DNA from: Deltaproteobacteria bacterium
GTDB taxonomy: Bacteria > Desulfobacterota > Binatia > HRBIN30 > JACQVA1
Assembly (NCBI GenBank): GCA_016178705.1
Contig: JACOST010000008.1
Span: 102,069-166,068 of the forward strand
Length of the DNA stretch: 64,000 nucleotides
Direction of reading: 5' to 3'
Shown here: positions 1-64,000 of the stretch, piece after piece
How positions within the stretch are numbered: the stretch's first letter is position 1
How the letters are laid out: each line of letters begins with the position of its first letter
Notes under the pieces: model-generated
Told to the model about the DNA's origin: nothing
The model's database searches: none
The model's input: only the letters and a program-made list of their open reading frames with translations
Program-made: the position numbers and the translations under genes

Positions 1-289
1 TGTCGACGCGACCAAAGGTGTCGAGCGCGGCCTTGATGATCGCCTCGCCGCCTTCCGGCGTGGAGACGCTGTCGTAGTTGGCAACCGCCTCGCCACCCTT
101 GTCGCGAATCTCCTTCACCGTCACGTCCGCCATGCTGTGGCCGGCGCCGGTGCCGTCGGACTTGCCGCCGAGATCGTTGACGACGATTTTGGCGCCGCGA
201 CTGGCGAGCAACAGCGCGTACGTCTTTCCCAAGCCGCCGCCCGCTCCGGTGATGACAGCAACGCGATTGTCGTAGCGAATGTCTCCCAT
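1..289 (-). CDS. SDR-family oxidoreductase (short-chain dehydrogenase/reductase); N-terminal part only, continues beyond the window start
   Basis: Minus-strand translation starts [42 protein letters not shown], the classic TGxxxGxG Rossmann motif of SDRs. ATG is the complement of 287-289. Confidence 0.8.
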
Positions 290-386
290 AGTCAGACTCC
301 CTTAGTAGTCGGCAGTATCGCGGCCGCAACCGGCCGGCAACGTCACTAGACTCATGCGCCGCTGAGAGTCAATCACCGACTGGCCG

Positions 387-686
387 GTGTCGTTCGGGTT
401 GGTTGTACCATCCGTCGCTCCCTCCTATACTTCCGACATGCGCTCGGACATTCCACCATGGGTCGGTAAGACCAGCGATCTCTCCGATACCGAACGTTAC
501 GCGGCGATGACGCCTGTGCAACGTCTGGCTTGTTTTGTTGAGGTGTGCGAGCTGAGCCGGCGCATTCTCGAAAACCGGCACGATCGACGCGAGGTTCTGG
601 CGCGCCAGGAGCCGATGTCGCCACAGGCCGAGCGAACCTGGCTGCGTCTAGTTGACGAGGCGCGTCGTGCGCGATCAGCTCGGTAG
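387..686 (+). CDS. Small protein with a HEPN-like Rx4-6H motif (RILENRH); possible toxin partner of the downstream nucleotidyltransferase
   Basis: 99-aa ORF with GTG start (alternative ATG at 438). Contains ...CELSRRILENRHDRRE..., matching the R-x(4-6)-H HEPN signature. Overlaps the next ORF by about 35 nt. Confidence 0.35.
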   Translation: MSFGLVVPSVAPSYTSDMRSDIPPWVGKTSDLSDTERYAAMTPVQRLACFVEVCELSRRILENRHDRREVLARQEPMSPQAERTWLRLVDEARRARSAR

Positions 687-1236
687 TCTCGTTGATGTCG
701 TCGAGCGATTGATCGACGCCTTCGAGGCGACGCAGATTCCGTACGCGTTGGGGGGCGCCATCGCATACAGCGCGTGGGCCGAGCCCCGGGCAACGCGCGA
801 TATCGATCTCAACATCTGGCTCGATATGGAACATTTCGAGCCCGCATTTCGCTTGTTGGAAGCGTGCGGCGTCACGCTCGATCGGCCTGCCGCGCTGCAG
901 GCCGCGCGGGAGCGCGGGATGTTCGTCGTCCGCCACGGAGAGTATCGCATCGATGTCTTTGTCCCGAGCGTGCCCTTCTACGCCGAGGCGCTGGCGCGGC
1001 GTCAACGCGTCCGGATGGTCGATCGCGACACGTGGGTGCTGTCCGCGGAAAGTCTCGCGGTGTTCAAGATGTTGTTTCATCGTCCGAAGGACATCGCCGA
1101 CGTCGGCCGTCTCATCGAGATTCGCGGCGACGTGTTCGACGTCGACTTTGTCCGCCGGTCGTTGGTCGACATGCTCGGCGAAGACGAAGAGCGAATCGCC
1201 AGTTGGGACCGCCTGGTTCACGAGCATCGACGGTAG
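652..1236 (+). CDS. Nucleotidyltransferase-fold protein (minimal NTase / AbiEii-like family)
   Basis: Translation contains ALGGAIAYSAWAEPRATRDIDLNIWLD, fitting the hG[GS]...D.D NTase active-site pattern. Start is uncertain (TTG at 652, GTG at 667). Confidence 0.5.
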   Translation: MTRRVVRDQLGSLVDVVERLIDAFEATQIPYALGGAIAYSAWAEPRATRDIDLNIWLDMEHFEPAFRLLEACGVTLDRPAALQAARERGMFVVRHGEYRIDVFVPSVPFYAEALARRQRVRMVDRDTWVLSAESLAVFKMLFHRPKDIADVGRLIEIRGDVFDVDFVRRSLVDMLGEDEERIASWDRLVHEHRR

Positions 1237-1264
1237 CGTTCGGTGCGCAAGGCCGCACCGTTCA

Positions 1265-2413
1265 ATGATAGGCATTGATGTGAAGGCTGCGATTCGCCGG
1301 GACGCGCGACAGCTCGGCTTCCCGCTGTGCGGCTTCGCCCCACTACAGCCGCCCCCGCACGGCGAGTTCGTGCGCACGTGGCTGAAGGACGGCAACGCCG
1401 GCAACATGAGCTACCTCGGTCGTGGCTTGAAGAAGCGCCTCGATCCGGCGCGCGTGCTGCCGACCGCGCGTAGCGTCATCACGGTGGGATTTCCGTATCG
1501 TCCGACGCGTCCCGCGGCGATCGATTGGCGCGCGGAGATGCGCGGACGCATCGCCGCCTACGCGTTCGGTCCCGACTATCACGACATCGTCCGCGGCAAA
1601 CTCGAGCAACTCGCCGCCTCGGTCCGTGCACTCGGCGCGGCCGGGACGCGCACGTACATCGACACCGGTCCGATCCTCGAGCGCGAGTGGGCGAACCTCG
1701 GCGGGCTCGGCTGGTTCGGCAAGAACACCACGATCCTCCACCAACACGAAGGCTCGTGGTTCTTCCTCGGCGAGATCTTTACCGATCTCGAATTCGACCC
1801 CGAGCCGATCGTCGCCGATCACTGCGGTACCTGTCGCCGCTGCCTCGATCTGTGTCCGACCGGGGCACTCAAGGACGGCTACGTCATGGACGCGCGGCTA
1901 TGCATCTCGTACCTCACCATCGAGTACCGCGGCGTGATCCCGCGCGAGCTCCGCTCCAAGATGGGCGAGTGGATCTTCGGCTGCGACATTTGTCAGGAGG
2001 TCTGCCCGTGGAATGACACGCAGCGATCGCACACAGCGGAAGAGTTGCATCCGTATCTTCCCGATCTCCTGGCGCTCGACGCTGACACCTACCAACGCCG
2101 CTTCGCAGGGAGCGCGGTCAGCCGCGCGAGTCGCGATTGTTTCGTCCGCAACGTGGCGGTGGCGTTGGGCAACAGCCGGAATCCACGCGCGGTGTCGTGT
2201 CTGAGCACAGCGTTGGACACTGACCCGTCACCACTCGTACGTGCGCACGCCGCCTGGGCGCTGTCGCAGATCGACGATGCGGCCGCGCGGCGCGCCTTGG
2301 ATCGAGTCTGGAGAAGCGAATGCGAGGAGACTGTTCGTGCCGAGATCAAAGCGTCCCTCGATACGCCCGCTGCGCGGACTACTCGGGAAAGCGGAACCAT
2401 AAACTGCAGGTAG
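1265..2413 (+). CDS. queG: tRNA epoxyqueuosine reductase QueG
   Basis: Begins MIGIDVKAAIRRDARQLGF and has the 4Fe-4S ferredoxin motif CGTCRRCLDLCPTGA followed by C-terminal HEAT-like repeats. The ORF-track extension back to 953 is rejected because ATG 1265 gives the conserved N-terminus. Confidence 0.85.
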   Translation: MIGIDVKAAIRRDARQLGFPLCGFAPLQPPPHGEFVRTWLKDGNAGNMSYLGRGLKKRLDPARVLPTARSVITVGFPYRPTRPAAIDWRAEMRGRIAAYAFGPDYHDIVRGKLEQLAASVRALGAAGTRTYIDTGPILEREWANLGGLGWFGKNTTILHQHEGSWFFLGEIFTDLEFDPEPIVADHCGTCRRCLDLCPTGALKDGYVMDARLCISYLTIEYRGVIPRELRSKMGEWIFGCDICQEVCPWNDTQRSHTAEELHPYLPDLLALDADTYQRRFAGSAVSRASRDCFVRNVAVALGNSRNPRAVSCLSTALDTDPSPLVRAHAAWALSQIDDAAARRALDRVWRSECEETVRAEIKASLDTPAARTTRESGTINCR

Positions 2414-2427
2414 TGGATAGATCCATC

Positions 2428-2497
2428 CGTTTCCCCGAGTAGCAGTCCTGAGTAGAAGCCGAATGGCTTCGTATCGAAGGGCGGTCGCGTATCGAGG
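2428..2497. repeat. ~70-bp REP/MITE-like element, copy 1 (inverted copy at 10027-10095)
   Basis: tttccccgagtagcagtcctgagtagaagccgaatggcttcgtatcgaagggcggtcgcgtatcgaggggcg is nearly identical to the reverse complement of 10027-10095. It has internal sub-repeats (ccgagtag x2, cgtatcgaRgg x2) and a central hairpin gaagcc-gaat-ggcttc. Confidence 0.7.
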
Positions 2498-2597
2498 GGC
2501 GCTGGTTGACTCAGCGCCGCCAATACCTCAATGACCCCAAAAGACCCCAATCACGCGATGATGCGATGAACTCAACGATTCACCTCCGGAGGAACCC

Positions 2598-3512
2598 ATG
2601 GCCGATTTGATCTTGCACCAGTACGACACCTCGCCGTTCTCCGAGAAGATCCGCAAGATCTTCGCGCACAAGCATCTGGCGTGGCGCGCGGTCGAGCAGC
2701 CGACCATCATGCCGAAGCCGCAACTGATCCCGCTCACCGGCGGCTACCGCAAAATTCCGGTGCTACAGATCGGCGCCGACGTGTATTGCGATACGCAGCT
2801 CATCGCGCGCATTATCGAAGGGCTACATCCCGAGCCGACACTCTATCCCGACAACAGCGAGGGCGCGTGCCACGCCATCGGGATGTGGGCGGACCGGTTG
2901 TTCTTCTTCTCCACCATCCCAGTGCTGTTCGCGCTCCTCGGCGACAACCTGCCGCAGGCATTCATCGACGATCGCACCAAGATGATGCCCGGCCGCAACT
3001 TCGCCGACATTCCGAAGCTGGCACCGTACGCGAAGGAGCAGTGTCGTGGCTTCGCGGCCTGGCTCAACGCACAGCTCAGTGACGGCCGCGCCTTCCTTCT
3101 CGGTCAGCGGTTCAGCTTGGCCGACGCGGCGTGCTACCACCCGGTCTGGTTCCTGCGGAACGTGCCGCCGGCGGCGACGGTGTTCGACGAGTTCCCCAAG
3201 CTGATCGCCTGGTCGGAACGCATCAAAGCCATGGGTCACGGCCAACGCAGCGACATGGACCCCGCCGACGCGTTGCGCATCGCGCGTGAGAGCAACAGCG
3301 CGACGAAGGAAGTCATCGATCCGAACGATCCCAGCGGTTTGAAGCCGGGCGACAAGGTTGCTGTCACTCCAGACGACTACGGCTTCGATCCGGTCGCGGG
3401 CACGGTAGTGATGTCGTCAGTGCACGAGGTCGCCATCCGGCGGCAGGCAGCAGAAGTCGGTGAGGTAGTGGTGCACTTCCCGCGCGTGGGATTTCGCGTC
3501 GACCGAGCGTGA
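2598..3512 (+). CDS. Glutathione S-transferase family protein
   Basis: 304 aa with an N-terminal thioredoxin-like GST_N region (HQYDTSPFSEKIRKIFAHKHL...IPVLQIGADVY) and a C-terminal helical domain. Intact ORF. Confidence 0.7.
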   Translation: MADLILHQYDTSPFSEKIRKIFAHKHLAWRAVEQPTIMPKPQLIPLTGGYRKIPVLQIGADVYCDTQLIARIIEGLHPEPTLYPDNSEGACHAIGMWADRLFFFSTIPVLFALLGDNLPQAFIDDRTKMMPGRNFADIPKLAPYAKEQCRGFAAWLNAQLSDGRAFLLGQRFSLADAACYHPVWFLRNVPPAATVFDEFPKLIAWSERIKAMGHGQRSDMDPADALRIARESNSATKEVIDPNDPSGLKPGDKVAVTPDDYGFDPVAGTVVMSSVHEVAIRRQAAEVGEVVVHFPRVGFRVDRA

Positions 3513-3548
3513 TTGACGCTCATACGCGGAGGAATTGCCCAGCCAGAA

Positions 3549-3920
3549 TCAACGGGGGCGCCGCGCTGGTCGCCTGACGCGGATTTTGCGGCCTGTGGCG
3601 ACCACGAAGCAGCGGCGCCATCGCTCCACTTCTTCGCTCGCGAAGATGGCACCTACCCGCTCCGCGAGAGCACGCCGCCCAGGCTGGTTCAATCGAACCA
3701 GCAGCAAGCCGTGATGCGTACCCGGTGCGAACTGGCGCAGGTCGGAGAAGTCGAGGTCCTGCGTGATCAAGAATCGGCGCGTGCGCTGTGCGGCTGCCCA
3801 GATATCCGAATCGGGTCGGCTCGCGAGACCTTCGTCAGGCACACTGTCCACATCATGCCCAAGCGCCACGAGGCGCTTCACCAACGCGACGGGCATGTTC
3901 TCGTCGAGTTTGATTCTCAC
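3549..3920 (-). CDS. DUF5615-family (PIN-like) protein; putative toxin of a DUF433/DUF5615 pair
   Basis: MRIKLDENMPVALVKRLVALGHDVDSV...FLITQDLDFSDL matches the DUF5615 consensus. It overlaps the upstream DUF433 gene by 4 nt. Confidence 0.65.
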   Translation of the reverse strand: MRIKLDENMPVALVKRLVALGHDVDSVPDEGLASRPDSDIWAAAQRTRRFLITQDLDFSDLRQFAPGTHHGLLLVRLNQPGRRALAERVGAIFASEEVERWRRCFVVATGRKIRVRRPARRPR

Positions 3921-4186
3921 AGTTTGGCTGGAATCGCGGAGGCCGGCAGGTCTTCCTCGGCAGAGGCGGCAGCGAAGGCAATGACCGCACGGACGTCATC
4001 TGCGGTGAGCGTGGGGAAGTCGGCAAGGATTTCCTCGGTGCTCGCACCTTCCGCCAGACTCGCCAACACGGTGCGAAGCGTCACGCGCGTACCCTTGACG
4101 ACGGGCTCACCGCCACACACCTTGCGGTTCCGAACAATTCGACTGCGGTAGTCCATGATGACCTCGCTACCCCTCAATACCAGCAT
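3917..4186 (-). CDS. DUF433 domain protein; putative antitoxin partner
   Basis: GTRVTLRTVLASLAEGASTEEILADFPTLTADDVRAVIAFAA is the DUF433 signature. It is translationally coupled to the DUF5615 gene. Confidence 0.65.
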   Translation of the reverse strand: MLVLRGSEVIMDYRSRIVRNRKVCGGEPVVKGTRVTLRTVLASLAEGASTEEILADFPTLTADDVRAVIAFAAASAEEDLPASAIPAKL

Positions 4187-4234
4187 GTTCTGCGCGACAC
4201 CATCCGAAGGACCCTGCGGGATGAGCCTCCGACG

Positions 4235-4476
4235 CGTTACGCATCGCCCACGAGAGCACGAGCACGACGAAAGAAGCCGCCGACCCGAACGACCCGAGCG
4301 GCCTCAAACCCGGCGAGAAGGTCAGCGTCACCCCAGACGACTACGGCTTCGATCCGGTCGCGGGCACGGTAGTGATGTCGTCGGTGCATGAGATCGCCAT
4401 CCGCCGCAACGCAGCGGAAGTCGGTGACGTGGTAGTGCACTTCCCGCGCGTGGGATTTCGAATCGACCGAGTGTGA
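4235..4476 (+). pseudogene. 3'-terminal fragment of a GST gene paralogous to 2598-3512 (encodes only the last ~80 codons, no start codon)
   Basis: 4241-4479 aligns with 3273-3515 at about 88% nucleotide identity, with differences mostly at third codon positions. The in-frame translation DALRIAHESTSTTKEAADPNDPSGLKPGEKVSVTPDDYGFDPVAGTVVMSSVHEIAIRRNAAEVGDVVVHFPRVGFRIDRV* parallels the GST C-terminus. The open frame begins right after a stop at 4232-4234. Confidence 0.6.
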
Positions 4477-4534
4477 TTGACGGTCTAACGCTTCGAAGAC
4501 TGCGCCGCGAAGCATTCAACTCGCGAGGCACCGG

Positions 4535-7489
4535 CTACGAACCGAGGATTGCCTTCTTCGCATCAGCGAGTTCCTCGTCGCGGCCATGGTAGCCGCAAGC
4601 GTTGATGAGTTTCTCCGCTGCGGCGAGATCGGCTTGCGGCGATTCCCACGGATAAGCCGCCCCTTCATTTCGCATCCCGGAATCCGCATTCCGCATTCCA
4701 AAGAGCCGGGCGCGATGCAGGTGAATATCCGCCATGAACAGCCTCATGGGGCCGCGCTCGGCGATGTCCCAGGCTTCGTCCAGGTCGCTCTGGGCACTCT
4801 CGGGGCCGATGCGCGCGCCGGTGAGAAGCCGCAGCCAGGCGCGAGTGAGGAGGCCGAGGGGAATCATGTGCTGCGTGCCGGCGCGTCGGAGGCCGGCCAC
4901 GGCCTGATCAATTTCCGATTTCGGGTTTTGGATTTCGGACTTTTCCAAGATCACCGCGTAGAGCGCAGCGCGGCCCAGGGTGAGGTGGTGAAGCGCGAAG
5001 TCGAGAATAGGAGCGCCGCGCATTCCTTCCTCCCACTTGAGCGTCTGCGCCGCGCGCTGCTCGACCGCGCGGCATGCCTCAACCAATTTCGGATTTCGGA
5101 CTTCGGATTTCGAATTCAACAACAGTTCCCACGCGGCACGCTCCGCCTCCGTCAAGAGCAGGTCGCAATACTGGAAGCCCTGCACCGAATACAGCAGCGG
5201 GTAGCCGGGCTGACTCTCGGCCTGCATCTGCTCGGCCTCGCGGAAGCGCGCCTCCGCCTCGGCCCGGCGGCCCGCCTGGTGCAGGGCGTCGGCATGGGTC
5301 GTGCGCACAATATTCCACATGCCAGCATCGCCGCTGCGGTCGGCGTAGGTCACGGACTGCTCGGCGTCCCCCACCGCCCCGGCCACCTCGCCCAGCGTCA
5401 GCTCCAGCTCGCTCAGGTTGCTGGCGCCCGCGGCAGCGTGCTCCCAGTCCTTCTTCTTGGCCGCCCATTCTGTTGCAGCCCGCATCGGATCGAGGGCCTC
5501 GGTCAGCCGGCCCAAGGCGCGCAGGGTGAAGGCGGCTGCATTCAACAGCCAGGCTTGGTCGGCTTCCGTGAGCGCGGGCGAGACGCGGCTCCACGGGGTC
5601 TCGAAGAAGCAGGCGATCGCTCCCAGGTTGGAACCAAGCGCCCCGAGTTTTCTCACGCTATAGATTTCGTTTCCACGCTGGATGCGCGAGAAGAAGACCT
5701 TGTCACACGCCTCCTGCTGCCACCCCGCCTGGCAGCCGTGGGCCACGCTTTGGTAGAGCGGTTGGAGGTCTTCGAGGGTGGGCTGGTCGCCTTCCTTCGT
5801 GCTCGCGCAGAGGTGTTCGTAGAGCCGCCGGTGCGAGCCGCGCCAGGCCTCGGGCTGCCGCGTGCGGAGTTGCCGGGCGAAGTATTCGCGCAGCAGCGGG
5901 TGGGCATCCAGCGAGACCAGCGTGCCGGCCGCGTCCCGGTTCACCGTGAGTAGCTTCGCGGTCTCCAGCCGGGTGAGGGCCACGTTCCGCTGCGCCTCGC
6001 TGATCCGGACAAGCGCCCCGGTCAGGCCCGGGACGGCGGGAGCCTTCAGCAGCGCGGCCAGGCAGTCGGCGGTCGCGGGCCGGTCGAACAACCCGAGCAG
6101 TCGCAGTAGGGCGAGAGCGCGCTTGCCTTTCTCCCCCTCGCTTTCGTACGACAGCACATACGCATCCATCACACGGAAGGCGTGGCCGCCCTGTTCCTCG
6201 GCGTCGGCTTCCTCAAACTTCACGAGGTCGCGCTTGCGGATGTCCCCGGCATGCGCGTCGTGGAGGTAAGCGCCAAGCAGGTTCAAGGTGAGCGCGTGGC
6301 CTTGCACGTCTTCCACCAGCGCCGCGAATTCCTTTTGATTCCCCGTCACGCCGAGTCGCTTGAGCAGCGCCACGCCGGCGTCCTTGGACAGGCGCGTGAG
6401 CTTCACTTCCGGCGCGGTGGTCTGCCAGTAGGCGCGCAAGTCGGGGATGGAATACCGAGTGGTGACGACGCACAGGCCGTGGCTGGTGGCGGCCAGCCCT
6501 TTGAGCAGGGCGGCGAGACCCTGGTCTTTGAGTTCGCCCGGCGTGGGTGAGGTGGGCGCGTATTGCAGCGGCTCCAGGCCGTCGAGGATGAGCAGCGCCC
6601 GCCGCTCACCGACGAGCTGCGCCAGCCGCCGGCCTTTGTCGAACGCGCCCTGCGCACTGCCCGCCATCGCCGCGTCGCCGAAGAAGGTGAGCGCTTCCTT
6701 GAGAAACACGTCGGACGATGCCGCGGCCTGCTCGCGCGTGCCCTGGCTGTAGAAAGACCACGCGAAGACTGCGTCGCACCCCGACCAGTCCTGACCCGCC
6801 AACTCCGCCGCCCACTTCGCCACCAGCGAAGTCTTCCCCTCGCCGCCGAGGGCGACGAAGGTGAGCACGTGCGGGCGCGGTGCGGCGGCGTTGCGGACCT
6901 TCGCCCAGGCGTCGGAGAGCAGCTTTGTTTCCGCCTCGCGGCCGATGAGTTCCGCCGGGGCGTATTTGATGATGCGGGAGATGTCGAACCTGCTGGCAGG
7001 AGTCGGGGTCGAGTCGGGTGGTTTCCGTGGCGGGGTGATGCCTTGGTTGAGGGAGAGGCGCTTGAGAATCTCTTCCGCGATTTCCTTCGCGTTGCTGGTG
7101 TCGATGTCGATGTATCCATCTCCACTGAGAATGCCGAGTTCGGTAACATCTCCAGGGTTTCCGAAGCTGAGGAACATGATTCTCCGTGCCTCCACCGTGG
7201 CGAGCATCTGGCGGATGAATCTCCATTCAAGCCGGCACCAACGCTTGGCGGCATACTCCGGACAGAGAAAGAGCACGATCAGCTCCGACTGCGTGCGGTA
7301 GAGATTGGGCAGATAGACATCCAAGTCCGGCGCAGCGAATTCCGCCTGGTGGTACTTGTCGTAGAGTACCCGATCCGTGGTGAATTGGGCGGCCAGATGG
7401 CCTGCCACCTGTTTCACAAATTCCCGATGCTCGCCCGGAAACGAGAGGGCGACGTCGAAGCGGCGTGGAGTGTCCGCATCTGTACTCAT
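4535..7489 (-). CDS. TIR–NB-ARC (STAND NTPase)–TPR protein; bacterial NLR-like candidate antiphage defense protein
   Basis: 984 aa. The N-terminus (FDVALSFPGEHREFV...CPEYAAKRWCRLEW) is TIR-like. It is followed by Walker A LGGEGKTSL, Walker B LLILDGLE and a TTR motif (GLCVVTTRYS) typical of the NB-ARC/AP-ATPase clade. The C-terminal ~500 aa are TPR-like helical repeats with in-frame 7-aa repeats (KSEIQNP, GMRNADS). Confidence 0.7.
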   Translation of the reverse strand: MSTDADTPRRFDVALSFPGEHREFVKQVAGHLAAQFTTDRVLYDKYHQAEFAAPDLDVYLPNLYRTQSELIVLFLCPEYAAKRWCRLEWRFIRQMLATVEARRIMFLSFGNPGDVTELGILSGDGYIDIDTSNAKEIAEEILKRLSLNQGITPPRKPPDSTPTPASRFDISRIIKYAPAELIGREAETKLLSDAWAKVRNAAAPRPHVLTFVALGGEGKTSLVAKWAAELAGQDWSGCDAVFAWSFYSQGTREQAAASSDVFLKEALTFFGDAAMAGSAQGAFDKGRRLAQLVGERRALLILDGLEPLQYAPTSPTPGELKDQGLAALLKGLAATSHGLCVVTTRYSIPDLRAYWQTTAPEVKLTRLSKDAGVALLKRLGVTGNQKEFAALVEDVQGHALTLNLLGAYLHDAHAGDIRKRDLVKFEEADAEEQGGHAFRVMDAYVLSYESEGEKGKRALALLRLLGLFDRPATADCLAALLKAPAVPGLTGALVRISEAQRNVALTRLETAKLLTVNRDAAGTLVSLDAHPLLREYFARQLRTRQPEAWRGSHRRLYEHLCASTKEGDQPTLEDLQPLYQSVAHGCQAGWQQEACDKVFFSRIQRGNEIYSVRKLGALGSNLGAIACFFETPWSRVSPALTEADQAWLLNAAAFTLRALGRLTEALDPMRAATEWAAKKKDWEHAAAGASNLSELELTLGEVAGAVGDAEQSVTYADRSGDAGMWNIVRTTHADALHQAGRRAEAEARFREAEQMQAESQPGYPLLYSVQGFQYCDLLLTEAERAAWELLLNSKSEVRNPKLVEACRAVEQRAAQTLKWEEGMRGAPILDFALHHLTLGRAALYAVILEKSEIQNPKSEIDQAVAGLRRAGTQHMIPLGLLTRAWLRLLTGARIGPESAQSDLDEAWDIAERGPMRLFMADIHLHRARLFGMRNADSGMRNEGAAYPWESPQADLAAAEKLINACGYHGRDEELADAKKAILGS

Positions 7490-7644
7490 GGCTGGGCAGA
7501 GGGATACCAGTCATGGGCAGGCGTAGACAAGGATTTCGCTTTGACGTGGACGATTCAGTAGGACAGGCACCCCTTCTCACCCAGGAACGCGCAGGAGCGT
7601 CACCGGCCTTGGAACCGCACCAGCCTCCAAGCTATTGTAGTTGC

Positions 7645-7917
7645 ATGCTGCCGCGAGGAGTTGCCAGCGTTGTTACTGCTGCCACGCACGACCGCGTGGT
7701 CATCGGCGACGCCGAGCTGGATCACGCCAGGCGCCATTTCCCCTTGCCGCGCGACCTCCTGCTCAAACTCGTAGAGCGCGTCCTCATGCACCCCACGGCG
7801 GTACTCGTTGATGACGCCAAGAGCCCACGGCAATATCGTCTGTTCTATCGATTGGAGGACGGCCGCTACCTGCTGGCCGTTGTGAAGGTCACACGCGCCT
7901 TTTTCGCCAGCATGTAA
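7645..7917 (+). CDS. DUF4258-like small protein (putative toxin of a DUF4258/DUF2283 pair)
   Basis: ...HARRHFPLPRDLLLKLVERVLMHPTAVLVDDAKSPRQYRLFYRLEDGRYLLAVVKV resembles the DUF4258 pattern (HA..R...RgI...VV.v). ATG at 7645; a longer ORF from 7465 is possible. Confidence 0.4.
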   Translation: MLPRGVASVVTAATHDRVVIGDAELDHARRHFPLPRDLLLKLVERVLMHPTAVLVDDAKSPRQYRLFYRLEDGRYLLAVVKVTRAFFASM

Positions 7918-7969
7918 CCCAACGGGACGGCGCGTTCGGCGGCGCGCACCGCAAGTTCAGGAGGCTCCT

Positions 7970-8251
7970 ATGATGAAGAAGCCCAGCATCTCGTTCCGCC
8001 ACTTCGAGGGCTCCGGCCCGTTGTCGGTCTACTGGTACCCGGGGCCATACGGCGACGCCGTAGATGCCAGAAGCGGCGCCGGCGTCGGGTGGTTTGCGCC
8101 CAACGGGGAATTGCTCGGCGTCGAGTTCGACGACGTCACCGTTGAGCACGATCACCAAACACTTCCGTTCGCGAATGGAGAGAGCGTTGAAATCGAGGTC
8201 AGCCGCGGCAAGGTATCCGTCCGGCGCAAGCGGATTCGAAACGTTGCGTAG
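7970..8251 (+). CDS. DUF2283-like small protein (putative antitoxin partner)
   Basis: ...VGWFAPNGELLGVEFDDVTVEH fits the DUF2283 core (dG.lvGIEil). Adjacent and co-oriented with the DUF4258-like gene. Confidence 0.4.
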   Translation: MMKKPSISFRHFEGSGPLSVYWYPGPYGDAVDARSGAGVGWFAPNGELLGVEFDDVTVEHDHQTLPFANGESVEIEVSRGKVSVRRKRIRNVA

Positions 8252-8304
8252 CGCACGGAGACCAGGTGCAGCGTTTACTTGCGAGACCGCCAGAGCTGAG
8301 CGCC

Positions 8305-9402
8305 TCAGTCAACGTCGCCGCGCGGCTGCTGCTGCGTCAGGCAGTGGAGTGTTCCCAAACCCCACACGAGGTCGACGGCGTGGATGCCGATGATCTCGCG
8401 GGTTGAGAACAGTTTCGCGAGCGTGTCGAGGGCGACACGATCGTGCGGGTCGTTGAAGGTTGGGACCAACACCGACTGGTTGGCGATGTAGAAGTTGGCG
8501 TAGCTCGCCGGCAAACGCAGCGCCTCGTATCGAATCGGCTCGGGCATCGGCAGCTCGACGATTGCGAGCGGGCGACCGTCTTGATCGCGCATCGCTTTGA
8601 GCCGTCGCAGGTTGTCGGCCAGTGGCGCGTGATTCTCATCGTGTCGGTTCGGTTCGACGACGGTGACGACGGTGCGCGGATCGACGAAACGCGCGAGATC
8701 GTCGACGTGACCGTGCGTGTCGTCACCAGCGATGCCGCGGCCGAGCCACAAGATATTCGTCACCCCGAGATGATCGGCCAGAGCTTCCTCGATCTGTTGG
8801 CGCGACAAGCGCGGATTGCGTGCTTGGATTGGTGAGAGCAAACACTCTTCCGTCGTCAGCAGCGAGCCGCGGCCGTTGACGTCGATGCTGCCGCCTTCGA
8901 GCACGACGCGCTCGCCCTGCACGGTCGGCACGAACCGCGGCAGCCGCAGTCGGCGAGCCAGCTTGGCGTTGACGGCGTCGTCGAGCTGATGGTTGCGATA
9001 TTTCGCCCAGCCATTGAACCGCCAGTCGGTGATCGCGATCCGACGCCCGCGTCGGACGAAGATGGGACCGAAGTCGCGGGTCCAACCGCGATTGGTCGGG
9101 ATGATGAAGAACCGGATCTGCCTGAGCGGTACGTACGCCTTGGCCAGTAACCGCCGCACGCGCACGCGCGCAACAACGTCCTTAACGATGATCCGCAGCG
9201 GCTCGCTGCGCGCGAGCGCGCGCGCGATCTCGACGTAGACGAAGTGAATCGCGGCGATCTTCCCCGGCCAGTCCGCGCCATGATGCGGCCAGGCAATCCA
9301 GGTCGCCGCGTGCGGCTCGAACTCGGCCGGCATGCGGTAGCCGAGTTGCGCGGGGGTTTCGGGTTCGTCGTCGCTGCGCACGGTCGGCTCCACTATCGTC
9401 AC
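8305..9402 (-). CDS. aguA: Agmatine deiminase
   Basis: 365 aa with the C-terminal catalytic motif GTLHCLTQQQP (HCxTQQxP) and an N-terminal WIAWPH motif typical of the agmatine deiminase/PAD family. Confidence 0.8.
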   Translation of the reverse strand: MTIVEPTVRSDDEPETPAQLGYRMPAEFEPHAATWIAWPHHGADWPGKIAAIHFVYVEIARALARSEPLRIIVKDVVARVRVRRLLAKAYVPLRQIRFFIIPTNRGWTRDFGPIFVRRGRRIAITDWRFNGWAKYRNHQLDDAVNAKLARRLRLPRFVPTVQGERVVLEGGSIDVNGRGSLLTTEECLLSPIQARNPRLSRQQIEEALADHLGVTNILWLGRGIAGDDTHGHVDDLARFVDPRTVVTVVEPNRHDENHAPLADNLRRLKAMRDQDGRPLAIVELPMPEPIRYEALRLPASYANFYIANQSVLVPTFNDPHDRVALDTLAKLFSTREIIGIHAVDLVWGLGTLHCLTQQQPRGDVD

Positions 9403-9487
9403 GCCCGCCGCATGACAACCCTAGCGTGGGCTCAGCGGCTCAGATGCGCGGCTTGACTCGCACGGCGAGCCGTAGTCTGTTCCCGCC

Positions 9488-9991
9488 ATGCCGCGCCGCG
9501 CTCCCACACCAAAGCGAGCAGCCGCCCGCCCGACTCCTCCGTCGCGCCGCAAACCCTTGGTGCCACTGAGCGCGGTGCGCGCGTATCTCGTCGCGCAGTC
9601 TGAAGTGGTGGCGCCCGAGGACATTCGCACGTTACTCACTCAGGTCGATTCCATTCGCCACAAAGCCAAGCTCGACATGGTGCAGCACCCGCGGTTTCAC
9701 CGCCAGGTCGATGTCGCGCTGGAACTGTTGGTCGACCACACCGCCGGCGAGTGCCCGCAGATCCCCCTCTACACCGTCAGCTTGCTGGCCGCCGCGCTGT
9801 TCTACTTCATCGAGCCAATGGACCTCATCCCCGACTTCATTCCGCGCATCGGTCTGACCGACGATGCCCTCATGCTCGAACTCGCCTGCCAACTCGGCGC
9901 CCCGGGCCTCGATCGCTATTGCACGTTCAAGAGCATCGCGACCGACGGTGTGTTCACAAGGCCGGGCACACTCGCACGACGCCGATCGTAG
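9488..9991 (+). CDS. DUF1232 (YkvA-like) membrane protein
   Basis: Contains DLIPDFIPRIGLTDDALML, the DUF1232 signature. Confidence 0.65.
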   Translation: MPRRAPTPKRAAARPTPPSRRKPLVPLSAVRAYLVAQSEVVAPEDIRTLLTQVDSIRHKAKLDMVQHPRFHRQVDVALELLVDHTAGECPQIPLYTVSLLAAALFYFIEPMDLIPDFIPRIGLTDDALMLELACQLGAPGLDRYCTFKSIATDGVFTRPGTLARRRS

Positions 9992-10026
9992 TCTCCAGGG
10001 AAGCTGCGCAGGGCTAGCGAGCTTCC

Positions 10027-10095
10027 CACCAAAGTCGCCCCTCGATACGCCGTCCCTCGATACGAAGCCTTCGGCTTCTACTCGGGACGACTACT
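10027..10095. repeat. REP/MITE-like element, copy 2 (inverted relative to 2428-2497), followed by a partial third copy at about 10125-10170
   Basis: The reverse complement of cgcccctcgatacgccgtccctcgatacgaagccttcggcttctactcgggacgactactcggggaag matches 2428-2497 with few mismatches. The downstream cccgtttgcccgagtag...cgtatcgaggg repeats the element core in direct orientation. Confidence 0.7.
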
Positions 10096-10205
10096 CGGGG
10101 AAGCGGTGCGGGTCAGGAACTCCAACACCCGTTTGCCCGAGTAGATCGCAAAGCGATCGTATCGAGGGTGCGAAGCGCGCGACCGTGAGAGTCGCGCGGC
10201 GGTCG

Positions 10206-11225
10206 TTACGCGACCAAGTCGGTCGCGCTCTTCTTCTCGATGCCAAGCGCGGCGATCAGCCGCTCGCGGACGTGCTGCGCAGCGGGCTGCCAGTCGCCGT
10301 CGGGAACCGGCATGCGTCCGCCGGCGATTTGATCGTGGCCGCCCGCGTGGTGGCTGCCGAGGACCTTTTGCAGCAGCTCGCCGGCGTTGACGTCGCGATT
10401 GACCGTGCGCAGCGACACGTACAGCGCGCCCTGATAGTAGCCCATCGCCGCGGTCCATTCGGCCTGATCGAGCCGCAAAAGAAAATCGGCAACTTCAGCC
10501 ACCATGTCGGGATAGCGCACCTCGCCGATCGAGGTGATCACGGCCTTGTCGTCGTAGATCACCGCCGACTCGATAGCGTCGCGGAAGCCGCGGAAGTACT
10601 CGCGCGGCACGCGCGCGTTCTCGATCTTCGCCAGACGCCGCTTGTTGGTGTGCGGATAGAGAAACTGGCTGGCGTGAATGTCCGCCTGCGTCGCTTCGCG
10701 GCCAAGGTCTTGGGTTTCCGCCGCGATCCCGTAAAAGAGCGCGGTGGCGATTTTCGGTTCGATTTCCAACCGCGACTCTTGCAGGTACTCGGTGAGAATC
10801 GTGGAGGTGGCGCCGTACTCATCACGCAAGTCGAAGAATGGAACCTGATGCGTATCGCAGTAGGCCGGGTGATGATCGATCACCACCGCCGGCGGGAAGC
10901 CTTCGGGAAGCGAGTTGTTGGTACGCCCCGGTTGCGTGTCGACCAACGCGACGACGGTGTCGCGCGCGAACGGAATGTCGCCGACCGGAACGAGATTGAT
11001 GTTGAGGTAGGTTAGCATCGCGCGGTTCTCTGCCCGCCCGACGATCCCGCCGAGGGCGATGACGGAATCCTTCCCGAGCCGATGCTTGACGATGTACTGT
11101 AGCGTCGCGGCGCTGGCGAGCGCGTCGGGGTCCGGGTTGTCGTGCGGCAGGATGACAAACGGGCCGGCCTGCTCCACCACGTCGAGGAGAGCCCCGAGCG
11201 CCCCTTTACCCGAGTTATTGGGCAT
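10206..11225 (-). CDS. DHH/DHHA1 phosphoesterase (NrnA-like oligoribonuclease/pAp phosphatase)
   Basis: Has the DHH-family motifs ILPHDNPDPDALAS and VVIDHH, with a C-terminal DHHA1 region ending ...GGHDQIAGGRMP. Confidence 0.75.
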   Translation of the reverse strand: MPNNSGKGALGALLDVVEQAGPFVILPHDNPDPDALASAATLQYIVKHRLGKDSVIALGGIVGRAENRAMLTYLNINLVPVGDIPFARDTVVALVDTQPGRTNNSLPEGFPPAVVIDHHPAYCDTHQVPFFDLRDEYGATSTILTEYLQESRLEIEPKIATALFYGIAAETQDLGREATQADIHASQFLYPHTNKRRLAKIENARVPREYFRGFRDAIESAVIYDDKAVITSIGEVRYPDMVAEVADFLLRLDQAEWTAAMGYYQGALYVSLRTVNRDVNAGELLQKVLGSHHAGGHDQIAGGRMPVPDGDWQPAAQHVRERLIAALGIEKKSATDLVA

Positions 11226-11290
11226 ACGCGGCGGTTATAGTCCGCCCCGTGCCGCGCTCGCAACCGGCGCGAGCGAGCGATGACTCGACC

Positions 11291-11554
11291 TCATCGACTC
11301 GACGACTCGACGTGGCCCTGCAGCTCCGCGCGGGCCGCCATGTGCGCGGCGCGCAGACCGGCGAGCTGGCCGTCTTCGTAGTTGAACTCCGGATCGCGCA
11401 CGAGCGCGGGAAAATCGTGCGGGTTGCGGAGATCCTCGGACGTGAGATCGGGAACCACTTCACGCGCCATGCGCAGCAGCTTGCTCTCCTGCTGCGCGAT
11501 CATTTGCGTGAACAGCCGATCGAGCGCGGCGAGCGTGTCCTCGGCCACCGACAC
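11291..11554 (-). CDS. Hypothetical protein (87 aa, GTG start)
   Basis: ORF immediately upstream of the nrnA-like gene and co-oriented with it. No recognisable motif. It could be the 3' part of a frameshifted gene together with 11567-11926. Confidence 0.25.
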   Translation of the reverse strand: MSVAEDTLAALDRLFTQMIAQQESKLLRMAREVVPDLTSEDLRNPHDFPALVRDPEFNYEDGQLAGLRAAHMAARAELQGHVESSSR

Positions 11555-11566
11555 GATCCATCCGAT

Positions 11567-11926
11567 CTAGGCGAGTAAGGCGGCGAAGCGGCGCAGCAGG
11601 TTCGCGCGCACCGACTCCGGCACTTCGTCGTCGGGCGCGCGCGTCAGCGTGCTGTGATACCACTGGCACGCCGCCACGTAGAAGTAGTCGAGCACAACAT
11701 CGAAGACGATGCGGACGGTCAACGCGAACTCATCCTCGCGCAGCGCCAGTACCGATTGCTCGTCGTCGAGAAAGACGCCGGGCGTGTGCATCGCGCGAAA
11801 GACATTGACCCGCAGCCCCACGCATTCGTGCAGACTCGCGTATGGTGCTGCGTCGAGCAACCGCTGACTCACGTTCCCCTCCCCCGTGAACTGCGCATGA
11901 CCGGCTCGTGTACTTGACGGCGGCAT
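11567..11926 (-). CDS. Hypothetical protein (119 aa)
   Basis: ORF separated by 12 nt and a frame change from the next ORF. No recognisable motif. Confidence 0.25.
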   Translation of the reverse strand: MPPSSTRAGHAQFTGEGNVSQRLLDAAPYASLHECVGLRVNVFRAMHTPGVFLDDEQSVLALREDEFALTVRIVFDVVLDYFYVAACQWYHSTLTRAPDDEVPESVRANLLRRFAALLA

Positions 11927-11967
11927 GCTATCCAGTTTGAGAAGTCAATTGCAAGGATGAATTTGCC

Positions 11968-13415
<1,448 letters not shown>

Positions 13416-13419
<4 letters not shown>

Positions 13420-14768
13420 GCGCGCAGGCCCTCGAAGACATCGCTGAGGTGTTGCTCACCGCGGCGAAGCGCCACGGCGCTACCAGCGCTGACGTTGTGG
13501 TCGCCGAGGGCGATTCGCTGTCGGTCGGCGTTCGCTTGGGCGAAATCGAAAAGATCAAACGTGCGCGCGCCAAGCATCTCGGCTTGCGCGTGTTCGTCGG
13601 GCAATCGACCGCGATCTCCGCCACCGCCGACTTCAGCCGCGACTCGCTGACACAGCTAGCGGAAGAAACCTGCGCCCTGGCGCGCGTCACTGCACCGGAC
13701 CCGTTCGGCGGTCTGCCGCCAGCGGAGGATCTCGCCCGTGCGATTCCCGATCTCGACCTGTACGATCCCGACGCGGAAACCGTCACACCCGAGCACGGAA
13801 TCGAGCTGGCGCGTCGCGCCGAAGACGCCGCGCGCGGCGCAGACCCACGCATCACCAATTCCGAAGGCGCAGAGTTCGGCGCCGGACACGATCGCGTGCT
13901 CTATGCCTCCAGTACCGGATTCGTCGGCGGCTATCGCGATTCCGGTTTCTCGCTGTCGGCGGTACCGATCGCCACCGAGAACGGCAGCATGCAACGCGAC
14001 TACTGGTATTCGTCACACCGCAAGCTGGCCGCGCTCGAATCGCCCGAAGCTATCGGCCGCAAAGCCGCCGCGCGCACGGTGCGCCGCCTCGGTGCGCGCC
14101 AAGTGCCGACCTGCGAAGTCCCCGTCGTCTTCGACCCCGAGACCGCGGGGAGTCTGTTGCGCCACTTGGCCGGCGCGGTGTCGGGCTATTCACTCTACAA
14201 GGGCAGCTCGTTCCTCATCGGTAAGTTGGGCGAGCGCATTGCCCCGGAGTTTCTCACCGTGTACGACGATGGCACGCTCGTCGGTGGACTCGGCTCGAAG
14301 CCGTTCGACGGCGAAGGTCTCGCGACGCGGCGCAACACCATCATCGACCGCGGCGTGTTGACCAGCTACCTGTTCGATACCTACTCCGCCCGCAAGCTCA
14401 GCAGCCGCAGCACCGGCAGCGCCAGTCGCTCGATCGGCGATGCGCCGCACGTGGGCACCACCAACATGTTTCCAGTTGCCGGTACGTTGTCGGCGGCGGA
14501 GATCATTCGCAGCGTACCGGCGGGACTCTACGTCACTGAGTTGATCGGCATGGGTGTCAACCCGGTGACCGGAGACTACTCGCGCGGAGTCGTCGGTCAG
14601 TGGATCGTCAACGGCGAGTTGGCATACGCGGTGGAAGAGATCACCATCGCCGGCAACCTGTTGGAGATGTTCCGCACCATCGAATGCCTCGGCAGCGATC
14701 TCGATCTGCGACATTCGGTTTCGGCGCCGACCATCAAGATCGCGCGCATGACCGTCGCTGGAACTTGA
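13416..14768 (+). CDS. pmbA: Metalloprotease PmbA/TldE
   Basis: 450 aa paralog directly after tldD with an overlapping start, as in the typical tldD-pmbA pair. Confidence 0.8.
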
Positions 14769-14819
14769 GAGCGGCGGGCGTTCGTCAAAACCTACCGGCT
14801 CCGGTATAACTCGCCACGT

Positions 14820-15473
14820 ATGCGGCGGTGGGTGGTAGCGGCCGCGGCCGTGACCGCGATTGGGCTGTCCGGATGCGGGCTGTTCGGAGGCCCGCGCCCT
14901 GCGTCGAGCAGCGCCGTTACCGGCACAACCCAGACCGGCATCGCGTCGTGGTACGGCCCAGGCTTTCATGGCAACCCAACGTCGAGCGGCGAGATCTTCG
15001 ACCAAGACGAGTTGACCGCCGCGCACCAGACGCTGCCATTGGGCACGCGCGTCGCGGTCACCAACATGGAGAACGGCCGCTCGGTTGAAGTTCGCGTCAA
15101 CGATCGCGGGCCGTTCGTCGACGGTCGCATTATCGATCTGTCGCATGCCGCGGCACGATCGCTCGGCATGATCGGACCAGGCACCGCCCCCGTCCGACTC
15201 GAAGTGCTCGGCCAGCGGAACGCCCGGACGGAGACCGCGGCATTCGCGCTCCAAGTCGGTGCGTTCGCCGATCCGCGCAACGCGGAACAGCTCAAAGCCA
15301 GCCTGGAGAAGCGATTCGCCTATGTCCGTGTGGCGACGCTCAAGGGCGAGCAAGGGTGCTACTACCGCGTACGCGTGGGACGGTTTGCGCGACGAGTTGA
15401 CGCGGTCGAGATCGCGCGCACGATCACACCGCTCGGGTTGCCCACCGTGATCGTCGAAGATCCGGGACCGTGA
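14820..15473 (+). CDS. rlpA: Septal ring lytic transglycosylase RlpA family lipoprotein (DPBB + SPOR domains)
   Basis: Lipoprotein signal ...IGLSGCG. DPBB region IASWYGPGFHGNPTSSGEIFD...TAAH. C-terminal SPOR-like region FALQVGAFADPRNAEQL. Confidence 0.75.
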   Translation: MRRWVVAAAAVTAIGLSGCGLFGGPRPASSSAVTGTTQTGIASWYGPGFHGNPTSSGEIFDQDELTAAHQTLPLGTRVAVTNMENGRSVEVRVNDRGPFVDGRIIDLSHAAARSLGMIGPGTAPVRLEVLGQRNARTETAAFALQVGAFADPRNAEQLKASLEKRFAYVRVATLKGEQGCYYRVRVGRFARRVDAVEIARTITPLGLPTVIVEDPGP

Positions 15474-16117
15474 AGCGCGCCGACACCGATATCCTGCCGA
15501 AGCTCTGGAGTCCCAGCCTCGAAGCGCTCGCGCTGCTGGCGGTCACGTTGCCGCTGGCGCTGTACGCGCGCGAGCCCGCTCTCTGGTTTTTGGTACCGTT
15601 CGCCGTCATCACGATGCAACGGCGCACCTATGCCGACTACGGATTGGATTTCTCAGCGCGCACGATGTGGGGCACACCACGATTCCATCTGCTGACCTGT
15701 GCGATCATCTTCGTCCCCTACGCGATGGGACATATCCTGTTGGCGCGCGTGTGGTTCGGGCAACACTTCACGTTCGCCCTGCCGGAACGGTTACCGATGT
15801 TGTTGTGGGACCAGCTGCTGGGAGTCGCGCTGCCGGAGGAGTTCTTCTTCCGCGGCTATTTGCAGTCGCAACTGAACGCGAGTTTCGGCCGCCCCTACCG
15901 CACGTTCGGCGCCGCGTGGGGTCTCGGCCTGGTGTTCGGCGCGGCGCTGTTCGCACTCTGCCACGTCCCGTTGGGCGGGCCCGGACAACTCATCGTCTTC
16001 TTTCCCGGACTATTGTACGGCTGGCTGCGTGAGCGTACCGACAACGTCTTGGTGCCGACGGTCTACCACGCGGTGAGCAACGTGCTGCTCAAGACGATGC
16101 TGCTGAGTCTCCACTAA
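15470..16117 (+). CDS. CPBP-family intramembrane glutamic endopeptidase (CAAX protease-like)
   Basis: The three CPBP motifs are present (LPEEFFFRGYL, FALCHV, YHAVSNVL) on a multi-pass membrane protein. GTG start overlaps the rlpA stop. Confidence 0.7.
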   Translation: MKRADTDILPKLWSPSLEALALLAVTLPLALYAREPALWFLVPFAVITMQRRTYADYGLDFSARTMWGTPRFHLLTCAIIFVPYAMGHILLARVWFGQHFTFALPERLPMLLWDQLLGVALPEEFFFRGYLQSQLNASFGRPYRTFGAAWGLGLVFGAALFALCHVPLGGPGQLIVFFPGLLYGWLRERTDNVLVPTVYHAVSNVLLKTMLLSLH

Positions 16118-16289
16118 CGGCTGCGGACCGTTCTCGGGACGCGTTACCTAATTAACGATCAACGACCTTTCGCCGGCACGGATCTGGGCTCCAGCTGGCC
16201 ACTCAGGCCCGCGTTTTCCCCGTCGGCACGCACTGGCGTGTGGCGTGTTGATTGCTTAGAGCAGTGCCATTCGACGGAGGGGTCGAGGT

Positions 16290-17399
16290 ATGGATATCAC
16301 GCAGTTACTCACGTTCGCACATCAGCAAGGCGCCTCGGACGTTCATCTGAGCGCTGGCGAACCGCCGATGTTGCGTCTGCACGGGGACATGAAGCGGCTC
16401 GAACACGCTGCCCTGGGGGCGGAAGAGACCCGGCATATGGTGTTCGACATCATGTCGGACTCGGTACGCAAGGCCTACGACGAGACCCACGATGTCGATT
16501 TTTCCTTCGAGTTGGGCGATCTGGCGCGCTTCCGCGTCAACGTCTTTCGCCAACGCAAAGGCGATGCTGCGGTGTTCCGGCTCATCCCGTCAAAAGTCAT
16601 GACCATGGACCAGCTCAGCCTGCCCCCGATCTTGAAGGACATCTGCGAAAAGGAGAAGGGACTGGTGTTGGTGACCGGTCCGACCGGCTCGGGTAAATCG
16701 ACGACGCTGGCGGCCATGATCGACTTCATTAACATTACCTACGAAGGTCACATTCTGACCATCGAAGATCCGATCGAGTTCGTCCACGAATCGAAGAAGT
16801 GCCTGATCAACCAGCGCGAACTGGGCCCGCACACGCAGTCGTTTGCCAACGCATTGCGCGGCGCGCTGCGCGAGGATCCCGACGTGATTCTGGTCGGCGA
16901 AATGCGCGACCTCGAAACCATCTCGCTGGCGTTGACCGCGGCCGAAACCGGGCATTTGGTGTTCGCCACCGTCCACACCTCGAGCGCACCGAAGACGGTG
17001 GACCGAGTCATCGACGTGTTCCCTGCCGCGCAGCAAGAGCAAATCCGCACGATGTTTGCGGAGTCGATTCAGGCGGTCATCACCCAGACGTTGCTGAAGC
17101 AGCGCGTCGGCGGACGCATCGCGGCGTTGGAGATCCTGATGGGCACGCCGGCGGTGCGCAACCTAATCCGCGAAGGCAAGGTCCACCAGTTGCCATCGGC
17201 CATGCAGACGGGTCAGAATGTCGGCATGCAGACGCTGGACATGGCGCTGGTCGATCTGGTCAACAAGAACATGGTGACCATTGAAGAGGCGCAGTCCAAG
17301 ACCCTGACCCCCAACTTGTTCAAAGCCGCCGGTGGAGAAGCGCGAGCGAAGCTCGTACCGCCGCCCCGCTCCGCCAGCCCGCTGGTCGGACGCGCGTGA
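16290..17399 (+). CDS. pilT: Type IV pilus retraction ATPase PilT
   Basis: MDITQLLTFAHQQGASDVHLSAGEPPMLRLHGDM... with Walker A GPTGSGKST and the PilT family core. Confidence 0.85.
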   Translation: MDITQLLTFAHQQGASDVHLSAGEPPMLRLHGDMKRLEHAALGAEETRHMVFDIMSDSVRKAYDETHDVDFSFELGDLARFRVNVFRQRKGDAAVFRLIPSKVMTMDQLSLPPILKDICEKEKGLVLVTGPTGSGKSTTLAAMIDFINITYEGHILTIEDPIEFVHESKKCLINQRELGPHTQSFANALRGALREDPDVILVGEMRDLETISLALTAAETGHLVFATVHTSSAPKTVDRVIDVFPAAQQEQIRTMFAESIQAVITQTLLKQRVGGRIAALEILMGTPAVRNLIREGKVHQLPSAMQTGQNVGMQTLDMALVDLVNKNMVTIEEAQSKTLTPNLFKAAGGEARAKLVPPPRSASPLVGRA

Positions 17400-17406
17400 C
17401 CAATCG

Positions 17407-18576
17407 ATGCACGACATCCGAACGCTCCTGAGCGAGATGGGCGTGCGTGGCGCGTCCGACCTGTATCTCACCGCCGACAGTCCACCGGTGTTGCGCATCG
17501 AAGGCATCACGGAGAACTACGGGGACGAAATCCTCACCGCGCCCGAGGTCGAAGAGCTCGCCAACGCGGTAATGACCGAGCGCCAGCGTGCCACGTTCGA
17601 AGAGCGGCTCGAGATGAACCTCGCGTTGGCGTCCGGCCGGCTCGGCCGCTTTCGCGTCAACGTCTTCCGCCAACGCGGCGCGGTCGCCGTCGTAATCCGC
17701 CAAATCAAAACGCAGATTCCCAGCATCGACGAACTGTGCTTACCCGCAGTGCTGAAACGCATTGTGCTCAGTCGCCGCGGACTCGTGCTCGTCACCGGAG
17801 CCACCGGCTCCGGTAAATCGACGACCCAGGCCGCGATGATCGACTACCGTAACGATCACACCCGCGGTCACATCGTCACGATCGAAGATCCAATCGAATT
17901 TGTCCACCCGCACAAACACTGCCTCATCAGCCAACGCGAAGTCGGCTTCGACACCGTCTCGTTCAGCGAGGCCCTGCGTAACACCTTGCGCCAGGCACCG
18001 GACTTGATCCTGATCGGCGAAGTGCGCGACCTCGAGACGATGGAAGCCGCCATCACCTTCGCCGAGACCGGCCACCTGTGCGTCGCGACCCTCCACTCCA
18101 ACAATGCCAACCAGGCGATCGAGCGGGTGATGAACTTCTTCCCGGCGATGCGTCACCCGGAAATTTTCCTCCAACTGTCGCTCAATCTGCGCGCGATCAT
18201 CTCGCAGCGCCTGGTGCAGGGGGTCGATGGCAAACGGGTCGCTGGGCTCGAGATCCTGATCGATACGCCGCGCATCCGCGACCTGATCAAGAAGGGTGAG
18301 GTCGACGTCCTCAAAGACGCCATGCAGCAGAGCATGCTCGAAGGCGGGCAGACATTCGACCAGGCGCTCTACGATCTCTACGCCGAGGGTCGAATCACCG
18401 AAGAGCACGCGCTGGCCAACGCCGACAGCGCGAACAATCTGCGCATCCGCATCAAAAACCTCGACCTGCGCGAAGCCGCCAAGGCCGATGCCGGCAAGCC
18501 CTCTCGGCACAGCAAGCCTGACAAGGACGATTTGCGTATCGAAGGCGTCCCGACTGTCAACGTCCGCCGCCTGTAA
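17407..18576 (+). CDS. pilU: PilT-family ATPase paralog (PilU-like) with a ~40-aa basic C-terminal extension
   Basis: MHDIRTLLSEMGVRGASDLYLTADSPPVLRIEG... with Walker A GATGSGKST. Start at ATG 17407, in frame within the longer track ORF. Confidence 0.8.
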   Translation: MHDIRTLLSEMGVRGASDLYLTADSPPVLRIEGITENYGDEILTAPEVEELANAVMTERQRATFEERLEMNLALASGRLGRFRVNVFRQRGAVAVVIRQIKTQIPSIDELCLPAVLKRIVLSRRGLVLVTGATGSGKSTTQAAMIDYRNDHTRGHIVTIEDPIEFVHPHKHCLISQREVGFDTVSFSEALRNTLRQAPDLILIGEVRDLETMEAAITFAETGHLCVATLHSNNANQAIERVMNFFPAMRHPEIFLQLSLNLRAIISQRLVQGVDGKRVAGLEILIDTPRIRDLIKKGEVDVLKDAMQQSMLEGGQTFDQALYDLYAEGRITEEHALANADSANNLRIRIKNLDLREAAKADAGKPSRHSKPDKDDLRIEGVPTVNVRRL

Positions 18577-18592
18577 GGACCCGCGCCCGCGC

Positions 18593-19186
18593 TCAGTGGC
18601 CGGTTCGCGCCAACAAAATCCGCTTCGCGCTGCCGGCCACCGCCGAGGGAATGTTTTTACTCTTGGCGAGCAGACGGAGTTCGCGCTCACTCAGTGAGTT
18701 GACGAATTTCAACGCCACCGCGATTGGGGTCTTGGGGTTGCCGACCAACGCACTGCGTATCTGCGGATTGCGACCCCACTCCTTGTCGTCGCCGATGATG
18801 CGCAGCAGGTCCGCATCGATATTGCGGTTGCGTGAGACGGCTACGATCTCATCGTCGGTGATGCGGGGATTCTGCATGACGAAGCGCGGCACGATGTGGC
18901 TGGCATCGCGGATCAGGATGTTGCGCGCATCGCGATTGCCTTTCAACGCGAGCTTGATCTTCTCGCCGACGGTCAATCGCATGACTTGATTGTACAGGCT
19001 CTCGTTGATCTTCGGTTCCACCGGTTCGCCAGCGATCAACTCCTCGGGCGCGACTGGGGCCGGGCGTGGCGCCGATGCGGGCTCTGGATCTTCGATCAAG
19101 ACTTCGGGCAACTGATATGGATCCTCGCCGCGGTCGATCTGGTCGACGAGCGCAGCGAGTTCTTCGGCGCTGATCTCACCTGCCAT
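18593..19186 (-). CDS. Hypothetical protein with LRV/HEAT-like tandem helical repeats, translationally coupled to the EF-G paralog
   Basis: ATG overlaps the stop of the upstream EF-G-like gene (TAATG). Two repeats of the type NRDARNILIRD...NPRITDDEIVAV / NIDADLLRIIGDD...NPQIRSALVGNPKTP. The track ORF from 19408 is rejected as an extension. Confidence 0.4.
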   Translation of the reverse strand: MAGEISAEELAALVDQIDRGEDPYQLPEVLIEDPEPASAPRPAPVAPEELIAGEPVEPKINESLYNQVMRLTVGEKIKLALKGNRDARNILIRDASHIVPRFVMQNPRITDDEIVAVSRNRNIDADLLRIIGDDKEWGRNPQIRSALVGNPKTPIAVALKFVNSLSERELRLLAKSKNIPSAVAGSAKRILLARTGH

Positions 19187-21273
19187 TAGGCTTTCGCGGC
19201 GCGCGCCGCCTCCGCTTCTTTGACGATCTTCTCGGTGAGGTGCGCCGGCACTTCGTCGTAGTGATCGAACCCGATCGTGAACGAACCCCGGCCACTCGTC
19301 ATCGAGCGCAGGTCGGCGGCGTACTTGAGCACTTCCGCCATCGGAACGAGCGCACGAATCACCTGTCCACCCGCTTTGGTGTCCACACCGAGCACCTTGC
19401 CGCGACAACTGTTGAGGTCACCGATGACGTCACCCATGCAATCGTCCGGCACGGCGATCTCCATGGTCATCACGGGTTCGAGCAGGATCGGCTTGGCCTG
19501 GCTCATCGCGGCCTTGAACCCGAGCGACGCGGCGATCTTGAACGCCATTTCCGAGGAATCGACGGCATGAAACGAACCGTCGTACAGCGTCGCGCGGACA
19601 TCGACCACCGGGTAATGCGCCAGAATGCCTTCGCCGAGCGCTTCGCGGATGCCCTTTTCCACTGCCGGAATGAATTGCCGCGGGACCACGCCGCCGACTA
19701 TAGCATCGACGAACTCGAAGCCGCTACCGCGCGGCAGCGACTCGACCTTGAGCCAGGTGTCGGCGAACTGTCCGCGACCGCCCGATTGTTTCTTGAGTTT
19801 GCCCTGCGCCTCGGCGCGGCCCTTGATCGTCTCGCGATACGGAACCTTGGGCGCCTTGAGAGTGACCTCTACACCATACTTGCGCTTGAGCTTCTCGACC
19901 GCCACCTCGATGTGCAGCTGTCCGACACCCGACAGGATGATCTCGCGCGTCTCCGCATCGCGCGTCACGTGCAGCGTGAGATCTTCCTCCATCATCTTGT
20001 GCAGCGCCAGGGTCGCCTTCTCTTCGTCGCCCTTCGACTTGGGTTCCACCGCGAAGGACATCGACGTGGGGATCTCGATCAAGCCGGGATACAGGATGGG
20101 CGCCTTTTCATCCGCCAACGTATCGCCCGATGCGGTTTCCTTGAGCTTTGGCACCGCAACGATCTCGCCCGCGATCGCGTACGCGATTGCTTGCTGCTTC
20201 TTGCCTTCGAGTTTGAACAAGTGGCCGAAGCGCTCCTTGGCGTCGCGGCTGACGTTGAGCACCGTCGCGTCGGCGTTGACCCGGCCCGACAACACGCGAA
20301 ACACCGAGAGCTTGCCGGCGAACGGATCGACGATGGTCTTGAACACCAGCGCGGAGAACGGCTCATCGATCGCCGGGCGACGGCTGATCGGTTCGCGTAT
20401 TTTGGGATCGCGGCCCTCGGCCTCGCCCCGATCGGCGGGTGACGGCAAGTACGAAACGATCGCGTCGAGCAACGGGGGAATGCCGATGTTCTTCGCCGAC
20501 GAACCGCACAACACCGGCACCAGTTTGCCCGCGACCGTACCCACGTGCAGGGCGTGTTGGATCTCCTCGGTGGTCAACGCGCCCGCGTCGAGATATTTTT
20601 CGAGCAACTCATCGTCGGCTTCCGCCACCAGTTCCATGAGCTGCTCGCGCGCCGCCTTGGCGTCGGCCTGCATGTCGGCGGGAATCGGCTCCTCCGCCAT
20701 CGTGCCGTTCTCCTTCGCCACCAGCGCACGCATACCGACGAGGTCGATCACACCGCGAAACGTCTCCGCGGCGCCGAGCGGCAATTGAATCGGCACCGCC
20801 TTCGCACCGAGGATCGTCTTGAGATCGTCGACCGCCGCTGCGAAGTCGGCACGTTCACGATCCATCTTGGTCACAAACGCGATGCGCCCGAGTTGCAACT
20901 GATCGGCACGCTGCCACAGATTCTCGGCTTCGACTTTGATCTCGCCGTGCGCCGCAGCCAACACGAACACCAACCCGCTGGCGGCGCACATGCACGCCAG
21001 GGCGTCGGGGACGAAGTTGGCGTAGCCCGGCATGTCGAGCAGCGTGACATCGTGCTTACGCCAGGTCAGGTGATGAAACGCGGTGGTCAGTGTGAGTTGT
21101 CGACGCACTTCCTCCGGCTCGTGGCCGAAGGCGGAGGTGCCGTCATCGAGCCGCCCGATGCGTGTCGTGGCGCCGCCATCGAACAGCATGGTTTCTCCGA
21201 GGGCGGTCTTGCCGACACCGCCCTGACCAACAATGCCAAGGTTGCGAATCGATCCAACGTCCTCGACGGGCAT
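19186..21273 (-). CDS. Elongation factor G paralog (EF-G-like GTPase) with non-canonical G motifs
   Basis: 695 aa with the full five-domain EF-G architecture. The P-loop is GQGGVGKT (canonical AHIDAGKT), G3 is DMPGYANF (canonical DTPGHVDF, so Tyr replaces the catalytic His) and G4 is TKMD. Confidence 0.8.
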   Translation of the reverse strand: MPVEDVGSIRNLGIVGQGGVGKTALGETMLFDGGATTRIGRLDDGTSAFGHEPEEVRRQLTLTTAFHHLTWRKHDVTLLDMPGYANFVPDALACMCAASGLVFVLAAAHGEIKVEAENLWQRADQLQLGRIAFVTKMDRERADFAAAVDDLKTILGAKAVPIQLPLGAAETFRGVIDLVGMRALVAKENGTMAEEPIPADMQADAKAAREQLMELVAEADDELLEKYLDAGALTTEEIQHALHVGTVAGKLVPVLCGSSAKNIGIPPLLDAIVSYLPSPADRGEAEGRDPKIREPISRRPAIDEPFSALVFKTIVDPFAGKLSVFRVLSGRVNADATVLNVSRDAKERFGHLFKLEGKKQQAIAYAIAGEIVAVPKLKETASGDTLADEKAPILYPGLIEIPTSMSFAVEPKSKGDEEKATLALHKMMEEDLTLHVTRDAETREIILSGVGQLHIEVAVEKLKRKYGVEVTLKAPKVPYRETIKGRAEAQGKLKKQSGGRGQFADTWLKVESLPRGSGFEFVDAIVGGVVPRQFIPAVEKGIREALGEGILAHYPVVDVRATLYDGSFHAVDSSEMAFKIAASLGFKAAMSQAKPILLEPVMTMEIAVPDDCMGDVIGDLNSCRGKVLGVDTKAGGQVIRALVPMAEVLKYAADLRSMTSGRGSFTIGFDHYDEVPAHLTEKIVKEAEAARAAKA

Positions 21274-21285
21274 AGTCCCTCCAAG

Positions 21286-22053
21286 TCAGTTTCCGACACG
21301 ATTGCGTTCAAAAATCAGCCGCAGACCTTCCAGCGTGAGAAACTCGTCCACCTCTTCGATGGTTTCCGATTCCGGCGCCAACAGACCGGCGAAGCCGCCC
21401 GTCGCGATCACACGCCCACGCACGCCCTGTTCTTTCCGAATCCGCTCTACCAAGCCATCGACCATCGCCACATAGCCATAGATCAAACCGGATTGAATGG
21501 CATTCACCGTATTGCGCCCGACCACGTGCTTGGGCTTGGCCAACTCGACCCGGTAAAGCTTGGCGGCGCGCTCGAACAACGCCTCGCTGGCGATGCCCAA
21601 CCCCGGCGCGATGATGCCGCCGACGTACTCGCCCTTCTCCGAAATGTAGTCGAAGATCGTCGCGGTACTGAAATCCACGACGATGGTGGTGGTCCGCGTG
21701 CGCTCGAACGCGGCGATGGCGTTGACGATGCGGTCGGCACCGACTTCGCGCGGGTTGTCGTAGAGAATCGGCATGCCGGTCTTGACGCCAGGCCCGATGA
21801 ACAGCGGCGCCGTGCCGAGGTAGTCGCGGCACATTGCCTCGATCACACCCGTCATCGCCGGCACCACGCACGACACAGCGATGCCCGCGACCTGCGGTCC
21901 GAACTCCGCGCCGAGCAAGCCGCGGACGAGGAAACCGTATTCGTCGGCGGTTCGTTCCACGTCGGTCATCACCCGCCAATGCCGCCGCAAGCGCCTGCCC
22001 TCGTACAGTCCGAGCAGAGTCTGCGTGTTGCTTACGTCGATGGCCAGAAACAT
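21286..22053 (-). CDS. coaX: Type III pantothenate kinase, copy 1
   Basis: MFLAIDVSNTQTLLGLYEG... with the acetate/sugar kinase fold motifs of the CoaX family. Confidence 0.8.
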   Translation of the reverse strand: MFLAIDVSNTQTLLGLYEGRRLRRHWRVMTDVERTADEYGFLVRGLLGAEFGPQVAGIAVSCVVPAMTGVIEAMCRDYLGTAPLFIGPGVKTGMPILYDNPREVGADRIVNAIAAFERTRTTTIVVDFSTATIFDYISEKGEYVGGIIAPGLGIASEALFERAAKLYRVELAKPKHVVGRNTVNAIQSGLIYGYVAMVDGLVERIRKEQGVRGRVIATGGFAGLLAPESETIEEVDEFLTLEGLRLIFERNRVGN

Positions 22054-22070
22054 GGGCGCGGCTCCACTCC

Positions 22071-22835
22071 TCAGTTCATCGCGTTGCGCTTGTAGATCAG
22101 CCGAATGCCATCGAGGGTGAGGAACTCGTCGACTTCGTCAATGGTCGCCGATGCGGGCGCGAGCAAACTCGAGAACCCGCCGGTCGCGATGATGCGGGCC
22201 GTAACGCCGCACTCGCGCTGAATGCGCGCGACCAGTCCGTCGATCATCGCCACGTAGCCGTAGAACAGTCCCGATTGAATCGCGGTCATCGTGTTGCGGC
22301 CGACGACCTGCGATGGCTGGCTCAGCTCGACCCGCGAGAGCAGCGCGGCGCGGGCGAACAGCGCGTCACTCGCGATGCCGACGCCCGGGGCGATGACTCC
22401 GCCGATGTACTCGCCGTCGGCCGAGATGTATTCGAACTTGGTCGCCGTGCCGAGATCGACCACGATGGTAGCAGCGTGTGTCCGCTCGTAGGCCGCGACC
22501 GCGTTCACGATGCGGTCGGCGCCGAGTTGGCGCGGGTCGTCGTACAGGATCGCCATACCGGTCTTGATGCCGGGCCCGACGAAGAGCGGCGCCAGCCCCA
22601 AGTAGTCGTGGCACACGGTGGCGATCGTTCCAGTCATCGCCGGCACCACCGAAGCCACCGCGACGCCGGCGAGGCCGCTCCCGGTCGATTCGCCGAGCAG
22701 ACTGCGCAACAGAAACCCGTACTCATCGGCGGTGCGCGCGGGCTCGGTGACCAACCGCCAGTGGCGCTGCAACCGCGCACCGTCGTAGAGCCCGAGCACC
22801 GTGTTCGAGTTGCCGATGTCGATGGCGAGCATCAT
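22071..22835 (-). CDS. coaX: Type III pantothenate kinase, copy 2 (tandem paralog, about 70% aa identity to copy 1)
   Basis: MMLAIDIGNSNTVLGLYDG... ATG at 22835; the upstream extension in the track is rejected. Confidence 0.75.
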   Translation of the reverse strand: MMLAIDIGNSNTVLGLYDGARLQRHWRLVTEPARTADEYGFLLRSLLGESTGSGLAGVAVASVVPAMTGTIATVCHDYLGLAPLFVGPGIKTGMAILYDDPRQLGADRIVNAVAAYERTHAATIVVDLGTATKFEYISADGEYIGGVIAPGVGIASDALFARAALLSRVELSQPSQVVGRNTMTAIQSGLFYGYVAMIDGLVARIQRECGVTARIIATGGFSSLLAPASATIDEVDEFLTLDGIRLIYKRNAMN

Positions 22836-22842
22836 GGCTGAC

Positions 22843-23676
22843 TTAGTCGGTCCTCGCCTCTCGCAATTGATCGTAGCCACCCAACACGGTCACGTCGCCC
22901 GCCACCACGCGGCACTCGCGGCCATCGGCGCCACGCACGCGCAAGGCTCCATCATCGGCCAAGCCCAGCGCGACCCCCTCGATACGTTCCGACTTTCCAT
23001 GCACATCGCTCTGCACCACAATCGGCTGGTCCGTCAAACACGAGAAGCGCTCCCATTCGGGCGCCAACGTCGCAAACCCATCGCGCTGCCATTGATCGTA
23101 GCGTGCCTCGCAGCGGTTCAACAGCCGCGCCGTGAAGCGTGCGCGATCGATCGCCGCGCCGGTGATCATCGACAGCGAGGTGGCGATGCCGCGCACCGCG
23201 GGTGGAAAATCCTCGGGCGCGCTGTTGAGGTTGACACCGATGCCGGGGATGACGAAACGGACGCCGGACTCGTCCGCCACCATCTCGGTGAGAATGCCCG
23301 CCAGCTTGCGCCCGCCGCTGACCAGATCGTTCGGCCATTTGATCGCGACGTTCGATGTCCACTCGCGGACGGTCTCGGCGGCGGCGAGACCCACAACCAA
23401 GGTGAGCTGTGGAATCACTTCGGACGGCAGCCTCGGCCGCAACACCAACGACAGATAGAGATTGCGCTGCGGCGGCGACACCCACTGCCGGCCCAGCCGT
23501 CCACGCCCGCGGCGTTGACTCTCCGCGATCACCACGGTGCCCTCTTCCGCGCCCGCCTCGGCCAACTCGCGCGCGGTTGTGTTGGTCGAGTCGACCTCCT
23601 CGAACACGTGCAGGCGGCGACCGAAGCGCCGCGTCGTCAGGTGCGGCTCGATGTCGGTGGCCTGCATGCCATTCAC
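22843..23676 (-). CDS. birA: Biotin--[acetyl-CoA-carboxylase] ligase BirA (no obvious N-terminal HTH)
   Basis: ...ESQRRGRGRLGRQWVSPP... is the GRGRxGRxW BirA motif. Classic birA-coaX adjacency. Confidence 0.8.
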   Translation of the reverse strand: MNGMQATDIEPHLTTRRFGRRLHVFEEVDSTNTTARELAEAGAEEGTVVIAESQRRGRGRLGRQWVSPPQRNLYLSLVLRPRLPSEVIPQLTLVVGLAAAETVREWTSNVAIKWPNDLVSGGRKLAGILTEMVADESGVRFVIPGIGVNLNSAPEDFPPAVRGIATSLSMITGAAIDRARFTARLLNRCEARYDQWQRDGFATLAPEWERFSCLTDQPIVVQSDVHGKSERIEGVALGLADDGALRVRGADGRECRVVAGDVTVLGGYDQLREARTD

Positions 23677-24548
23677 CCCGCGCCTCTTCCAGAAAGAGTA
23701 GGGGGAGAGATCTTCATGCTGAAGTCGAACGCGGCGGCGGAATGCGTCAGCGCGCCGACCGAAATCAGATCGACCCCCGCGGCGGCGACTGCCCGCACGC
23801 GTCCGAGAGTCATGTTGCCCGACGCTTCAACCAGCGCGAGGCCGCCGATCTGCTTCACCGCAGCGGTGGTCATCGCCACGTCCATGTTGTCGAGCAAGAT
23901 GCAGTCGGCGCCGGCCGCCAACGCCTCTTCGACTTGTTCGAGCGTGCCGCACTCGATCTCGATCTTGAGCGTGTGCGGCGCGCCGGCGCGCGCACGCTCG
24001 ACCGCCGCGGCGACTCCGCCGGCGGCGGCGATGTGATTGTCTTTGATCAGAATGCCGTCGGAGAGATTGAAGCGATGATTGCCGCCGCCACCGACGCGCA
24101 CCGCATATTTCTCCAGCAGGCGCAGACCCGGCAGCGTTTTGCGCGTGTCGACAATGCGGCAACGCGTGCCGTCTACCGCTTGCACAAACGCGTTGGTGAG
24201 CGTGGCGATGCCCGAGAGGTGCTGCAAGAGATTGAGCGCAACCCGTTCACCGTTCAGCAACGCGCGAGTCTTGCCGCTCAGCGCCGCCACCACCGCGCTC
24301 TCTTCGAGCGGATCGCCGTCCTGATAGTGCGGCTCGATCCTTACATCGCCGAGGACATCGTAGACGCGCTGCACGAGCGGCAAGCCGGCGAGCAATCCGC
24401 CCTGCTTGGCAATGATGTACGCGGTCGAACGGCTATTCGCGGCGACGGTGAGCGCCGTAGTTACATCGCCGGAACCGAGGTCTTCCGTCAACGCGGCTCT
24501 GACTAAGTCGACAACGGCAGGCAGGCTGAGCACGTCGTCCATCAACAA
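23673..24548 (-). CDS. nadC: Nicotinate-nucleotide pyrophosphorylase (quinolinate phosphoribosyltransferase)
   Basis: 291 aa with the QPRTase family core (...LLDNMDVAMT...). Confidence 0.85.
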   Translation of the reverse strand: MLMDDVLSLPAVVDLVRAALTEDLGSGDVTTALTVAANSRSTAYIIAKQGGLLAGLPLVQRVYDVLGDVRIEPHYQDGDPLEESAVVAALSGKTRALLNGERVALNLLQHLSGIATLTNAFVQAVDGTRCRIVDTRKTLPGLRLLEKYAVRVGGGGNHRFNLSDGILIKDNHIAAAGGVAAAVERARAGAPHTLKIEIECGTLEQVEEALAAGADCILLDNMDVAMTTAAVKQIGGLALVEASGNMTLGRVRAVAAAGVDLISVGALTHSAAAFDFSMKISPPTLSGRGAG

Positions 24549-24554
24549 GTCCGT

Positions 24555-27221
<2,667 letters not shown>

Positions 27222-27285
27222 GGGCGAAACAGATGCGTGCTGTCGCTACCGGAATCGAGTGCGCTGAGCAAGTGATGGTAGGCAG

Positions 27286-27370
27286 CTTCTGGTCTGTGGT
27301 TTCTGGTTTCTGGTCTGTGGTTTCTGGTCTCTGGCTTTCAGCTTTCGGCTTTCCGCTTTCAACTTCTTCC
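27286..27370. repeat. Tandem array with 7-nt period (ctggtct/gtggttt/ctggctt units, about 12 units)
   Basis: cttctggtctgtggtttctggtttctggtctgtggtttctggtctctggctttcagctttcggctttccgctttc, read directly from the sequence upstream of valS. Confidence 0.8.
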
Positions 27371-27443
27371 CTGCCTAGGTAGTGTCTCAGTTTGAAAATT
27401 CAACGGGCTTGGAACGACCCGGCAATCGTGCGATCTTGTCCGC

Positions 27444-27674
27444 ATGCCGAAGGGACCGCAAGGCCAGCGCAGACCCGCCGACGTGATCGGCAACGCGGTC
27501 CACGTGATGCGGATTGCGACCGGCGAGATTGAGGATACGCCACGCGACCCCGGCAAAGAGTACATGCGCAAGGGTGGGCTGAAGGGCGGGAAGGCGCGGG
27601 CGGCGACGCTCAGCAAGAAACGGCGGACGCAGATTGCAAAAAATGCCGCTCGGGCACGATGGGAGAAACCGTGA
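27444..27674 (+). CDS. Small basic conserved hypothetical protein (76 aa)
   Basis: MPKGPQGQRRPADVIGNAVHVMRIATGEIED...KGGLKGGKARAATLSKKRRTQIAKNAARARW. I recognise this as a widespread small-protein family of unknown function but cannot name it. Confidence 0.35.
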   Translation: MPKGPQGQRRPADVIGNAVHVMRIATGEIEDTPRDPGKEYMRKGGLKGGKARAATLSKKRRTQIAKNAARARWEKP

Positions 27675-27730
27675 ACCAAAACAAACAACGAAATTGCGGC
27701 GTGGTAGGCAACTTGCTGTCGTCTCCGAAC

Positions 27731-27961
27731 ATGGCGGATACAGTCGAACGAGTCGTTCTCTTGGCCGAGATCGAAAAGGGCCTCCGGAGTCGCGTTGCTG
27801 GAATTGACGGATGGCTGGCTGAAATTGGTAGCTCCTGTAAAACGGACCAGCGTCATTGCGAAGAGGGGACGGTCGAGCGCGCCTATTGGCACTACGGCTA
27901 TGCCGTAGCGATCAAGGACGTGCTCGACCTCCTTCAGTCAGCGGCGATGCCGATCAACTAA
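27731..27961 (+). CDS. Hypothetical protein
   Basis: ORF MADTVERVVLLAEIEKGL... with no recognisable motif. Confidence 0.2.
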   Translation: MADTVERVVLLAEIEKGLRSRVAGIDGWLAEIGSSCKTDQRHCEEGTVERAYWHYGYAVAIKDVLDLLQSAAMPIN

Positions 27962-28365
27962 GCACCACACGCCGGGCAGTGGTTCCAGGCGTAAGGCTTC
28001 GCCGGATGGATCTCGTTGTCCAGCCGCCCCTGCGCACCACCGAATGCATGGTAGAGGAGGCATTCCTTTTCGTAAGCGGCCGTTGCATTAGGAAAGTGGC
28101 CGTACATGAAGTACCGGTATTTGCCGATCCAATCCTTCAGACGGCCGTTCAAGTCGTCGTCGGATCGTCCGGCATAGCGAATGGTCAGCGAGTTATCGGG
28201 AAGGAGCACATCACCAAGAAGATAAGCGCCGATCGACCTGCTGACGTTCGCATCAATTTCTGAGCGTGTCAGGCTAAAGATTCCGGAAAGACCAGTTGCA
28301 ATTGCCATTGCAAACCTCATCATCTGCGGTTCGTGACCGCCGTAAAGGACTTGCCAGGAATTCAT
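27958..28365 (-). CDS. Hypothetical protein, weak GIY-YIG-nuclease-like motif spacing, C-terminal CxxC
   Basis: GIFSL...AYLLG...R...YRYFMYGHF...AYEKECLLYHAF...N and a C-terminal NHCPACGA. The resemblance to GIY-YIG is by eye only. Co-oriented and immediately downstream of the HTH-HATPase-STAS gene. Confidence 0.25.
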   Translation of the reverse strand: MNSWQVLYGGHEPQMMRFAMAIATGLSGIFSLTRSEIDANVSRSIGAYLLGDVLLPDNSLTIRYAGRSDDDLNGRLKDWIGKYRYFMYGHFPNATAAYEKECLLYHAFGGAQGRLDNEIHPAKPYAWNHCPACGA

Positions 28366-28524
28366 GGACTCGCTAAGAAGGCTTCTGCTCGGCTAATTCT
28401 GGCAAACCCGAGTTGATACCACCGACAAGGCCGCTGCGTGGGGCAGCGGCCTTGTCGCCTTGATGGGACTGAATCTTCTTGTACGGCACTTCCAGATAAG
28501 CGTCCTCCCTTCCCCTTCTGCACT

Positions 28525-29652
28525 CTAAGCTATTTCCGTCTCCCCCTTTGGGCGCGGTCCTTCGCCATTCTCGCTCAGTGGCGTCATGCCGGGCAGAAAT
28601 GGTGTTTCGGTATTGCCGCCGTCGCTCTTGACGTGCAGAATCATTCGCACCACGTCGGAACTAGCGTTCACTTGCCAGATGTGAATGTCTGGATGCTCGC
28701 GGGCGAACACTCGAAATATCTCGTCAGCGAATCCCTGGCCAATACTTTCAACCCCAGAGAAGTCGAGAACGACCTCCCTAAAGTGGTCAACCCGCTTGAG
28801 GAGTCGGCGCGCCTGCGATCGAGAAACCAGCATCTCGCCGTCATGCTGAGCAAGGCTTGCGACCAAGTGGGTGCGCGTAAACCCGTAGTGGTCGGTGCTC
28901 GGCGCAAATTGGTTGAACACTTCCAACGCTGTTCGCAGCGACAGAGGATGGATGGTCATGTGGACATGGGTCCCTGCCGCTGGGGCCGGGTCTATCTCTA
29001 ACAGCCAGTCCTTTTCGTCACGGTGCGCGAAGTACAACTGGGCCGACATGATGCCGAACAGATCGAACATCCTGGAAGTAAAAAAGATGCCTTCGCCACT
29101 GTGGTGGGCATGGTCGGTTGTGAGTTTTCCCTTTGAGAGTTCCAATACAGCGTGTCGCGGATCATCAAGTCCGAAGGCCCTTTGGAGCTTGGCGAAGATT
29201 CCGACGCCGTGGTCGACGACGGTCAGCCCGATCGCTGCGGCCGTGCGGCTGATACCAACGACAAATGCGGGAGACTCTGAATGCACGATCGCGTTGTTCA
29301 CGATTTCCGTGATCCCGTGTTGACAAATGGTTCGCACGTTTGCCGGTACGTCCTTCAGGTGCGGTAGAATCTCATTTCGCCATACCTCATCTTCGTTGAC
29401 GCCAGGACCGATCTCTCGTCGTGCGACATGGTTCACCAGTTGGGCGAGACAATACGATCTGCCCTTTGTATCTCCATTGGGAATGAGCCAACCCATCTGG
29501 ACAAGATCATGTAGGTGGCGATGTACTGCCTGCCGACTCACATCGAAGTGTTCCGCAGTCACTCTGGCGATGTCACCAGGATGGGCCGCGACATTGTCCA
29601 CAATCCACCGCTGCATGGACTCCTGCTCTGACATGGCCGTATTTGAAACCAT
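28525..29652 (-). CDS. HTH – GHKL (HATPase_c, RsbW/SpoIIAB-like) – STAS-like (DUF4325) fusion protein
   Basis: N-terminal wHTH (DIARVTAEHFDVSRQAVHRHLHDL). GHKL N-box ITEIVNNAIVHS, G1 VVDHGVGIF, G2 HHSGEGIFF. C-terminal VVLDFSGVESIGQGFADEIFRVF...VNASSDVVRMI matches the DUF4325 consensus. Confidence 0.55.
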   Translation of the reverse strand: MVSNTAMSEQESMQRWIVDNVAAHPGDIARVTAEHFDVSRQAVHRHLHDLVQMGWLIPNGDTKGRSYCLAQLVNHVARREIGPGVNEDEVWRNEILPHLKDVPANVRTICQHGITEIVNNAIVHSESPAFVVGISRTAAAIGLTVVDHGVGIFAKLQRAFGLDDPRHAVLELSKGKLTTDHAHHSGEGIFFTSRMFDLFGIMSAQLYFAHRDEKDWLLEIDPAPAAGTHVHMTIHPLSLRTALEVFNQFAPSTDHYGFTRTHLVASLAQHDGEMLVSRSQARRLLKRVDHFREVVLDFSGVESIGQGFADEIFRVFAREHPDIHIWQVNASSDVVRMILHVKSDGGNTETPFLPGMTPLSENGEGPRPKGETEIA

Positions 29653-29797
29653 GATCGCGCGTTTGTCAACCTACACGCTTTGATTTGGCAACGGGACATG
29701 GTAGATTTGCGCCGTTCTTCGGTTTTTGGTGGTAACGATGGCTCCAAATAGTCAATTGATGCTTGACACTCAAGCAAAAATATCATATACTCCGGGC

Positions 29798-30652
29798 ATG
29801 AACAGATTGCCCCTAGCCAAGCGCGCCCAAATCCTCTCGCTGCTCTGTGAAGGTTCGTCGATGCGCTCAGTGTCGCGGCTCGTGGACGTGTCGATCAACA
29901 CCGTCACCCGCGAGCTGATCCTTGCCGGCCAGGCATGCACGGCATTCCACGATCAGGTGGTGCGCAACGTGAACTCCAAGCGCATTCAGTGTGATGAGAT
30001 TTGGTCGTTCTGCTACTCCAAGGCGAAAAACGTCCCGGAAGAGAAGCGAGGGAAGTTCGGGTACGGCGACGTGTGGACGTGGACGGCAATCGACGCCGAT
30101 TCCAAGCTCTGTCTTTCGTGGTTTCTTGGCGGACGCGATGCGGGCGCGGCCTACTACTTCATGATGGACCTATCGGAACGCCTCACGTCGCGCGTGCAAC
30201 TCACGACCGACGGGCACAAGACGTACCTCAGCGCCGTTGAATCCGCGTTTGGCATCGGGATCGACTATGCGATGCTGGTGAAGATTTACGGCGCATCGCC
30301 CGAGGGCGAAACGCGCTACAGCCCAGCGGTCTGCATCGGCACCGAACGCCACGCGGTCACGGGCGACCCGGACCCCGAGCACATTTCAACGAGCTACGTG
30401 GAACGCTCAAACCTCACGATGCGGATGCACATGCGCCGCTTTACTCGCCTCACCAACGCCTTCTCGAAGAAGATCGAGAACCACGGCCACATGGTTGCGC
30501 TCTATACGGTCTGGTACAACTTCGTGAGAATCCACAAGACGCTGCGGATGAGTCCGGCGATGGCTGCTGGTGTTACGTCGGCCCTCTTGTCGATGGAAAA
30601 CGTGGTCGAGATGGTCGATCAGTGGGAAGCGGCGAAAAAGACCGCGACGTGA
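29798..30652 (+). mobile_element. IS1-family transposase (single-ORF form with HTH + DDE)
   Basis: CDEIWSF...TTDGHKTY...ERSNLTMRMHMRRFTRLTNAFSKKIENH parallels E. coli IS1 InsB (DEQWGY...TDGWPLY...[28 protein letters not shown]). There is an AT-rich stretch just upstream (29770-29795). Terminal inverted repeats are not defined. Confidence 0.7.
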
Positions 30653-30669
30653 TAGAGACCAAAGCCGCA

Positions 30670-31119
30670 ATGGAAACAGAGGACAACCCACCACCGCGCG
30701 CCAGCGTGAACTACCGACGCGGCCTAACACGCTTGTATGTTGTGATCTCGGCCCTCTGGATTGCATTTGTCCTAGTCGGCGTGCCGTGGTGGGCACGTGA
30801 TACATGGATACGGAACGCTAGCGTGGCTTTGGAGCAGAAAAAGCAGGAGATGTCCTCCCGCGACGCGGCCCTGAAGAAGTCCCCGATCGACCAACGCGAA
30901 GCGGATGAGCATCAACGCCTCGCCGACGAACATCAGCGTGACGCCGAGTGGTTCCGGCAGCACGCAGACAACTGGTGGTCAGAAACCTGGCTTGCCCCGC
31001 GCCTGTTGTCGCTTTGGGCAATCGCCCTCGGCGCAATACCAATAGCTCTCTATGGCATTCTCTACGCACTGATTTCGGGACTGGACTGGGCCAAGCGCGG
31101 CTTCAGAAATTCAAACTGA
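30670..31119 (+). CDS. Hypothetical membrane protein (2 TM helices)
   Basis: Hydrophobic segments LYVVISALWIAFVLVGVPWW and LLSLWAIALGAIPIALYGILYALI. No other motif. Confidence 0.3.
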   Translation: METEDNPPPRASVNYRRGLTRLYVVISALWIAFVLVGVPWWARDTWIRNASVALEQKKQEMSSRDAALKKSPIDQREADEHQRLADEHQRDAEWFRQHADNWWSETWLAPRLLSLWAIALGAIPIALYGILYALISGLDWAKRGFRNSN

Positions 31120-31205
31120 GACACTACCCCTGCCTACTGTCCCTTGACCGTGTCGCAGCGGGAAGCTATCACCGTCGCGCGCTAGCCGACAGTGTTCACA
31201 CCCAT

Positions 31206-31289
31206 GCGAAAGTGGCGGAACTGGCAGACGCGCAGGATTCAGGATCCTGTGGGGTAAAACCCGTGGGGGTTCAAGTCCCCCCTTTCGCA
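31206..31289 (+). tRNA. tRNA-Leu (anticodon CAG), long variable arm
   Basis: Acceptor stem GCGAAAG/CTTTCGC, D-arm TGGCGGAACTGGCAGACGCG, anticodon stem-loop CAGGA-TTCAGGA-TCCTG (CAG at positions 34-36), long variable arm, T-arm GGGGGTTCAAGTCCCCC. No CCA encoded. Confidence 0.8.
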
Positions 31290-31488
31290 CTTCGTCCGTT
31301 GAGCGCTAACGCATTTGCCAGATCTACCTGACGCTGCGTTTGTTGCTGTTTCTCGCTACCACCCAGCAGGCCCACGACCCGCATCGCAGCGCTTCGCGAA
31401 GTAAGATGCGATAGCCGGAAGCTAACACTCCGGAACGAATAGAGGACCCCTTCCCTCCCCGAGCGCCTGTTCGGCGATCTAGGGAGCG

Positions 31489-31512
31489 TCGTCGCTGGCA
31501 TCCCACGACATG
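31489..31512. repeat. 24-bp exact direct repeat, copy 1 (copy 2 at 33946-33969)
   Basis: tcgtcgctggcatcccacgacatg occurs twice. On the minus strand it encodes MSWDASDD, which is the C-terminal end of the PPOX-like gene at copy 2. Confidence 0.8.
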
Positions 31513-31665
31513 CGCCGGCGCGCCAACTATCAGCGACACGATCACGGCCGCGCCGCGTCTGGCCATCATCTACCACGATCTCTCGTGACGGCATCCTCGA
31601 TACGGTCGGACAGGGAGCGATGCCGTTGCCGACACACACCCCGTTTGTGTTACCGCGCGATCACC

Positions 31666-32808
31666 CTATTGGCACGCGAACGTGCCGGTGACGACGACGT
31701 CACCGGTTTGCTCGTCCAGGTTGCCGAATGCGCTCACCTGCGACGAGCCGCTCAGTCCGTCCATCGGATTGCCCGCCATGATCTTACCGCAGTCGAGCGC
31801 CGACCCGGTGACCTTGGTCCGGCAGTGACTCGCGCCGCAGACCTGCCCGTCGGCGATGCTGGTGCCCTGGATATCGCTGGTGTTCAGGATTTGCGCCGTC
31901 GCCGTTCCGGTGGTGGTCGCCAGCAGGTTGGGCTTCCCTATGCCGACATCGTCGGCGGTACAGGGAATGCCGTCCGGCCCCTCTGGGGCGCCCGCCGTGT
32001 TGGGCGGCACGGTCTTGCACGTACCGCCGTCCGGCAACAGGCTGACCGACGTATTCGAGTTGATCACCGCCGAACCAGTCGGGCCGGAGCCGCTGAAGGT
32101 AGTCACCGGCATGGCGTTGCACGCCGGCTTGCTGCTGCATAGGCTAGGGTTGTGCGGATGCATATCCGAACCGTCTTCCGGCGTCCCGCTTGTGCAATTC
32201 GGATCGGGGTCGGGCGTGTCGCAGTGCGTGTCGTGGTCGATGCTGTAGAGGTAGTTCACATTCGCCAAGCCGGCGGAGCCGCAGCCGGCTTTGCCTTCGG
32301 CGGAGTTCATGCCGCCGAAGGCGGCCACCGGCACGCTGCGCACGCAGGCGCAGCCCACGCCGGACACCTTGACGGGATCGAACGTCATATCGGGCGCCGC
32401 GATGACGATCGGCACCTCCATCGCGGCGAAGGCAGGCGTCGATGACCCGGCGTAGAAAGTGGAATCCGTCCGTGGATGCCCAGTGGTGAGCGTTTGCTGG
32501 CCGGTGAGGCGGAGCTGGATCGCGAAGATGGCCGTCTGCACCTTGGAGACGGTATCGGGGCCGAACACGCACAAGCGGCGGTTTTCCACCGTGCAATTGG
32601 CCGCACAGCCGTCGCCGCCGATGGTATTGCCATCGTCGCATTCCTCGGAACCTTCCATCACGCCGTTGCCGCAGACAGCGCCTGTACTGGAGGGCGTGTT
32701 CGCCGGGGTAGCCGTCCCGCCTTCGTTATCACCGCCGCAGGCGGCGAGGAAGATCGCCATGCCGCCGGCCGCGAGGATCGCGCCGAACCACTGGTTCCGA
32801 GTCTTCAT
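31666..32808 (-). CDS. Secreted lipoprotein with myxobacterial-type cysteine-rich repeat
   Basis: Lipobox LAACGG. VCGNGVMEGSEECDDGNTIGGDGCAANCTVE matches the Myxococcus cysteine-rich repeat (CGDG...EECDDGN...DGC...C..E). The remainder is Gly/Thr/Cys-rich. Confidence 0.6.
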   Translation of the reverse strand: MKTRNQWFGAILAAGGMAIFLAACGGDNEGGTATPANTPSSTGAVCGNGVMEGSEECDDGNTIGGDGCAANCTVENRRLCVFGPDTVSKVQTAIFAIQLRLTGQQTLTTGHPRTDSTFYAGSSTPAFAAMEVPIVIAAPDMTFDPVKVSGVGCACVRSVPVAAFGGMNSAEGKAGCGSAGLANVNYLYSIDHDTHCDTPDPDPNCTSGTPEDGSDMHPHNPSLCSSKPACNAMPVTTFSGSGPTGSAVINSNTSVSLLPDGGTCKTVPPNTAGAPEGPDGIPCTADDVGIGKPNLLATTTGTATAQILNTSDIQGTSIADGQVCGASHCRTKVTGSALDCGKIMAGNPMDGLSGSSQVSAFGNLDEQTGDVVVTGTFACQ

Positions 32809-33183
32809 GTCATCCTCCTCAACTAGTGTACCCCGTGTCGATCTCGTGATGGCCAGGATCGAGCAGCGTGTTCAGCGACTGCGGAGTCGGCGACAGGGCA
32901 GCGGCGGGATCGATCGGAGCCGCCCGAGCCGGCAGCGCGGCACCGTGCAGTCACAGATCCCCGTCGAAGTATTTTTGGTACGTCTTACCGCGAATCCGCT
33001 CGCGGTTGATCGCGAACTGCCGCTGTGTGGCGACCGGATAGTACGTGACCCGGTTCTTCATGCTCCCTTCCGTGGGAACGGGTGTGCGCCAAGGTAGTGC
33101 GCATGCCACTCCGCGGTGAGGCGGGAGAACGTCGGCGCGGTGAGCTCGGCGGGGCGATGTCCAGCGGGCTGCCATCGTGGCGC

Positions 33184-33789
33184 TCAGAAGCGGAGCATGT
33201 CGACCGGGCCTGTGCCCTCGGGAAGCGGCGGTCGCGCCGTGAGTGTCTCGATCGGCTCGCCGGCCTCGTAGCGCGCGACGAGTTCCTCCGGATCAAAGAT
33301 CACGCCGATCGGATTGGCGGAGAACTCGCCGCTGCGCATCCAGGCGTCAATCGCCCGGGCGGAGGGCATGCTGTCGACCTGCAGCTCGACGCGGTTGCCG
33401 TCGGGATCCTTGTAGTACAGCGAGGTGGTCGGCCCGCGGTTGATGCACCAGTACGGCTCGATACCGGCTGCCTTGAGGCACCGGAAGGTGTGCAACAGAT
33501 CGCCGAGATCCGCGTAGCTGAACGCGATGTGATCGGTGCCAGCAGCCATCATTGGCTGCTCTTCGAGCCCAGGAATACTCGCGATGGCGATCCGATGGTG
33601 CTCGTCGTCGTAAGTGAGAAAGGCGAGTACGCCGTCGGAGTGCACCACCTCGGCGCCGAGGACAGTGCAATACCAACGTACCAACTCGTCGAAGCGCGCG
33701 GTACGACGCACGACGTGTGCAAGCTGGCGCGGCTTCACCACGCCGCGATTCACGGACAGCCGACGTTGGCGGTCTTCCCGAGTGCTCAT
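33184..33789 (-). CDS. VOC-family protein (glyoxalase/extradiol dioxygenase fold)
   Basis: MSTREDRQRRLSVNRGVVKPRQLAHVVRRTARFDELVRWYCTVLGAEVV... shows the typical VOC beta-alpha-beta-beta-beta module pattern. ATG at 33789; the track ORF from 33948 starts inside the 24-bp repeat. Confidence 0.55.
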   Translation of the reverse strand: MSTREDRQRRLSVNRGVVKPRQLAHVVRRTARFDELVRWYCTVLGAEVVHSDGVLAFLTYDDEHHRIAIASIPGLEEQPMMAAGTDHIAFSYADLGDLLHTFRCLKAAGIEPYWCINRGPTTSLYYKDPDGNRVELQVDSMPSARAIDAWMRSGEFSANPIGVIFDPEELVARYEAGEPIETLTARPPLPEGTGPVDMLRF

Positions 33790-33916
33790 GTGTTCTCCTG
33801 TCTCCTGCAGGTCCTTGGCCGTTCGTTGAAAACGTCCCTCTTGGATCGGGGCCGGACCAGAACGAGGAAATCTTCCTGCGTGGAAATCGCGCTCGTGCCG
33901 CGACCCCGTGCTCCGT

Positions 33917-34486
33917 TCAGGGGGAGGGACGTGCATCGTCGCTGGCATCCCACGACATGAGCGAGCTCACCCAGTGCGTGATCGGCTCCTCTTGGTCGTT
34001 GCGGTGGAGATGGCGCGGAGGCTGCGCGAACGTCTCATAGGGCTGGCAGCGGAGGACGACCCGGCCCTCCTGCTCCGCCATCGCTTGGACCATGGGGCGC
34101 GCGTGATCGGGAAGGGGCTGGCCCGACATACGACCGGCCACGGCCATCATGACGTCGACCACCAGCTCCGGATCGGTCTCGACGCGAGCGTCGCAATAGA
34201 CTTGAAGATAGGCGAAGGGCCAGCGCTCGTCGAGGATGCACAGGCTCACCTTGCCGTTGCGAGCGACCGCCTTCGCCTTGGCACGACCGCGCATGGTGGA
34301 AACGAGCAGCTCATCGCCGTCAGTCGGCACGTAATACACGATAGACATAGCTGGACCGTCCAGGCGACGGGCGTTGCCGAAGACGCAGGTGCGGTGGGTC
34401 CGGACGAAGGTCCGCCGCTCGGACGGTAGCATGTCGCGATCGGTTGGGGTCGTGAAGGGTTCAACGGGCCACGGTAGCAAGTGCAT
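33917..34486 (-). CDS. PPOX-class (pyridoxamine 5'-phosphate oxidase-like) probable F420-dependent oxidoreductase
   Basis: MHLLPWPVEPF...RTCVFGNARRLDGPAMSIVYYVPTDGDELLVSTMRGRAKAKAVARNGKVSLCILD fits the PPOX-class F420-dependent enzyme pattern. Divergently transcribed from the TetR gene. Confidence 0.55.
   Translation of the reverse strand: MHLLPWPVEPFTTPTDRDMLPSERRTFVRTHRTCVFGNARRLDGPAMSIVYYVPTDGDELLVSTMRGRAKAKAVARNGKVSLCILDERWPFAYLQVYCDARVETDPELVVDVMMAVAGRMSGQPLPDHARPMVQAMAEQEGRVVLRCQPYETFAQPPRHLHRNDQEEPITHWVSSLMSWDASDDARPSP
33946..33969. repeat. 24-bp exact direct repeat, copy 2
   Basis: Identical to 31489-31512. It overlaps the last 8 codons of the PPOX-like gene on the minus strand. Confidence 0.8.
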
Positions 34487-34509
34487 TTGGGGCTCTCCTT
34501 CGGAGCAGA

Positions 34510-35259
34510 TTGTATTATCGATCGATAATACTATATCGTAGCTCCGTGAGTTACACAAGCAAGGGCCGCCCCCGCGTTCGTCGCGATCGCAAGAACCTGC
34601 GCTCACAGTTGTTGGACGCAGCGCTCGTCGAATTCGGCGCGAAAGGATTCACCGGCGCATCGACGCGAGCCATCGCCCGGCGCGCCAACGCCCACCAGCC
34701 GCAGATCAACTACCACTTCGCCTCGAAGCGCGCGCTGTGGAACGCGGCGCTCGAGCACCTCTTCGCTCTGCTTGGCGACGCCATGGGCGGCGTCGTAGTG
34801 CCCCCGCGCACCGGCCGGAGGCACGACGTCCAGGCGCTTGCGGATGCGTTCGCCGAGGGTATCCGATGCTTCGTGCGGTTCGCGGCCGCGCACCCTGAGC
34901 TGAACCGGATCGTGGTGCACGAGGCGACGGCGGCGAGTGAGCGACTCCGTTGGATGACGAAGCGACACGTGCGGCCGTTCTACGAAACCGTCCGCGCGCT
35001 CTGGCGTCCGCTGCGCGCCGCCGGGATCGCGGCGCCCATCGACGAGAAGCTGGTGCACTACGTGCTCGTCGGTGCCGCCTCGCTACCCTACGTCAATGCT
35101 CCCGAGGCGCGGCTCCTCACCGGCGCCGAGCCAACCGATCCGGCCTGGGTTGAAGCGCACGCGGATGCCCTGGTGGCGACGTTGCTGCCCGGGCGGACCG
35201 AGAGGCCGCGAGCAGCGCGGCGGGAGGTTGCTTTCGCGAGACGCCGTCGGACCAAGTGA
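34510..35259 (+). CDS. TetR/AcrR-family transcriptional regulator
   Basis: N-terminal HTH ...RSQLLDAALVEFGAKGFTGASTRAIARRANAHQPQINYHFASKRALW. The start may be GTG 34546, downstream of the palindrome. Confidence 0.75.
   Translation: MYYRSIILYRSSVSYTSKGRPRVRRDRKNLRSQLLDAALVEFGAKGFTGASTRAIARRANAHQPQINYHFASKRALWNAALEHLFALLGDAMGGVVVPPRTGRRHDVQALADAFAEGIRCFVRFAAAHPELNRIVVHEATAASERLRWMTKRHVRPFYETVRALWRPLRAAGIAAPIDEKLVHYVLVGAASLPYVNAPEARLLTGAEPTDPAWVEAHADALVATLLPGRTERPRAARREVAFARRRRTK
34513..34530. promoter_or_regulatory. 18-bp perfect palindrome TATTATCGATCGATAATA in the divergent PPOX/TetR promoter region (probable TetR operator)
   Basis: Read directly from the sequence. It lies between minus-strand ATG 34486 and the TetR ORF, in an AT-rich context. 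Confidence 0.45.
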
Positions 35260-35317
35260 CGGAGAAGAACGGACGCTGACGGCAGCGTCTGCATTCTTTC
35301 ATGCTTAGCCCGCTGAC

Positions 35318-35362
35318 CCTGTGGGGCAAGACCCGTGGGGGGTTCAAGTCCCCCCTTTCGCA
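35318..35362. repeat. Direct repeat of the 3' end of tRNA-Leu(CAG) (45 nt, 3 differences): att-site-like island boundary
   Basis: cctgtggggcaagacccgtggggggttcaagtcccccctttcgca versus tRNA 31245-31289 cctgtggggtaaaacccgtgggggttcaagtcccccctttcgca. No matching 5' half upstream, so it is not a second tRNA. Confidence 0.7.
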
Positions 35363-35407
35363 TCTAAATTCCTGCTCGACAAATCTCGCCGAGTTGCGCG
35401 CCCGCCG

Positions 35408-35455
35408 CGGCATGGCCGCGTAGAGTCACTCAAGCCGCCTTCGCCGTGACGGACA
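35408..35455. repeat. 48-bp direct repeat, copy 1 (includes the last 8 codons + stop of the higA-like gene and 24 nt downstream)
   Basis: cggcatggccgcgtagagtcactcaagccgccttcgccgtgacggaca matches 36197-36245 with 2 mismatches. Confidence 0.75.
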
Positions 35456-35750
35456 ATCTAACGCGCGTCTTCTTCTGCAGGGTACGGACGATGCCGAAGA
35501 AATTTTCGGTGCTCGGATTTCCGTGCGGTGCCAGCATCCGATGGAGGCTCTTGCTCGGTTTGTTGACTGCCGCCGCGAGGGCCTCGAAGCCGACCGTCGC
35601 GTTAACCAAATCGCGCAAGATAGCCTTGCCAGTAGATGTGTCGCCGGCGAGATAGGCGTTGATCGCTTCGCTAAACAGCGCTTGACGGAATCGCGCATCG
35701 CGCTGGGCTCGTGCCAGGATGGTTTCCCTGAAATCTCGTGTGAGCGCCAT
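35430..35750 (-). CDS. higA: HigA-family addiction-module antidote protein (HTH)
   Basis: MALTRDFRETILARAQRDARFRQALFSEAINAYLAGD...FFGIVRTL matches the addiction-module antidote (HigA) family pattern. Immediately downstream of the killer gene. Confidence 0.65.
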   Translation of the reverse strand: MALTRDFRETILARAQRDARFRQALFSEAINAYLAGDTSTGKAILRDLVNATVGFEALAAAVNKPSKSLHRMLAPHGNPSTENFFGIVRTLQKKTRVRLSVTAKAA

Positions 35751-35768
35751 AATCTCCTCTCTGACAAT

Positions 35769-36122
35769 TCACGCCTTCCGGCGCCGGTAGTCGGCCCATC
35801 GCGCTCTTGCCGAGGCGATGGCTTCCTGCTGTCGTTGCTTGCTGCTCCCACCCAGCAAGATCACCAGGGCATCTCCATCTCTGCCGAAATAGACGCGGTA
35901 GCCAGGACCAAACTCGATCTTCCGTTCGAACACACCGGAGCCAACACCTTTCACGTTCGAAAAATTGCCAGCGGCCAGCTGATGGACAGCCGCAGCCACT
36001 TTGGCCGCCGCCGGCGCATTCAACGAGTCGAACCACCTCGCGTAGGCGGAACGGCCGTGGCCATCGAGGTATTCAACGAGCCGGATCGGCGCCACGCATG
36101 AAAGTAACATAAATGTTACCAT
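35769..36122 (-). CDS. higB: Addiction-module killer protein (RelE/HigB-like toxin)
   Basis: MVTFMLLSCVAPIRLVEYLDG...GNFSNVKGVGSGVFERKIEFGPGYRVYFGRDGDALVILLGGSSKQRQQEAIASA fits the putative addiction module killer family. ATG at 36122 sits within the inverted repeat GTAACAT-AA-ATGTTAC. Confidence 0.65.
   Translation of the reverse strand: MVTFMLLSCVAPIRLVEYLDGHGRSAYARWFDSLNAPAAAKVAAAVHQLAAGNFSNVKGVGSGVFERKIEFGPGYRVYFGRDGDALVILLGGSSKQRQQEAIASARARWADYRRRKA
36104..36119. promoter_or_regulatory. Inverted repeat GTAACAT-aa-ATGTTAC overlapping the higB-like start codon (candidate autoregulatory operator)
   Basis: Read directly from the sequence. TA operons are typically autorepressed at palindromes near the start. 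Confidence 0.3.
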
Positions 36123-36140
36123 TGTTGCAACCGCGGCATC

Positions 36141-36177
36141 GGCGGGCACCATCCATAGATCCGGCGGAGCCTCCTCG
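36141..36177. repeat. ~37-bp direct repeat, copy 1 (copy 2 at 37710-37748 immediately after the stop of the 36505-37710 gene)
   Basis: ggcgggcaccatccatagatccggcggagcctc versus ggcgggagccatccataaatcgggcggagcctc (4 mismatches). Confidence 0.65.
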
Positions 36178-36196
36178 AACCGGGCGGGATTTCGGC

Positions 36197-36245
36197 GGCA
36201 TGGCCGCGTCGAGTCGCTCAAGCCGCCTTCGCCGTGACGGACATG
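36197..36245. repeat. 48-bp direct repeat, copy 2 (orphan higA 3'-end remnant upstream of higB)
   Basis: The minus strand reads ...ATGTCCGTCACGGCGAAGGCGGCTTGA, i.e. SVTAKAA*, the same C-terminal codons as the higA-like gene. Confidence 0.75.
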
Positions 36246-36504
36246 CCGGAATCGCGACCGAGGCACATCGCGCATCTGGCTTGGGGCACTTCCCCCAGCA
36301 AACGTTGGAGAGCGTAGTGTCTGCCTTCGATCGCCAGTTCCTGTACCAAACTCCTCTTGGCCGGACTCTTGCGTTACATTCATTCGACGCCTCGAAGATG
36401 CGCAACAACATTCCCCTTAGTTCGTTGCCATCCAGGCAGGGGTGAATACGGCCAGGCACTCATCGCGGGGAAGTTCGGTATTTCAGCTCAGATCAAGGGG
36501 AGGA

Positions 36505-37710
36505 ATGAACGGTCACATGGAAAGGACAATGAAGGCGTCGCACGTCCTGCTCACGTCGAGAAGACTATCATTCTTGCCGATCTTTGGACTCGTGTTGGTC
36601 GCGTTGAATACGGGAGCTACGTTACAGGCACAATTCCCTGCTCGCGGAGACGATGTTACGCCGTCGCTCGGCCAATTTAATGTCGTCGTTGATCCCCACT
36701 TCGAGGCTGCAATCCAGAGCAATCCCGCGTATGGCCCGTTTCTCTCCAACAAGGGCGGTAACTTGAATTTCACCAGCCCGATCCTCTTTGATCCGACAAC
36801 AACGATCGGGCGAAGTGACCCGCTCAGCGCAGGTTCGGCTGAGGATATCGCCGGGGTGCTGTCGGGGACTTTGGCGCCGCGCCTGCTTCAAGACGGCCAA
36901 TTCACGGTGAGGCCCTCCTTTGCGGAGGGCCCCGACGGCACGCACGAGGTTCACACTTTCATCGAATCCCTCCACCTGATGGGAAATGGATTCGAAGTGA
37001 AGGCCGGAGACCAAGCTCCGCGGCGGCCAATCAGCGTGGGTGAGGTGGAGTCTCTGTCCGGCAACAGCGGGAATCCGATTCAGGACTTCCCGGCTAACAG
37101 CTTTTTCGATGTCTTCGTTGAGGTAGACGTTCCCGCTCTGGGGGGATTTCCGAGTGTCCAGTTGGTCAATGTCGATCCCCTCTTGGTTCAAAGCGACAGT
37201 ATCACCAGCTTCCCGCCAACCGTTCTCTATGTACACGGGAACTCTTCCGCCGTGCCGCTATACTTCTACGCGGACATACCTGTTTTCGGCGTTCATCGAG
37301 GGGACCTGTTCGGCCAACTGACTGTGGCCGGCCACGGGGTCGGCTTCACCGAGGCGGACGTGGCGGAGTTCGAAGCCAAGGAAATGGAATCCGAGCAGCA
37401 TCGTGGTCGTCTGCCGCTTCAGGCCAATCCAATCCCGCACGTGACCATTGTCGATGAGGTTTTGAACACTCCCACACCAACACCGACACCCACACCAACA
37501 GCGACCCCGACAACGACCCCTCCGCCCTGTATCGGCGATTGCGATGGCTCGCGCTCCGTGACCGTCGAGGAACTAATCATCGGGGTCAACATCGCGCTGG
37601 ACCAAGCACCGCTCAGCGGCTGCATGAACTTCGACAGCGACAACAGTCAGACGGTCACCGTCGAGGAACTGGTGCAGGCAGTCGGCAACGCGCTGGGCAA
37701 CTGCCCGTAG
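36505..37710 (+). CDS. Secreted protein with Pro/Thr linker and C-terminal dockerin-like tandem calcium-binding repeats
   Basis: Signal peptide MKASHVLLTSRRLSFLPIFGLVLVALNTGATLQA. Linker TPTPTPTPTPTATPTTTPPP. C-terminus CIGDCDGSRSVTVEELIIGVNIAL...CMNFDSDNSQTVTVEELVQAVGNAL has two DxDxS/N..VTVEEL repeats. The start is one of ATG 36505, 36517 or 36529. Confidence 0.5.
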   Translation: MNGHMERTMKASHVLLTSRRLSFLPIFGLVLVALNTGATLQAQFPARGDDVTPSLGQFNVVVDPHFEAAIQSNPAYGPFLSNKGGNLNFTSPILFDPTTTIGRSDPLSAGSAEDIAGVLSGTLAPRLLQDGQFTVRPSFAEGPDGTHEVHTFIESLHLMGNGFEVKAGDQAPRRPISVGEVESLSGNSGNPIQDFPANSFFDVFVEVDVPALGGFPSVQLVNVDPLLVQSDSITSFPPTVLYVHGNSSAVPLYFYADIPVFGVHRGDLFGQLTVAGHGVGFTEADVAEFEAKEMESEQHRGRLPLQANPIPHVTIVDEVLNTPTPTPTPTPTATPTTTPPPCIGDCDGSRSVTVEELIIGVNIALDQAPLSGCMNFDSDNSQTVTVEELVQAVGNALGNCP

Positions 37711-37748
37711 GCGGGAGCCATCCATAAATCGGGCGGAGCCTCGGCAAC
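37710..37748. repeat. ~37-bp direct repeat, copy 2
   Basis: See 36141-36177. Confidence 0.65.
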
Positions 37749-37822
37749 CCCGGCCTGAGGCTGGCCCGGGATGCCATCCGCGGTTACCTCGAATGCCCTG
37801 TGTATCAACGAGAAGAGAAAAG

Positions 37823-37895
37823 TGGAGCTGAACGGAATCGAACCGTCGACCTCCTGAATGCCATTCAGGCGCTCTCCCAACTGAGCTACAGCCCC
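37823..37895 (-). tRNA. tRNA-Ala (anticodon GGC) with the G3:U70 identity pair
   Basis: The reverse complement GGGGCTGTAGCTCAGTTGGGAGAGCGCCTGAATGGCATTCAGGAGGTCGACGGTTCGATTCCGTTCAGCTCCA folds as a canonical cloverleaf. The anticodon loop ATGGCAT gives GGC. Acceptor pair 3:70 is G:U. Confidence 0.8.
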
Positions 37896-37944
37896 ACAGG
37901 TGAGTGGACGCAAAAGTTGTAACCGAAACGCTACGGCAGGGCAA

Positions 37945-38007
37945 GGTTTTGGATTGCGGATTGGGGATTGCGGAGTGCGGAATGCAGAGTGCGGAATGCG
38001 GAATGCC
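37945..38007. repeat. Heptamer tandem array (GGATTGC/GGAATGC/GGAGTGC units, about 9 units)
   Basis: ggttttggattgcggattggggattgcggagtgcggaatgcagagtgcggaatgcggaatgcc. Confidence 0.8.
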
Positions 38008-38027
38008 ACCACGGTCCGCGCGAATGA

Positions 38028-38090
38028 GTCACGAACACGACTCACCAGTCACGAATCACGATTTCACGATCTCACGACCTCACGGTCCGC
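38028..38090. repeat. Heptamer tandem array (CACGAAT/CACGATT units, about 8 units)
   Basis: gtcacgaacacgactcaccagtcacgaatcacgatttcacgatctcacgacctcacgg. Confidence 0.75.
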
Positions 38091-38401
38091 GCAGACGGAT
38101 GTCGTCTTTGCCCTCCATCATCTCGGGCGTGACGATGTAGGTACCGCGGCAGGCGTTGTCCCAGATTTTCTGCGTGGCATCCGCATCGCCGAGGGTGACC
38201 GCGTACACCAGCACGCCGGTGACACCACCGATGATCGAGTAGACCAGCTTGAGCGGCAGGTAGACGATGTTGGTCAGCACCGCACCGGTGATCACGATCG
38301 GACGGTGTCCCTCGTCTTCTGCGTCTCGCCGTACCGCGTGAGCCGGCGCCACGAGCAGTGCGATCACGATGATTGCGATGAACGTTCGACTGCTCCCACG
38401 C
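38080..38401 (-). CDS. Small hypothetical membrane protein
   Basis: MRGSSRTFIAIIVIALLVAPAHA...IVITGAVLTNIVYLPLKLVYSIIGGVTGVLVYAVTL has two hydrophobic helices. The start is uncertain. Confidence 0.3.
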
Positions 38402-38429
38402 ATCCGCCACCTCCTCGTCCGCAGAATAC

Positions 38430-38512
38430 GGAGTCCAAACCTCAAAGTCCAAGGTTCAAAGTCAACTCTTGGGCTTGGAACTTTGGACTTTAGACCTTGG
38501 ACTTTGGACTCA
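38430..38512. repeat. Heptamer array with inverted symmetry (AAAGTCC units then GGACTTT units); overlaps the last codons of rarA
   Basis: gagtccaaacctcaaagtccaaggttcaaagtcaactcttgggcttggaactttggactttagaccttggactttggactc. Confidence 0.75.
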
Positions 38513-39863
38513 TCTTTTCCCGCCAGCGCTCGAGGCGCTCTTTGATCGCGCGCTCTTCGCCAATGTCGGTGGGCTCGTAGTAGCGGCGGCCGGCGAGCCG
38601 GTCGGGCAGGTGTTGCTGCGCGACGACGTGTTCGTCGTAGTCGTGAGCATACTTGTAGTCGCGCCCGTAACCCAATCCCTTCATCAGCGGCGTCGGCGCG
38701 TTGCGCAAGTGCAGGGGAGTGGACAACGCGCCGTGTTCCTTGACGTCGGCGGCGGCCGCCAGCATCGCCTTGTACGAGGCATTCGATTTCGGTGCAGTGG
38801 CCAAGTACGTCACCGCTTGCGCGAGCGGGATACGACCTTCGGGCAAGCCGATAAAATGGAACGCGTCCTTCGCCGCCACCGCGATCTGCAACGCGCGCGG
38901 ATCGGCGTTGCCGACATCTTCGGCCGCAAAGATCACCATCCGGCGCGCGATGAAGAGCGGATCTTCACCGGCTTCGATCATCCGCATCATCCAATACACC
39001 GCCGCGTCGGGATCGCTGCCGCGCATGCTCTTGATGAACGCCGAGATGACGTTGTAGTGCTCTTCGCCCGCTTTGTCGTAGAGCAGCGCGCGGTGCTGCG
39101 AAGCTTCTTCGGCGTGCGTCAACGCGATCACCGGCGTGCCCGCTCGGCCGGCGAGATCGGCGGCCGCTTCGAGCACGTTGAGGGCGGAGCGCGCGTCGCC
39201 GTGCGCTTGCTCGGCGATAAACGTGCGGGCCGCCGCATCGAGGGTCAGACGGCGCTCGCCCAAGCCGCGCTCGTGATCGTGGAGAGCGCGATCAAGCAAG
39301 CCCGCGATTTCCTCGGCCGTCAGCGCCTGCAGCACAAGCACCGAGCAGCGCGACAGCAACGGCGCGATCACCTCGAACGAAGGATTCTCGGTGGTCGCCC
39401 CGATCAACACGATCGAGCCGTCTTCGACGTGGGGCAGAAACGCATCCTGCTGCGCCTTGTTGAAACGGTGGATCTCGTCGACGAACAGAATCGTGCGGCG
39501 CCCGTTGAGCCGTAGGGCCTCGTGCGCTTCTTCGATGACCTGACGCAATTCCTTCACTCCCGAGAGCACGGCGGAGAAGTGGGTGAAGTGGCACTGCGTC
39601 GAGTGCGCGATCAGCAGCGCGAGTGTGGTCTTGCCGGTGCCTGGAGGTCCCCACAGAATCAGCGCGTGCAGCCGTTGGCCGTCGATCATCTCGCGCAGCA
39701 AACGGCCGGGCGCGATCAGATGACTCTGACCGATCACTTCGTCGAGACTGCGCGGCCGGATGCGATCGGCGAGCGGGGCACCCTCCTGGCGCACGCGCTC
39801 GGCCTCGGCGGTGAACAAATCCGGCCCGCTGCCGCGCATGGGAGATCGCTTGGGCATGCGCAT
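38490..39863 (-). CDS. rarA: Replication-associated recombination protein A (AAA+ ATPase RarA/MgsA)
   Basis: Walker A GPPGTGKTT, Walker B ILFVDEIHRFNKAQQD, and a C-terminal MgsA helical domain. Confidence 0.85.
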   Translation of the reverse strand: MRMPKRSPMRGSGPDLFTAEAERVRQEGAPLADRIRPRSLDEVIGQSHLIAPGRLLREMIDGQRLHALILWGPPGTGKTTLALLIAHSTQCHFTHFSAVLSGVKELRQVIEEAHEALRLNGRRTILFVDEIHRFNKAQQDAFLPHVEDGSIVLIGATTENPSFEVIAPLLSRCSVLVLQALTAEEIAGLLDRALHDHERGLGERRLTLDAAARTFIAEQAHGDARSALNVLEAAADLAGRAGTPVIALTHAEEASQHRALLYDKAGEEHYNVISAFIKSMRGSDPDAAVYWMMRMIEAGEDPLFIARRMVIFAAEDVGNADPRALQIAVAAKDAFHFIGLPEGRIPLAQAVTYLATAPKSNASYKAMLAAAADVKEHGALSTPLHLRNAPTPLMKGLGYGRDYKYAHDYDEHVVAQQHLPDRLAGRRYYEPTDIGEERAIKERLERWREKMSPKSKV

Positions 39864-39920
39864 TCAATAGATGGTCTGCGTCGTGAGGTCCACTCGCGCA
39901 GATGTCGCGTTCCCCTGTAG

Positions 39921-39993
39921 GGGTGACGCATGCGTCGCCCGCGATCGAGGTGGTCGACCGCGGAGAAGACGGAGGGCGATGCATGCATCGCCC
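39921..39993. promoter_or_regulatory. Two related 20-bp palindromes (GGGTGACGCATGCGTCGCCC and GGGCGATGCATGCATCGCCC) in the divergent rarA / nadK-recN intergenic region
   Basis: Read directly from the sequence. The second is a perfect palindrome and the first has one imperfect pair. Spacing between them is about 33 bp. Confidence 0.4.
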
Positions 39994-40074
39994 CTACGTT
40001 TCAGAGACGGCCGCGTCTCCGTGGCAGCGGCACACGCGGTATGGTAGCGTTCGCGGCGTGACGGGATCCAACTG

Positions 40075-40932
40075 ATGCAGCGCATCGGGGTGGTGGTGAA
40101 ACGCGGGCGGGCCAAAGCGCTGGCCCTTGGTCGCGAGTTGGTCACGTGGCTGCGCCAACGCGATCTCGTCCCGCTGATCGATGCCGACAGCGCCACCGAA
40201 CTGCACGACGGCACGGGCGTCTCCAAGGCCGAAATGGCGGCGACCGCCGATCTCATCGTCGTCCTCGGCGGCGATGGGACACTGCTCAGCATCGCCCGCT
40301 GCCTGCGCGAGCGCGCGGTGCCGATCCTTGGTGTCAACCTCGGCGGCCTCGGTTTCCTCACCGCCGTCACCTCGGACGAATTGTTCCCTGTGCTCGCCGA
40401 AGTACTCGCCGGCAAGTACACGGTCGAGCAGCGCATGACACTGGCGGCTTCGCTGCGGCGCGGCGGTAGCGTCATCGGGACGTATCAAGCGCTCAACGAC
40501 GTGGTGATCACCAAGGCCGTGCTCGCCCGCATCATTGATCTCGAGACCAACGTCGATGGCCAACACGTGGCGACGTACAAGGCGGACGGCTTGATCGTCG
40601 CCACCCCCACCGGCTCGACTGCGTATGCGATGTCCGCCGGAGGCCCGATCGTCTACCCATCGCTCGGTGTCATGGTGCTGTGCCCGATTTGCCCCCACAC
40701 GCTCACCAACCGGCCGATGGTGTTGCCGGAAACCTCGGTGCTGCAAGTAACAGTACGCTCCGACGCGCAGCAGGACGTGGTCCTCACGCTCGACGGACAA
40801 GAGGGCTACCCGCTGCACAACGGCGACGTGGTCGAGATCCGCAAAGGCGCGAGCGTGGTGCCGCTGATCGACTCGCCCGACCGCCGCTACTTCGAAGTGC
40901 TGCGCCAGAAGCTGCGCTGGGGCGAGCGGTGA
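40075..40932 (+). CDS. nadK: NAD+ kinase
   Basis: GGDGTLL motif ([16 protein letters not shown]) and an NAD kinase C-terminal domain. Confidence 0.85.
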
Positions 40933-40946
40933 GGCGCATGCGCCGG

Positions 40947-41078
40947 CAGATGGCTGATCGCCGATGGCTGATCGCAGAGCGAGCGTTCCGACTGGTTTTG
41001 CGGTTCTCCCTCCCACCATCAGCCATCAGCCATGTGCCATCAGCCACTCCCGCCATCAGCCACACGCCATAAGCCACC
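40947..41078. repeat. Heptamer array with inverted symmetry (GATGGCT units then CATCAGC units) between nadK and recN
   Basis: cagatggctgatcgccgatggctgatcgc...accatcagccatcagccatgtgccatcagccactcccgccatcagccacacgccataagccacc. Confidence 0.75.
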
Positions 41079-41084
41079 GCGGCC

Positions 41085-42803
41085 ATGCTCCGTTCTCTTC
41101 GCATCGCGAACTTCGCCATCATCGACGAGCTGGCGCTGGAGTTTGCGCCCGGCCTCAACGTCCTGACCGGCGAGACCGGTGCCGGCAAGAGTATCATCAT
41201 GCAGGCGCTCGGGTTGCTCTGCGGAGCGCGCGGATCGGCCGACCTCATCCGCACGGGCGCCGACGAAGCGGCGATCGACGCGGTGCTCGATTTGTCTGCC
41301 GATGCCCGTACGGCCGCAACGGAGTTGGGCCTCGACGGCGACGACGAACTGAGCTTGCGGCGCATGATCGCGCGCGCCGGCAAAGGGCGGCTGCACCTCA
41401 ACGGCAGTCCGTCGACGCTGGCGGTGCTGACGCAACTCGGGTTGCGGCTGCTGCACATCTACGGTCAGCATGAGTATGCGCTGCTGTTGCACCCGGATAC
41501 GCATCTCGACTTGCTCGATGACCTTGGCCGGCTTACGGCGCCTCGGCACGAGTTCACCACGGCGTATCGTGCCCTGGTGGCTGCGCACCACAATCTGACG
41601 GCGCTCACACAGGGCGGGCAAGCGGCGCGCGCGCACGCTGAGCTGCTGCGTTTTCAAATCACCGAACTCGAAGCCGCGGCACCGGAGCCGGACGAAGAAT
41701 CTCACCTTCAACAGGAACGCGAAGTGCTGCGCCACGCCGAGCAATTGGCGCAAGCGTGTGACGGCGGCGAGGCGGCACTGTACTCGGGCGACGATGCGGC
41801 GGCGCCGGTTGTCGCCCGCATCCGCACGCAATTGCGCGACCTCGCCCGCATCGACCCGCGCCTCAGCGAGATCGCCGCGTTGCTCGACGCTGCGCATACG
41901 CAACTCGACGAGGCGGCGCTGCAGTTGCGACAATACGCCAATCGCATTCATCACGATCCAGACAGATTGGCGGCGGCCGACGAGCGGCTCGCGCTGCTGC
42001 GCCAGTTGGCGCGCAAGCACAACTGCCGCGGCGACGAATTGGCCGCGCAGCTCGAGACGCTACGCGCCGAATTGGATCGCGTCACCGGTGCCGGGCTCGA
42101 TCTCGAATCGGCACAGCAGGCGGTGACCGTCGCCGCCCGCGCGGCCTGGCGAAGCGCCGCCGCCCTCTCTGCGGTGCGGCGCCTCGCCGGGTGCGAACTC
42201 GAGCGGCGCATGCACGCCGAGCTACCGACTCTGGGGATGGAAGGGGCAACCTTCACCGTGCAGTTTGCCAGCGAGATGAACGCCAGCGAGCCGTCGGCGA
42301 GTGATCCGTTCGTCCTTGGCGAGGCGCGGCTGAGCGAACGCGGCGGCGATCGCGTCGAGTTTCATCTCAGCGCCAACCGCGGTGAGGCGCCGCGCCCGCT
42401 CGCCAAGGTCGCCTCGGGCGGTGAGCTGTCGCGCATCATGCTGGCGCTCAAGGTCCTCACCGCCGGTGCCGGCGAAGTCGACACGCTGATCTTCGACGAA
42501 GTCGACACGGGGATCGGGGGCACCGTGGCCGACGCCGTTGGGCGCCGGCTCAAGGCGCTCGCATGCGAGCGGCAGATCCTGTGCATCACGCATCTGCCGC
42601 AGATTGCGGTCCACGCGGATCACCACTTCGCAGTCGAGAAGCGCGTGCGCAAGGGCCGCACGGTGACCAGCGCAAAGGCGCTGAGTCCCGACGAGCGCGT
42701 TGTTGAGTTGTCGCGCATGTTGGGCGGTGCCGTCACCAGCCGCGAGGCGGAACGCTACGCGCGCCGCCTGATCTCCGAGGCGCACAAGGGGTCTCCAGCC
42801 TGA
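41085..42803 (+). CDS. recN: DNA repair protein RecN
   Basis: MLRSLRIANFAIIDELALEFAPGLNVLTGETGAGKSIIMQAL..., SMC-like coiled-coil, and a C-terminal signature ...LSGGELSRIMLAL...IFDEVDTGIGG. Confidence 0.85.
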   Translation: MLRSLRIANFAIIDELALEFAPGLNVLTGETGAGKSIIMQALGLLCGARGSADLIRTGADEAAIDAVLDLSADARTAATELGLDGDDELSLRRMIARAGKGRLHLNGSPSTLAVLTQLGLRLLHIYGQHEYALLLHPDTHLDLLDDLGRLTAPRHEFTTAYRALVAAHHNLTALTQGGQAARAHAELLRFQITELEAAAPEPDEESHLQQEREVLRHAEQLAQACDGGEAALYSGDDAAAPVVARIRTQLRDLARIDPRLSEIAALLDAAHTQLDEAALQLRQYANRIHHDPDRLAAADERLALLRQLARKHNCRGDELAAQLETLRAELDRVTGAGLDLESAQQAVTVAARAAWRSAAALSAVRRLAGCELERRMHAELPTLGMEGATFTVQFASEMNASEPSASDPFVLGEARLSERGGDRVEFHLSANRGEAPRPLAKVASGGELSRIMLALKVLTAGAGEVDTLIFDEVDTGIGGTVADAVGRRLKALACERQILCITHLPQIAVHADHHFAVEKRVRKGRTVTSAKALSPDERVVELSRMLGGAVTSREAERYARRLISEAHKGSPA

Positions 42804-42829
42804 CCCTCGCCGTTAATCGCAGAACAAGC

Positions 42830-42859
42830 TTGACATGTTTGCGAGGGTCGGCGTAGCAT
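42830..42859 (+). promoter_or_regulatory. Sigma-70-like promoter candidate (TTGACA-18 nt-TAGCAT) upstream of the OmpA-family gene
   Basis: Hexamers read directly from the sequence. No experimental support. Confidence 0.3.
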
Positions 42860-42939
42860 CCGCGCGCTTTTTGAGTTTGGGACGGGCCAGCATGCGGAGA
42901 CGCCAGGGGGGAAACCTGGCCCCGTTGAAGGAGGAGGCG

Positions 42940-44205
42940 ATGAAGGGTGTAGCTCGCACGGTGATACTGGCAGGACTCGGGGTTCTCGGGTGGTCAATCG
43001 CCGCCCGCGCGTCGGACGCGTCAGCGGTACAGGTGACCGATGAAGACCGCACATCGCGGAACTTCACGCGCGATAGCGCCACCGTCGGCGACGGAAAAAT
43101 CCGGCTCGAAGTTCGCGCCATGGCGTTGAACGACGAAGGCGACACCCGGCTCAATCTGCTGGGATTCCCGGCGCGCGAGGAAGTCTCCCGCGAGAACGGC
43201 GGCATCTTCGACGTGATCGGCTCCTACGGCCTCGGTAAATCCACCGAGCTGGGCTTCTCGGTGCCGACGTTCATCGAGAAGCAGCGCGTGGGAGACTCGA
43301 CGACGCAGAACAAGGATGTCGGTGATGTGCTGCTGTATGGGAAGTTCAAACACGACGTGGCGACGCACTGCAGCATCGCCGGCGGTGTTGAACTCACGAT
43401 CCCGACCGGTATCGAGCGCAAGAGCTTCGGCACCGGAAATTATGCCACCAATCCTTTCGTGTCGACCCGCTACGCGAACGGCCGCTTCTCGATCGGCGCG
43501 CATGCCGGCTACCAGATCTACGCCGGTGACACTCCTGACGTATACAACTACAGCGCAGACATCATTCTGCGCGCAAGCCATGAGTATGCGTTGCGGGTCG
43601 AGATGTCGGGCCGGATGTTCCAGCAATCCGGGTTGAAGTACAACGACCTTGTGGTCATGCCCGGCATCGACTACTTCCTGACGCCTGATTTCGTCATTCG
43701 ACCAACCGGCCTCGCTGGCATAACGACCGAAGCGCTCGATTGGGGCATCGGCTTGGGCCTCGTGTATACCTTCCAGGCACCGAGCTTCAGTCTGCCACAG
43801 GCGCCGCCACCAGCAGTCGCGCAGGCAGCGGAGCCGCCGCCCGCTCCGGCGCCGGTAATGAAAAAGAAGATCGTGCTGCGCGGCGTCAACTTCGATTTCA
43901 GTAAGTCCAACATCCGTCCGGACGCGGTACCGATCTTGGATCAAGCCATCAGCACGCTCAAGGAGTCGAGCGGCATCACGATCTCCGTCGAAGGACACAC
44001 CGACGACATCGGTTCCGACGAGTACAACCAAGCGCTCTCGCTGCGGCGCGCCGAAGCGGTGCGCGACTACCTGGCATCGCACGGCATCGCCGCCTCGCGC
44101 ATGACCGTACAGGGCTTCGGCGAATCGAGCCCGGTGGCCACCAACGATACGGATGAAGGCCGGGCACAAAACCGCCGGGTCGAGTTGCGCGTAACTCAAG
44201 AATAG
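42940..44205 (+). CDS. OmpA-family outer-membrane protein (beta-barrel + C-terminal OmpA domain)
   Basis: RBS GGAGGAGG + ATG. Signal peptide MKGVARTVILAGLGVLGWSIAARA. C-terminal OmpA domain ...SVEGHTDDIGSDEYNQALSLRRAEAV...RRVELRV. Confidence 0.7.
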   Translation: MKGVARTVILAGLGVLGWSIAARASDASAVQVTDEDRTSRNFTRDSATVGDGKIRLEVRAMALNDEGDTRLNLLGFPAREEVSRENGGIFDVIGSYGLGKSTELGFSVPTFIEKQRVGDSTTQNKDVGDVLLYGKFKHDVATHCSIAGGVELTIPTGIERKSFGTGNYATNPFVSTRYANGRFSIGAHAGYQIYAGDTPDVYNYSADIILRASHEYALRVEMSGRMFQQSGLKYNDLVVMPGIDYFLTPDFVIRPTGLAGITTEALDWGIGLGLVYTFQAPSFSLPQAPPPAVAQAAEPPPAPAPVMKKKIVLRGVNFDFSKSNIRPDAVPILDQAISTLKESSGITISVEGHTDDIGSDEYNQALSLRRAEAVRDYLASHGIAASRMTVQGFGESSPVATNDTDEGRAQNRRVELRVTQE

Positions 44206-44252
44206 TCGATTCGGCCGGTGACGAGTCCGCGCGACTCGTCACCGGCCACGAT

Positions 44253-44990
44253 TCATCTTTCGTACGTCACCGCCATCAGACACAATCCCTGCGCCGGAGC
44301 GGTCGGGCCCGCTTGGCGCCGATCCCGCTGCCCCAGCAGGTCGCGAAACTGCGCGACACTGCGCGTGCCGTCGCCGACCTCGATCAGGGTTCCGATCAGG
44401 TTGCGGACCATGTGCCGCACGAACGCGGTGGCCTCAACGGTGTAAACGAGCTGCTCGGGCTCGACGCTGAAGTCGCTCCGCAGCACGCGCCGGATCGCGT
44501 GGTCCGCGTCGCAATCCGCGGCTTGGAACGAGGTGAAGTCGTGCTCGCCGATCAACGCCGCCGCGGCCGTGCGCAGCGCATCGACATCCAACGGTGCGCA
44601 CACATGCCAGCTGTAACGGTGCCAAAACGGGGAGCGCCAGCGCGGCCGCCAGAGACGATAGCAGTACGTGCGACTGGAGGCGTGGCGCCGCGGATCGAAG
44701 TCGTCTGCGACCACCTCGACCGCGGCAATCGCGATACCGTCCGGCGTGAGCGCATTGAGCGCGCGCTGCAGGTCGGCGACCGGCATCGCCTTGAGGGCGC
44801 GAAAGCACGCGACTTGTCCCAGTGCATGGACGCCGGCATCCGTGCGACCGGCCGCAGTCACGCGCGCGGGCGCACCGAACAGCCGTTGCACGGCCGACTC
44901 CAACGCCCCTTGAACCGTCGGCCCCTGCGGTTGCAGCTGCCAACCGAGAAAGTCGGTTCCGTCGTACTGGACGATGAGCTTGTAGTGCAT
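44253..44990 (-). CDS. truA: tRNA pseudouridine(38-40) synthase TruA
   Basis: MHYKLIVQYDGTDFLGWQLQP...AAGRTDAGVHALGQV (catalytic Asp in RTDAGVHA). Confidence 0.8.
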   Translation of the reverse strand: MHYKLIVQYDGTDFLGWQLQPQGPTVQGALESAVQRLFGAPARVTAAGRTDAGVHALGQVACFRALKAMPVADLQRALNALTPDGIAIAAVEVVADDFDPRRHASSRTYCYRLWRPRWRSPFWHRYSWHVCAPLDVDALRTAAAALIGEHDFTSFQAADCDADHAIRRVLRSDFSVEPEQLVYTVEATAFVRHMVRNLIGTLIEVGDGTRSVAQFRDLLGQRDRRQAGPTAPAQGLCLMAVTYER

Positions 44991-45040
44991 TGCTTGGTCC
45001 AGGGTTCGAGTTGGATACCCCTTGAACCCTCGAACCCTTC

Positions 45041-46066
45041 CTACAAGTACTCGCGAATCAGAATCTCGGCGATCGCCACGGCGTTGAGCGCGGCACCCTT
45101 GCGCAGGTTGTCGCCGACGATCCACAGATTGAGCCCATTGTCGACCGACTCGTCATCGCGGATGCGGCCGACGCACGTCGCCTCGCCGCCAATCGTTGTC
45201 ATCGGCGTCGGATACTCGTTGGCGCCTGCGTCGTCTTGCACCAACACCCCAGGCGCACTGCGCAGCACTTCGCGCGCGGCGGCGGCGCTCAGTGGTTCGG
45301 TGGTCTCGACGTTCACCGACTGGCTCAGCCCATAGAAAAGCGGCACTCGCACGCTCGTGGCCGTCATCGCCAGCGCCGGGTCGTCGAGCACGCGCCGCGT
45401 TTGCGCCATCAGATTCTGTTCAGCGCGCGTGTAGCCACCGTCGAGAAACTCGCCGACCTGCGGGAAGACGTTGAAGGCGACACGGTGCGGGAACAGCGCG
45501 CTGACTACGTCCTGTCCGTTGAGCAACGCGACCGTCTGTTGGCTAAGCGCGTCGAGCCCGGCGCGGCCAGCATCCGACACCGGCTGGTAGCTCGACACTA
45601 CGACGCGTTTCAACCCGGCGGCATCGCGCAACGGCTTGAGCACCGCGGCCAGTTGCACCACCGCGGCGTCCGGACTGGCGATGATTCGGCGGCCGGAGTA
45701 CTCGGCAACAACCGCCGCATTGACTTCGGAAACCACCAGCGGCACCGCAACGTCCTCAGCGTACAATCGACTCAAGTCGATGACGACGGCGTCGGCGGCA
45801 GTCGCGCGCCCGGCCCATTCGGCGGTAATTTGTTCCGGCGTCGCGAAAAACACGATGTCGACGCCGTGGAACTCCGCTCGCGCCAGCAGTTCCACGACAA
45901 CCCGCACACTGCCGGCGGACACATCATCGCCCGCCGTTCGTTCGGACGCGTAACAGGTCAGCTCGCCGAGCGGGAACTCGCGTTCTGCGAGCACGGTGAG
46001 GATCTCGGCCCCGACCAAGCCGGTCGCACCCACCACCGCAACGTTGTACGACGCGCGACTCATCAA
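45041..46066 (-). CDS. asd: Aspartate-semialdehyde dehydrogenase
   Basis: N-terminal NAD(P)-binding motif [11 protein letters not shown] with the Asd family core. Confidence 0.85.
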
Positions 46067-47176
46067 GGCGCCAGGTGCTCGCGCACGGCGGCGCCCATCG
46101 CGCTAGTGTTCACCGCGCGCCCGCCCGCCGCCATGATGTCGGGCGTGCGATAGCCGGCGTGCAGCACGCCGGCGACCGCGGTCTCGATCGCCGCGGCCGC
46201 CTGCGGCTGGGCGAGCGAGTAGCGCAGCATCATCGCCACCGAGAGAATCGCCGCCAACGGATTGGCCTTGCCCTGCCCGGCGATGTCGGGGGCGCTGCCA
46301 TGAATCGGTTCGTACAATCCGCGCGGTTGCCCGAGCTGATTGCGGGCTTCGCCGAGCGAAGCAGACGGCAACAGACCGAGCGAACCAGCCAGCATCGAAG
46401 CCTCGTCCGTGAGAATATCGCCGAAGAGATTTTCCGTGGCGATCACGTCGAAGTCGCGCGGGCGTTTGAGTAAGTGCATCGCCATCGCGTCGACAAGCAC
46501 GTCTTCGTAGGCAACGTCGGGATACTCTTTGGCCACCTCGTGCGCCACTTCGCGCCACAGCCGTGACGACGACATCACGTTGGCTTTGTCGACCGAGGTC
46601 ACCTTCTTGCGCCGGGTGCGCGCGAGTTCAAACGCGCTGCGCATCAGCCGCGCGATCTCGCCCTCGGTATAGATCAGGGTATCGATCGCTTCGCGCCCGT
46701 TCGACGTCTGGCGTCGCTCGCTCGGCTTTCCGAAGTAGATGCCACCGGTCAGTTCGCGTACGACAACGAGATCGACGCCGCGCAGAAGGTCGGTTTTCAG
46801 CGGCGCCGCTTCGAGCAACTCCGGGAACACGGTGACCGGGCGCAGATTCGCGAACACCCCGAGTTCCTTGCGCAGGCCGAGCAACCCTTGCTCGGGACGG
46901 ACGGTCGCGTTGGGGTTGTCCCACTTCGGACCGCCAACGGCGCCGAGCAGCACGGCATCACTCGCCGTGGCCAGCGCGCGCGTCACTTCCGGCAGCGCGA
47001 TGCCGTGCGCGTCGATGGCGCAACCGCCGAACATCGCTTCGGCACAGGCCACTGAGAAATTGAACCGCTGCGCACAGTCCTGCAGGACCGCGACGGCTTC
47101 AGTGATCACTTCCGGCCCGATCCCGTCACCGGGCAATACACACACATTCGCGGTCACGAATCCTCCCGATGAAATG
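46063..47176 (-). CDS. leuB: 3-isopropylmalate dehydrogenase
   Basis: [14 protein letters not shown]-terminus and the isocitrate/isopropylmalate dehydrogenase core. GTG 47176 preceded by GGGAGG. Confidence 0.85.
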
Positions 47177-47222
47177 AGCTGGGGAGCGGGGGGGCGAACC
47201 CCGTCTCCCCAGCTCCTTCGAT

Positions 47223-48770
47223 TCACGGTCCACCGCTGCGTTGCTGCTGATAGTGCTGGCGCCGGTACTCCAATTTATTGAGCGCGTTGATGTAGGCGAG
47301 CGCGCTCGCCTGTACGATGTCGCTGTGCGCACCCTGGCCACTGGCGGTGACCCCGTCTTGATGAATCAGGCATGAGACTTCGCCGAGCGCGTCGGTACCG
47401 CCGGTGATCGCCTTCACCGCGTATCGATCAAGTTCCGGCTGCATGCCGGTGATCTGCGCGATCACCTTGTAGCAGGCGTCAACCACCCCATCGCCATCGC
47501 CCTCGCCTTCGCGCTGCTCGCCATCGACGCGCAGCCGCAACTTCGCGTGCGGCAGCGTGCCGCTCAGAGCCGTGACGTTGAGCTCGATCAATTCGAAGCG
47601 ATCCGGCACGCGCACGGTCTCTTCGGTCACGATCGCGACGAGGTCGTCGTCGTAAACGTTCTTCTTCAGGTCGGCGAGCACCTTGAAACGTTCGAACGCC
47701 TTGTTCATGTCGACTTCGTACAACTCGACGCCGAGTTGCTTGAGCCGCTCGGCGAACGCGTGGCGGCCGGAGTGTTTACCCAGCACCAACTTATTGCTGG
47801 AGATGCCGACGTCCTCAGGACGCATGATTTCGTACGTCTGCTTGTCCTTGAGAACGCCGTCCTGGTGAATACCGGCCTCGTGCGCGAAGGCGTTGTCGCC
47901 GACGATCGGTTTATTCGCCGGCACCGTCAGGCCGGTGACCTGGGCGAGCAAGCGGCTGGCCGGATAGATCTGTTCGGTGACGATGTTGGTGCGCACGGTA
48001 TGGAAGAAGTCCTTGCGCGTGGCCAGAGCCATCACCACTTCTTCGAGCGAGGTATTGCCGGCGCGCTCGCCAATGCCGTTGATCGTACACTCGATCTGCC
48101 GCGCGCCGTTGCGGACTGCGGCGAGCGAGTTGGCCACCGCCATGCCGAGGTCGTTGTGGCAGTGCGCGCTCCAGCACACCGTGTCGCCACCCGGCGTGTT
48201 GGCGATGAGGTACTTGAACAGTCCGCCAAATTCTTCGGGCACCGCGTAACCGGTGGTGTCGGGCACGTTGAGCGTCACCGCGCCGCAACGAATCACTTCG
48301 CCGAAGACCTTGACCAAGTAGTCGCGATCCGTGCGTGAGGCGTCTTCAGCCGAGAACTCGACGTAGTCGAGGTGTTTCTTCGCCATTTCGACGGCCCAAC
48401 ACGCCGCGTCGAGCACCTCTTGCTGGCTCATCATGAGTTTTCGCTTGAGATGCAGATCGGAGGTGGCGATGAAGATGTGTATGCCGGGCCGCTTCGCCTT
48501 CTCGACGCTCTTGATCGCTTGCCGGATGTCGGCTTCCTTCGGGCGCGCCAAGCTCAGCACGATCGGCCGCGCCACAGTCTCGGCGACGCGGGCGACCGAA
48601 TCGAAATCTCCCGGCGATGAAACGGCGAAGCCCGCCTCGATCACATCGACGCCGAGCTTTTCGAGCTGCCGTGCGATGACCACCTTCTCTTCGACGTTCA
48701 TCGTCGCCCCGGGCGACTGCTCGCCGTCGCGGAGCGTGGTGTCGAATATCTGCACTACTGCTGGTTCCAT
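47223..48770 (-). CDS. leuA: 2-isopropylmalate synthase
   Basis: [22 protein letters not shown]..., [37 protein letters not shown], plus a C-terminal LeuA-dimer regulatory domain. ATG at 48770. Confidence 0.85.
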
Positions 48771-49660
48771 GGCGCACCCCCTATAGCATCGACTCCGGTG
48801 GGCGGCGACACCCACATCGGGTCGGTCTGAATTGCGTGAGTCATGCGGCCGACCATGCGGCTGGTCGGTGCGACTTCGCCGGCGACGATGCGGGTCGGCA
48901 GAGCCTGGAAGGACTCTGCGCGCACCGTCATCGCCTTGAACACGGCCTCGAACGCGGTGTTACCGCCGCGCGGGCCGAGTCCGTTGATCGTACACTCGAT
49001 CTGGCGCGCTCCGTTGCGCACCGCGGCGAGTGAGTTGGCAACCGCCAGTGACAGATCGTCGTGACAGTGCACGCTCCAGCACACCGTACCGCCGCCCGGC
49101 GTGTGGCCGATGAGGTACTGGATCAGCGCGCCGAATTCATCGGGCAGCGCGATGCCGGCGGTATCGGGGACGTTGACTGTGGTGGCTCCGCAGCGGATCG
49201 CCTCGCCGTAAATTCGTACCAACGCGTCGCGATCCAGTCGCGAGGCGTTGGCCATCGTGAACTCGACCTCGTCGAGTTGCTGCTTGGCATACTCAACCGT
49301 GCGGCAGGCGGTGTCGACGACCTCCTGCCGCGTGCGCACGAGCTGAGCGCTGGAGGCAGCCACGAAGACGTGAACGCCGGGATGCTTTGCCTTGGCGACG
49401 CTGCGCACTGCGTGGTCGATGTCGGACTCAATGGCGCGCGCCAGGCTGAGCACAACCGATTCGCTCACCGCCGCGGCGATCGCCGCGACCGCTTCACCGT
49501 CGCCATCGAACGCTCCCGGAAATCCCACCTCGATGACATCGACGCCCAGTTTCTCAAGCTGACGCGCGACGGCGACCATCTCGGAGACGGACAGAAGAGC
49601 CGACGACGATTGGCCGTCGCGCAAGGTGGTGTCGAGAATCCGAACTCGGTCTGCTTCCAT
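48755..49660 (-). CDS. Truncated LeuA/HMGL-like paralog (catalytic TIM-barrel region only, 301 aa) with substitutions in conserved motifs; possibly a pseudogene
   Basis: MEADRVRILDTTLRDGQSS... (DGQS instead of DGEQ), ...[37 protein letters not shown] (GPRGGN instead of GERAGN). No subdomain or regulatory domain. Some stretches are nearly identical in nucleotide sequence to leuA. Overlaps the leuA start by 16 nt. Confidence 0.55.
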   Translation of the reverse strand: MEADRVRILDTTLRDGQSSSALLSVSEMVAVARQLEKLGVDVIEVGFPGAFDGDGEAVAAIAAAVSESVVLSLARAIESDIDHAVRSVAKAKHPGVHVFVAASSAQLVRTRQEVVDTACRTVEYAKQQLDEVEFTMANASRLDRDALVRIYGEAIRCGATTVNVPDTAGIALPDEFGALIQYLIGHTPGGGTVCWSVHCHDDLSLAVANSLAAVRNGARQIECTINGLGPRGGNTAFEAVFKAMTVRAESFQALPTRIVAGEVAPTSRMVGRMTHAIQTDPMWVSPPTGVDAIGGAPWNQQ

Positions 49661-49710
49661 GGCGCACTCTCCTTCGCCGCGGTGCCGTTGCCGACCCGCT
49701 GCGGGCTATG

Positions 49711-49818
49711 CGACCAAAAGAAAGGGCCACGGGGTGCGCCACCCGTGGCCCTCTAGAAGCAGAAACGCCACGGAGCGGTCATCCCACCCGTGGCGTCTTT
49801 CGGTCGCGTATTGGTAGT
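49711..49818 (-). promoter_or_regulatory. Leucine-operon transcription attenuator: two alternative hairpins; the distal one is a GC-rich stem followed by a U-tract
   Basis: On the minus-strand RNA: acgccacgggugggaugaccgcuccguggcgu (plus 49765-49796), then gggccacggguggcgcaccccguggccc followed by uuucuuuugg (plus 49724-49751 and downstream). Both stems share ccacgggugg, which allows antiterminator pairing. Confidence 0.55.
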
Positions 49819-49905
49819 CTACGCTCCCCCGGACGCAGCGGGTGGGCACGGCAGCAGCAGCCCGAGGAGCAGAAGACCCAATGCGTTGTGCGAGCGAGCG
49901 TTCAT
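49819..49905 (-). CDS. Leucine-rich leader peptide (28 codons, MNARSHNALGLLLLGLLLPCPPAASGGA)
   Basis: Its ATG overlaps the pssA stop (ATGA). It has 7 Leu codons in an 8-codon stretch (ctt ctg ctc ctc ggg ctg ctg ctg) and is followed within 25 nt by the attenuator hairpins and then the leuA-paralog RBS GAAGGAGAG. Confidence 0.5.
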   Translation of the reverse strand: MNARSHNALGLLLLGLLLPCPPAASGGA

Positions 49906-50753
49906 TGCGCACCCTTCGTAGGCGACTCGCTCGATGTTGTCAAGGTGGGATTTTCGACGACCTTGAGCGGATGCCGTCGCCCGCGCGCATGCAACAGCCA
50001 GCGGCCGCGCACAAACAGCGAGCGCGCCGGTCCTGAGAGCGCGAACAGCGTCGAGCCCGCGAATGCCATCCATTGCGGCTCGGCGATGAGCAGGTTGAGC
50101 ACGAGGATCACGAGCACCAGCATCGAGAACGGATGGCGACGGTGCAATTGCAACTCTTTGAAGCTGAAGTATTTCACGTTGCTCACCATCAACGCGGCTA
50201 AGCCGTAGATGACGAGTAACACCAACAGATGCTTGTGGGTGGCGCCGGCGCCGCCGTACTTGTAGTAGAGCAACACAGTCGCCGCGATCACGTCGGCGGC
50301 GGCTGGAATTGGGAGGCCGATGAAGTGGCGCTTCTCGACATTGTCGTACTGCACGTTGAAGCGCGCCAAGCGCAACGCGCCGCAGGTGACGTAGAGCGAT
50401 GCGGCCAGCCAGCCCCAGTTTTGCCACGGCTCGAGTGCCCAGCGGTAGGCGAGAATGCCGGGCGCCACGCCGAAGGCGACGAGATCCGCCAACGAATCGT
50501 ACTCGATGCCGAAGCGGCTGGTGGTGCGCGTCAGGCGCGCGACCCTTCCGTCGAGGATGTCGAAAATCTGCGCCAGCAAAATCGCCAGTGCGGCGAGTTG
50601 GAAATCGCCGTGCAGGCTGGCGATGACCGAGTAGAAACCGGAGAACAATCCGCCGGTGGTGAAGAGATTGGGCAGGATGTAAACACCCTTGCGTAGCGGC
50701 GCGGGCATGCCCCGACCGCCGCGAATGACGCGCACGCGTTCTTTTACTGCCAT
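49902..50753 (-). CDS. pssA: CDP-diacylglycerol--serine O-phosphatidyltransferase
   Basis: CDP-alcohol phosphatidyltransferase motif DILDGRVAR...GIEYDSLADLVAFGVAPG. ATG at 50753. Confidence 0.75.
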   Translation of the reverse strand: MAVKERVRVIRGGRGMPAPLRKGVYILPNLFTTGGLFSGFYSVIASLHGDFQLAALAILLAQIFDILDGRVARLTRTTSRFGIEYDSLADLVAFGVAPGILAYRWALEPWQNWGWLAASLYVTCGALRLARFNVQYDNVEKRHFIGLPIPAAADVIAATVLLYYKYGGAGATHKHLLVLLVIYGLAALMVSNVKYFSFKELQLHRRHPFSMLVLVILVLNLLIAEPQWMAFAGSTLFALSGPARSLFVRGRWLLHARGRRHPLKVVENPTLTTSSESPTKGAQ

Positions 50754-51418
50754 GAGCCGATCACCGTTTCGCCCGCGGTGGTGTGGTCGCCGACACGTAC
50801 CTGCACCGCGACCTCGGGTGGCAGATAGATATCCACCCGCGATCCGAACTTGATGATGCCACAGCGCCGTCCACGCTCGACGTTCATACCGGGACGAAGA
50901 TAGCAGACAATCCGGCGCGCCAGAAAGCCCGCGATCTGCACGAAGCACACGCGCCGCCCATGCTTGTCTTCGACGACGATGGCGTTCTGTTCGTTGTCGA
51001 GCGAGGCTTTCTCAGCGAAGGCGCGGAAGTACTTGCCGTGATTGTAGTGCGTGCTCACCACCGCACCGCTCACCGGATTGCGGTTCACGTGGACGTTCAG
51101 CGGCGACATGAAGATGCTGACCTTGATCGTATCGGCGTGGAGAAAGCGATCCTCGCGTACCGGTGCGACGGTGATCACACGGCCGTCGGCTGGAGCGACG
51201 ATCAGCCGTTCATCTGCTGGGGAGATCCGTTCCGGATCGCGAAAGAAGTTGAGCACGATTCCAAACAGCCCGGCACCAACGATCGCGCCGATCGCGCCGC
51301 CGAGCAGCCACAGCAACAGCGCAATGCCCGCGGCGCCAGCGATCAGCGGATAGCCCTCGCGCGCAATGGGAAGCCCCGCCCAGTGGGCGGGCATCTCTCG
51401 GGTCGCCTCAGTATTCAC
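50744..51418 (-). CDS. psd: Phosphatidylserine decarboxylase (short archaeal-type form)
   Basis: 224 aa with ...IVVEDKHGRRVCFVQIAGFLARRIV... and a C-terminal GS(W) region. Operon partner of pssA. Confidence 0.7.
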   Translation of the reverse strand: MNTEATREMPAHWAGLPIAREGYPLIAGAAGIALLLWLLGGAIGAIVGAGLFGIVLNFFRDPERISPADERLIVAPADGRVITVAPVREDRFLHADTIKVSIFMSPLNVHVNRNPVSGAVVSTHYNHGKYFRAFAEKASLDNEQNAIVVEDKHGRRVCFVQIAGFLARRIVCYLRPGMNVERGRRCGIIKFGSRVDIYLPPEVAVQVRVGDHTTAGETVIGSWQ

Positions 51419-51566
51419 GGTGCGCGGACTATAGCGGAAGGACGGCGGAGACCCAACTCTTTGGTGTGACGAGCGCTGCTGGCCCTCGGCGGCACCGGGT
51501 CGAGTCCTCGGTTGGACAGCGATGGGCTTCGCGCGCAGGCGCGGAAGCCTGCCGCTACCTAGATTG

Positions 51567-53095
<1,529 letters not shown>

Positions 53096-53099
53096 GAGG

Positions 53100-53336
53100 T
53101 CAGTGCGATCGATACTTGCCGAGAATCTCCATGATGTGATCCTTGCCGGCGAGCTTGAGCTTCTGGAGGCGTTTCTTTTCGACTTCTTCTTCTGGCGTGA
53201 GGAAGTGTTTGTGCTGGAACGTGGCGAGCTGCTTTTCGAGTACGAGGTGCTCCTCGTAATAGCGGCGCAGCTCAACGTCCTTGTCCAACAGAGTACGGAT
53301 CAACTCTTCTTCATGCTTCTCCATAGTGATCTCCAT
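53100..53336 (-). CDS. DUF465 (YdcH-like) small protein
   Basis: ...LTPEEEVEKKRLQKLKLAGKDHIMEIL matches the DUF465 pattern. Confidence 0.5.
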   Translation of the reverse strand: MEITMEKHEEELIRTLLDKDVELRRYYEEHLVLEKQLATFQHKHFLTPEEEVEKKRLQKLKLAGKDHIMEILGKYRSH

Positions 53337-53419
53337 CAGGCAGGTGGCCGGAAGCTACCGCAGGGCTCGGTCACTGTCAAATTACCCCGATGCGATGAAA
53401 GTGTCACGATTCTAGTGCG

Positions 53420-54106
53420 TTAACAAAATTTTCGCTCGGCCTCAGAGGCCCGAACGTAGAACGGCTCCACGCTCGCCAACTCGGCCGCAACACCTGCCGC
53501 GAGGCGTTCACGCCCGATGGCCGCAACGGCCGCGCCAGACGGTGGCGCCGCAGCGAGCGGTAGTCGTTTGACCACGGCGCCGAAGAGCTCGATCAACACG
53601 TCTTGGTATTCGTCGACGCCATCACCGATGAAGACCACATCCTCTGGGCCGCTCACAAAACGAGCCAGTTCGCGCGGAGCGATGGCCATCTCGGCGACCA
53701 CACGATCGAGCTGGTCGCCGCGCCAGCGAAAGCTGGCGGCGTAGATCTCGCTGCGGCGCGCATCGAGGATCGTCCACACCGTTTCGGTACGAGGGCCGAG
53801 TGCGCGTGCGAGCGCTTCCAGCGTCGGCACCGCCACCAGATGAGCGTTGGCAGCGTACGCCAACCCCTTCGCCGTGCTGAGCCCAACACGCAGCCCGGTA
53901 AACGACCCAGGGCCGGCTGACACCGCGATCGCGTCGAGATCACTGATCGCGATGCGCGCTTGAGTGAGAACGCCGTCAATCAGGGGAATGATGGCGGCAG
54001 CGAGCGTGTTCTCGACGCGTTCGGTCCGCTGCGCGACGGCCACGCCGTCGCGATCAATCCCGACACTCGCGGTCCACGTCGCGGTGTCGAGTCCGAGGGT
54101 CCACAC
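53420..54106 (-). CDS. tsaB: tRNA threonylcarbamoyladenosine biosynthesis protein TsaB (YeaZ)
   Basis: MWTLGLDTATWTASVGI...ISDLDAIAVSAGPGSFTGLRVGLSTAKGLA. Confidence 0.75.
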   Translation of the reverse strand: MWTLGLDTATWTASVGIDRDGVAVAQRTERVENTLAAAIIPLIDGVLTQARIAISDLDAIAVSAGPGSFTGLRVGLSTAKGLAYAANAHLVAVPTLEALARALGPRTETVWTILDARRSEIYAASFRWRGDQLDRVVAEMAIAPRELARFVSGPEDVVFIGDGVDEYQDVLIELFGAVVKRLPLAAAPPSGAAVAAIGRERLAAGVAAELASVEPFYVRASEAERKFC

Positions 54107-54112
54107 GGTGTG

Positions 54113-55186
54113 CTAGCCCTGTAGGACGCGGGCGATGTCGTTGTAGAAGGCGAACAGCATCAACGCGATCAGCACAAACAAGCCGACCTGCTGCGCCAGT
54201 TCGCGGTAGCGCAGCTCAATCGGGCGGCCGAGCAGTCCTTCGATGGCAAAGAAAAACAGGTGCCCACCATCGAGCACCGGGATCGGCAGCAGGTTGAGGA
54301 TGCCGAGATTGATGCTGATCACCGCGGTGAACATGAGGAGAAACTCGATGCCCAGCGCCGCCTGCTTGCCGGCTTGGCGGACGATCTCGATTGGCCCGCC
54401 GATTTCGCTCGATGGGATCTTGCCCGAGACCATCTTCACCAATCCCACCAGAATCGTCTCACCCCAGATGAACGTTTGCTGACCAGCCATCCAGACAGCT
54501 TCGAGCGGGCCAACGTTCTTCACGTCGAGCCCGGGCTCGATGCCGATGAGATAGAGTTTGGTTTCGAGTTCTTCGCCGAAGATCGTCTTGTTGGGGCGCT
54601 CCTTCGGCGTGACGTTGATCTTGCGTTCGCCGCCGTTGCGATCGATCGTCAGCGTCAGCGTGCGACCGCCACTCTGACGGATCGCCTGCGACATTTCGTC
54701 CCAGGTGCTGACCGGCTTGTCATCAACAAAGCGAACGACATCGCCGGCTTCGACGCCGGCCTCGATCGCCGGCATGCCGGCCGACAGCCCGCCGACCTTC
54801 GCCTGTTCGCTCGGTGTGCGTACGCCGAACGCGATGTACGTCACGCAAAAGATCAGGAAGGCAAATAGCAGATTCGTGCCCGGTCCGGCGAAGACGATGG
54901 CAAAGCGCCGGCTGACAGGTTGGTGCGCAAACGACACCTTCTTCGCCGCCTCGTCCAGTTCGGCGTCGGAATCCTCGCCCTCCATTTTGACGTAGCCGCC
55001 CAGCGGGACGACACTGAGTTGATACTCCGTATCGCCGGAGCGCCAACCGAATAGTTTTGGACCGAAGCCGATGGAAAAGCGGAGCACCTTGACGCCAACG
55101 CGCTTGGCTACCAAAAAGTGACCCAGCTCGTGCACCAAGATCAGAAATCCCAGGACGATGATGGCCGCGAGAATACTGGTGGGCAT
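54113..55186 (-). CDS. rseP: RIP zinc metalloprotease RseP (site-2 protease)
   Basis: HELGHFLVAKR (HExxH) in TM1, a PDZ domain, and a C-terminal LNLLPIPVLDGGH motif. Confidence 0.8.
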   Translation of the reverse strand: MPTSILAAIIVLGFLILVHELGHFLVAKRVGVKVLRFSIGFGPKLFGWRSGDTEYQLSVVPLGGYVKMEGEDSDAELDEAAKKVSFAHQPVSRRFAIVFAGPGTNLLFAFLIFCVTYIAFGVRTPSEQAKVGGLSAGMPAIEAGVEAGDVVRFVDDKPVSTWDEMSQAIRQSGGRTLTLTIDRNGGERKINVTPKERPNKTIFGEELETKLYLIGIEPGLDVKNVGPLEAVWMAGQQTFIWGETILVGLVKMVSGKIPSSEIGGPIEIVRQAGKQAALGIEFLLMFTAVISINLGILNLLPIPVLDGGHLFFFAIEGLLGRPIELRYRELAQQVGLFVLIALMLFAFYNDIARVLQG

Positions 55187-55205
55187 TGAATCTCCTCACT
55201 CCACC

Positions 55206-56021
55206 TCAACGGCAGAGATCGACGTAATAGTATAGGAGGGCTACCGGGAACACCAGACTGTCGATGCGATCCAGCACGCCGCCATGGCCGGGGAAAATCC
55301 ATCCCGACTCCTTGGCGGCGAACGTGCGCTTCATCATGGATTCGCACAGATCGCCTACCTGCCCCACCACGCCAATCACTACCGCAACCACCGTCGCTTC
55401 AGTCCATCCCAGGTCGGGGACATCGAGTCCCATCAGCGGTAGCAGCACCAGCTCTACGATACCGACCCCCGCCACGCTTCCGGCGAGAATGCCGAGTGCG
55501 CCTTCGACGGTCTTGCCGGGGCTGACGCGCGGCATGAGCTTGTGCTTGCCGAACGCGTGGCCGGCGAAGTAGCCGCTGCTGTCACCCCCCATCCCCGCAC
55601 CAAGGAGAAGAATGACCCAGCCGGCGCCGTGCGGCGTCTGCCACAGCCACACGAAGTACGGCAGCAACACGCTGACGTACAAAATCCCCAACAACGTCAG
55701 GCCGAGATCGCCGATGCCCTTCTCGAAATCGACACGCGCCAGCAACGTCCAGCTCAACCCGATCACTAAAGCGGCCACCATCGCGAAGGCGAGCCAGTCG
55801 GCGCGGGTCGACGCGCTCGCGATCGCCAGCATCCAACCGAGCGCCACACCCAACGCGCGCGAGCCCGGTTGGCTCGGAAACGCCATCACGAAATATTCGA
55901 GGACACCAACCGCCGCGATCAGCGCCAACACCGCGGCGAAGAGCCAGAATGGTGCGTACTTGATCAGTAGCAGCAGCAGAGGGATGGCGACCGCGGCAGT
56001 CGCGAGCCTAGCGCGCAACAC
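55206..56021 (-). CDS. cdsA: Phosphatidate cytidylyltransferase
   Basis: C-terminal signature SMMKRTFAAKESGWIFPGHGGVLDRIDS. GTG/TTG start near 56021 overlapping the uppS stop; the long track extension is rejected. Confidence 0.75.
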   Translation of the reverse strand: MLRARLATAAVAIPLLLLLIKYAPFWLFAAVLALIAAVGVLEYFVMAFPSQPGSRALGVALGWMLAIASASTRADWLAFAMVAALVIGLSWTLLARVDFEKGIGDLGLTLLGILYVSVLLPYFVWLWQTPHGAGWVILLLGAGMGGDSSGYFAGHAFGKHKLMPRVSPGKTVEGALGILAGSVAGVGIVELVLLPLMGLDVPDLGWTEATVVAVVIGVVGQVGDLCESMMKRTFAAKESGWIFPGHGGVLDRIDSLVFPVALLYYYVDLCR

Positions 56022-56772
56022 GGAGCGGTTCCCCTTGCGGCGATTCGAGCACGCGGCCGAAGCGCCGTTCGCGTTGCTGAAACACCGCGAGTGCTTCACA
56101 AAACTGGCGCTCGCGGAAGTCCGGCCACAGAGTCTCAGTGACGAAAATTTCGCTGTACGCCAGCTGCCAGAGGTAGAAGTTCGACAGCCGCATCTCGCCA
56201 CTGGTGCGAATGAGCAGATCGGGATCAGGAATGCCGTGCGTGCTGAGGTAACGGTCGACGACAGCTTCGTCGATGCGGTCGGGGTCGAGTCGCCCCGCTT
56301 CACACTCACGGGCGATCACCCGCGCGGCGCGGACAATGTCCGAGCGGGCGCCGTAACTCACCGCTAGCACGACCGTCATCCCGGTGTTGTGTTTGGTGGC
56401 TTCGATGTCCGCCGCCAAGTAGCGCTGCACCGCGAGCGGCAGGCGAGTCGTGTCGCCAACGGCGACCAACCGGATGTCGCGCTCCATCATTTTCTTGAGT
56501 TCGGTGCGCAGGTAGCGGCGCAGCAAGCCCATCAACGCGCTCACTTCGGTGCGCGGACGTTGCCAATTTTCCGTCGAGAAGGCGTACAGGCTGAGATACT
56601 CGATGCCCAGGTCGCGCGCTTGTTCGACGATTGCCCGCACGGAGTCCTTGCCGTGTTTGTGCCCTTCGATGCGGCTGAGGCCGCGCTGCTGCGCCCACCG
56701 GCCGTTGCCGTCCATGATGATGGCGACGTGACGGGGCAGACGCGTCAGGTCCAGAGAAGGCAGCGCCGGCAC
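56008..56772 (-). CDS. uppS: Isoprenyl transferase (undecaprenyl diphosphate synthase)
   Basis: HVAIIMDGNGRWA... and ...FSTENWQRP... motifs. Confidence 0.85.
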   Translation of the reverse strand: MPALPSLDLTRLPRHVAIIMDGNGRWAQQRGLSRIEGHKHGKDSVRAIVEQARDLGIEYLSLYAFSTENWQRPRTEVSALMGLLRRYLRTELKKMMERDIRLVAVGDTTRLPLAVQRYLAADIEATKHNTGMTVVLAVSYGARSDIVRAARVIARECEAGRLDPDRIDEAVVDRYLSTHGIPDPDLLIRTSGEMRLSNFYLWQLAYSEIFVTETLWPDFRERQFCEALAVFQQRERRFGRVLESPQGEPLRVAR

Positions 56773-56776
56773 CGGA

Positions 56777-58101
<1,325 letters not shown>

Positions 58102-58956
58102 TTATGCCGCCTGCTCGGTCTGCTCCCCGAGCTGGTACCGCGCGAAGCGCTTGACCGTTATCGATCCACCGACCCGCTTCACGACCTCCGCCAACCACGT
58201 GCTCACGGAGCGATCGGGGTCCTTGATGAACGGCTGTTCGAGCAAGCAGACATCTCTGAAAAACTTGTCCAACTTGCCGGTCACCATCTTCTCGATCACT
58301 GCGTCGGGCTTTCCCGAGGTGGCGGCTTGAGCGCGATAGATGGCGCGCTCGCCATCGAGGACATCGACCGCCACTTCCTCACGGCGGACGTAGCGCGGAT
58401 TCGCCGCAGCGACTTGCATCGCGAGATCGCGGACCAGTTGGGCGCAATCCGCTGAATTCGTGATCGCTCCGTCGCGGGCCAGTTCGAGCAGCACGCCGAT
58501 CTTGCCGCCAGCGTGGATGTAGGAGCCGACTAACCCGCCGTTCGCCGGTGATTCGAAGCGCGCCGCCCGGCGCATCACGACGTTCTCGCCAGTCTTCGCC
58601 ACCGCAGTGGTAATCAGCTCACCCAGATTCACGTCGGCGCCATGCGTCAACACTTGTTGGGCCGCCTGCTCGACCAGCGCGCCGAATTCGGGCGTGCGGG
58701 CGACGAAATCGGTTTCGCAGTTCACTTCGACCAGGGCGCCGACCGTGCCGTCGCCATTGCTGGCCGCGACGATCAGACCTTCGCTCGCCACGCGGGTGGC
58801 GCGTTTCGCCGCCGCGGCGAGTCCCTTCTCGCGCAGTACGACGATCGCCTTTTCGAGGTCGCCTGCACTGTCGGCGAGCGCCCGCTTGCAATCCATCATT
58901 CCCGCCCCGGTCTTATCGCGCAGTTCGCGAACCAGGGCGGCGCTGACTTCACTCAC
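58102..58956 (-). CDS. tsf: Elongation factor Ts
   Basis: [28 protein letters not shown]... GTG start overlaps the rpsB stop (GTGA). The 450-aa track ORF is rejected as an upstream extension. Confidence 0.85.
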
Positions 58957-59735
58957 TGCACCATCCCTCCTTCGACAGTGGCCGCGGGGGCCACCTGGCT
59001 CGGGCCGGCGTCGTCGGCAACCTGGTCGCTCACACCCTTGGCGCGCTCTTCGGCGCGTGCGCGACCTTCGAGGACCGCATCCGCGATCGCCCCGCAGAAC
59101 AGACGAATGGCGCGGATGGCGTCGTCGTTGCCGGGGATCTTGTGATCGATCACGTCGGGGTCGCAGTTGGTGTCGACCACCGCGACCACCGGGATGTGGA
59201 GCTTGTTGGCTTCCTTGACCGCGATCTCTTCCTTCTGCGGGTCGATCACAAACAGCGCGTCGGGCAGCTTGCGCATGTTCTTGATTCCACCGAGGGCACC
59301 GAGGAGCTTGTCGCGCTCGCGACTGACGTTGAGCATTTCCTTCTTGGTGAGAGCTTGGGCCATCACCGGGTTCTCGAGCGTCTCTTCGCACTTCTTCAAC
59401 TTGTCGATGCTCTGCTTGATGGTTTGGAAGTTCGTGAGGGTGCCGCCCAGCCAACGGGTGTTGACGTAGAACATGCCGCAGCGGTCGGACTCTTCCTTGA
59501 TCGCGTCCTGGGCTTGCTTCTTGGTGCCGACAAACAGGACGTGGCCGCCCTGGGCCGCCACTTCGCGCACGAACGCGTAGGCGTTCTCGAAGAGCTTTAC
59601 CGTCTGCTGCAGATCGATGATGTAGATGCCGTTGCGGGCGCCAAAGATGTACGGCTTCATCTTTGGGTTCCAGCGGCTCGTTTGGTGGCCGAAGTGCACA
59701 CCGGCCTCCAAGAGCTGCTTCATGCTCACTTCCAT
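58953..59735 (-). CDS. rpsB: 30S ribosomal protein S2
   Basis: [26 protein letters not shown]... ATG 59735 preceded by GGAGAGGAGA. Confidence 0.9.
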
Positions 59736-59820
59736 ACAGATCTCCTCTCCAACATTCAGAACCGGGTCAGATTCAAGAGCACAGAGATAACAGAAAGGGA
59801 ATTCCTCAGGCAACCGCCCG

Positions 59821-61257
59821 CTACTGGTTCATCGAGGCCAGGAACTCGGCATTGGTCTTGGTGTCGCCGACCTTGTCGAGCACGAATTCCATGGCCTCGA
59901 CCGGGTTCAACTGGGCCAACAGCTTGCGCAAAATCCATACGCGGCTGAGGGTTTCGCGTTCCAGGAGCAGCTCTTCCTTGCGCGTGCCCGAACGGTTGAT
60001 GTCGATGGCGGGGAAAATACGCTTGTCGACCAGCCGGCGATCGAGGTGGATTTCCATGTTCCCGGTGGCCTTGAACTCTTCGAAAATCACTTCATCCATG
60101 CGACTGCCGGTGTCCACGAGGGCGGTCCCCATGATGGTGAGACTGCCGCCGTCTTCGATGTTGCGCGCGGCACCGAGAAACTTTTTCGGCTTGTGCAAGG
60201 CGTTGGAATCGACGCCACCGGAAAGGATCTTGCCGCTCGGCGGCACCACCGTGTTGTAGGCGCGCGCCAAGCGCGTGATGCTGTCGAGCAGGATCACCAC
60301 GTCGCGGCCGTGCTCGACCAGCCGTTTCGCCTTCTCGATCACCATTTCCGCCACCTGCACGTGGCGGGTAGCGGGCTCGTCGAAGGTCGAACTGATCACT
60401 TCGCCCTTCACCGAGCGCTGCATGTCGGTGACTTCTTCCGGCCGCTCGTCGATGAGCAGGACGATCAGCACCACCTCCTTGTGATTCTGCGTGATGCCGT
60501 GCGCAATATGTTGCAGCATCATCGTCTTGCCGGTACGTGGCGGCGCAACGATCAGGCCGCGCGTGCCCTTCCCGATGGGCGTGAACAGATCGATCAGTCG
60601 CCCCGTGAATTCTCGCGGATCGTGTTCCAACTTGAGCTGCTCATTGGGATACAGCGGCGTGAGGTTGTCGAAGAGGATCTTCTCGCGCGCCTTCTCCGGC
60701 TCCTCGTAGTTGATCGCTTCAACCTTGAGCAGGGCAAAATAGCGCTCGCCCTCTTTGGGTGGCCGAATCTGACCGGAAACCACATCGCCGGTACGCAAGT
60801 TGAAGCGGCGAATCTGACTCGGAGAGATGTAGATATCGTCGGGGCCGGGGAGGTAGTTGTAGTCGGGCGCGCGGAGGAATCCGAAACCGTCGGGCAGTAT
60901 CTCAAGGACGCCTTCGCCGTAGACGAAGCCACTCTGCTCGGTCTGCGCGCCCAAGATGGCAAAGATCAGCTCCTGCTTGCGCAGATTGGCGGCGCCTTCG
61001 ACATTGAAGTCTTTCGCTATCTGCGCCAGCTCGTTGATCTTCTTTTCCTTGAGCGCCTTCAGGTTGAGCGCACCCTCACGCTCGGGTGGCTCTTCGACCG
61101 GTTCGGTGGGCAAGCCTTGCACCGGTGCGGGCTCGTGCCGCTGCTGCCCACCGTCGTCCCCGTGATGATTGTTGTGGTGCGAGTGATGACGGCGGCGGCG
61201 CTCCGGGCGTCCCCCTGAGCCTTGCGGTCTCTCTCTCCCGACAACGTCGTCGGCCAT
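59821..61257 (-). CDS. rho: Transcription termination factor Rho (with His/Arg-rich N-terminal extension)
   Basis: RNA-binding domain, Walker [10 protein letters not shown] and R loops. The ~60-aa N-terminal His/Gly/Arg-rich insertion is typical of some high-GC lineages. Confidence 0.9.
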
Positions 61258-61259
61258 AC

Positions 61260-62357
61260 TTAGGTCCTCTCTTCTTTCAACGATCTCAATTTCGGAGATG
61301 CGCGGTGTGATGATCGGGCGGTTCCGAGGCGGGTGTCGTGCTCGGAGGCCCTCGGTCGTGACGCGCGTTGCTGTTGTGGGGAAACGCTACTGGATGGTCT
61401 GGGTGAAGTCAAGCTGGCAAGCGCCAATCTGGCTAGTCCCATCCGGTCGAGCAGGCCGAGCAGATCGTCGGGCAACCCTGCCGAGACGCCGATCGACTTA
61501 CCGGTGTGCGGATGCACAAACTCGATTCGCGCTGCGTGCAGGGCCTGCCGCGACATCGCCAAGGCGGCTGCACGCGCACCGCCACCACCGTAGAGGGCGT
61601 CGCCGACAACCGGATGTCCCAGGGCGGCGAGATGGACGCGAATCTGATGCGTGCGACCGGTTTGCGGCCACACGCGCACCACGCTCATGCCGTTCGTGTC
61701 CGCTACCACTTCGTAGCGCGTAATCGCGGCACGCCCGCCGGCGCGCACACTCATGCGTTTGCGCTGCACCGGATGACGGCCGATCGGCCGCCGGATCTCA
61801 CCTTGACGCTCGCGCAACGTGCCCCACACCAGGGCGAGATACTCCTTGCTGACCTCGCGGGCGCGAAACTGCGCGCCCAACGCGGCCAAGGTCGCGGCGT
61901 CTTTCGCGATCACCAACACGCCCGAGGTATCCTTGTCGAGCCGGTGAACGATTCCCGGCCGCAGCGGGTCGAGATCGGCGGGCCGGCTCTGCCAGCGGTG
62001 CAGTAGCGCACTCACCAGAGTGCCCTGCCAATGGCCCGGCGCCGGATGCACGACCAAACCCGGCGGCTTATTGATGATGAGCAGCCAGTCGTCTTCGTGC
62101 AGCACATCGAGCGGGATGGCTTCCGGCATCACGTCAGCACACGAGGGGTGGCGACGCGCGGGGCGAACTTCAACGCATTGGCCACAGCGCAGCACAGAAC
62201 TGGGTTTCGCCGGCACCCCATCGATCCACACACCACCGTCGGCGATGAGTCGGTGCACTTGCGAACGGGTCCCCCAAGTCCCAACGCCGGCCAAGAAGCG
62301 ATCGAGCCGTTGCCGCGCATCGGCGCGTTCGATCGTAACGGTGAACACGTCCATCAT
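61260..62357 (-). CDS. rluD: RluA-family 23S rRNA pseudouridine synthase (RluD-like) with a ~55-aa basic C-terminal tail
   Basis: S4 domain followed by [12 protein letters not shown] (catalytic Asp). Confidence 0.8.
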
Positions 62358-63296
62358 TCAGACTAGCTCTTGCGCCAGCACCGCGCGCGCCGCCGCCACG
62401 TCTTGGTGGATCTGCGTGACCAACGCCTCGGCGTCGGCGAACTTCACCTCACCGCGGATGCGCTTGAGAAACGCCACTTCCACCCGCTGCCGATAGAGAT
62501 CGGCAGCGAAATCGAAAACGTGAGTCTCGATGCTGCGTTCACGATCGCCGAAGGTCGGGTTGAACCCGATGTTGGCGATCGCCGCGCGCCACTGATCGCG
62601 GTACCGCAGGCGTACCGCATATACCCCGTCCGGCGGTAACATCGCCGCCTTCACGCGCAGGTTGGCGGTGGGAAAACCCATCGTGCGACCGCGATGGTGG
62701 CCATGAATCACGCGCCCGGCGATGGTGTGCGGCCGGCCGAGCAGGAGGCGCGCGTGCTCAATCTCCCCCGCGCGCAACGCTCGCCGCACGGCGCTGCTGC
62801 TGGCAACGTGGTCGCCGACACGAACCGGCTCGACCACTTCGACCTCCACGCCAAGTTCGGCGCCCAGTCGACCTAGCACCGCCGCGTTGCCGCCTCGGTT
62901 GTGGCCAAAGCTGACGCTGTGACCAACCACCAGACGCCGCACCCCGAGCCGCTCGACGATCAAGCGCCGAACGAAGTCTTCCGCCGTGATGCGAGCGAAG
63001 CGCAGGCTGAAGCGTTGCGCGATGATCACATCGACACCGCATGCGGCCATCAATTCGAGTCGCTGGCGCAAACCCATGATCACCGCAGCCCCGCGGGCCG
63101 GCGCGAGCACCTGCGCCGGGTGCGGCCAGAAGGTGATGGCGATGGCTTCCCCATCCTGCGCACGCGCCGCGGCGACCGTGCGGGCGAGGATCGCTTGATG
63201 GCCGCAGTGGACTCCGTCAAAGTTACCGAGCGTCAACACCGGCGTCGCAAACCGACGCTCGATGTGCTCGAGATGCCGCAACACGAGCATAGGCAA
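62358..63296 (-). CDS. ribF: Bifunctional riboflavin kinase / FMN adenylyltransferase
   Basis: ...LTLGNFDGVHCGHQAIL... and a C-terminal riboflavin kinase domain (...GFPTANL...). Confidence 0.85.
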   Translation of the reverse strand: MPMLVLRHLEHIERRFATPVLTLGNFDGVHCGHQAILARTVAAARAQDGEAIAITFWPHPAQVLAPARGAAVIMGLRQRLELMAACGVDVIIAQRFSLRFARITAEDFVRRLIVERLGVRRLVVGHSVSFGHNRGGNAAVLGRLGAELGVEVEVVEPVRVGDHVASSSAVRRALRAGEIEHARLLLGRPHTIAGRVIHGHHRGRTMGFPTANLRVKAAMLPPDGVYAVRLRYRDQWRAAIANIGFNPTFGDRERSIETHVFDFAADLYRQRVEVAFLKRIRGEVKFADAEALVTQIHQDVAAARAVLAQELV

Positions 63297-63335
63297 GGTA
63301 TACAGGCGAATGGCCGCGGCGACAGCGCGCCACCG

Positions 63336-64000
63336 TCAGTCGCCGAGACTGCGTAGTTTCTGTCGTCCCTGCTCCGCCTCTTCCGACTTCGGATGATCGC
63401 TGATCAATTTCTGCAGCACGAGGCGGGCATCGAGCTTGTCGCCAGAGTCTTCAAACGCCGCAGCCAGCGTCCACAACGCGCTCGGCACCTTGTCGCCCTT
63501 GGGATACTTGGAGAGCACGTCGTTCAATTCGACGATGGCCTTGTTGTAGTTCTTCTGCCGGTAGTAGCACTCGCCGACCCAATACTGCGCGTTGTCGGCC
63601 AGATCGGACTTGGGATTTTTGCGGATGAAGGCGCGGAACTTCGGCTCGGCTTGATCACATTGACCGGCCTTCACCGCGCGAATGCCGTCGCGATACTCTT
63701 CATCAACCTTGGTGCCTTGCAGCGCGGCGTCTTCGCGTGCGAGCGCCGCTTCAGAAACCGTCAGCGGCTTGGTCGGCTCGGGAGTTGGCGGCGGGGACGC
63801 GACAACGGGCGGCGCTTCACCCGTCGTTGGGGTACCCGGCATCACACCGGCCGGCGGCGATCCCCCCGGCGGCACGCCGACCGGCGGAATAGTCTGCCCC
63901 TGCGCGGCGAGTCGCGCCTCAAGCTCAGCCAGACGCTTCTCCAAGTCTTCCGTTGAGCGCGAACCACCGCGCGCGCCATGACCGCCAGCGCGATTGGCTT
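63336..64000 (-). CDS. cpoB: Tol-Pal system protein CpoB/YbgF-like (coiled-coil + TPR); 5' end beyond the window
   Basis: C-terminal TPR ...NAQYWVGECYYRQKNYNKAIVELNDVLSKYPKGDKVPSALWTLAAAFE... The reading frame is open to the window edge. Confidence 0.6.
   Translation of the reverse strand, partial: ANRAGGHGARGGSRSTEDLEKRLAELEARLAAQGQTIPPVGVPPGGSPPAGVMPGTPTTGEAPPVVASPPPTPEPTKPLTVSEAALAREDAALQGTKVDEEYRDGIRAVKAGQCDQAEPKFRAFIRKNPKSDLADNAQYWVGECYYRQKNYNKAIVELNDVLSKYPKGDKVPSALWTLAAAFEDSGDKLDARLVLQKLISDHPKSEEAEQGRQKLRSLGD

Follow-up and report, generated by a model that had tools for sequence, protein, structure and literature searches.

The diverged direct repeat that flanks a predicted toxin-antitoxin (TA) module behind a GST-family gene in a Candidatus Binatia MAG is most likely the scar of a recombination event at a hotspot for gene insertion; it does not point to a novel type of mobile element. 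The scar is probably one of 3'-end displacement, produced by one-sided homologous recombination combined with an illegitimate join and needing no dedicated recombinase. The window analyzed was the whole 64,000-nt stretch of DNA that carries the locus, and all coordinates below refer to it. The same structure was present in a second assembly (L049, GCA_016195705.1), 99.99% identical across 12 kb, and since that assembly is independent, an assembly artefact is unlikely. The base composition of the insert did not contrast with its surroundings (GC 0.61–0.65 throughout), which is consistent with a donor from within Binatia.

The direct repeat and the genes around it

The GST-family gene (2598–3512, plus strand, 304 aa) is intact. 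Pfam GST_N_3/GST_C_2 domains were found at residues 6–211, and no Pfam domain was detected on the C-terminal extension. Copy 1 of the repeat (3262–3527, plus strand) is the alternative GST 3' end, comprising codons ~222–304, the stop codon, and 15 nt past it. Copy 2 (4226–4491, plus strand) is the displaced native GST 3' end, a pseudogene fragment from which the upstream portion of the gene is missing. The copies can be aligned over 266 nt without gaps at a constant offset of 964 nt, and 223 of the 266 positions are identical (83.8%; blastn E-value 5e-77). The repeat extends 15 nt beyond both stop codons (3510–3512 and 4477–4479), and its edges are sharp: outside either end, identity falls to the random level of 17–20%. 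The repeat described in an earlier note on this DNA was thereby recovered, although its coordinates had been about 11–15 nt short on the left and its segments 4 nt out of register. The identity of 88% given there was too high, as 201 of 239 positions (84.1%) match across the same span.

Copy 2 stays in the GST frame with no internal stop, lacks a start codon at its 5' end, and is preceded by an in-frame TGA (4222–4224), all as noted earlier. In the coding part of the repeat (251 nt, 16% divergence), there are zero indels and zero stops, and third codon positions account for 26 of the 40 differences between the copies, with a dN/dS of 0.20. The earlier note had described the changes as mostly synonymous or conservative, and the low ratio is as it had anticipated. 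Purifying selection acted on both copies, and the copies therefore diverged as working genes in different lineages. The note was also right that a recent target-site duplication does not account for the repeat. The longest identical run between the copies is 50 nt (3369–3418, plus strand; equivalent to 4333–4382 in copy 2). It consists of the codons for a conserved PDDYGFDP motif and about 24 nt of otherwise variable sequence, and within it both copies carry states absent from all orthologues. This pattern suggests that gene conversion took place between the copies once the insert was there. In whole-region MAFFT alignments, the orthologue 3' ends were all placed on copy 2, or the L050/L051 junction was misplaced; the comparisons rest instead on segments extracted in register and read by hand.

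Between the copies lies the two-gene module on the opposite strand that had been reported as TA-like, and its domain families were confirmed. It comprises a DUF5615/PIN_10 gene for a PIN-like predicted toxin (3549–3920, minus strand, 123 aa; Pfam E = 3e-22) and a DUF433 gene for a predicted antitoxin (3917–4186, minus strand, 89-aa ORF; Pfam E = 3e-21; annotated in GenBank as 79 aa from 4156). The genes are co-oriented, and the DUF433 stop and the DUF5615 start overlap by 4 nt. They are the only two ORFs with Pfam matches in the bracketed segment, and their pairing is conserved in four other loci (L050, L051, L135, and L136). By gene layout and family domains, the pair is a predicted type II TA module. 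At the right junction of the insert (4187–4225, no strand), manual sequence reading found 4187–4207 to be homologous to L050/L051, followed by 18 nt (4208–4225) that hold the in-frame TGA.

Beyond copy 2 are a TIR-NACHT STAND gene (4535–7489, minus strand, 984 aa; Pfam TIR_2 and a weak NACHT match), a PBECR2-like nuclease ORF with a 93-aa ORF (7465–8251 together, plus strand; the former annotated in GenBank at 7645–7917, the latter at 7970–8251 here; PBECR2 Pfam E = 5e-6), and aguA of the agmatine deiminase family (8305–9402, minus strand; Pfam PAD_porph E = 1e-116). Among the ORFs from queG to aguA that were scanned against Pfam, none showed a recombinase domain. PADLOC and NCBIfam returned zero matches for the TA module, the STAND gene, or the PBECR2 pair, and a promoter and terminator scan of 3300–4700 gave zero promoters and one terminator at chance level.

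Ancestry of the two repeat copies

Judged by comparison with its orthologues, the intact GST gene is chimeric, with a native 5' part (2598–3261) joined to an acquired 3' part (3262–3512). The maximum-chi-square breakpoint was placed at 3269 against L001 and at 3263 against L053 (chi-square 27.8/20.8), coinciding with the left repeat edge at 3262, and divergence from these two orthologues climbs there from 10% to 22–24%. Against L053, dS was 0.59 for queG, 0.48 for the GST 5' part, 0.50 ± 0.12 for copy 2, and 1.10 for copy 1. Over 3284–3370 or its equivalents, copy 2 is 94–97% identical to the L001 clade and copy 1 70–74%. The divergence of copy 2 does not differ from that of the GST 5' part (Fisher p = 0.19–0.47), and that of copy 1 does (Fisher p = 6e-7 to 2e-3). 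By these measures, copy 2 is the native GST end, displaced as a dead remnant, and copy 1 is foreign and contiguous with the TA module. The remnant had previously been taken for the acquired piece; the dS values, the breakpoint, and the segment identities reverse that assignment, and it is copy 1 that arrived with the TA genes.

The 3' flank of copy 1 matches the GST–TA spacer of L050, and the window is collinear with L050 at 85% over 2631–4207, including this flank and the TA module. The TA module is collinear with L051 as well. The earlier proposal that it was acquired horizontally holds. The DUF5615 gene has 85–87% nucleotide identity to the L050/L051 genes, which likewise adjoin GST, and more distant relatives occupy unrelated contexts. 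Even close DUF5615 relatives do not always lie beside GST: L135 adjoins a phosphatidylserine decarboxylase gene and L136 a TPR-protein gene, both without repeats. When the remnant was extended to the left of 4226, the alignment score was no better than those of shuffles, and the right junction had no significant similarity to the GST sequence upstream of 3262.

The left part of copy 2 shares 96.6% identity with the L001 clade, more than the 89.7% averaged over the GST 5' part, and the dS of aguA against L053 (0.22 ± 0.03) is below that of the left flank. The closeness of these two segments to the relatives leaves room for an alternative, weighed below, in which copy 2 came with the STAND island. 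The C-terminal region of GST is a general recombination hot region, with ratios of C-terminal to 5' divergence up to 3.5–5.6 within the L001 clade; histories are therefore mosaic, and segment-wise inferences rest on 90–250 nt. Two GST homologues (P0005 and P0006, 79–81% amino-acid identity) were considered as donors of copy 1 and rejected, having empty sites and 3' ends that are only 69–72% identical. In the sequences searched, neither a donor (at least 95% identity to copy 1 and TA) nor the pre-insertion haplotype (GST, 55 nt, STAND) was found.

The GST–aguA interval and other GST loci

In about nine related lineages, the site is empty, with GST converging on aguA at a distance of 4–100 nt (L039, L053, L054, L055, L137–139, L140–141, and L142). 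The earlier note had suggested looking at what follows GST in related genomes, and in these it is directly aguA. Three lineages are occupied, with different cargo, and the cargo types across strains are DUF433/DUF5615, HigBA, TIR-NACHT, and the PBECR2 pair. L052 carries HigBA, and L050/L051 carry the TA module and a 119-aa relic of the STAND C-terminus, which adjoins the TA genes without a GST remnant or repeat. The L050/L051 arrangement would represent either the donor-type haplotype or the loss of 303 nt (4208–4510) by deletion. The STAND gene of the window lies inside the same variable island, outside the repeat bracket, and is absent from the empty-site relatives; the PBECR2-like ORF and the 93-aa ORF make up the rest of the island cargo. 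The conserved right flank is aguA, the last codons of which are changed at the island junction (…QQQPRGDVD-stop versus …QQQPKG-stop in relatives). No aguA 3'-end remnant was found inside the island. The interval is probably a hotspot because its near-zero spacer lets only end-rebuilding insertions survive. Two complete tandem GST genes, which would have pointed to ancestral paralogy, were found in 0 of about 140 related loci (tblastn with N- and C-terminal halves). The contigs L001 and L041, from the same MAG and overlapping in the GST 3' end, were examined as possibly hiding a second bracketed insertion. Strain variation is the simpler reading, since the sister MAG contig L053 holds queG-GST-aguA in one piece.

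Two more GST loci show the same signature around other cargo: L052 carries HigBA there, and L095 carries an FKBP gene. In L052, the divergence of GST from L001 jumps from 3.5% to 24% within 3351–3397, and this switch point is the start of the 34-nt GST relic past HigBA. L095 has a GST 3' relic of 129–132 nt with an in-frame stop beyond the FKBP gene, and it holds two adjacent cassettes, both bracketed by repeats. In all three cases, the cargo amounts to 0.6–0.7 kb, and phage and ICE genes are absent. The bracket lengths differ (266, 34, and ~130 nt), as do the left edges: the relics of L052 and L095 start at the conserved PDDYGFDP core, and the repeat in the window starts 110 nt upstream of it. 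The core is also a crossover point in L052 and in the comparison of L001 with L053, which are empty-site genomes; crossovers in ordinary allele exchange would be expected there, as it is the longest conserved stretch.

About eight integrase-less repeat-bracketed insertions, three of them at GST, were counted in 1.15 Mb of Binatia sequence, a count that comes without a null expectation. Separately, a tRNA-Leu 3' fragment lies in the window, 4 kb from the intact tRNA-Leu gene. It is conceivable, but quite doubtful, that cassettes move in Binatia by a general recombinase-independent process of which the bracket is the footprint. If so, cargo flanked by a gene-end copy would loop out via the repeats and re-enter a relative at the homologous gene end, so that the gene is rebuilt and its old end displaced. 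TA modules would often travel in this way, and conserved gene ends, the GST PDDYGFDP core among them, would in effect serve as attachment sites.

Recombination model, alternatives, and known systems

Under the favored 3'-end displacement, the ancestral backbone would have had GST followed by other genes within a few tens of bases. A foreign piece of 0.96 kb from a related Binatia lineage, carrying the 3' end of a GST allele and the downstream DUF5615/DUF433 genes, would have entered the cell. Its GST portion would have paired with the resident gene and been joined homologously near codon 222 (3262–3283), and its other end, immediately before the start of DUF433, would have been attached illegitimately to that same position of the resident gene. 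The product would have the order resident 5' GST, foreign GST 3' end, TA, and resident GST 3' end. GST would remain intact, with the chimera junction close to where the GST_C domain gives way to the C-terminal extension, and the resident end (the last ~250 bases) would become a promoterless fragment without a start codon. Later, at least 50 nt (3369–3418) would have been homogenised between the copies by gene conversion. The enzymology may have been homology-facilitated illegitimate recombination (HFIR) or break repair templated on the foreign DNA. The homologous switch and the illegitimate rejoin would have to lie within about 20 nt of each other, a proximity that the break-repair version would predict but classical HFIR does not, and this weighs against the model. 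TA addiction may have helped the insert to persist. Of the two origins put forward in the earlier note, homologous recombination bringing in the TA module fits better, here between diverged orthologous alleles and with one illegitimate junction. An element that targets the GST 3' end, as known for tRNA ends, is disfavored: the segment has no recombinase, left boundaries vary, and L050/L051 carry the TA genes without a repeat.

It is possible, though unlikely, that the remnant came in with the downstream island. The resident would then have had the copy-1 GST and TA, as in L050/L051, and an L001-like fragment running from GST codon ~222 through TIR-NACHT into aguA would have been integrated by aguA homology, its left end joined illegitimately just before the DUF433 gene. 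Copy 2 would then be donor DNA carried along with the island, in line with the earlier note, which took it for a gene-end remnant of a horizontally acquired segment. Such a history agrees with the direct abutment of TA and the STAND C-terminal relic in L050/L051, where the remnant is missing, with the high identity of the left part of copy 2 to L001, and with the low dS of aguA (0.22, against 0.48–0.59 in the left flank). It leaves unexplained why the breakpoint in the intact gene (3263–3269) matches the left end of the remnant, a coincidence repeated in L052, and the dS of copy 2 fits the GST 5' part, not aguA. Slightly less probable is an integrase-free circle of 964 bp, made elsewhere by repeat recombination, that held one GST 3' copy and TA; one RecA-dependent crossover of the Campbell type would have inserted it into the GST 3' end of the resident. 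Such integration would regenerate the bracket and allow spread between genomes. The structure is formally a Campbell product in which no junction is left unexplained, and the 50-nt identical core would suit the crossover. The bracket also recurs with other cargo (L052 and L095), and these genomes have further integrase-less repeat-bracketed insertions. However, left of the crossover, copy 1 should be native and copy 2 foreign, and the reverse was observed across 3284–3368, which would confine the crossover to the first ~20 nt. The repeat-free TA of L050/L051 and the varying bracket lengths and left edges also speak against the circle.

A decayed site-specific integrative element, with a GST 3' end in its attP and an integrase that was lost or acted in trans, is very unlikely. 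Its anatomy would match that of icd/icdC around e14 (PMC13626634), the relics of L052 and L095 share a start at the conserved core, and the tRNA-Leu 3' fragment in the window would suit such a history. Against it stand the lack of recombinase domains in the ORFs scanned by Pfam from queG to aguA, a left boundary 110 nt upstream of a core that is itself an ordinary allelic crossover point, and the small cargo, free of phage and ICE genes, in all three cases. In-situ duplication (ancestral paralogy or a tandem) followed by divergence, or a chimera of the metagenome assembly, would account for copies in direct orientation 964 nt apart in a MAG. Both are essentially refuted by the sequence comparisons and appear highly improbable. 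The divergence was not built up in a dead fragment, because dN/dS is 0.20 and the frame is intact without indels or stops, and each copy is nearer to some orthologue than a post-duplication history permits. No locus has two full GST genes, the 4225/4226 junction shares no sequence able to mis-join an assembly graph, and two assemblies concur.

With 3'-end displacement as the preferred reading, the locus is a clean, datable case of TA genes entering a chromosome without mobile-element machinery, via a diverged allele of a neighboring gene end. In Binatota, a phylum that has received little study, the convergent GST–aguA pair is a hotspot at which TA and defence-type genes insert. Start-less gene-end fragments can serve in annotation as markers of recent acquisition, and they reveal the foreign side of a junction.

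In the minimal mobile elements (MMEs) of Neisseria, whole-gene cassettes between conserved flanks differ among strains. The GST and aguA flanks are similarly conserved, are adjacent when empty, and enclose different cargo in related strains, but when cassettes are exchanged in the classical way, by two homologous crossovers, no gene end is duplicated. Islands that target tRNA and tmRNA genes rebuild the 3' end of the target gene. Likewise, e14 (and phage 21) in icd leave an icdC fragment (PMC13626634, citing Hill et al. 1989). As there, the insert lies between diverged 3'-end direct repeats and supplies the end of the working gene, the native end is a pseudogene fragment, and recombination between the repeats would give a chimeric intact gene. 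Unlike e14, the insert has no integrase, excisionase, or phage genes, carries 0.7 kb of cargo, and has a boundary that varies between cases.

HFIR has been described in naturally transformable bacteria (de Vries & Wackernagel, Prudhomme et al., and Meier & Wackernagel, as cited in PMC5361080 and PMC3240628). The present case shares with it a single homologous anchor with about 80% identity (the 3' part of GST), one illegitimate junction (4225/4226), and foreign genes that adjoin the anchor. Experimental HFIR usually deletes recipient DNA, whereas here the recipient sequence restarts at the anchor start and a duplication results.

A precedent for the mechanism is C-terminal displacement at Rhs, CdiA, and T6SS effector loci (Jackson et al. 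2009, as cited in PMC5361080), for which HFIR has been proposed (Kirchberger et al. 2017, PMC5361080). At those loci too, an alternative 3' end comes in with linked small genes, and recombination takes place in the conserved upstream part of the resident gene. The old 3' end stays behind downstream as a start-less orphan, no recombinase takes part, and arrays are possible, as in L095. The present gene, however, encodes no polymorphic toxin but an ordinary enzyme of the GST family. Its new end is an orthologous allele of the same function, an antiparallel TA pair stands where those loci have a cognate immunity gene, and there is no sign that the displaced piece is selected. The 5' part of GST is continuous with the host, its 3' end and the TA genes are from another lineage, and the old end lies downstream in the same orientation; the toxin and immunity pairing is replaced by GST_N/GST_C domains and by DUF433/DUF5615 cargo on the opposite strand. 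This suggests that 3'-end displacement, so far seen mainly at polymorphic toxin loci, extends to ordinary enzyme genes.

The repeated GST gene end and its probable native copy

A 266-nt direct repeat was found at window positions 3262–3527 (copy 1) and 4226–4491 (copy 2), in perfect register at an offset of 964 nt with no net indel (223/266 identical, 83.8%; blastn, E = 5e-77). The repeat edges are sharp (17–20% identity just beyond either end), and its content is the final 83 codons of a GST-family gene (2598–3512, plus strand, 304 aa, Pfam GST_N/GST_C domains on residues 6–211), the stop codon, and 15 nt further. The earlier note had given a slightly short span and too high an identity (88%), but the rest of its description holds, and the sequence confirmed that copy 2 keeps the GST frame (zero internal stops), lacks a 5′ start codon, and is preceded by an in-frame stop (TGA). 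The interval between the copies holds two minus-strand genes assigned by Pfam, DUF5615/PIN_10 (3549–3920) and DUF433 (3917–4186), which overlap by 4 nt and are predicted to form a toxin-antitoxin (TA) pair. The window is from a Candidatus Binatia MAG contig, and the same structure is present in an independent assembly (L049, GCA_016195705.1, 99.99% identical).

Divergence was tested against the closest clade (L001/L053/L052). The GST 5′ part is 10.3–10.6% divergent from this clade; copy 2 (12–13.5%) is not different from it (Fisher p = 0.19–0.47), and copy 1 (18–24%) is (p = 6e-7 to 2e-3). Over the equivalents of 3284–3370, copy 2 is 94–97% and copy 1 70–74% identical to the clade, and no sequence closer than 79% was found for copy 1. 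Against L053, dS is 1.10 in copy 1 and 0.50 in copy 2, compared with 0.48 in the GST 5′ part and 0.59 in queG. A maximum-chi-square scan placed the divergence jump in the intact GST at the left edge of the repeat (3269 with L001 as reference, 3263 with L053). The 3′ flank of copy 1 and the TA pair are collinear with the related locus L050, where GST and TA are contiguous. Because these lines agree, they identify 2598–3261 plus 4226–4479 as the putative native gene, and 3262–4225 (964 nt), with an alternative GST end and the TA pair, as the putative insert. The second copy, which the earlier note took for an acquired remnant, is thus read as the native end, its dS being 0.50 against 0.48 for the GST 5′ part.

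The copies differ with dN/dS 0.20 (26/40 differences at third codon positions), and copy 2 compared with its orthologues gives about 0.10, as in a working gene; therefore, the differences accumulated while each copy belonged to a functional gene of its own, and, set against this divergence, the displacement is a recent event. Copy-to-copy identity is patchy: about 20/22 at 3262–3283, about 72% at 3284–3368, 100% at 3369–3418, and about 86% at 3419–3527. Within the identical 50 nt, about 24 nt have states common to both copies and absent from every orthologue, from which we infer post-insertion gene conversion between the copies. The right junction is an illegitimate one: homology to L050/L051 stops at 4207, 18 nt intervene, and the remnant begins abruptly at 4226.

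Orthologous loci and recurrence at the GST end

The order queG-GST-aguA, with GST and aguA convergent, was found in relatives with at least 78% GST amino-acid identity. GST and aguA stop codons are only 4–100 nt apart in L039, L053, L054, L055, L137–139, L140–141, and L142, and therefore all of window 3513–8304 is extra. Three lineages carry cargo at this site: the window (TA, GST remnant, TIR-NACHT STAND gene, PBECR2-like pair), L050/L051 (the same TA at 85–87% nucleotide identity, then a STAND C-terminus relic), and L052 (HigB/HigA pair, then a pentapeptide-repeat gene). The GST remnant is absent from L050/L051. Two complete tandem GST genes, which the earlier note had set against an insertion, occurred in 0 of ~140 related loci.

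In L050/L051, the 119-aa ORF adjoining the TA (L050 769–1128; L051 9304–9663) has 77% nucleotide identity to window 4532–5007 and is a truncated relic of the C-terminal end of the 984-aa TIR-NACHT gene. Both loci lack window 4208–4510 (303 nt, GST remnant included); in the window, a 5-nt repeat (CGAAG) lies on either side of this stretch. The deposited name of L051 (DATJAU010000258.1), 'Candidatus Kryptonia bacterium', probably reflects a binning or labelling error, given a gene order (PmbA/TldD, DHH, DUF1232, aguA, TA) and 77–87% nucleotide identity shared with the Binatia window. Three GST orthologues look damaged, with internal deletions in L048 (6001–6239) and L133 (6001–6560) and a frameshift or overlap between the two halves in L045 (6001–6895).

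Two further lineages show this signature at GST. Up to the conserved PDDYGFDP core, the GST of L052 (close relative, JGI 3300036760) shares 96–97% identity with L001/L053; exactly at the core it switches to a foreign allele, 21–24% divergent (breakpoint within window 3351–3397, chi-square 75); a 34-nt copy of the core follows directly after HigA (11702–11735, 91% identical to 10775–10808). In L095, a distant Binatia-like contig with a 58% identical GST, a signal-peptide FKBP prolyl isomerase gene (7019–7447) lies between the GST end (6787–6918) and a relic of 129–132 nt (7512–7643, 88% identical, in-frame stop TAG). The empty-site loci L001 and L053 also switch at the core, from 1.4% to 11% divergence. 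The last 115–250 nt of the gene are therefore exchanged often, with crossovers clustering in its longest conserved stretch.

The aguA gene (8305–9402) ends in …QQQPRGDVD* (8305–8322) and in …QQQPKG* in all empty-site relatives, which places the right junction of the island within the last aguA codons. Its dS to L053 (0.22) is far below that of queG or the GST 5′ part (0.48–0.59), indicating a separate recombination breakpoint somewhere across the island. The TIR-NACHT STAND protein (4535–7489) had no PADLOC or NCBIfam match and only weak NACHT/AAA_16 Pfam scores, and may be an unclassified defence-type NTPase.

Other repeat-bracketed insertions

Self-comparison of 1.15 Mb of Binatia sequence gave several further integrase-less insertions between diverged repeats of flanking sequence, a raw count with no null expectation, which hints that bracketed insertion commonly brings genes into these genomes.

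In L095, directly past the GST relic, ~70-nt repeats (7700–7769 and 9299–9366, 86% identical) hold a HATPase_c-domain gene (7779–8684) and a 135-aa ORF; this double bracket suggests insertions that followed one another and duplicated flanking sequence each time. At window 31206–31290 lies an intact tRNA-Leu(CAG) gene, and about 4.07 kb downstream is a 48-nt copy of its 3′ part (35315–35362, 92% identical; variable arm, T arm, acceptor). Such a pair classically marks an island insertion at a tRNA. At 31200–34600, the ORFs listed (110 aa or longer) comprise a TetR regulator, two enzyme-like ORFs, and a 380-aa ORF of secreted/lipoprotein-like type; none resembles an integrase. A 49-nt direct repeat (35407–35455 and 36195–36243, 96% identical, 788 nt apart) encloses a further TA-like pair, encoded on the minus strand: a RelE/ParE-family toxin (35769–36107; TIGR02683, E = 2e-24) and a putative 106-aa antidote ORF (35430–35750), whose last ~8 codons are in the left repeat.

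Upstream of GST in the related locus L099, a 145-nt direct repeat (5294–5438 and 5839–5983, 97% identical) encloses a 70-aa biotinyl/lipoyl-domain-like ORF (5508–5720); the adjacent transporter gene contributes its 5′ end to the repeat, which leaves a 50-aa start fragment (5826–5978). In L140, a patchwork takes the place of queG upstream of GST (4660–4746/6908–6994, 4782–4935, 5720–6900). It comprises an 87-nt repeat of sequence from upstream of GST (98% identical), a fragment of aguA spanning 154 nt (88% identical), pieces of the adjacent AAA_16/guanylate-cyclase gene (1158 aa), and a DUF2283 gene paired with a 91-aa ORF.

Mechanism, alternatives, and known systems

The simplest reading, and a reasonably probable one, is homology-facilitated illegitimate recombination at GST. 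Foreign DNA would pair homologously on one side with the GST 3′ part, and its far end would be joined illegitimately. The switch and resumption points coincide within about 20 nt, of which break repair is the most natural source: a break in the resident gene would be repaired by copying the foreign allele past the gene end, followed by end-joining. With next to no spacer between the convergent GST and aguA, insertions not rebuilding gene ends would be lost there, and this may explain the build-up of brackets at the site.

Copy 2 could instead have arrived as a passenger of the STAND island, from an L001-like donor, for which the remnant-free L050/L051, the 96.6% identity of its left part to L001, and the aguA dS speak; this is unlikely, as the intact-gene breakpoint coincides with the left repeat edge and copy 2 matches the GST 5′ part in dS, not aguA. 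Campbell-type integration of a 964-bp circle fits the formal structure but predicts the opposite chimerism across 3284–3368, and we consider it quite unlikely. In-situ duplication or an assembly artefact is scarcely credible given the dN/dS, the orthologue distances, and two assemblies in agreement. A decayed integrase element is improbable, although the anatomy matches that of e14 inserted in icd, where icdC is the fragment left (PMC13626634): a Pfam scan of ORFs from queG to aguA found no recombinase encoded in or near the bracket, and the left boundaries are unlike among the window, L052, and L095.

Homology-facilitated illegitimate recombination, the preferred reading here, has been proposed for 3′-end displacement of T6SS effectors and Rhs tips (PMC5361080). 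What is seen here falls within known kinds of event, the displacement and regeneration of a gene end at an insertion hotspot; less usual are the ordinary enzyme gene, the antiparallel TA cargo, the lack of a recombinase, and three occurrences at one gene.

Follow-up and report, generated by a model that had tools for sequence, protein, structure and literature searches.

A single bacterial gene for a relative of the NLR immune receptors of plants and animals, with TIR, STAND NTPase and TPR-like modules, is a candidate anti-phage gene

The window, a 64,000-nucleotide stretch of a Deltaproteobacteria bacterium genome (GenBank assembly GCA_016178705.1, contig JACOST010000008.1, positions 102,069 to 166,068), carries a complete gene for a 984-residue protein (Table 1). 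In accordance with the initial annotation, the ORF lies on the minus strand. It starts with ATG (Met1 codon, 7487–7489), and identical proteins are deposited in GenBank (MBI1814090.1 and MBI3388676.1), the independent gene calls being concordant. A promoter and terminator scan gives no signal exceeding shuffled expectation. The AlphaFold2 model of the protein (pLDDT 85.6, pTM 0.67) confidently predicts an NBD–HD–WHD unit followed by a solenoid. The protein combines a tripartite TIR, STAND NTPase and TPR-like architecture with intact catalytic and ATPase motifs and fold relationships to STAND proteins. The earlier reading of this architecture therefore holds, and all motifs quoted for it are recovered.

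Table 1 Features of the gene and its surroundings, in window coordinates.
Feature	Coordinates	Strand	Evidence or remark
DUF433/DUF5615 (PIN-like) toxin–antitoxin-type pair, neighbor only	3549..4186	-	Pfam E 2.7e-21, 3.3e-22
Remnant copy of GST 3' end, neighbor	4226..4491	+	Last ~83 codons and stop still open
TIR/NOD (STAND NTPase)/TPR-like sensor gene, complete	4535..7489	-	ORF list; 984 aa
TPR-like α-solenoid sensor, residues ~567–984	4538..5791	-	
Heptamer array 3, unit CATTCCG, 4.9 copies	4666..4699	.	TRF
Heptamer array 2	4912..4942	.	Repeat family D4, motif scan
Heptamer array 1, unit ATTTCGG, 4.4 copies	5086..5116	.	TRF, motif scan
NOD (nucleotide-binding domain, helical domain, winged helix), residues ~167–563	5801..6991	-	
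D-A-H-P, residues 528–531, winged helix	5897..5908	-	D, H and P invariant
TTR, residues 343–345, sensor-1 Arg as in NB-ARC RNBS-B	6455..6463	-	At least 90% conserved
Walker B LLILDGLE, residues 299–306	6572..6595	-	D303, G304 and E306 invariant
Walker A GGEGKT, residues 215–220, Lys219	6830..6847	-	Invariant in 60/60 aligned homologs
TIR domain, residues ~11–148, plant-TNL-like motifs SFPGEHR and WCRLE	7046..7459	-	
Glu88 codon, predicted catalytic (NADase) Glu	7226..7228	-	17/17 invariance; plant TIR alignment
PBECR2 (BECR-fold RNase-type) gene and 93-aa ORF, divergent neighbors	7645..8251	+	Pfam

The N-terminal TIR domain contains the motifs FDVALSFPGEHREFV (residues 11–25) and RWCRLEW (residues 83–89). 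It scores 32.4 bits against Pfam TIR_2 (PF13676) within the whole protein and 36.7 bits as an isolated domain, above the gathering cut-off of 28, confirming the initial assignment. Residue E88, previously picked by eye as the catalytic Glu, is identical in all 17 sequences of this TIR subtype, and in a profile alignment it falls on the WCxxEL Glu of the RPS4, SNC1, and RUN1 TIR domains. The conserved WCxxE(L) Glu predicts that the TIR domain is NADase-competent. TIR domains may alternatively produce signaling nucleotides or serve as scaffolds. For PDB entries 9M0N and 9UMD, which contain a TIR + TPR protein, our literature search found no describing paper.

The central NOD carries the motifs of a STAND ATPase, with conservation measured over 60 aligned homologs (Table 1). 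The DGLE of its Walker B motif has what we take to be a NACHT-like look. TTR lies within VVTTRYS (residues 341–347). In the model, the His of D-A-H-P probably corresponds to the His of the 'MHD' motif of NB-ARC domains, as judged from its place in the fold. The nearest folds are those of NRC2, Apaf-1, PH0952, and MalT (autoinhibited or oligomerizing STANDs), and structural neighbors of the NB-ARC/Apaf-1/CED-4 type are closer than NACHT. Assignment to the NB-ARC clade, as made in the initial annotation, is supported by this fold similarity and by the TTR motif, which is likewise noted in NB-ARC domains (PMC9806590), but Pfam NB-ARC (PF00931) gives no match even at E ≤ 10, with either the whole protein or the NOD alone, an outcome that the initial annotation had listed as refuting. 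The top-scoring ATPase HMM is Pfam NACHT (PF05729), although its 19.9–22.4 bits are below the gathering cut-off of 26.7. Against PDB sequences, the full-length protein and a profile retrieve just noise-level SRP54 P-loop matches and weak TIR matches. As judged from the model, the protein is a STAND NTPase, because it has invariant Walker A and B motifs, a modeled NBD–HD–WHD unit with a solenoid, and STAND proteins as its top folds.

The C-terminal sensor is structurally similar to TPR-type superhelices and SUPR α-solenoids. Its fold is closest to MalT domain III and to the RRNPP receptors. The TPR-like solenoid proposed earlier is thus present, but it spans ~420 rather than ~500 residues, and no Pfam TPR model reaches its cut-off on the 984-residue protein (TPR_12, 19.8 bits versus 30.1). 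Precomputed TPR_12 matches are present in some homologs.

Three heptamer arrays fall in the sensor region. They encode hypervariable loop 1 (SKSEVRNPK, residues ~793–801), loop 2 (KSEIQNPKSEI, residues ~850–860), and loop 3 (GMRNADSGMRNEG, residues ~931–943; pLDDT < 50), respectively. Heptanucleotide tandem arrays are enriched 4.6-fold in genes of the family and recur at the same sensor loops across phyla. Two frameshifted family copies were found, both interrupted at heptamer arrays. A metagenome scan for strain-level repeat variants, run with the exact flanks of the arrays, gave 0 matches. The arrays might be contingency or diversification elements, a reading that we regard as doubtful. In that case, units of 21 nt (7 aa), recurring in three to four solvent loops of a conserved solenoid, would alter loop length and sequence by in-frame expansion and contraction, and one-unit slips would occasionally switch the gene OFF. 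This would amount to simple-repeat diversification or phase variation of a potentially suicidal immune receptor; the arrays, if functional, would represent a new way for an NLR-type receptor to be modulated. Comparable in spirit are the unstable repeats of fungal NLRs and the phase variation of neuO by heptanucleotides.

The NOD and sensor form a conserved chassis, found in thousands of proteins of uncultured bacteria from several phyla. The sensor alone retrieves 1,512 clusters at 50% identity, and the family is present in more than 500 species-representative genomes. Upstream of this core, at residues ~160–169, lies an exchange point for N-terminal modules, which include TIR, SEFIR, DUF4062/NIR, and nuclease-like (REase or endonuclease-like) domains. 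Of 75 genes from species-representative loci whose N-terminal module could be classified, 19 have a classical TIR, 16 DUF4062/NIR, 13 SEFIR, and 12 the TIR type of the 984-residue protein, so that NADase-type folds head 60 of the 75 (~80%). DUF4062 is an experimentally shown NAD+-depleting Avs effector, and TIR and SEFIR are listed as NADases (10.64898/2026.09.04.749371). A STAND clade has been called defense-associated when at least 50% of its members carry annotated defense effector domains (Lee et al. 2026, PMC13581612); the 60 of 75 genes with TIR, SEFIR, or DUF4062 would place this family among such clades, as counted in our own sample with Pfam and PADLOC, not the CDD pipeline. Modules of paralogs match a bSEFIR (E 1e-44), a pAgo-associated REase (E 7e-33), and an endonuclease effector (E 6e-8). 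Effectors are thus swapped as modules on a conserved chassis. In addition, tandem arrays of paralogs with differing effectors occur at ~10 of 79 loci.

PADLOC matches in paralogs are confined to the N-terminal effector modules. The PADLOC check proposed earlier gave 0 matches to the 984-residue protein, and no model of PADLOC-DB 2.0 or NCBIfam matches the core. Together with the effector modules, which match validated defense systems, this upholds the description of the gene as a poorly characterized candidate NLR-type defense gene. We found no paper on the core family in the literature. The family is very large, experimentally unexplored, and confined to uncultured environmental bacteria. It was not found on PLSDB plasmids or INPHARED phages by tblastn, or in IMG/VR by a pattern scan. 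This absence contrasts with many mobile defense genes and counts against a defense role.

The neighborhood of the gene was described initially as a typical defense island. Its components are largely as described: Pfam confirms the DUF433/DUF5615 pair, a GST gene, and the agmatine deiminase housekeeping gene aguA (PAD_porph, E 1.5e-116), and the GST 3' end is duplicated over 266 nt at 84% identity (3262–3527 versus 4226–4491). A gene pair is also present at the place of the annotated DUF4258/DUF2283-like pair, but one member is PBECR2 (29.1 bits, cut-off 27.1), not DUF4258, and the 93-residue partner has no family match. The argument for an island is weak. A functional link to the flanking toxin–antitoxin-like pairs is rejected, as DUF433 lies near homologs in 2 of 83 other loci and PBECR2 and the 93-residue ORF in 0 of 83. 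All-versus-all clustering of 528 neighbors reveals no conserved partner gene: 425 are singletons, and the largest cluster covers 7 loci and consists of a distinct SEFIR protein encoded immediately upstream of the core. Because no neighbor is conserved, the gene is probably a one-gene system. Lee et al. 2026 also use statistical enrichment of known defense systems within 5 kb, against a null of 0.0153, to recognize defense-associated clades. Here, PADLOC family-level matches occur among 142 genes within 2.5 kb of homologs (DrmMI, type IIG, PDC-S05, ThsB, and bSEFIR) and also among 148 control genes at 5.5–10 kb (PtuA, IetA, and AbiLi), with no clear excess near homologs, in a comparison whose control is not independent of islands. 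In favor of a defense role, some loci adjoin DISARM DrmMI/type IIG, DpnII RM, or DruA genes; against it, many homologs are surrounded by housekeeping genes, in some cases at a syntenic site that is conserved. What supports a defense role is the set of effector modules rather than the genes flanking this locus.

The gene is intact and by itself encodes a bacterial protein related to the NLR immune receptors of plants and animals. It probably encodes a stand-alone, single-polypeptide sensor of the NLR/Avs type, acting most likely in abortive-infection immunity. We infer its immune role, NADase activity, oligomerization, and type of trigger in the following scheme. In the resting state, the C-terminal solenoid would hold the ADP-bound NOD shut. 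The solenoid would then bind a ligand. A conserved protein or peptide of the phage is the probable candidate, a small molecule the less likely one. Autoinhibition would be lifted, and ATP binding (Lys219, Asp303/Glu306) would drive oligomerization. The N-terminal TIR domains would be brought together, forming composite active sites around Glu88, and would hydrolyze NAD+, so that the infected cell is arrested or killed.

The sensor fold bears on the trigger. MalT domain III binds a sugar and RRNPP receptors bind peptides, phage proteins being the ligand in neither case. The likeness of the sensor to them therefore counts against a phage-protein trigger. The same receptor could instead respond, as a MalT-like ligand sensor, to a small molecule or to an endogenous stress or damage signal, with regulated cell death or dormancy as output, in the context of conflict or stress more generally. 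We consider this unlikely. In the Avs families that sense phage proteins, TPR-like solenoids are the most frequent type of sensor (PMC13581612), so a shared fold does not reveal what the ligand is. Moreover, immune receptors typically show exchange of effectors and tandem arrays of paralogs.

The chemistry of the TIR domain allows a further alternative, in which TIR generates cADPR-type nucleotides and, as in Thoeris, activates an effector encoded elsewhere in the genome. Bacterial and plant TIR domains can make cADPR isomers (10.64898/2025.12.03.692087), and the catalytic Glu fits either chemistry. However, across 79 loci no neighboring effector gene is conserved, and the modules that replace TIR in other members (SEFIR, DUF4062/NIR, and nuclease-like) are direct-acting. 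In addition, a Thoeris survey regards TIR domains that are embedded in Avs or stand alone as depleting NAD+ (10.64898/2025.12.03.692087). We therefore judge a signal-generating TIR very improbable. Least credible is a role outside immunity, as a STAND regulator or scaffold comparable to MalT, AfsR, or GutR, with TIR as a protein-interaction domain only: the NOD and sensor resemble MalT, and PADLOC matches near homologs are not clearly above distant controls, but the protein lacks a DNA-binding or other regulatory output domain, its catalytic Glu and the surrounding motif are invariant, and its paralogs carry enzymatic toxic effectors at the N-terminal position.

As an anti-phage candidate, the gene is sound yet fairly ordinary. 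If its function is confirmed, a very large family would be added to the catalog of bacterial pattern-recognition receptors, one spread across phyla and at present invisible to PADLOC. Its hosts are uncultured soil and freshwater bacteria, so surveys of defense genes in cultured genomes would miss it. With its conserved chassis and exchangeable heads (TIR, SEFIR, NIR, and nuclease), the family lends itself to studies of effector exchange, and the heads that lack annotation ('unknown-A', cyclase-like) are candidates for new effectors. The combination of plant-like TIR motifs with an NB-ARC-like NOD also bears on how TIR-NLRs are rooted in bacteria.

Several known systems share parts of this design. 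MalT and archaeal PH0952 likewise join a STAND module to a TPR/SUPR sensor, but MalT has a DNA-binding output and maltotriose as ligand, whereas the output here is TIR. Plant TIR-NLRs (RPS4, RUN1, RPP1, and ROQ1) have LRR and C-JID in place of the TPR-like solenoid, and the 984-residue protein has no Pfam NB-ARC match. The Walker B motif of plant TIR-NLRs is DDVW, and that of the 984-residue protein is DGLE. The plant TNPs (TIR-NB-ARC-TPR, formerly XTNX; PMC9806590) have the identical three-part architecture, and cell death by maize TNP needs the catalytic Glu and the P-loop (PMC9806590). Their TIR motif is YTIEEL, in contrast to WCxLE here. An ancestral link to plant TNPs is rejected, as the two are unrelated in sequence: NB-ARC segments of TNPs (PMC9806590 supplements) reach no more than 7 bits with the NOD profile of the family, and the reverse search is negative too.

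Among bacterial proteins, the TIR-AP-ATPase-TPR proteins (Leipe et al. 2004; Kaur et al. 2020, PMC7159879) have the same type of architecture and paralogs with differing effectors. Variants with an extra MinD/ParA-like domain occur among them and in this family (P0053 and P0107). The TIR-AP-ATPase-TPR proteins were described mainly in Actinobacteria and Cyanobacteria, often in multi-gene 'ternary' systems, whereas this family is stand-alone. The NLR-like single-gene defense logic is shared with bNACHT (Kibby et al. 2023), the NACHT HMM being sub-threshold at 22.4 bits.

The Avs families now include Avs7–21 and ~90 further families (Lee et al. 2026, PMC13581612, a study of 589 clades). Foldseek identifies Avs3 as a significant match to the model of the 984-residue protein (E 1e-5). 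The antiviral STAND proteins Avs1–5 (AVAST) were reportedly described by Gao et al. in 2020 and 2022. The present protein differs from Avs in three respects: its core matches no PADLOC model, Avs or other; its sensor is nearest to MalT domain III; and its family occurs only in uncultured environmental bacteria, not on plasmids or phages. As in Avs/AVAST, one polypeptide carries an exchangeable N-terminal effector (TIR and DUF4062/NIR included), a STAND NTPase, and a large C-terminal TPR-like sensor, and the logic is predicted to be shared as well, with ligand-induced oligomerization activating the effector.

The 984-aa open reading frame claimed by the initial annotation is present in the ORF list exactly as described, with an ATG start (Met1, 7487-7489), and the protein contains every motif quoted there. 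An identical protein has been deposited in GenBank from Deltaproteobacteria MAGs (MBI1814090.1 / MBI3388676.1), and in JACPZC010000026.1 (GCA_016195705.1) the gene is called identically between identical neighbours. [quoted passage not shown] The TIR assignment holds, since Pfam TIR_2 scores 32.4 bits on the whole protein and 36.7 bits on the domain alone (cut-off 28). Placement in the NB-ARC clade is backed by the TTR motif and by the high ranks of the Apaf-1, NRC, and CED-4 folds, but Pfam NB-ARC gives no match even at E<=10; NACHT (19.9-22.4 bits, cut-off 26.7) and AAA_16 fall under their cut-offs. The TPR claim agrees with the α-solenoid of the model, but every Pfam TPR match falls short of its threshold (TPR_12, 19.8 vs 30.1). 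PADLOC and NCBIfam searches with the protein return zero matches. On the NOD, three fold searches are concordant, and Foldseek ranks PH0952 (1.9e-11), Apaf-1 (7e-9), NRC3/NRC4/ZAR1, and CED-4 all above NLRC4 (2e-4). The NOD motifs are intact, with GGEGKT 215-220, D303/G304/E306, TTR 343-345, G-H-A-L 397-400, and D-A-H-P 528-531 invariant or at least 90% conserved.

Coordinates of the features of the gene, its homologs, and the window (L numbers, homolog-bearing loci of species-representative genomes)
Feature	Position	Residues or remark
TIR-STAND gene	4535-7489 (-)	984 aa
TIR fold		~11-148 (AlphaFold2 model)
Disordered Pro-rich linker		between TIR and NOD (AlphaFold2 model)
NOD: nucleotide-binding, helical, and winged-helix domains		~167-563 (AlphaFold2 model)
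α-Solenoid, ~20 helices		~567-984 (AlphaFold2 model)
Sensor loop 1 and array	5086-5116	~793-804
Sensor loop 2 and array	4912-4942	~850-860
Sensor loop 3 and array	4666-4699	~931-945
Homolog arrays at L002-L083 (examples)	L079:4974-5070; L015:12125-12198; L057:12160-12233	
Other 7-nt arrays	27287-27365; 37951-38084; 38469-38510; 41016-41086	mostly intergenic
GGAATGC x8	37951-38006	unit identical to that of loop 3
Weak 7-nt array	25413-25445	inside valyl-tRNA synthetase gene
Tandem paralogs	L002:8001-14150; L031:9326-15614; L078:10067-17581; L087:2610-13228	
Bracketing repeats, window	3262-3527 vs 4226-4491	GST
Bracketing repeats, L088	9961-10617 vs 11356-11815	STAND homolog
Overlapping small-gene pair	387-686 (+) / 652-1236 (+)	upstream of queG

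Within the TIR subtype, residues R10, F11, S16, P18, G19, E20, R22, Y43, D44, W84, C85, E88, and D124 are invariant. Against solved structures, the subtype profile ranks plant TNL TIR domains first (RPS4, E 1e-3, then SNC1, RUN1, RPV1, and L6) and places WCxLE on their WCxxEL motif, the Glu of which is reportedly catalytic (Horsefield et al. 2019; Wan et al. 2019). Therefore, the by-eye assignment of E88 as the catalytic Glu was correct. The second-best sequence match is chain A of the recently solved PDB 9M0N / 9UMD (E 1.3e-3), an 824-aa 'Tetratricopeptide repeat protein' with an N-terminal TIR-like domain; we found no paper describing this entry, and fold searches with the full-length model did not return it among the top matches. 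The G+C content is 0.584 at 7001-7500, which encodes the TIR domain, vs 0.64-0.69 in the remainder of the gene, consistent with a separate origin of the TIR module from the core (NOD plus sensor).

The core defines a large family with exchangeable heads. A word-indexed search gave 4,086 significant matches among 8,000 candidates scored, the best 120 of which are 59-81% identical across the core, and BLAST reveals a sharp module boundary at residues ~160-169, upstream of which the N-terminus differs. An exhaustive search with the sensor alone recovers 1,512 clusters (E<=1e-30; clustering at 50% identity), in nearly every case as the C-terminal part of a protein 950-1,250 aa long. Among 600 pattern matches listed, GTDB species representatives encode at least 544 relatives, and the hosts among these matches are Acidobacteriota, Verrucomicrobiota, Planctomycetota, and Alpha-, Beta-, Gamma-, and Deltaproteobacteria, almost all MAGs. 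Searches of 72,556 plasmids, 50,697 phage genomes, and 2.9 million IMG/VR contigs yielded no member of the family.

In 75 genes from species-representative loci, the head is classical TIR_2 (19), DUF4062 (16), SEFIR (13), the plant-like TIR of the present gene (12), unannotated 'unknown-A' (4), a short coiled coil (3), SMEK_N (2), unannotated cyclase-like (2), HATPase_c_4 (1), or otherwise unclassified (3). PADLOC matches fall on the heads only, never on the core: SEFIR heads match bSEFIR (E 1e-44), the SMEK_N head matches the pAgo-associated REase effector (E 7e-33), and classical TIR heads weakly match ThsB, SAVED-TIR, and SPARTA-type models. DUF4062 ('NIR') is by experiment an NAD+-depleting Avs effector, and TIR and SEFIR are listed with the same chemistry (10.64898/2026.09.04.749371). 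Two heads without a Pfam family are candidate uncharacterised effectors, namely unknown-A (residues 1-195 of homologs P0047/P0106), with a weak PADLOC endonuclease-effector match (E 6e-8), and the head at L057/L065 (residues 1-223), which is cyclase-like by eye and matches nothing.

The family consists of single genes without a conserved partner. Among genes within 5 kb of its members, 425 of 528 are singletons, and the largest neighbour cluster, seen at 7 loci, comprises a distinct double-SEFIR protein encoded immediately upstream of the core. Tandem paralogs in two or three copies, often with differing heads, occur at ~10 of 79 loci (TIR + NIR at L002, SEFIR + NIR at L031, three copies at L087); the first gene of the L087 triplet (1,464 aa) also bears a PNP_UDP_1 domain. 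A defence-rich setting is clear at some loci: DrmMI/type IIG, PDC-S05, and ThsB lie <=2.5 kb from some homologs, a DpnII RM system adjoins the L087 triplet, and the L088 homolog has DruA, IS66, and a group II intron RT in its vicinity. Many other copies sit between housekeeping genes, and the syntenic site carB/MoCF - nuoA is common to five Acidobacteriota loci, four of them Pyrinomonadaceae. PADLOC matches are present among both near and distant genes of homologs.

In the window, the gene and two TA-like pairs share an accessory stretch of ~4.8 kb bounded by GST and aguA. Pfam confirms the DUF433/DUF5615 pair, GST, and agmatine deiminase as neighbours; the second pair, annotated initially as DUF4258/DUF2283-like, is instead PBECR2 (29.1 bits, cut-off 27.1) and a 93-aa ORF without a family match. 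The defence-island context drawn from these pairs is not supported, as they are not conserved neighbours of the family. The proposed duplication of the GST 3' end is real (266 nt, 84% identity), and its last ~83 codons are still open. Long, diverged direct repeats (84-98% identity) of the adjacent gene's 3' end bracket a DUF433-type toxin-antitoxin cassette in two unrelated genomes, this one and that of L088, and no integrase lies near either cassette, which suggests a recurrent mode of insertion or recombination. The small-gene pair upstream of queG, whose 194-aa product weakly matches nucleotidyltransferases (NTP_transf_5 21 bits; AbiEii E 0.013), may be a third TA-like module.

The sensor presents three hypervariable loops on a conserved scaffold, and the window encodes each of them in an imperfect tandem array of 7-nt units. 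Taken over 80 loci, the density of merged period-7 arrays is 0.246/kb for family genes and 0.054/kb for the remaining called CDS (65 vs 47 arrays; 4.6-fold enriched, binomial p = 2e-15), and 0.335/kb for non-coding DNA; at 37 of these loci the family gene itself contains one or more arrays, with up to 14 copies. Across phyla, the arrays are in-frame and fall on the same loops and on a site near residues ~520-560, the unit varying by lineage. A perfect 21-nt (3 x 7) repeat in loop 2 has expanded in-frame between the syntenic orthologs at L057 and L065, which are 80% identical. Clean frameshifts inside the gene were detected only twice (L072:12192 and L079:~5015-5030); both are on a heptamer array and are possibly assembly errors. 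In neuO, phase variation is known to work through heptanucleotide repeats (PMC13001214). Selection may favour the arrays as a means of diversifying the loops or switching the gene ON/OFF, or permissive loops may simply tolerate them as junk.

The best-supported reading of the gene is a one-gene receptor of the Avs/NLR type. The solenoid would keep the ADP-bound NOD closed, ligand binding would permit ATP-dependent oligomerisation, and the clustered TIR domains would then hydrolyse NAD+ via Glu88, leading to abortive infection. What the analysis shows is the domain layout with its intact motifs, the fold relationships, the exchangeable effector heads, and the one-gene arrangement; the role in immunity, the enzymatic activity, oligomer assembly, and the trigger are predicted. 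The trigger is the main uncertainty. TPR-like sensors predominate in phage-protein-sensing Avs families (PMC13581612), but the sensor of this protein most resembles a sugar sensor and peptide sensors. The distribution of the family is chromosomal and sometimes vertically inherited, which leaves room for a non-phage ligand.

The protein resembles plant TNPs in architecture only; sequence kinship of the family with them was rejected by sequence-level comparison. The TIR-AP-ATPase-TPR architecture has been on record since Leipe et al. 2004 and Kaur et al. 2020 (PMC7159879), and Avs proteins bearing TIR or NIR heads are established (10.64898/2026.09.04.749371; 10.64898/2025.12.03.692087). Therefore, the gene is an uncharacterised member, and its relatives a large family, within an already recognised architecture.

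Follow-up and report, generated by a model that had tools for sequence, protein, structure and literature searches.

A helical-repeat protein of an unnamed family is regularly encoded next to an elongation factor assigned to EFG II, with tyrosine at the catalytic-histidine position

Does a tyrosine in place of the catalytic histidine mark an elongation factor G of unusual chemistry, and what does it mean that the stop codon of its gene runs into the start codon of a repeat-protein gene? Both questions are raised by a locus within the 64,000-nucleotide stretch of DNA analysed here (the window), for which the original prediction described a full-length EF-G-like protein carrying the motifs GQGGVGKT, DMPGYANF and TKMD and a His-to-Tyr exchange. 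Five Pfam domains and the motifs read directly in the DNA agreed with this description, and the exchange was located by an ungapped alignment to Thermus thermophilus EF-G. The features of the gene are as follows.

19186–21273, minus strand: EF-G2 (EFG II subfamily) gene, 695 aa, five EF-G domains (ORF list, Pfam, NCBIfam NF009381, signature residues)
21277–21282, minus strand: Shine-Dalgarno sequence GGAGGG, 3 nt 5′ of the EF-G2 ATG (read from the sequence)
21205–21228, minus strand: G1/P-loop GQGGVGKT, residues 16–23, followed by Ala-Leu, which puts Leu at EFG II "position 25" (translated DNA, residue mapping)
21013–21036, minus strand: G3/switch II DMPGYANF (ungapped alignment to T. thermophilus EF-G)
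21022–21024, minus strand: Tyr84 codon TAC in place of the catalytic His (codon read in the DNA)
20860–20871, minus strand: G4 TKMD, residues 135–138 (translated DNA)

The GTP_EFTU, EF-G_D2, EFG_III, EFG_IV and EFG_C domains each scored above their Pfam cutoffs. In the alignment to T. thermophilus EF-G, Tyr84 paired without gaps with the catalytic His, and the nucleotide-binding elements were intact, including the P-loop GKT, the switch-I Thr, DxxG, T/NKxD and SAK (the G2 and G5 motifs read RQLTL and GSSAK, respectively). The same alignment showed that the acidic G′ region and both domain-IV tip loops used by canonical EF-G, SGGRGQF and YDGSFHAVDSSE, were kept. The His/Asp/Ile constellation of canonical EF-G was absent and replaced by Tyr84, Gly19 and Gly18. 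The gene lies outside any str operon (rpsL-rpsG-fusA-tuf), and no second EF-G homologue was present in the 64-kb window.

The subfamily was assigned by comparison with published residues specific for EFG II (Gly16, Leu25, Thr291, Gly333 and Lys/Arg352) and EFG I (Ala, Thr, Ile, Ala and Gly at the same positions) (Margus et al. 2011, PMC3150367). The window protein carries all five EFG II residues (Gly16, Leu25, Thr291, Gly333 and Lys352), and T. thermophilus EF-G-1 has A, T, I, A and G. EFG II conserves GhxxxGKT in G1, DxPG in G3 with no requirement for His, NKxD in G4 and gSAx in G5, while its G2 motif RGITI is relaxed, taking the form RxxT/SI in the delta-proteobacterial variant (PMC3150367), with which RQLTL agrees. 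The G motifs of the window protein follow this pattern, the deviations being Gln at the second position of G1 and Thr at the first position of G4, and its non-str gene context is likewise that of EFG II. The best NCBIfam model was NF009381 (PRK12740.1-5, "elongation factor G"), which matched residues 4–691 at 894.6 bits against a cutoff of 583. UPGMA clustering of 150 representatives placed all of them in one cluster, and the EFG II assignment therefore rests on the published signature residues. Judged by these residues, the window gene is an EFG II (EF-G2) member from a Binatia-like genome and belongs to the "delta-proteobacterial" type, which has diverged little.

GQGGxGKT together with DxPGY occurred in 120 of the 120 close homologues, and since all of them carry these motifs, the Tyr and the P-loop are neither a sequencing error nor a chance event. 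At the catalytic-His position, the 150 nearest 50%-identity cluster representatives most often carry Tyr (70, followed by Phe in 28 and His in 11), so that Tyr or Phe was found in 98 of the 150. A unique catalytic variant was also rejected, since Tyr is present in the EF-G2 proteins of T. thermophilus (PDB 1WDT) and Mycobacterium smegmatis as well. At the first position of G4, 118 representatives have N, 14 have S and 13 have T, and Gln instead of the usual His at the second position of G1, the deviation seen in the window protein, was found in 9 of the 150. Thus, EFG II proteins typically have Tyr in place of the catalytic His and a P-loop of the form GxxxxGKT-A/T-L. The description of the P-loop as non-canonical holds only relative to EF-G I: GQGGVGKT is a regular Walker A motif (GxxxxGKT) whose first Gly is typical of EFG II. 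Tyr-for-His has already been described for EF-G2, the window gene is an ordinary member of that family, and the exchange places the gene there while leaving current understanding unchanged.

What is new at this locus is the consistent co-encoding of EF-G2 with an unnamed helical-repeat protein. The TAATG overlap claimed between EF-G2 and the downstream repeat-protein frame was confirmed, and the surrounding genes are arranged as follows.

18593–19186, minus strand: partner gene, 197 aa, unnamed family (homologues, AlphaFold model, charge and conservation, fold searches)
19184–19188, minus strand: TAATG stop/start overlap, EF-G2 TAA with partner ATG (read from the sequence)
21286–22053, minus strand: type III pantothenate kinase (coaX), copy 2, directly upstream of EF-G2 (Pfam Pan_kinase, E = 1.7e-69)
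22071–22880, minus strand: type III pantothenate kinase (coaX), copy 1, start codon uncertain (Pfam Pan_kinase, E = 3.1e-71)
22843–23676, minus strand: biotin protein ligase, birA-like (Pfam BPL_LplA_LipB)

Upstream of EF-G2 lie coaX, birA, nadC and valS, and downstream lie the solenoid gene and convergent pilT genes. The partner combines an acidic N-terminal tail (residues 1–62, pI 4.05) with a basic alpha-solenoid (residues 63–197, pI 10.9, 10 conserved Lys/Arg), for which AlphaFold predicted a helical-repeat fold at a pLDDT of 87.3. It matched no Pfam or NCBIfam family, its homologues are named only "hypothetical", and fold searches with the model returned generic solenoids only; LRV and HEAT/ARM alpha-solenoids (PDB 1LRV, Pfam LRV_2 PF25591) are the closest known kind. 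Literature searches for LRV with EF-G, EF-G2 or fusA2 yielded no paper containing either LRV term, and a search for Binatia with elongation factor yielded nothing relevant.

The explanation we favour, and hold to be probable, is that the window encodes an auxiliary EFG II factor whose GTPase would be slowed or triggered in another way and which is coupled to the partner. EF-G2 would bind GTP and the ribosomal factor-binding site and could promote translocation, as its conserved elements suggest. Because the His/Asp/Ile constellation is missing, its ribosome-activated GTP hydrolysis may be slower or differently triggered. Its role would be that of an auxiliary elongation factor, or of one used under stress or energy limitation, beside a canonical EF-G presumably encoded elsewhere in the genome. 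The birA-coaX-coaX-EF-G2-partner genes are probably transcribed as one unit; scanning of positions 18300–24700 detected no promoter-like site, and terminator-like sites there were no more frequent than expected by chance. Translational coupling across the overlap would allow the 197-aa partner to be made in fixed proportion with EF-G2, and the likeliest role of the partner is that of an rRNA-binding or EF-G2-binding accessory working alongside EF-G2 on the ribosome.

The main competitor of this explanation concerns the second question and holds that the adjacency of EF-G2 and the partner is an inherited gene order without joint function, the 1-nt overlap being ordinary operon packing; the solenoid would then belong functionally with coaX/birA, the SPOR protein, the MglA-like GTPase or PilT. 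Short stop/start overlaps are indeed common in compact bacterial operons. The wider synteny extends beyond the pair: birA-coaX-EF-G2-partner order was found in at least 45 loci, and most related loci have coaX ahead of EF-G2. A search through the long family members and a 1040-aa EF-G turned up no fusion of EF-G2 with the partner. A SPOR-domain gene separated EF-G2 from the partner in 12 loci, 10 of which continue with an MglA-like GTPase, and in 7 of 80 partner loci EF-G2 was absent upstream, coaX still being present upstream in 5 of these 7. The partner is therefore not strictly tied to EF-G2, and the conserved order could reflect inherited synteny. Against this, 73 of 80 species-level genomes from Binatia and other "delta" lineages have an EF-G2-type gene ahead of the partner on the same strand, an arrangement kept while EF-G2 identity fell to ~40%. 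The junction was a stop/start overlap in 37 of the 80 loci, mostly as part of the birA-coaX-EF-G2-partner order, and a gap of 0–50 nt in 19 more (56 loci within these limits together). In addition, the partner has no other same-strand downstream neighbour in the window, since the pilT genes are convergent. Overall, we judge inherited order without joint function to be quite possible, at somewhat below an even chance.

The stronger form of the favoured explanation would make the His-less EF-G2 of Binatia and "delta" lineages and its co-translated acidic-tail/basic-solenoid protein a two-protein module, with the solenoid acting as a ribosome-bound co-factor. The solenoid could, for example, dock EF-G2 or tether it to idle ribosomes; it could also trigger GTP hydrolysis by EF-G2 or its release, standing in for the missing catalytic His. 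We advance the module tentatively and consider it unlikely in this specific form; if true, bacterial EF-G paralogues would thereby gain their first described accessory protein. More broadly, in one EF-G2 branch the next gene downstream nearly always encodes a basic helical-repeat protein not yet described, and the two reading frames frequently overlap at stop and start. Should this partner turn out to be a co-factor of EF-G2, it would offer a handle on the role of the widespread His-less EF-G paralogues.

EF-G2 proteins from Thermus, Mycobacterium and Bacteroides have been studied, with differing conclusions on their activity. T. thermophilus EF-G-2 (PDB 1WDT/2DY1), the reference EFG II structure, has in common with the window protein all five EF-G domains, a Tyr where the catalytic His would be (DAPGYGDF), a P-loop that begins with Gly and is followed by Leu25, the residues Gly333 and Lys352, and a TKxD G4 motif (TKLD and TKMD, respectively). 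However, identity between the two is only ~40%, the P-loop of 1WDT reads GHAGSGKT, with His second, compared to GQGGVGKT, position 291 is Val rather than Thr, the 1WDT protein is 30 residues shorter, and no solenoid partner is known for it. [quoted passage not shown]

M. smegmatis EF-G2 (PDB 9K0Z/9K10) is likewise an EFG II-type paralogue with Tyr in switch II (DTPGYADF) and a gene outside the str operon, its Y98 standing where EF-G1 has H88. This protein has altered SRL-contacting residues, minimal ribosome-dependent GTPase and a stress-specific role, and an H88Y change has been linked to loss of GTPase. These properties raise a second alternative, namely that the window EF-G2 is also a GTPase-dead, non-translocating ribosome binder that occupies the factor site of the 70S or 50S particle under stress. 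The shared Tyr agrees with this, as does the replacement of both the Asp and the Ile of the canonical P-loop by Gly. In contrast, the mycobacterial protein has diverged far more than the window protein, which scored 600 bits with T. thermophilus EF-G and only 436 bits, in two stretches, with 9k0z. The window protein also failed the EF-G2 equivalog model NF009377 (PRK12740.1-1; 564 bits against a cutoff of 890), showing that it is no equivalog of that particular EF-G2 clade. Its domain-IV tip loops and G′ acidic patch are those of canonical EF-G, and the Thermus protein with the same Tyr was reported active. We therefore regard a GTPase-dead binder as rather unlikely.

A third point of reference is the second EF-G of Bacteroides thetaiotaomicron, EF-G2, for which slow translocation is described, and which supplies the concept of a low-energy auxiliary translocase. 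It reportedly operates independently of GTP hydrolysis and comes into use during carbon starvation, a finding attributed to Han et al. 2023. The corresponding model NF058620 (EFG2_Bacteroid) matched the window protein at 491 bits against a cutoff of 1000, its best stretch covering only residues 6–512, and this partial match far under the cutoff places the protein outside the Bacteroides EF-G2 clade, whose specific insertion we take to be absent from it. With conflicting reports on the GTPase activity of related proteins, the EF-G2 sequence does not tell which hydrolysis phenotype to expect. The proposal of altered hydrolysis is thus qualified, as Tyr alone does not predict activity when published EF-G2s range from active (Thermus) to GTPase-poor (Mycobacterium). 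The same range, together with the link to stress, makes the idea of a specialised factor plausible and in agreement with the published family, although the Tyr signature, as the EFG II norm, is no peculiarity of this gene.

It is very improbable that the window EF-G2 is the main canonical translocase that has merely drifted at its catalytic residue. Its length and domain order equal those of canonical EF-G (EFG I; T. thermophilus 1DAR, E. coli FusA), from which it also retains the tip loops and the G′ region. Its ~43% identity to T. thermophilus EF-G-1 is slightly above that to EF-G-2, and it exceeded the cutoff of the canonical EF-G model TIGR00484 (693.1 against 659.4 bits). However, canonical EF-G has AHIDAGKTT and DTPGH where the window protein has GQGGVGKTAL and DMPGY, and the window protein is further set apart by domain-II residues of the EFG II kind and by the location of its gene outside the str operon. 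The complete set of five EFG II residues argues against a main translocase, as does the better score of a model from the PRK12740 series, which also holds the model named EF-G2. Moreover, a lone EF-G gene is always EFG I (Margus et al. 2011, PMC3150367). Finally, a Tet(M)/Tet(O)-type ribosomal protection protein has a practically negligible chance. In its favour there is only the weak homology to tet_protect models that any EF-G homologue shows. Against it, the tetracycline ribosomal protection model NF012153 gave 273 bits against a cutoff of 775, the specific Tet models fell far under their cutoffs, and the protein is as long as EF-G, with a domain IV of the EF-G type. The passed TIGR00484 cutoff explains the database name "elongation factor G" given to relatives of the window protein, a plain label by which annotation pipelines hide the auxiliary-paralogue status of this clade.

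GGAGGG precedes the start ATG of the minus-strand ORF at 19186..21273, which begins 12 nt past the stop codon of the upstream coaX gene. Translation of the DNA confirmed the G1, G3 and G4 variants that the original prediction had ascribed to an EF-G paralogue.

EF-G2 gene and its motifs (window coordinates)
19186..21273, minus strand: EF-G2 gene, 695 aa (ORF; all five EF-G domains in Pfam)
21205-21228, minus strand: G1, GQGGVGKT (DNA translation)
21013-21036, minus strand: G3, DMPGYANF, with Tyr84 encoded by TAC at 21022-21024 (DNA translation)
20860-20871, minus strand: G4, TKMD (DNA translation)

In its N-terminal part, the G domain aligned without gaps to T. thermophilus EF-G (phmmer), pairing "givgqggvgkt" with "giaahidagkt" and "lldmpgyanf" with "iidtpghvdf" (T. 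thermophilus EF-G second). Tyr84 therefore occupies the exact position of the catalytic His, as had been proposed.

Bacterial EF-G proteins were previously divided into EFG I, spdEFG1, spdEFG2 and EFG II, the last defined by five differentially conserved positions in the numbering of the T. thermophilus EF-G-2 structure, 1WDT (Margus et al. 2011, PMC3150367).

Positions distinguishing EFG II from EFG I (1WDT numbering; PMC3150367)
Position 16: Gly in EFG II, Ala in EFG I
Position 25: Leu in EFG II, Thr in EFG I
Position 291: Thr in EFG II, Ile in EFG I
Position 333: Gly in EFG II, Ala in EFG I
Position 352: Lys/Arg in EFG II, Gly in EFG I

When the window protein was aligned with T. thermophilus EF-G-1 and with 1WDT, the full sequence of which was checked against PDB, it carried G, L, T, G and K at these positions, compared to A, T, I, A and G in EF-G-1. 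Its top NCBIfam model was NF009381 (PRK12740.1-5; 894.6 bits, cutoff 583), which belongs to the same series as the model named "EF-G2" (PRK12740.1-1) and scored well above the canonical TIGR00484 (693.1 bits). The protein missed the cutoffs of the clade-specific EF-G2 model NF009377 (564 bits, cutoff 890) and the Bacteroides EF-G2 model NF058620 (491 bits, cutoff 1000), and therefore falls within the subfamily, outside those two clades. The gene is located outside a str operon, and no second EF-G homologue was found within the 64-kb window. Judged by its sequence, it is a member of the known EF-G2/EFG II family, and its Tyr is a standard signature of that family. A Tet protection protein was rejected, as the window protein fell short of the NCBIfam Tet protection models.

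GQGGxGKT and DxPGYxxF were present in every one of the 120 nearest database proteins (64-96% identical, mainly from MAGs of Candidatus Binatia and "Deltaproteobacteria"), ruling out a sequencing error or a private oddity. Among the 150 best aligned hits from a search of 1.84 billion cluster representatives, the catalytic-His column held Tyr in 70, Phe in 28, Asp in 11, His in 11, Ser in 6 and a few other residues; thus, lack of the His was the rule among relatives and Tyr its most frequent replacement. The first P-loop residue was Gly in 110 of these 150 proteins, and "position 25" was Leu in 120.

The same Tyr is found in T. thermophilus EF-G-2 (LLDAPGYGDF, P-loop GHAGSGKTTL) and in M. smegmatis EF-G2 (9K0Z; LIDTPGYADF). 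In the latter, "the catalytic H88 is replaced by Y98", which is directed away from the gamma-phosphate, and the H88Y mutation in EF-G1 almost abolished GTPase activity, while B. thetaiotaomicron EF-G2 supports slow translocation (2026 preprint, 10.64898/2026.05.25.727771). Thermus EF-G-2 is an active ribosome-dependent GTPase (PMC3150367; 10.64898/2026.05.25.727771). Hence the His-to-Tyr substitution is already known, and its consequence is context-dependent. The suggestion of a specialised rather than canonical factor agrees with this literature, but the Tyr by itself does not imply it, given that Thermus EF-G-2 is active with the same residue.

Relative to T. thermophilus EF-G, the window protein kept GKT, the switch-I Thr (in its G2, RQLTL), the Asp and Gly of DxxG, TKMD, SAK, the acidic G' stretch (AEADDELLEKYLD...EE) and the domain-IV tip loops (SGGRGQF and YDGSFHAVDSSE, versus TGGRGQY and YDGSYHEVDSSE in EF-G). 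Compared with EFG I, it lost the catalytic His (to Tyr) and the P-loop Asp and Ile (hydrophobic gate), both replaced by Gly; T. thermophilus EF-G-2 likewise lacks all three. The best reading of this pattern is an auxiliary translocase that would bind GTP and the ribosome, with GTP hydrolysis slowed or triggered differently. A binder resembling M. smegmatis EF-G2, unable to hydrolyse GTP or to translocate, appears less likely, because the window protein is far nearer to canonical EF-G (600 bits against T. thermophilus EF-G, 436 against 9K0Z).

The EF-G2 gene ends in a TAA (19188-19186) whose last base is also the first of the ATG (19186-19184) opening the 197-aa partner ORF at 18593..19186 (minus strand), as originally noted. 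The partner matched nothing in Pfam, NCBIfam or a PDB profile search; its homologues (230 by single-sequence and 483 by profile search) were all named "hypothetical", and none had a Pfam domain. Residues 1-62 are acidic (pI 4.05) with a conserved G-x-D-x-Y-x-V-P motif, and residues 63-197 are basic (pI 10.9) with ten Lys/Arg conserved at 90% or more. The longer relatives (about 320-400 aa) carry extra repeats in place of the acidic tail and one scored above the Pfam LRV_2 cutoff, so that the earlier label of LRV/HEAT-like is fair for the fold class. We classify the conserved domain (motifs KLALxGN, NPRIT, NPKTP and AKSKN) as an undescribed family.

A scan with the alignment of the partner across 185,579 species-representative genomes yielded 314 relatives; the 80 loci retained came from Binatia, Desulfuromonas, Geoalkalibacter and MAGs labelled Deltaproteobacteria, Thermodesulfobacteriota, Polyangiaceae or Myxococcales. 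A same-strand EF-G2-type gene preceded the partner in 73 of them, mostly encoding GQGG/GHGG...GKT and DxPGY, with Phe in a few.

Junction between the EF-G2-type gene and the partner gene in 80 loci
Stop/start overlap: 37 loci (22 of 4 nt, 12 of 8 nt, 2 of 1 nt, 1 of 11 nt, by our start calls)
Gap of 0-50 nt: 19 loci
Gap of 51-250 nt: 5 loci
Gap of ~1.1 kb with another gene inside: 12 loci
EF-G2 absent upstream: 7 loci

The gene inside the ~1.1-kb gap encoded a SPOR-domain membrane protein, and an MglA-like GTPase gene followed the partner in 10 of these 12 loci. The order birA-coaX (one or two copies)-EF-G2-partner recurred in at least 45 of the 80 loci and is shared by the window, with nadC and valS ahead of birA; no promoter-like sites were found in 18300-24700, and terminator-like sites were not in excess there. 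The pairing frequency, the junctions and the recurrent order argue that the pairing is old and strongly conserved, with translational coupling typical. This conserved, mostly overlapping co-encoding with an unnamed solenoid protein is the part that merits follow-up.

The partner can also occur without a neighbouring EF-G2: coaX was still upstream in 5 of the 7 exceptional loci (L057, L066, L071, L074 and L080), followed by the solenoid gene with no EF-G2-like gene between. Inherited synteny without joint function is thus a serious alternative. We found no EF-G2-partner fusion proteins and no paper linking such a solenoid protein to EF-G2. That the partner, with its acidic tail and basic solenoid, serves as an EF-G2 accessory factor is a candidate role that we consider rather unlikely.

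The coaX genes (type III pantothenate kinase) directly upstream of EF-G2 are tandem in the window (21286..22053 and 22071..22880, minus strand); this duplication recurred in 15 or more of the 80 loci, the remaining loci having a single copy. In one Binatia MAG (JBGPIT01) the solenoid gene has a paralogue: EF-G2 accompanies the copy at L039 but not the one at L052. In a sister clade (L058, L060, L065, L067-L070 and L072; for example L058:2012-7370), the order was coaX, a small TPR protein, an EF-G2-like protein, a SPOR-domain membrane protein, a ~400-aa solenoid and an MglA-like GTPase of the Ras family that is extended at its C terminus. The EF-G2-like protein there has G1 GFGASGKT and G3 "DTPSQDGF"; with neither the Tyr nor the Gly of DxxG present, it seems more degenerate than its counterpart in the window. 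In Desulfuromonas/Geoalkalibacter-type loci, SPOR-domain proteins sit between EF-G2 and the solenoid gene, and the window has an RlpA-like lipoprotein gene (14820..15473, plus strand) with DPBB_1 and SPOR domains; this recurrence may be coincidental. A tandem pair of genes for PilT-like ATPases (T2SSE family; 16290..17399 and 17332..18576, plus strand) converges on the 3′ end of the solenoid gene, the stop codons being only 16 nt apart; L001 and L005, the closest relatives, have such a convergent pilT pair too.

Elsewhere in the window, a 984-aa ORF (4535..7489, minus strand) has an N-terminal TIR domain (TIR_2, 32.4 bits) with no further Pfam match, and may function in defence or signalling. 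The G+C content falls to 0.552 in 28001..30000, which holds an ORF at 28525..29652 (minus strand), compared to about 0.62-0.66 in the remaining window. Finally, the EF-Ts domain of a mechanically listed 450-aa ORF (58102..59454, minus strand) is restricted to residues 239-444 and its 5′ part overlaps a long ORF in a different frame (58953..59813); the true tsf start is probably far downstream of the listed one.

What the first reader, a model, noticed from the sequence alone, without database searches (positions are those of the whole stretch)
27240..38490. ~11-kb mosaic accessory region between valS and rarA bounded by convergent tRNA-Leu and tRNA-Ala genes
Seen in sequence: between two conserved housekeeping genes lie an IS1 element, orphan small ORFs, an HTH-GHKL-STAS protein, two tRNAs whose 3' ends point toward each other (31289 and 37823), several gene-end direct repeats, a TA module, secreted-protein genes and heptamer arrays. 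Inference: a recombination and integration hotspot assembled by serial insertions at tRNA and gene 3' ends. No recombinase remains, which suggests an old, decayed mosaic.
Basis: inference. Interest (0 to 1): 0.5.

Follow-up and report, generated by a model that had tools for sequence, protein, structure and literature searches.

The report
Variable gene islet between two tRNAs
Between two conserved housekeeping blocks of an uncultured Binatia bacterium lies an ordinary strain-variable stretch made of a freshly inserted, cargo-carrying IS1-type jumping gene, a small islet with the scar of integration into a tRNA gene, a toxin-antitoxin pair and a secreted-protein gene.

Summary
In detail: valS, rarA, two convergent tRNAs, an IS1-type transposase, an HTH-GHKL-STAS protein, a toxin-antitoxin pair, two secreted-protein genes, gene-end direct repeats and heptamer arrays are all present.

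- **One element, not several.** The "IS1 element", "orphan ORFs" and HTH-GHKL-STAS gene form a single 3,751-bp IS1-family transporter IS (27378-31128). It has perfect 19-nt inverted repeats, an 8-bp target duplication and an intact transposase. A relative with 95-96% identical ValS has the empty site. So this part is recent, and a recombinase does remain.
- **True variable interval.** It is 31291-37800, exactly between the 3' ends of tRNA-Leu and tRNA-Ala. The tRNAs, the 121-aa gene and the heptamer spacers belong to the conserved flanks.
- **tRNA-Leu islet.** 31291-35362 ends in a 45-nt copy of the tRNA-Leu 3' part that starts right after the anticodon. This is an integrase-type footprint with no integrase left.
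- **Synteny.** The flanking blocks are conserved in Binatia relatives. The sequence beyond each tRNA differs wherever it was recovered, and valS and rarA were never seen adjacent.

This is a known kind of hotspot. The cargo-carrying IS family, and heptamer hairpin arrays that differ between close relatives, are the more interesting by-products.

The parts
24555..27221 (-). valS, edge of the conserved left block (valS-nadC-birA-coaX-fusA)
   Evidence: Pfam tRNA-synt_1 E 1e-138. The block is conserved in relatives with 71-96% identical ValS.
27287..27365 (.). Heptamer arrays (TTCTGGT x7.4, GCTTTCA x4.6) in the valS/tRNA-Leu spacer
   Evidence: TRF. The orthologous spacer in L110 carries different units, GGCAGTA/TACTGCC.
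27370..27377 (.). Left copy of the 8-bp target-site duplication CCTGCCTA
   Evidence: Sequence.
27378..31128 (+). 3,751-bp IS1-family transporter IS; terminal inverted repeats at 27378-27396 and 31110-31128
   Evidence: 19/19-nt IR with 0 matches expected by chance. Empty site in L001/L110. Same IR and an 8-bp TSD in plasmid-borne relatives. GC 0.571, tetranucleotide z 6.0.
27444..27674 (+). 76-aa basic protein next to IRL, conserved across the IS family
   Evidence: 41-57% identical ORF at the same position in all four plasmid elements.
27958..28308 (-). Cargo: 116-aa protein with GIY-YIG-like motifs and a C-terminal CPxC
   Evidence: 728 representative homologues. hhalign against the E. coli UvrC N-terminal domain gives probability 77.9%, E 1.8e-5. 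Pfam and PDB searches were negative.
28525..29652 (-). Cargo: HTH-GHKL-STAS-like (DUF4325) protein
   Evidence: Pfam DUF4325 E 1.7e-15; weak MarR_2 and HATPase_c_2 matches. About 8,000 homologues at roughly 50% identity.
29798..30652 (+). IS1-family DDE transposase, single ORF of 284 aa
   Evidence: DDE_Tnp_IS1 29.4 bits, above the 24.1 cut-off. 57-66% identical to PGAP 'IS1 family transposase' proteins. BLASTP against InsB1 E 2e-7. TTGACA-17-TATACT at 29763-29791.
30622..31119 (+). Cargo: 156-165-aa membrane-type ORF downstream of the transposase
   Evidence: ORF list. Called as a gene in the source records. No family match.
31129..31136 (.). Right copy of the target-site duplication CCTGCCTA
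   Evidence: Sequence.
31206..31290 (+). tRNA-Leu(CAG), conserved; homology to the relative ends 3 nt past its 3' end
   Evidence: ARAGORN and Rfam. Identical in L001/L110.
31291..35362 (.). Islet A: DUF4215 lipoprotein 31666-32808(-), glyoxalase/VOC 33184-33789(-), PNPOx 33917-34486(-), TetR 34547-35259(+)
   Evidence: Pfam and NCBIfam. None of these genes was found in any fetched locus of a relative. Native composition, GC 0.65-0.66.
35318..35362 (+). attR-like partial copy of tRNA-Leu, from just after the anticodon to the 3' end
   Evidence: 93.3% over 45 nt to 31246-31289, E 3.6e-11. The mismatches lie only in the variable arm; the last 20 nt are identical.
31486..31524 (.). D7a: copy of the PNPOx 3' end; partner D7b at 33933-33971
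   Evidence: 24 nt perfect, E 5.8e-6; 27 nt at 96%.
35407..35455 (.). D1a: 49-nt repeat covering the antitoxin 3' end; partner D1b at 36195-36243
   Evidence: 95.9% identical, E 5.8e-17.
35430..36086 (-). Toxin-antitoxin module: antitoxin 35430-35750, RelE/ParE toxin 35769-36086
   Evidence: TIGR02683 85.6 bits, above the 62.85 cut-off. The antitoxin belongs to a 16-member cluster at 90% identity or more, spread over many metagenomes.
36141..36243 (.). Composite junction D2a (36141-36185) + 9 nt + D1b (36195-36243)
36529..37710 (+). Secreted-type protein with a TP-rich linker and two dockerin/EF-hand-like C-terminal repeats
   Evidence: ORF and translation. Internal repeat D4. Segment GC 0.594, z 4.6.
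37710..37754 (.). D2b: imperfect copy of D2a, 68 nt from the tRNA-Ala 3' end
   Evidence: 33 nt at 87.9%, E 3e-4.
37822..37895 (-). tRNA-Ala(GGC), conserved; homology to relatives ends about 22 nt past its 3' end (about 37800)
37951..38084 (.). Heptamer/octamer arrays (GGAATGC x8, TCACGAA, TCACGATC) in a conserved spacer
   Evidence: TRF. Not alignable with L116.
38080..38445 (-). 121-aa membrane-type gene, part of the conserved rarA block
   Evidence: 90% (L116) and 59% (L118) identical orthologues at the same position.
38432..38510 (.). Inverted heptamer arrays (AGTCCAA / TTGGACT) forming a hairpin
   Evidence: TRF. Fold -34.7 kcal/mol, z -4.2.
38490..39863 (-). rarA/mgsA, edge of the conserved right block (rarA | nadK-recN-ompA)
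   Evidence: Pfam MgsA_C E 3e-73. Synteny in L116 and L118.

Best explanation
The region is the junction of two conserved chromosomal blocks of a Candidatus Binatia genome: ...fusA-coaX-birA-nadC-valS-tRNA-Leu on the left and tRNA-Ala-121aa-rarA | nadK-recN on the right. Each block ends in a tRNA gene whose 3' end faces the junction. The junction is filled by modules that look independently acquired.

1. A 3,751-bp IS1-family transporter IS transposed recently by DDE cut-and-paste or copy-paste into the heptamer spacer between valS and tRNA-Leu. It duplicated 8 bp (shown). It carries a conserved small basic protein and the transposase. Its cargo is an HTH-GHKL-STAS one-component-type regulator, a small GIY-YIG-like protein and a membrane ORF.
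2. A 4.07-kb islet sits directly on the tRNA-Leu 3' end. It closes with a 45-nt copy of the tRNA from the anticodon loop to the 3' end. This is the attL/attR footprint of a tyrosine-integrase-type insertion whose integrase is gone (footprint shown, mechanism inferred). It is therefore a CIME-like remnant. Inside it, a lipoprotein-glyoxalase pair is bracketed by copies of the PNPOx 3' end.
3. A 788-bp RelE/ParE toxin-antitoxin cassette is bracketed by 49-nt repeats. The simplest model is recombination of a TA-bearing segment at the antitoxin 3' end (inferred).
4. A low-GC secreted-protein gene lies next to tRNA-Ala, bracketed by 45-nt imperfect repeats.

The same junctions hold different accessory genes in relatives, including defence systems and toxin-antitoxin pairs. 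The site therefore behaves as an integration and recombination hotspot.
For: IS:
- Perfect 19-nt IRs, with none expected by chance, and the 8-bp TSD CCTGCCTA.
- Empty site in L001/L110: valS spacer and tRNA-Leu are contiguous, 93-95% identical DNA.
- The same IR, an 8-bp TSD and conserved transposase plus 76-aa ORF, with different cargo, in Acidiphilium, Hoeflea and Mesorhizobium plasmids.
- Atypical composition.

Islet:
- tRNA-Leu 3' copy, E 3.6e-11, starting directly after the anticodon. Mismatches are confined to its 5' part.
- Homology with relatives stops 3 nt after tRNA-Leu and about 22 nt after tRNA-Ala.

Hotspot:
- Left block conserved in L110-L115 and L123; right block in L116 and L118.
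- Different content beyond the tRNAs: SRAP/TauD; a DUF1156/DUF499/helicase island; HamA plus helicase; PemK, HepT/MNT and PIN pairs; DUF4760/ThiS/AFOR.

Other:
- Repeats D1, D2 and D7 are significant.
- The antitoxin is widespread at 90% identity or more.
- Two NCBI MAG assemblies carry the same gene order.
Against: - No integrase is present, and islet A has native composition (z 1.2 and -0.1). Integration at tRNA-Leu is inferred from the repeat alone.
- No tRNA-Ala fragment marks the right side.
- D1, D2 and D7 could come from local duplication or illegitimate recombination rather than site-specific insertion.
- Only one close relative (95-96%) covers each flank, and those contigs are short or come from different samples. 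The ancestral state of the junction, and the distance between valS and rarA in relatives, are unknown.
- All data are metagenome assemblies.
Confidence: 0.75

Rival explanations
1. One reading: an old, decayed mosaic built only by insertions at tRNA and gene 3' ends, with every recombinase lost.
For: There is no tyrosine or serine recombinase in 31291-37800. Every long ORF there is accounted for by other families. The tRNA-Leu repeat is 93% identical, not 100%. Islet A is ameliorated or native in composition.
Against: The 3.75-kb IS is intact, with perfect IRs, a TSD and a full-length DDE transposase, and it is missing from a relative with 95-96% identical ValS. It inserted in an intergenic heptamer spacer, not at a 3' end. 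D1 is still 96% identical, and the antitoxin has copies at 90% identity or more in many metagenomes.
Confidence: 0.15
2. Vertical inheritance with differential loss. The ancestor carried a long region between valS and rarA, and each lineage kept a different subset; there was no horizontal insertion apart from the IS.
For: Islet A genes have genome-typical GC and GC3. No mobility gene accompanies them. Relatives also carry gene-rich stretches at these junctions.
Against: No gene is shared between the junction contents of any two relatives or the window. Homology breaks exactly at the tRNA 3' ends. The 45-nt tRNA-3' direct repeat starts at the anticodon loop. Junction contents in relatives are defence systems and toxin-antitoxin modules, which are typically mobile.
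Confidence: 0.1
3. The direct repeats D1, D2 and D7 are by-products of local tandem duplication followed by deletion or illegitimate recombination. They are not scars of cassette insertion.
For: The repeats are local only. No other copy exists in the window or in the fetched loci of relatives. D2a + 9 nt + D1b form a composite junction that multi-step duplication and deletion can also produce. D7 similarity is limited to 27 nt of coding 3' end.
Against: Sequence between the repeat copies shows no paralogy. The bracketed units are complete functional modules (TA pair; lipoprotein plus glyoxalase; secreted protein). The TA module differs in GC3 from its neighbours.
Confidence: 0.3
4. Assembly artefact: the metagenomic contig wrongly joins a valS contig and a rarA contig through tRNA or repeat sequence.
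For: Logan contigs of the same runs end inside tRNA-Leu (L082 at 31251, L083 at 31278). One 6,594-bp Logan contig appears to carry just the inter-tRNA interval. Several relatives' contigs also break near tRNA-Leu.
Against: Two NCBI MAG contigs (153,887 and 179,995 bp) carry the same gene order from the IS to the secreted protein. L081 is 100% identical to the window across 23798-36707 apart from one 55-bp indel. The two tRNAs share no sequence that could cause a false join.
Confidence: 0.05

Closest known systems
IS1 family insertion sequences, single-ORF type, in their 'transporter IS' (tIS) form
   Same: - DDE transposase matching DDE_Tnp_IS1, with the InsB catalytic-E region.
- The IR tip GGTAGTGTCTC resembles the IS1A ends GGTGATGCTGCC and GGTAATGACTCC.
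- 8-bp target duplication.
- Passenger genes lie inside the IRs, as defined for tIS (PMC9330008).
   Different: - There is no InsA/InsAB' frameshift pair; the transposase is a single 284-aa ORF with its own HTH.
- At 3.75 kb it is about five times the 768-bp IS1A.
- It has an extra conserved 70-76-aa basic protein next to IRL.
- A variable cargo slot holds regulator- or protease-type genes.
- It scores below the NCBIfam transpos_IS1 cut-off (57.5 against 100 bits).
tRNA-gene-targeted genomic islands, and their integrase-less derivatives (cis-mobilizable elements, CIMEs)
   Same: The islet sits on the 3' end of a tRNA gene and is closed by a direct repeat of the tRNA 3' part. It has no integration or transfer genes, as in the CIME definition (PMC6323972). 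Content varies between relatives.
   Different: - It is only 4 kb.
- The repeats are 93% identical, not identical.
- Its composition is native.
- No cognate integrase-bearing element has been identified, so mobilisation in cis is untested.
Type II toxin-antitoxin modules of the RelE/ParE (HigB-like, TIGR02683 'upstrm_HI1419') type
   Same: The toxin scores above the curated cut-off. The toxin gene lies upstream of a small partner gene with an 18-nt gap. A palindrome GTAACATAAATGTTAC lies upstream.
   Different: The partner matches no curated antitoxin model. The module is bracketed by 49-nt direct repeats, which is not a usual feature of TA loci.
RsbW/RsbV-type partner-switching modules (GHKL anti-sigma kinase plus STAS antagonist)
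   Same: The cargo protein combines a GHKL ATPase/kinase-like region with a STAS-like domain. The N-box EIVNNAIVH and the DHGVGI and GEGIF motifs can be read in the sequence.
   Different: Both parts are fused to an N-terminal wHTH in a single polypeptide. No sigma factor or phosphatase partner is nearby. The homologue in Zoogloea is a solitary gene. Function is untested.
Cyanobacterial STRR (short tandemly repeated repetitive) heptamer sequences (comparison from my own knowledge)
   Same: Intergenic tandem heptamers of several unit types, scattered over the genome.
   Different: The host is a 64% GC Binatia genome. The arrays often occur as inverted pairs that form long hairpins. The unit sequence differs between relatives at orthologous spacers where the adjacent proteins are about 96% identical.

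Membership tests
IS1 family insertion sequence | DDE transposase of the IS1 type | tested here: met
   Pfam DDE_Tnp_IS1 29.4 bits, above the 24.1 cut-off, though a partial match. BLASTP against E. coli InsB1 E 2e-7 over the catalytic-E region. 57-66% identical proteins are named 'IS1 family transposase' by PGAP. However, NCBIfam transpos_IS1 gives 57.5 bits, below its 100-bit cut-off.
IS1 family insertion sequence | Terminal inverted repeats with an IS1-like tip (GGT...) | tested here: met
   19/19-nt IR GGTAGTGTCTCAGTTTGAA. 9 of the first 12 nt match the IS1A IRR GGTAATGACTCC.
IS1 family insertion sequence | Short target-site duplication (8-9 bp) | tested here: met
   8-bp TSD in the window and in the Acidiphilium, Hoeflea and Mesorhizobium elements. 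None in the Methylocapsa copy.
IS1 family insertion sequence | InsA/InsAB' arrangement with a programmed -1 frameshift (classical IS1) | tested here: not met
   A single 284-aa ORF with an N-terminal HTH. It therefore belongs, at most, to a single-ORF subgroup. ISfinder naming could not be checked.
Transporter IS (tIS) | Passenger genes unrelated to transposition inside the IRs, moving with the element | tested here: met
   Five elements share IRs, the transposase and the small ORF, but carry different passengers: DUF4325 plus a GIY-YIG-like protein; an SDH protease; XRE-M78 plus a partner in three. The TSDs flank the whole unit.
tRNA-targeted integrative island | Abuts the 3' end of a tRNA gene and is bounded by a direct repeat of the tRNA 3' part | tested here: met
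   31246-31289 against 35318-35362, 93.3% identical, E 3.6e-11. The copy starts at the nucleotide after the anticodon.
tRNA-targeted integrative island | Encodes a tyrosine or serine recombinase | tested here: not met
   No recombinase family among the ORFs of 31291-37800, and no unassigned stretch long enough for one.
tRNA-targeted integrative island | Variable presence among relatives | tested here: met
   No islet gene in any fetched locus of a relative; different genes follow tRNA-Leu there.
tRNA-targeted integrative island | Atypical base composition | tested here: not met
   GC 0.648 and 0.663, tetranucleotide z 1.2 and -0.1. This feature is common but not obligatory.
Type II toxin-antitoxin (RelE/ParE, TIGR02683) | Toxin above the curated family cut-off | tested here: met
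   85.6 bits against a 62.85 cut-off.
Type II toxin-antitoxin (RelE/ParE, TIGR02683) | Adjacent cognate antitoxin with a DNA-binding fold | tested here: inconclusive
   A 106-aa ORF lies 18 nt downstream and is named 'DNA-binding phage protein' or 'transcriptional regulator' by the sources. It has no Pfam, NCBIfam, PADLOC or PHROG match.
GIY-YIG nuclease superfamily (116-aa cargo protein) | GIY / YIG / Arg / Glu / Asn motif set | tested here: inconclusive
   The family consensus G.Y...YVGRSD.DL..RLK.H...EC.LYH...LDN can be read in alignment A2. hhalign against the UvrC N-terminal domain gives probability 77.9%, E 1.8e-5, but over only 37 columns. Pfam and PDB profile searches were negative. 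The AlphaFold model is unusable (pLDDT 45.6).
Known anti-phage defence systems (PADLOC) | Match to a defence-system model | tested here: not met
   The only match for the IS cargo or TA proteins was a weak SoFic hit at E 0.0037.

The most novel reading that the evidence does not exclude
The IS1-type element may belong to a cross-phylum family of transposons (Binatia chromosome, alphaproteobacterial plasmids) with nearly invariant ends and a dedicated cargo slot. That slot would carry small 'sensor plus effector' conflict cassettes.

Here the cassette would be an HTH-GHKL-STAS one-component partner-switch protein with a GIY-YIG-like nuclease. Elsewhere it is XRE-M78 with a partner, or a ClpP-like SDH protease. 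On this reading the widespread DUF4325 family would be an undescribed defence or addiction module spread by transposition.
Probability: 0.15. Interest if true: 0.6.

Novelty: new member of a known kind. Interest (0 to 1): 0.33.

Why it matters
- It gives a worked example of how accessory DNA builds up in an uncultured, little-studied lineage (Binatia): at the 3' ends of two facing tRNA genes that terminate conserved blocks. The same junctions hold defence islands and toxin-antitoxin pairs in relatives.
- It corrects the annotation. Five genes filed as unrelated hypothetical proteins and a lone transposase are one mobile unit.
- It defines a family of cargo-carrying IS1-type elements. Their ends are identical or differ at only 1-3 of 19 positions across phyla, while the transposases are only about 57-66% identical to the window's.
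- None of this changes general understanding of genome plasticity.
- The cargo genes (DUF4325 protein, GIY-YIG-like protein) and the fast-changing heptamer hairpins are the pieces worth a follow-up.

Tried and rejected
- **Genome-contig scan with ValS.** Only one close Binatia locus (L001) was useful.
- **Exact look-up of the window's RarA.** Not on record, probably because a different start codon was called.
- **Metagenome scan with the exact tRNA-Leu.** It returned 20 loci. Only three had valS next to the tRNA, and most contigs were short.
- **tblastx of those loci against the window.** Swamped by spurious high-GC matches; discarded.
- **PADLOC, PHROGs and NCBIfam on the small ORFs.** Nothing informative.
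- **DUF4325 protein against plasmid and phage records.** No match, so no second DUF4325-carrying IS could be found there.
- **GIY-YIG test for the 116-aa cargo.** Pfam scans of family members and two PDB profile searches were negative. The single-sequence AlphaFold model had pLDDT 45.6 and was not used. Only the pairwise hhalign against UvrC gave moderate support.
- **D1-like match at 60901-60925.** It lies inside rho and is chance.
- **Literature search for 'ISMhu11'.** Nothing found, so the ISfinder subgroup name rests on memory only and is not claimed.
- **GC skew.** Shows no informative shift across the region.
- **Partial tRNA-Ala copy.** Searched for and not found.

Full report
**Source and setting.** The window matches, at 100% identity, a contig of an uncultured bacterium assembled from a metagenome (GCA_016195705.1, JACPZC010000026.1). 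The only difference over 23798-36707 is one 55-bp indel. The closest valS relatives are Candidatus Binatia assemblies. The genome is about 64% GC.

**Checking the observation.**
- valS lies at 24555-27221(-) and rarA/mgsA at 38490-39863(-).
- ARAGORN and Rfam find exactly two tRNAs in the 64 kb: tRNA-Leu(CAG) at 31206-31290(+) and tRNA-Ala(GGC) at 37822-37895(-). Their 3' ends face each other.
- Between valS and rarA lie, in order:
  - an IS1-type transposase;
  - an HTH-GHKL-STAS (DUF4325) protein;
  - a DUF4215 cysteine-repeat lipoprotein;
  - a glyoxalase/VOC protein;
  - a PNPOx-family protein;
  - a TetR regulator;
  - a RelE/ParE toxin (TIGR02683, above cut-off) with a small partner;
  - a secreted-type 394-422-aa protein (length depends on the start codon chosen).
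- Tandem Repeats Finder confirms the heptamer arrays.
- A gapped self-comparison confirms four direct repeats at E-values from 6e-17 to 3e-4.

**The IS is a single 3.75-kb unit with cargo.**
- The repeat search found a perfect 19-nt inverted repeat, GGTAGTGTCTCAGTTTGAA, at 27378-27396 and 31110-31128. None is expected by chance, even with three mismatches allowed.
- The 8 bases outside each arm are the same, CCTGCCTA. This is a target-site duplication.
- The 3,751 bp between them hold five genes:
  - a 76-aa basic ORF (27444-27674);
  - a 116-aa ORF (27958-28308, -);
  - the DUF4325 gene (28525-29652, -);
  - the transposase (29798-30652, +), preceded by TTGACA-17-TATACT;
  - a 156-165-aa membrane-type ORF.
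- A Binatia relative whose ValS is 95-96% identical (L001/L110) has the valS spacer joined directly to the tRNA-Leu upstream region. This is an empty site.
- The element has 57% GC and a tetranucleotide distance 6 sd from the window background.

**Family of the IS.**
- The transposase passes Pfam DDE_Tnp_IS1.
- It aligns with E. coli InsB1 over the catalytic-E region at E 2e-7.
- It is 57-66% identical to plasmid proteins that PGAP names "IS1 family transposase".
- It falls below the NCBIfam IS1 cut-off and lacks the InsA/InsAB' frameshift pair.
- In the Acidiphilium multivorum and Hoeflea plasmids, the same 19-nt sequence (the Acidiphilium right arm has one mismatch) flanks elements of 2,634 and 4,224 bp, with 8-bp duplications AAGCCGAG and GATGATTG.
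- A Mesorhizobium loti plasmid copy (3,370 bp, two IR mismatches) has the duplication CGCTGGTG. A Methylocapsa copy (3,125 bp) has none.
- All five elements share the transposase and the small basic ORF next to the left end (41-57% identity).
- Everything else differs: a ClpP-like SDH protease in Acidiphilium, and XRE-HTH plus M78 (IrrE/ImmA-like) proteins with a partner of roughly 150-220 aa in the other three.
- The IR tip resembles the IS1A ends.

This fits the published notion of a transporter IS, an IS derivative carrying passenger genes (PMC9330008).

**The cargo.**
- The DUF4325 protein has a weak wHTH match (residues 14-58), a GHKL-like region (101-199) and the STAS-like DUF4325 domain (280-334). 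The N-box and G-box motifs can be read in its sequence.
- About 8,000 homologues of 340-370 aa were found at roughly 50% identity, and none is closer than 55%. In Zoogloea the homologue is a solitary gene between clpB and attH.
- It matches no PADLOC model convincingly, and no plasmid or phage record.
- The 116-aa ORF is a real family with 728 representatives. Its consensus is G.Y.LG...YVGRSD.DL..RLK.H...EC.LYH...LDN..HP...CP.C.
- A profile comparison aligns this consensus with the GIY, YIG and Arg motifs of the E. coli UvrC N-terminal domain (probability 77.9%, E 1.8e-5, 37 columns). Pfam and PDB profile searches were negative, and the single-sequence structure model was unusable.
- A nuclease role for this ORF is therefore a lead, not a result.

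**Synteny.** Homologue searches with ValS and RarA, followed by context look-ups, gave graded Binatia relatives.
- *Left side.*
  - valS-nadC-birA-coaX-fusA is kept in every relative from 71% to 96% ValS identity.
  - tRNA-Leu(CAG) follows valS in every relative at 80% identity or above whose contig reached that far, and in three at 61%.
  - Beyond the tRNA (beyond valS in L114 and L115, which lack it there), the content differs each time:
    - SRAP plus a TauD-like gene (L001/L110);
    - an island of at least 10 kb with DUF1156 methylase, DUF499, PDDEXK and helicase genes (L111);
    - HamA plus helicase and a PIN pair (L114);
    - PemK, HepT/MNT and DUF4160/DUF2442 pairs (L115);
    - a zinc-ribbon protein (L092), which also has a VapC-type PIN gene between valS and the tRNA.
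- *Right side.*
  - ompA-recN-nadK | rarA-121aa-tRNA-Ala is kept in L116 (96%) and L118 (85%).
  - DNA similarity to the window stops at about 37800, 22 nt beyond the tRNA-Ala 3' end.
  - L116 then continues with unrelated genes (DUF4760, ThiS, AFOR, HAD, M10, Lhr), and no valS appears within 10 kb.
- On the left, similarity with L001 stops 3 nt past the tRNA-Leu 3' end.
- None of the window's islet genes occurs in any fetched locus of a relative.

The accessory DNA is therefore the IS plus 31291-37800. The tRNAs, the 121-aa gene and the spacers are conserved flank.

**Anatomy of the inter-tRNA interval.**
- *tRNA-Leu footprint.*
  - Positions 35318-35362 repeat tRNA-Leu from the nucleotide after the anticodon to the 3' end (93.3%, E 3.6e-11).
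  - The three mismatches and one extra G all lie in the variable arm. The last 20 nt are identical.
  - From established knowledge of tRNA-targeting tyrosine integrases (anticodon-loop crossover, duplicated tRNA 3' part), this is what an attL/attR pair looks like when the incoming attP came from a slightly different tRNA-Leu.
  - No recombinase gene is present and no room is left for one. [quoted passage not shown]
  - Its composition is native, so it is either old or came from a related donor.
- *Repeat D7.* Within the islet, a 27-nt copy of the PNPOx 3' end (31486-31512) and the true gene end (33933-33959) bracket the lipoprotein and glyoxalase genes.
- *Repeat D1.* The toxin-antitoxin pair is bracketed by 49-nt repeats at 96% identity. 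These comprise the last 26 nt of the antitoxin gene plus 23 nt downstream.
- *Repeat D2.* D2a lies 9 nt from D1b. Its partner D2b follows the stop codon of the secreted-protein gene, 68 nt from tRNA-Ala.
- *A one-step model* for D1a-TA-D2a-9nt-D1b is recombination of a 788-bp TA-bearing segment at D1. Duplication and deletion scenarios are not excluded.
- *Spread of the TA module.* The antitoxin has 16 cluster members at 90% identity or more across many metagenomes. Every other protein looked up in the region clusters only with sequences from two NCBI assemblies and Logan run assemblies, apart from one ENA copy of the glyoxalase; the toxin sequence as submitted was not on record.
- *Composition.* The secreted-protein segment is atypical (GC 0.594, z 4.6).

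**Reliability of the assembly.**
- Two NCBI contigs (153,887 and 179,995 bp) carry the same gene order from the IS through the secreted protein.
- Logan contigs from the same runs stop inside tRNA-Leu. One 6,594-bp Logan contig appears to hold just the inter-tRNA interval.
- This hints at strain heterogeneity at both tRNAs rather than a false join. Only read mapping can settle it.

**Heptamer arrays.**
- They sit in the conserved spacers and elsewhere in the window (4666, 5086, 41016).
- In relatives whose adjacent proteins are about 96% identical, the orthologous spacers carry arrays of different units:
  - GGCAGTA/TACTGCC in L110, where the window has TTCTGGT and GCTTTCA;
  - CACGAAG/CTTCGTG in L116, where the window has AGTCCAA/TTGGACT.
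- Several are inverted pairs that fold into long hairpins (-35 to -78 kcal/mol, z -4 to -9). Others do not fold better than shuffles.
- The IS landed in a remnant of one such arm.
- The arrays are a genome-wide feature, not part of the accessory region.

**Verdict.**
- The locus is a hotspot of a well-known kind: tRNA-bounded, with serially acquired small modules.
- "No recombinase, old and decayed" is wrong for the IS, which is intact and recent.
- Novelty is modest: a new member of known kinds.
- The most interesting by-products are the cross-phylum IS1-type transporter family with its variable cargo slot, the uncharacterised DUF4325 and GIY-YIG-like cargo, and the fast-evolving heptamer hairpins.

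Noticed in passing
window 4666-4699, 5086-5116, 27287-27365, 37951-38084, 38432-38510, 41016-41086; L110 1530-1640; L116 5790-5925: Intergenic tandem heptamer arrays of several unit types. At orthologous spacers, relatives whose adjacent proteins are about 96% identical carry different units. Several arrays are inverted pairs that form long hairpins (z -4 to -9). They resemble cyanobacterial STRR repeats, but in a 64% GC Binatia genome. Origin and function are unknown.
   Followed up: partly
L119 2267-4900; L120 1555-5778; L121 2776-5900; L122 2796-6165: Plasmids of Acidiphilium, Hoeflea, Methylocapsa and Mesorhizobium carry relatives of the window's IS. The terminal repeats are identical or differ at 1-3 of 19 positions, and three have 8-bp target duplications. 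All share a conserved small basic ORF but carry different cargo: a ClpP-like SDH protease in one, and XRE-M78 plus a partner in three.
   Followed up: yes
window 34537-34591 (absent in L081 between 10739 and 10740): A 55-bp indel separates the window from the GCA_016195705.1 contig. The deleted form lacks the N-terminal start of the TetR gene. Next to it is a 20-nt perfect palindrome (34512-34531), likely the operator between the divergent PNPOx and TetR genes.
   Followed up: partly
L111 1-9576; L114 3913-7756; L115 2798-9709: In other Binatia, the DNA next to valS or tRNA-Leu holds defence-type and toxin-antitoxin genes. These include DUF1156 methylase/DUF499/PDDEXK/helicase genes, HamA plus a DEAD helicase (Hachiman-like), a PIN pair, PemK, HepT/MNT and DUF4160/DUF2442.
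   Followed up: no
window 27958-28308 (-): The 116-aa IS cargo protein belongs to an unannotated family of at least 728 representatives, some fused to zinc ribbons or larger proteins. It has a GIY-YIG-like motif set and a C-terminal CPxC.
   Followed up: partly
window 35430-35750 (-): The antitoxin-like protein has 16 cluster members at 90% identity or more from many unrelated metagenome samples. Every other protein looked up in the region clusters almost only with this organism's assemblies, which suggests the TA module spreads on its own.
   Followed up: no
L082 and L083 ends (window 31251 and 31278); Logan contig of 6,594 bp: Independent assemblies of the source runs break inside tRNA-Leu. 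One contig seems to equal the inter-tRNA interval. This hints that the population is polymorphic at both tRNA junctions.
   Followed up: no
window 37471-37517 and 37558-37696: The secreted-type protein has a (Thr-Pro)n linker encoded by ACACCG repeats. It is followed by two copies, 96 nt apart, of a ...VTVEEL...N(I/A)AL motif resembling dockerin/EF-hand repeats. Pfam gives only a faint EF-hand match.
   Followed up: no
L084-L089 (Zoogloea and related contigs), gene at 6001-7047: A 49% identical DUF4325 homologue sits alone between clpB and an attH-like gene. This shows that the HTH-GHKL-STAS protein can function, or at least persist, without a fixed neighbour.
   Followed up: partly
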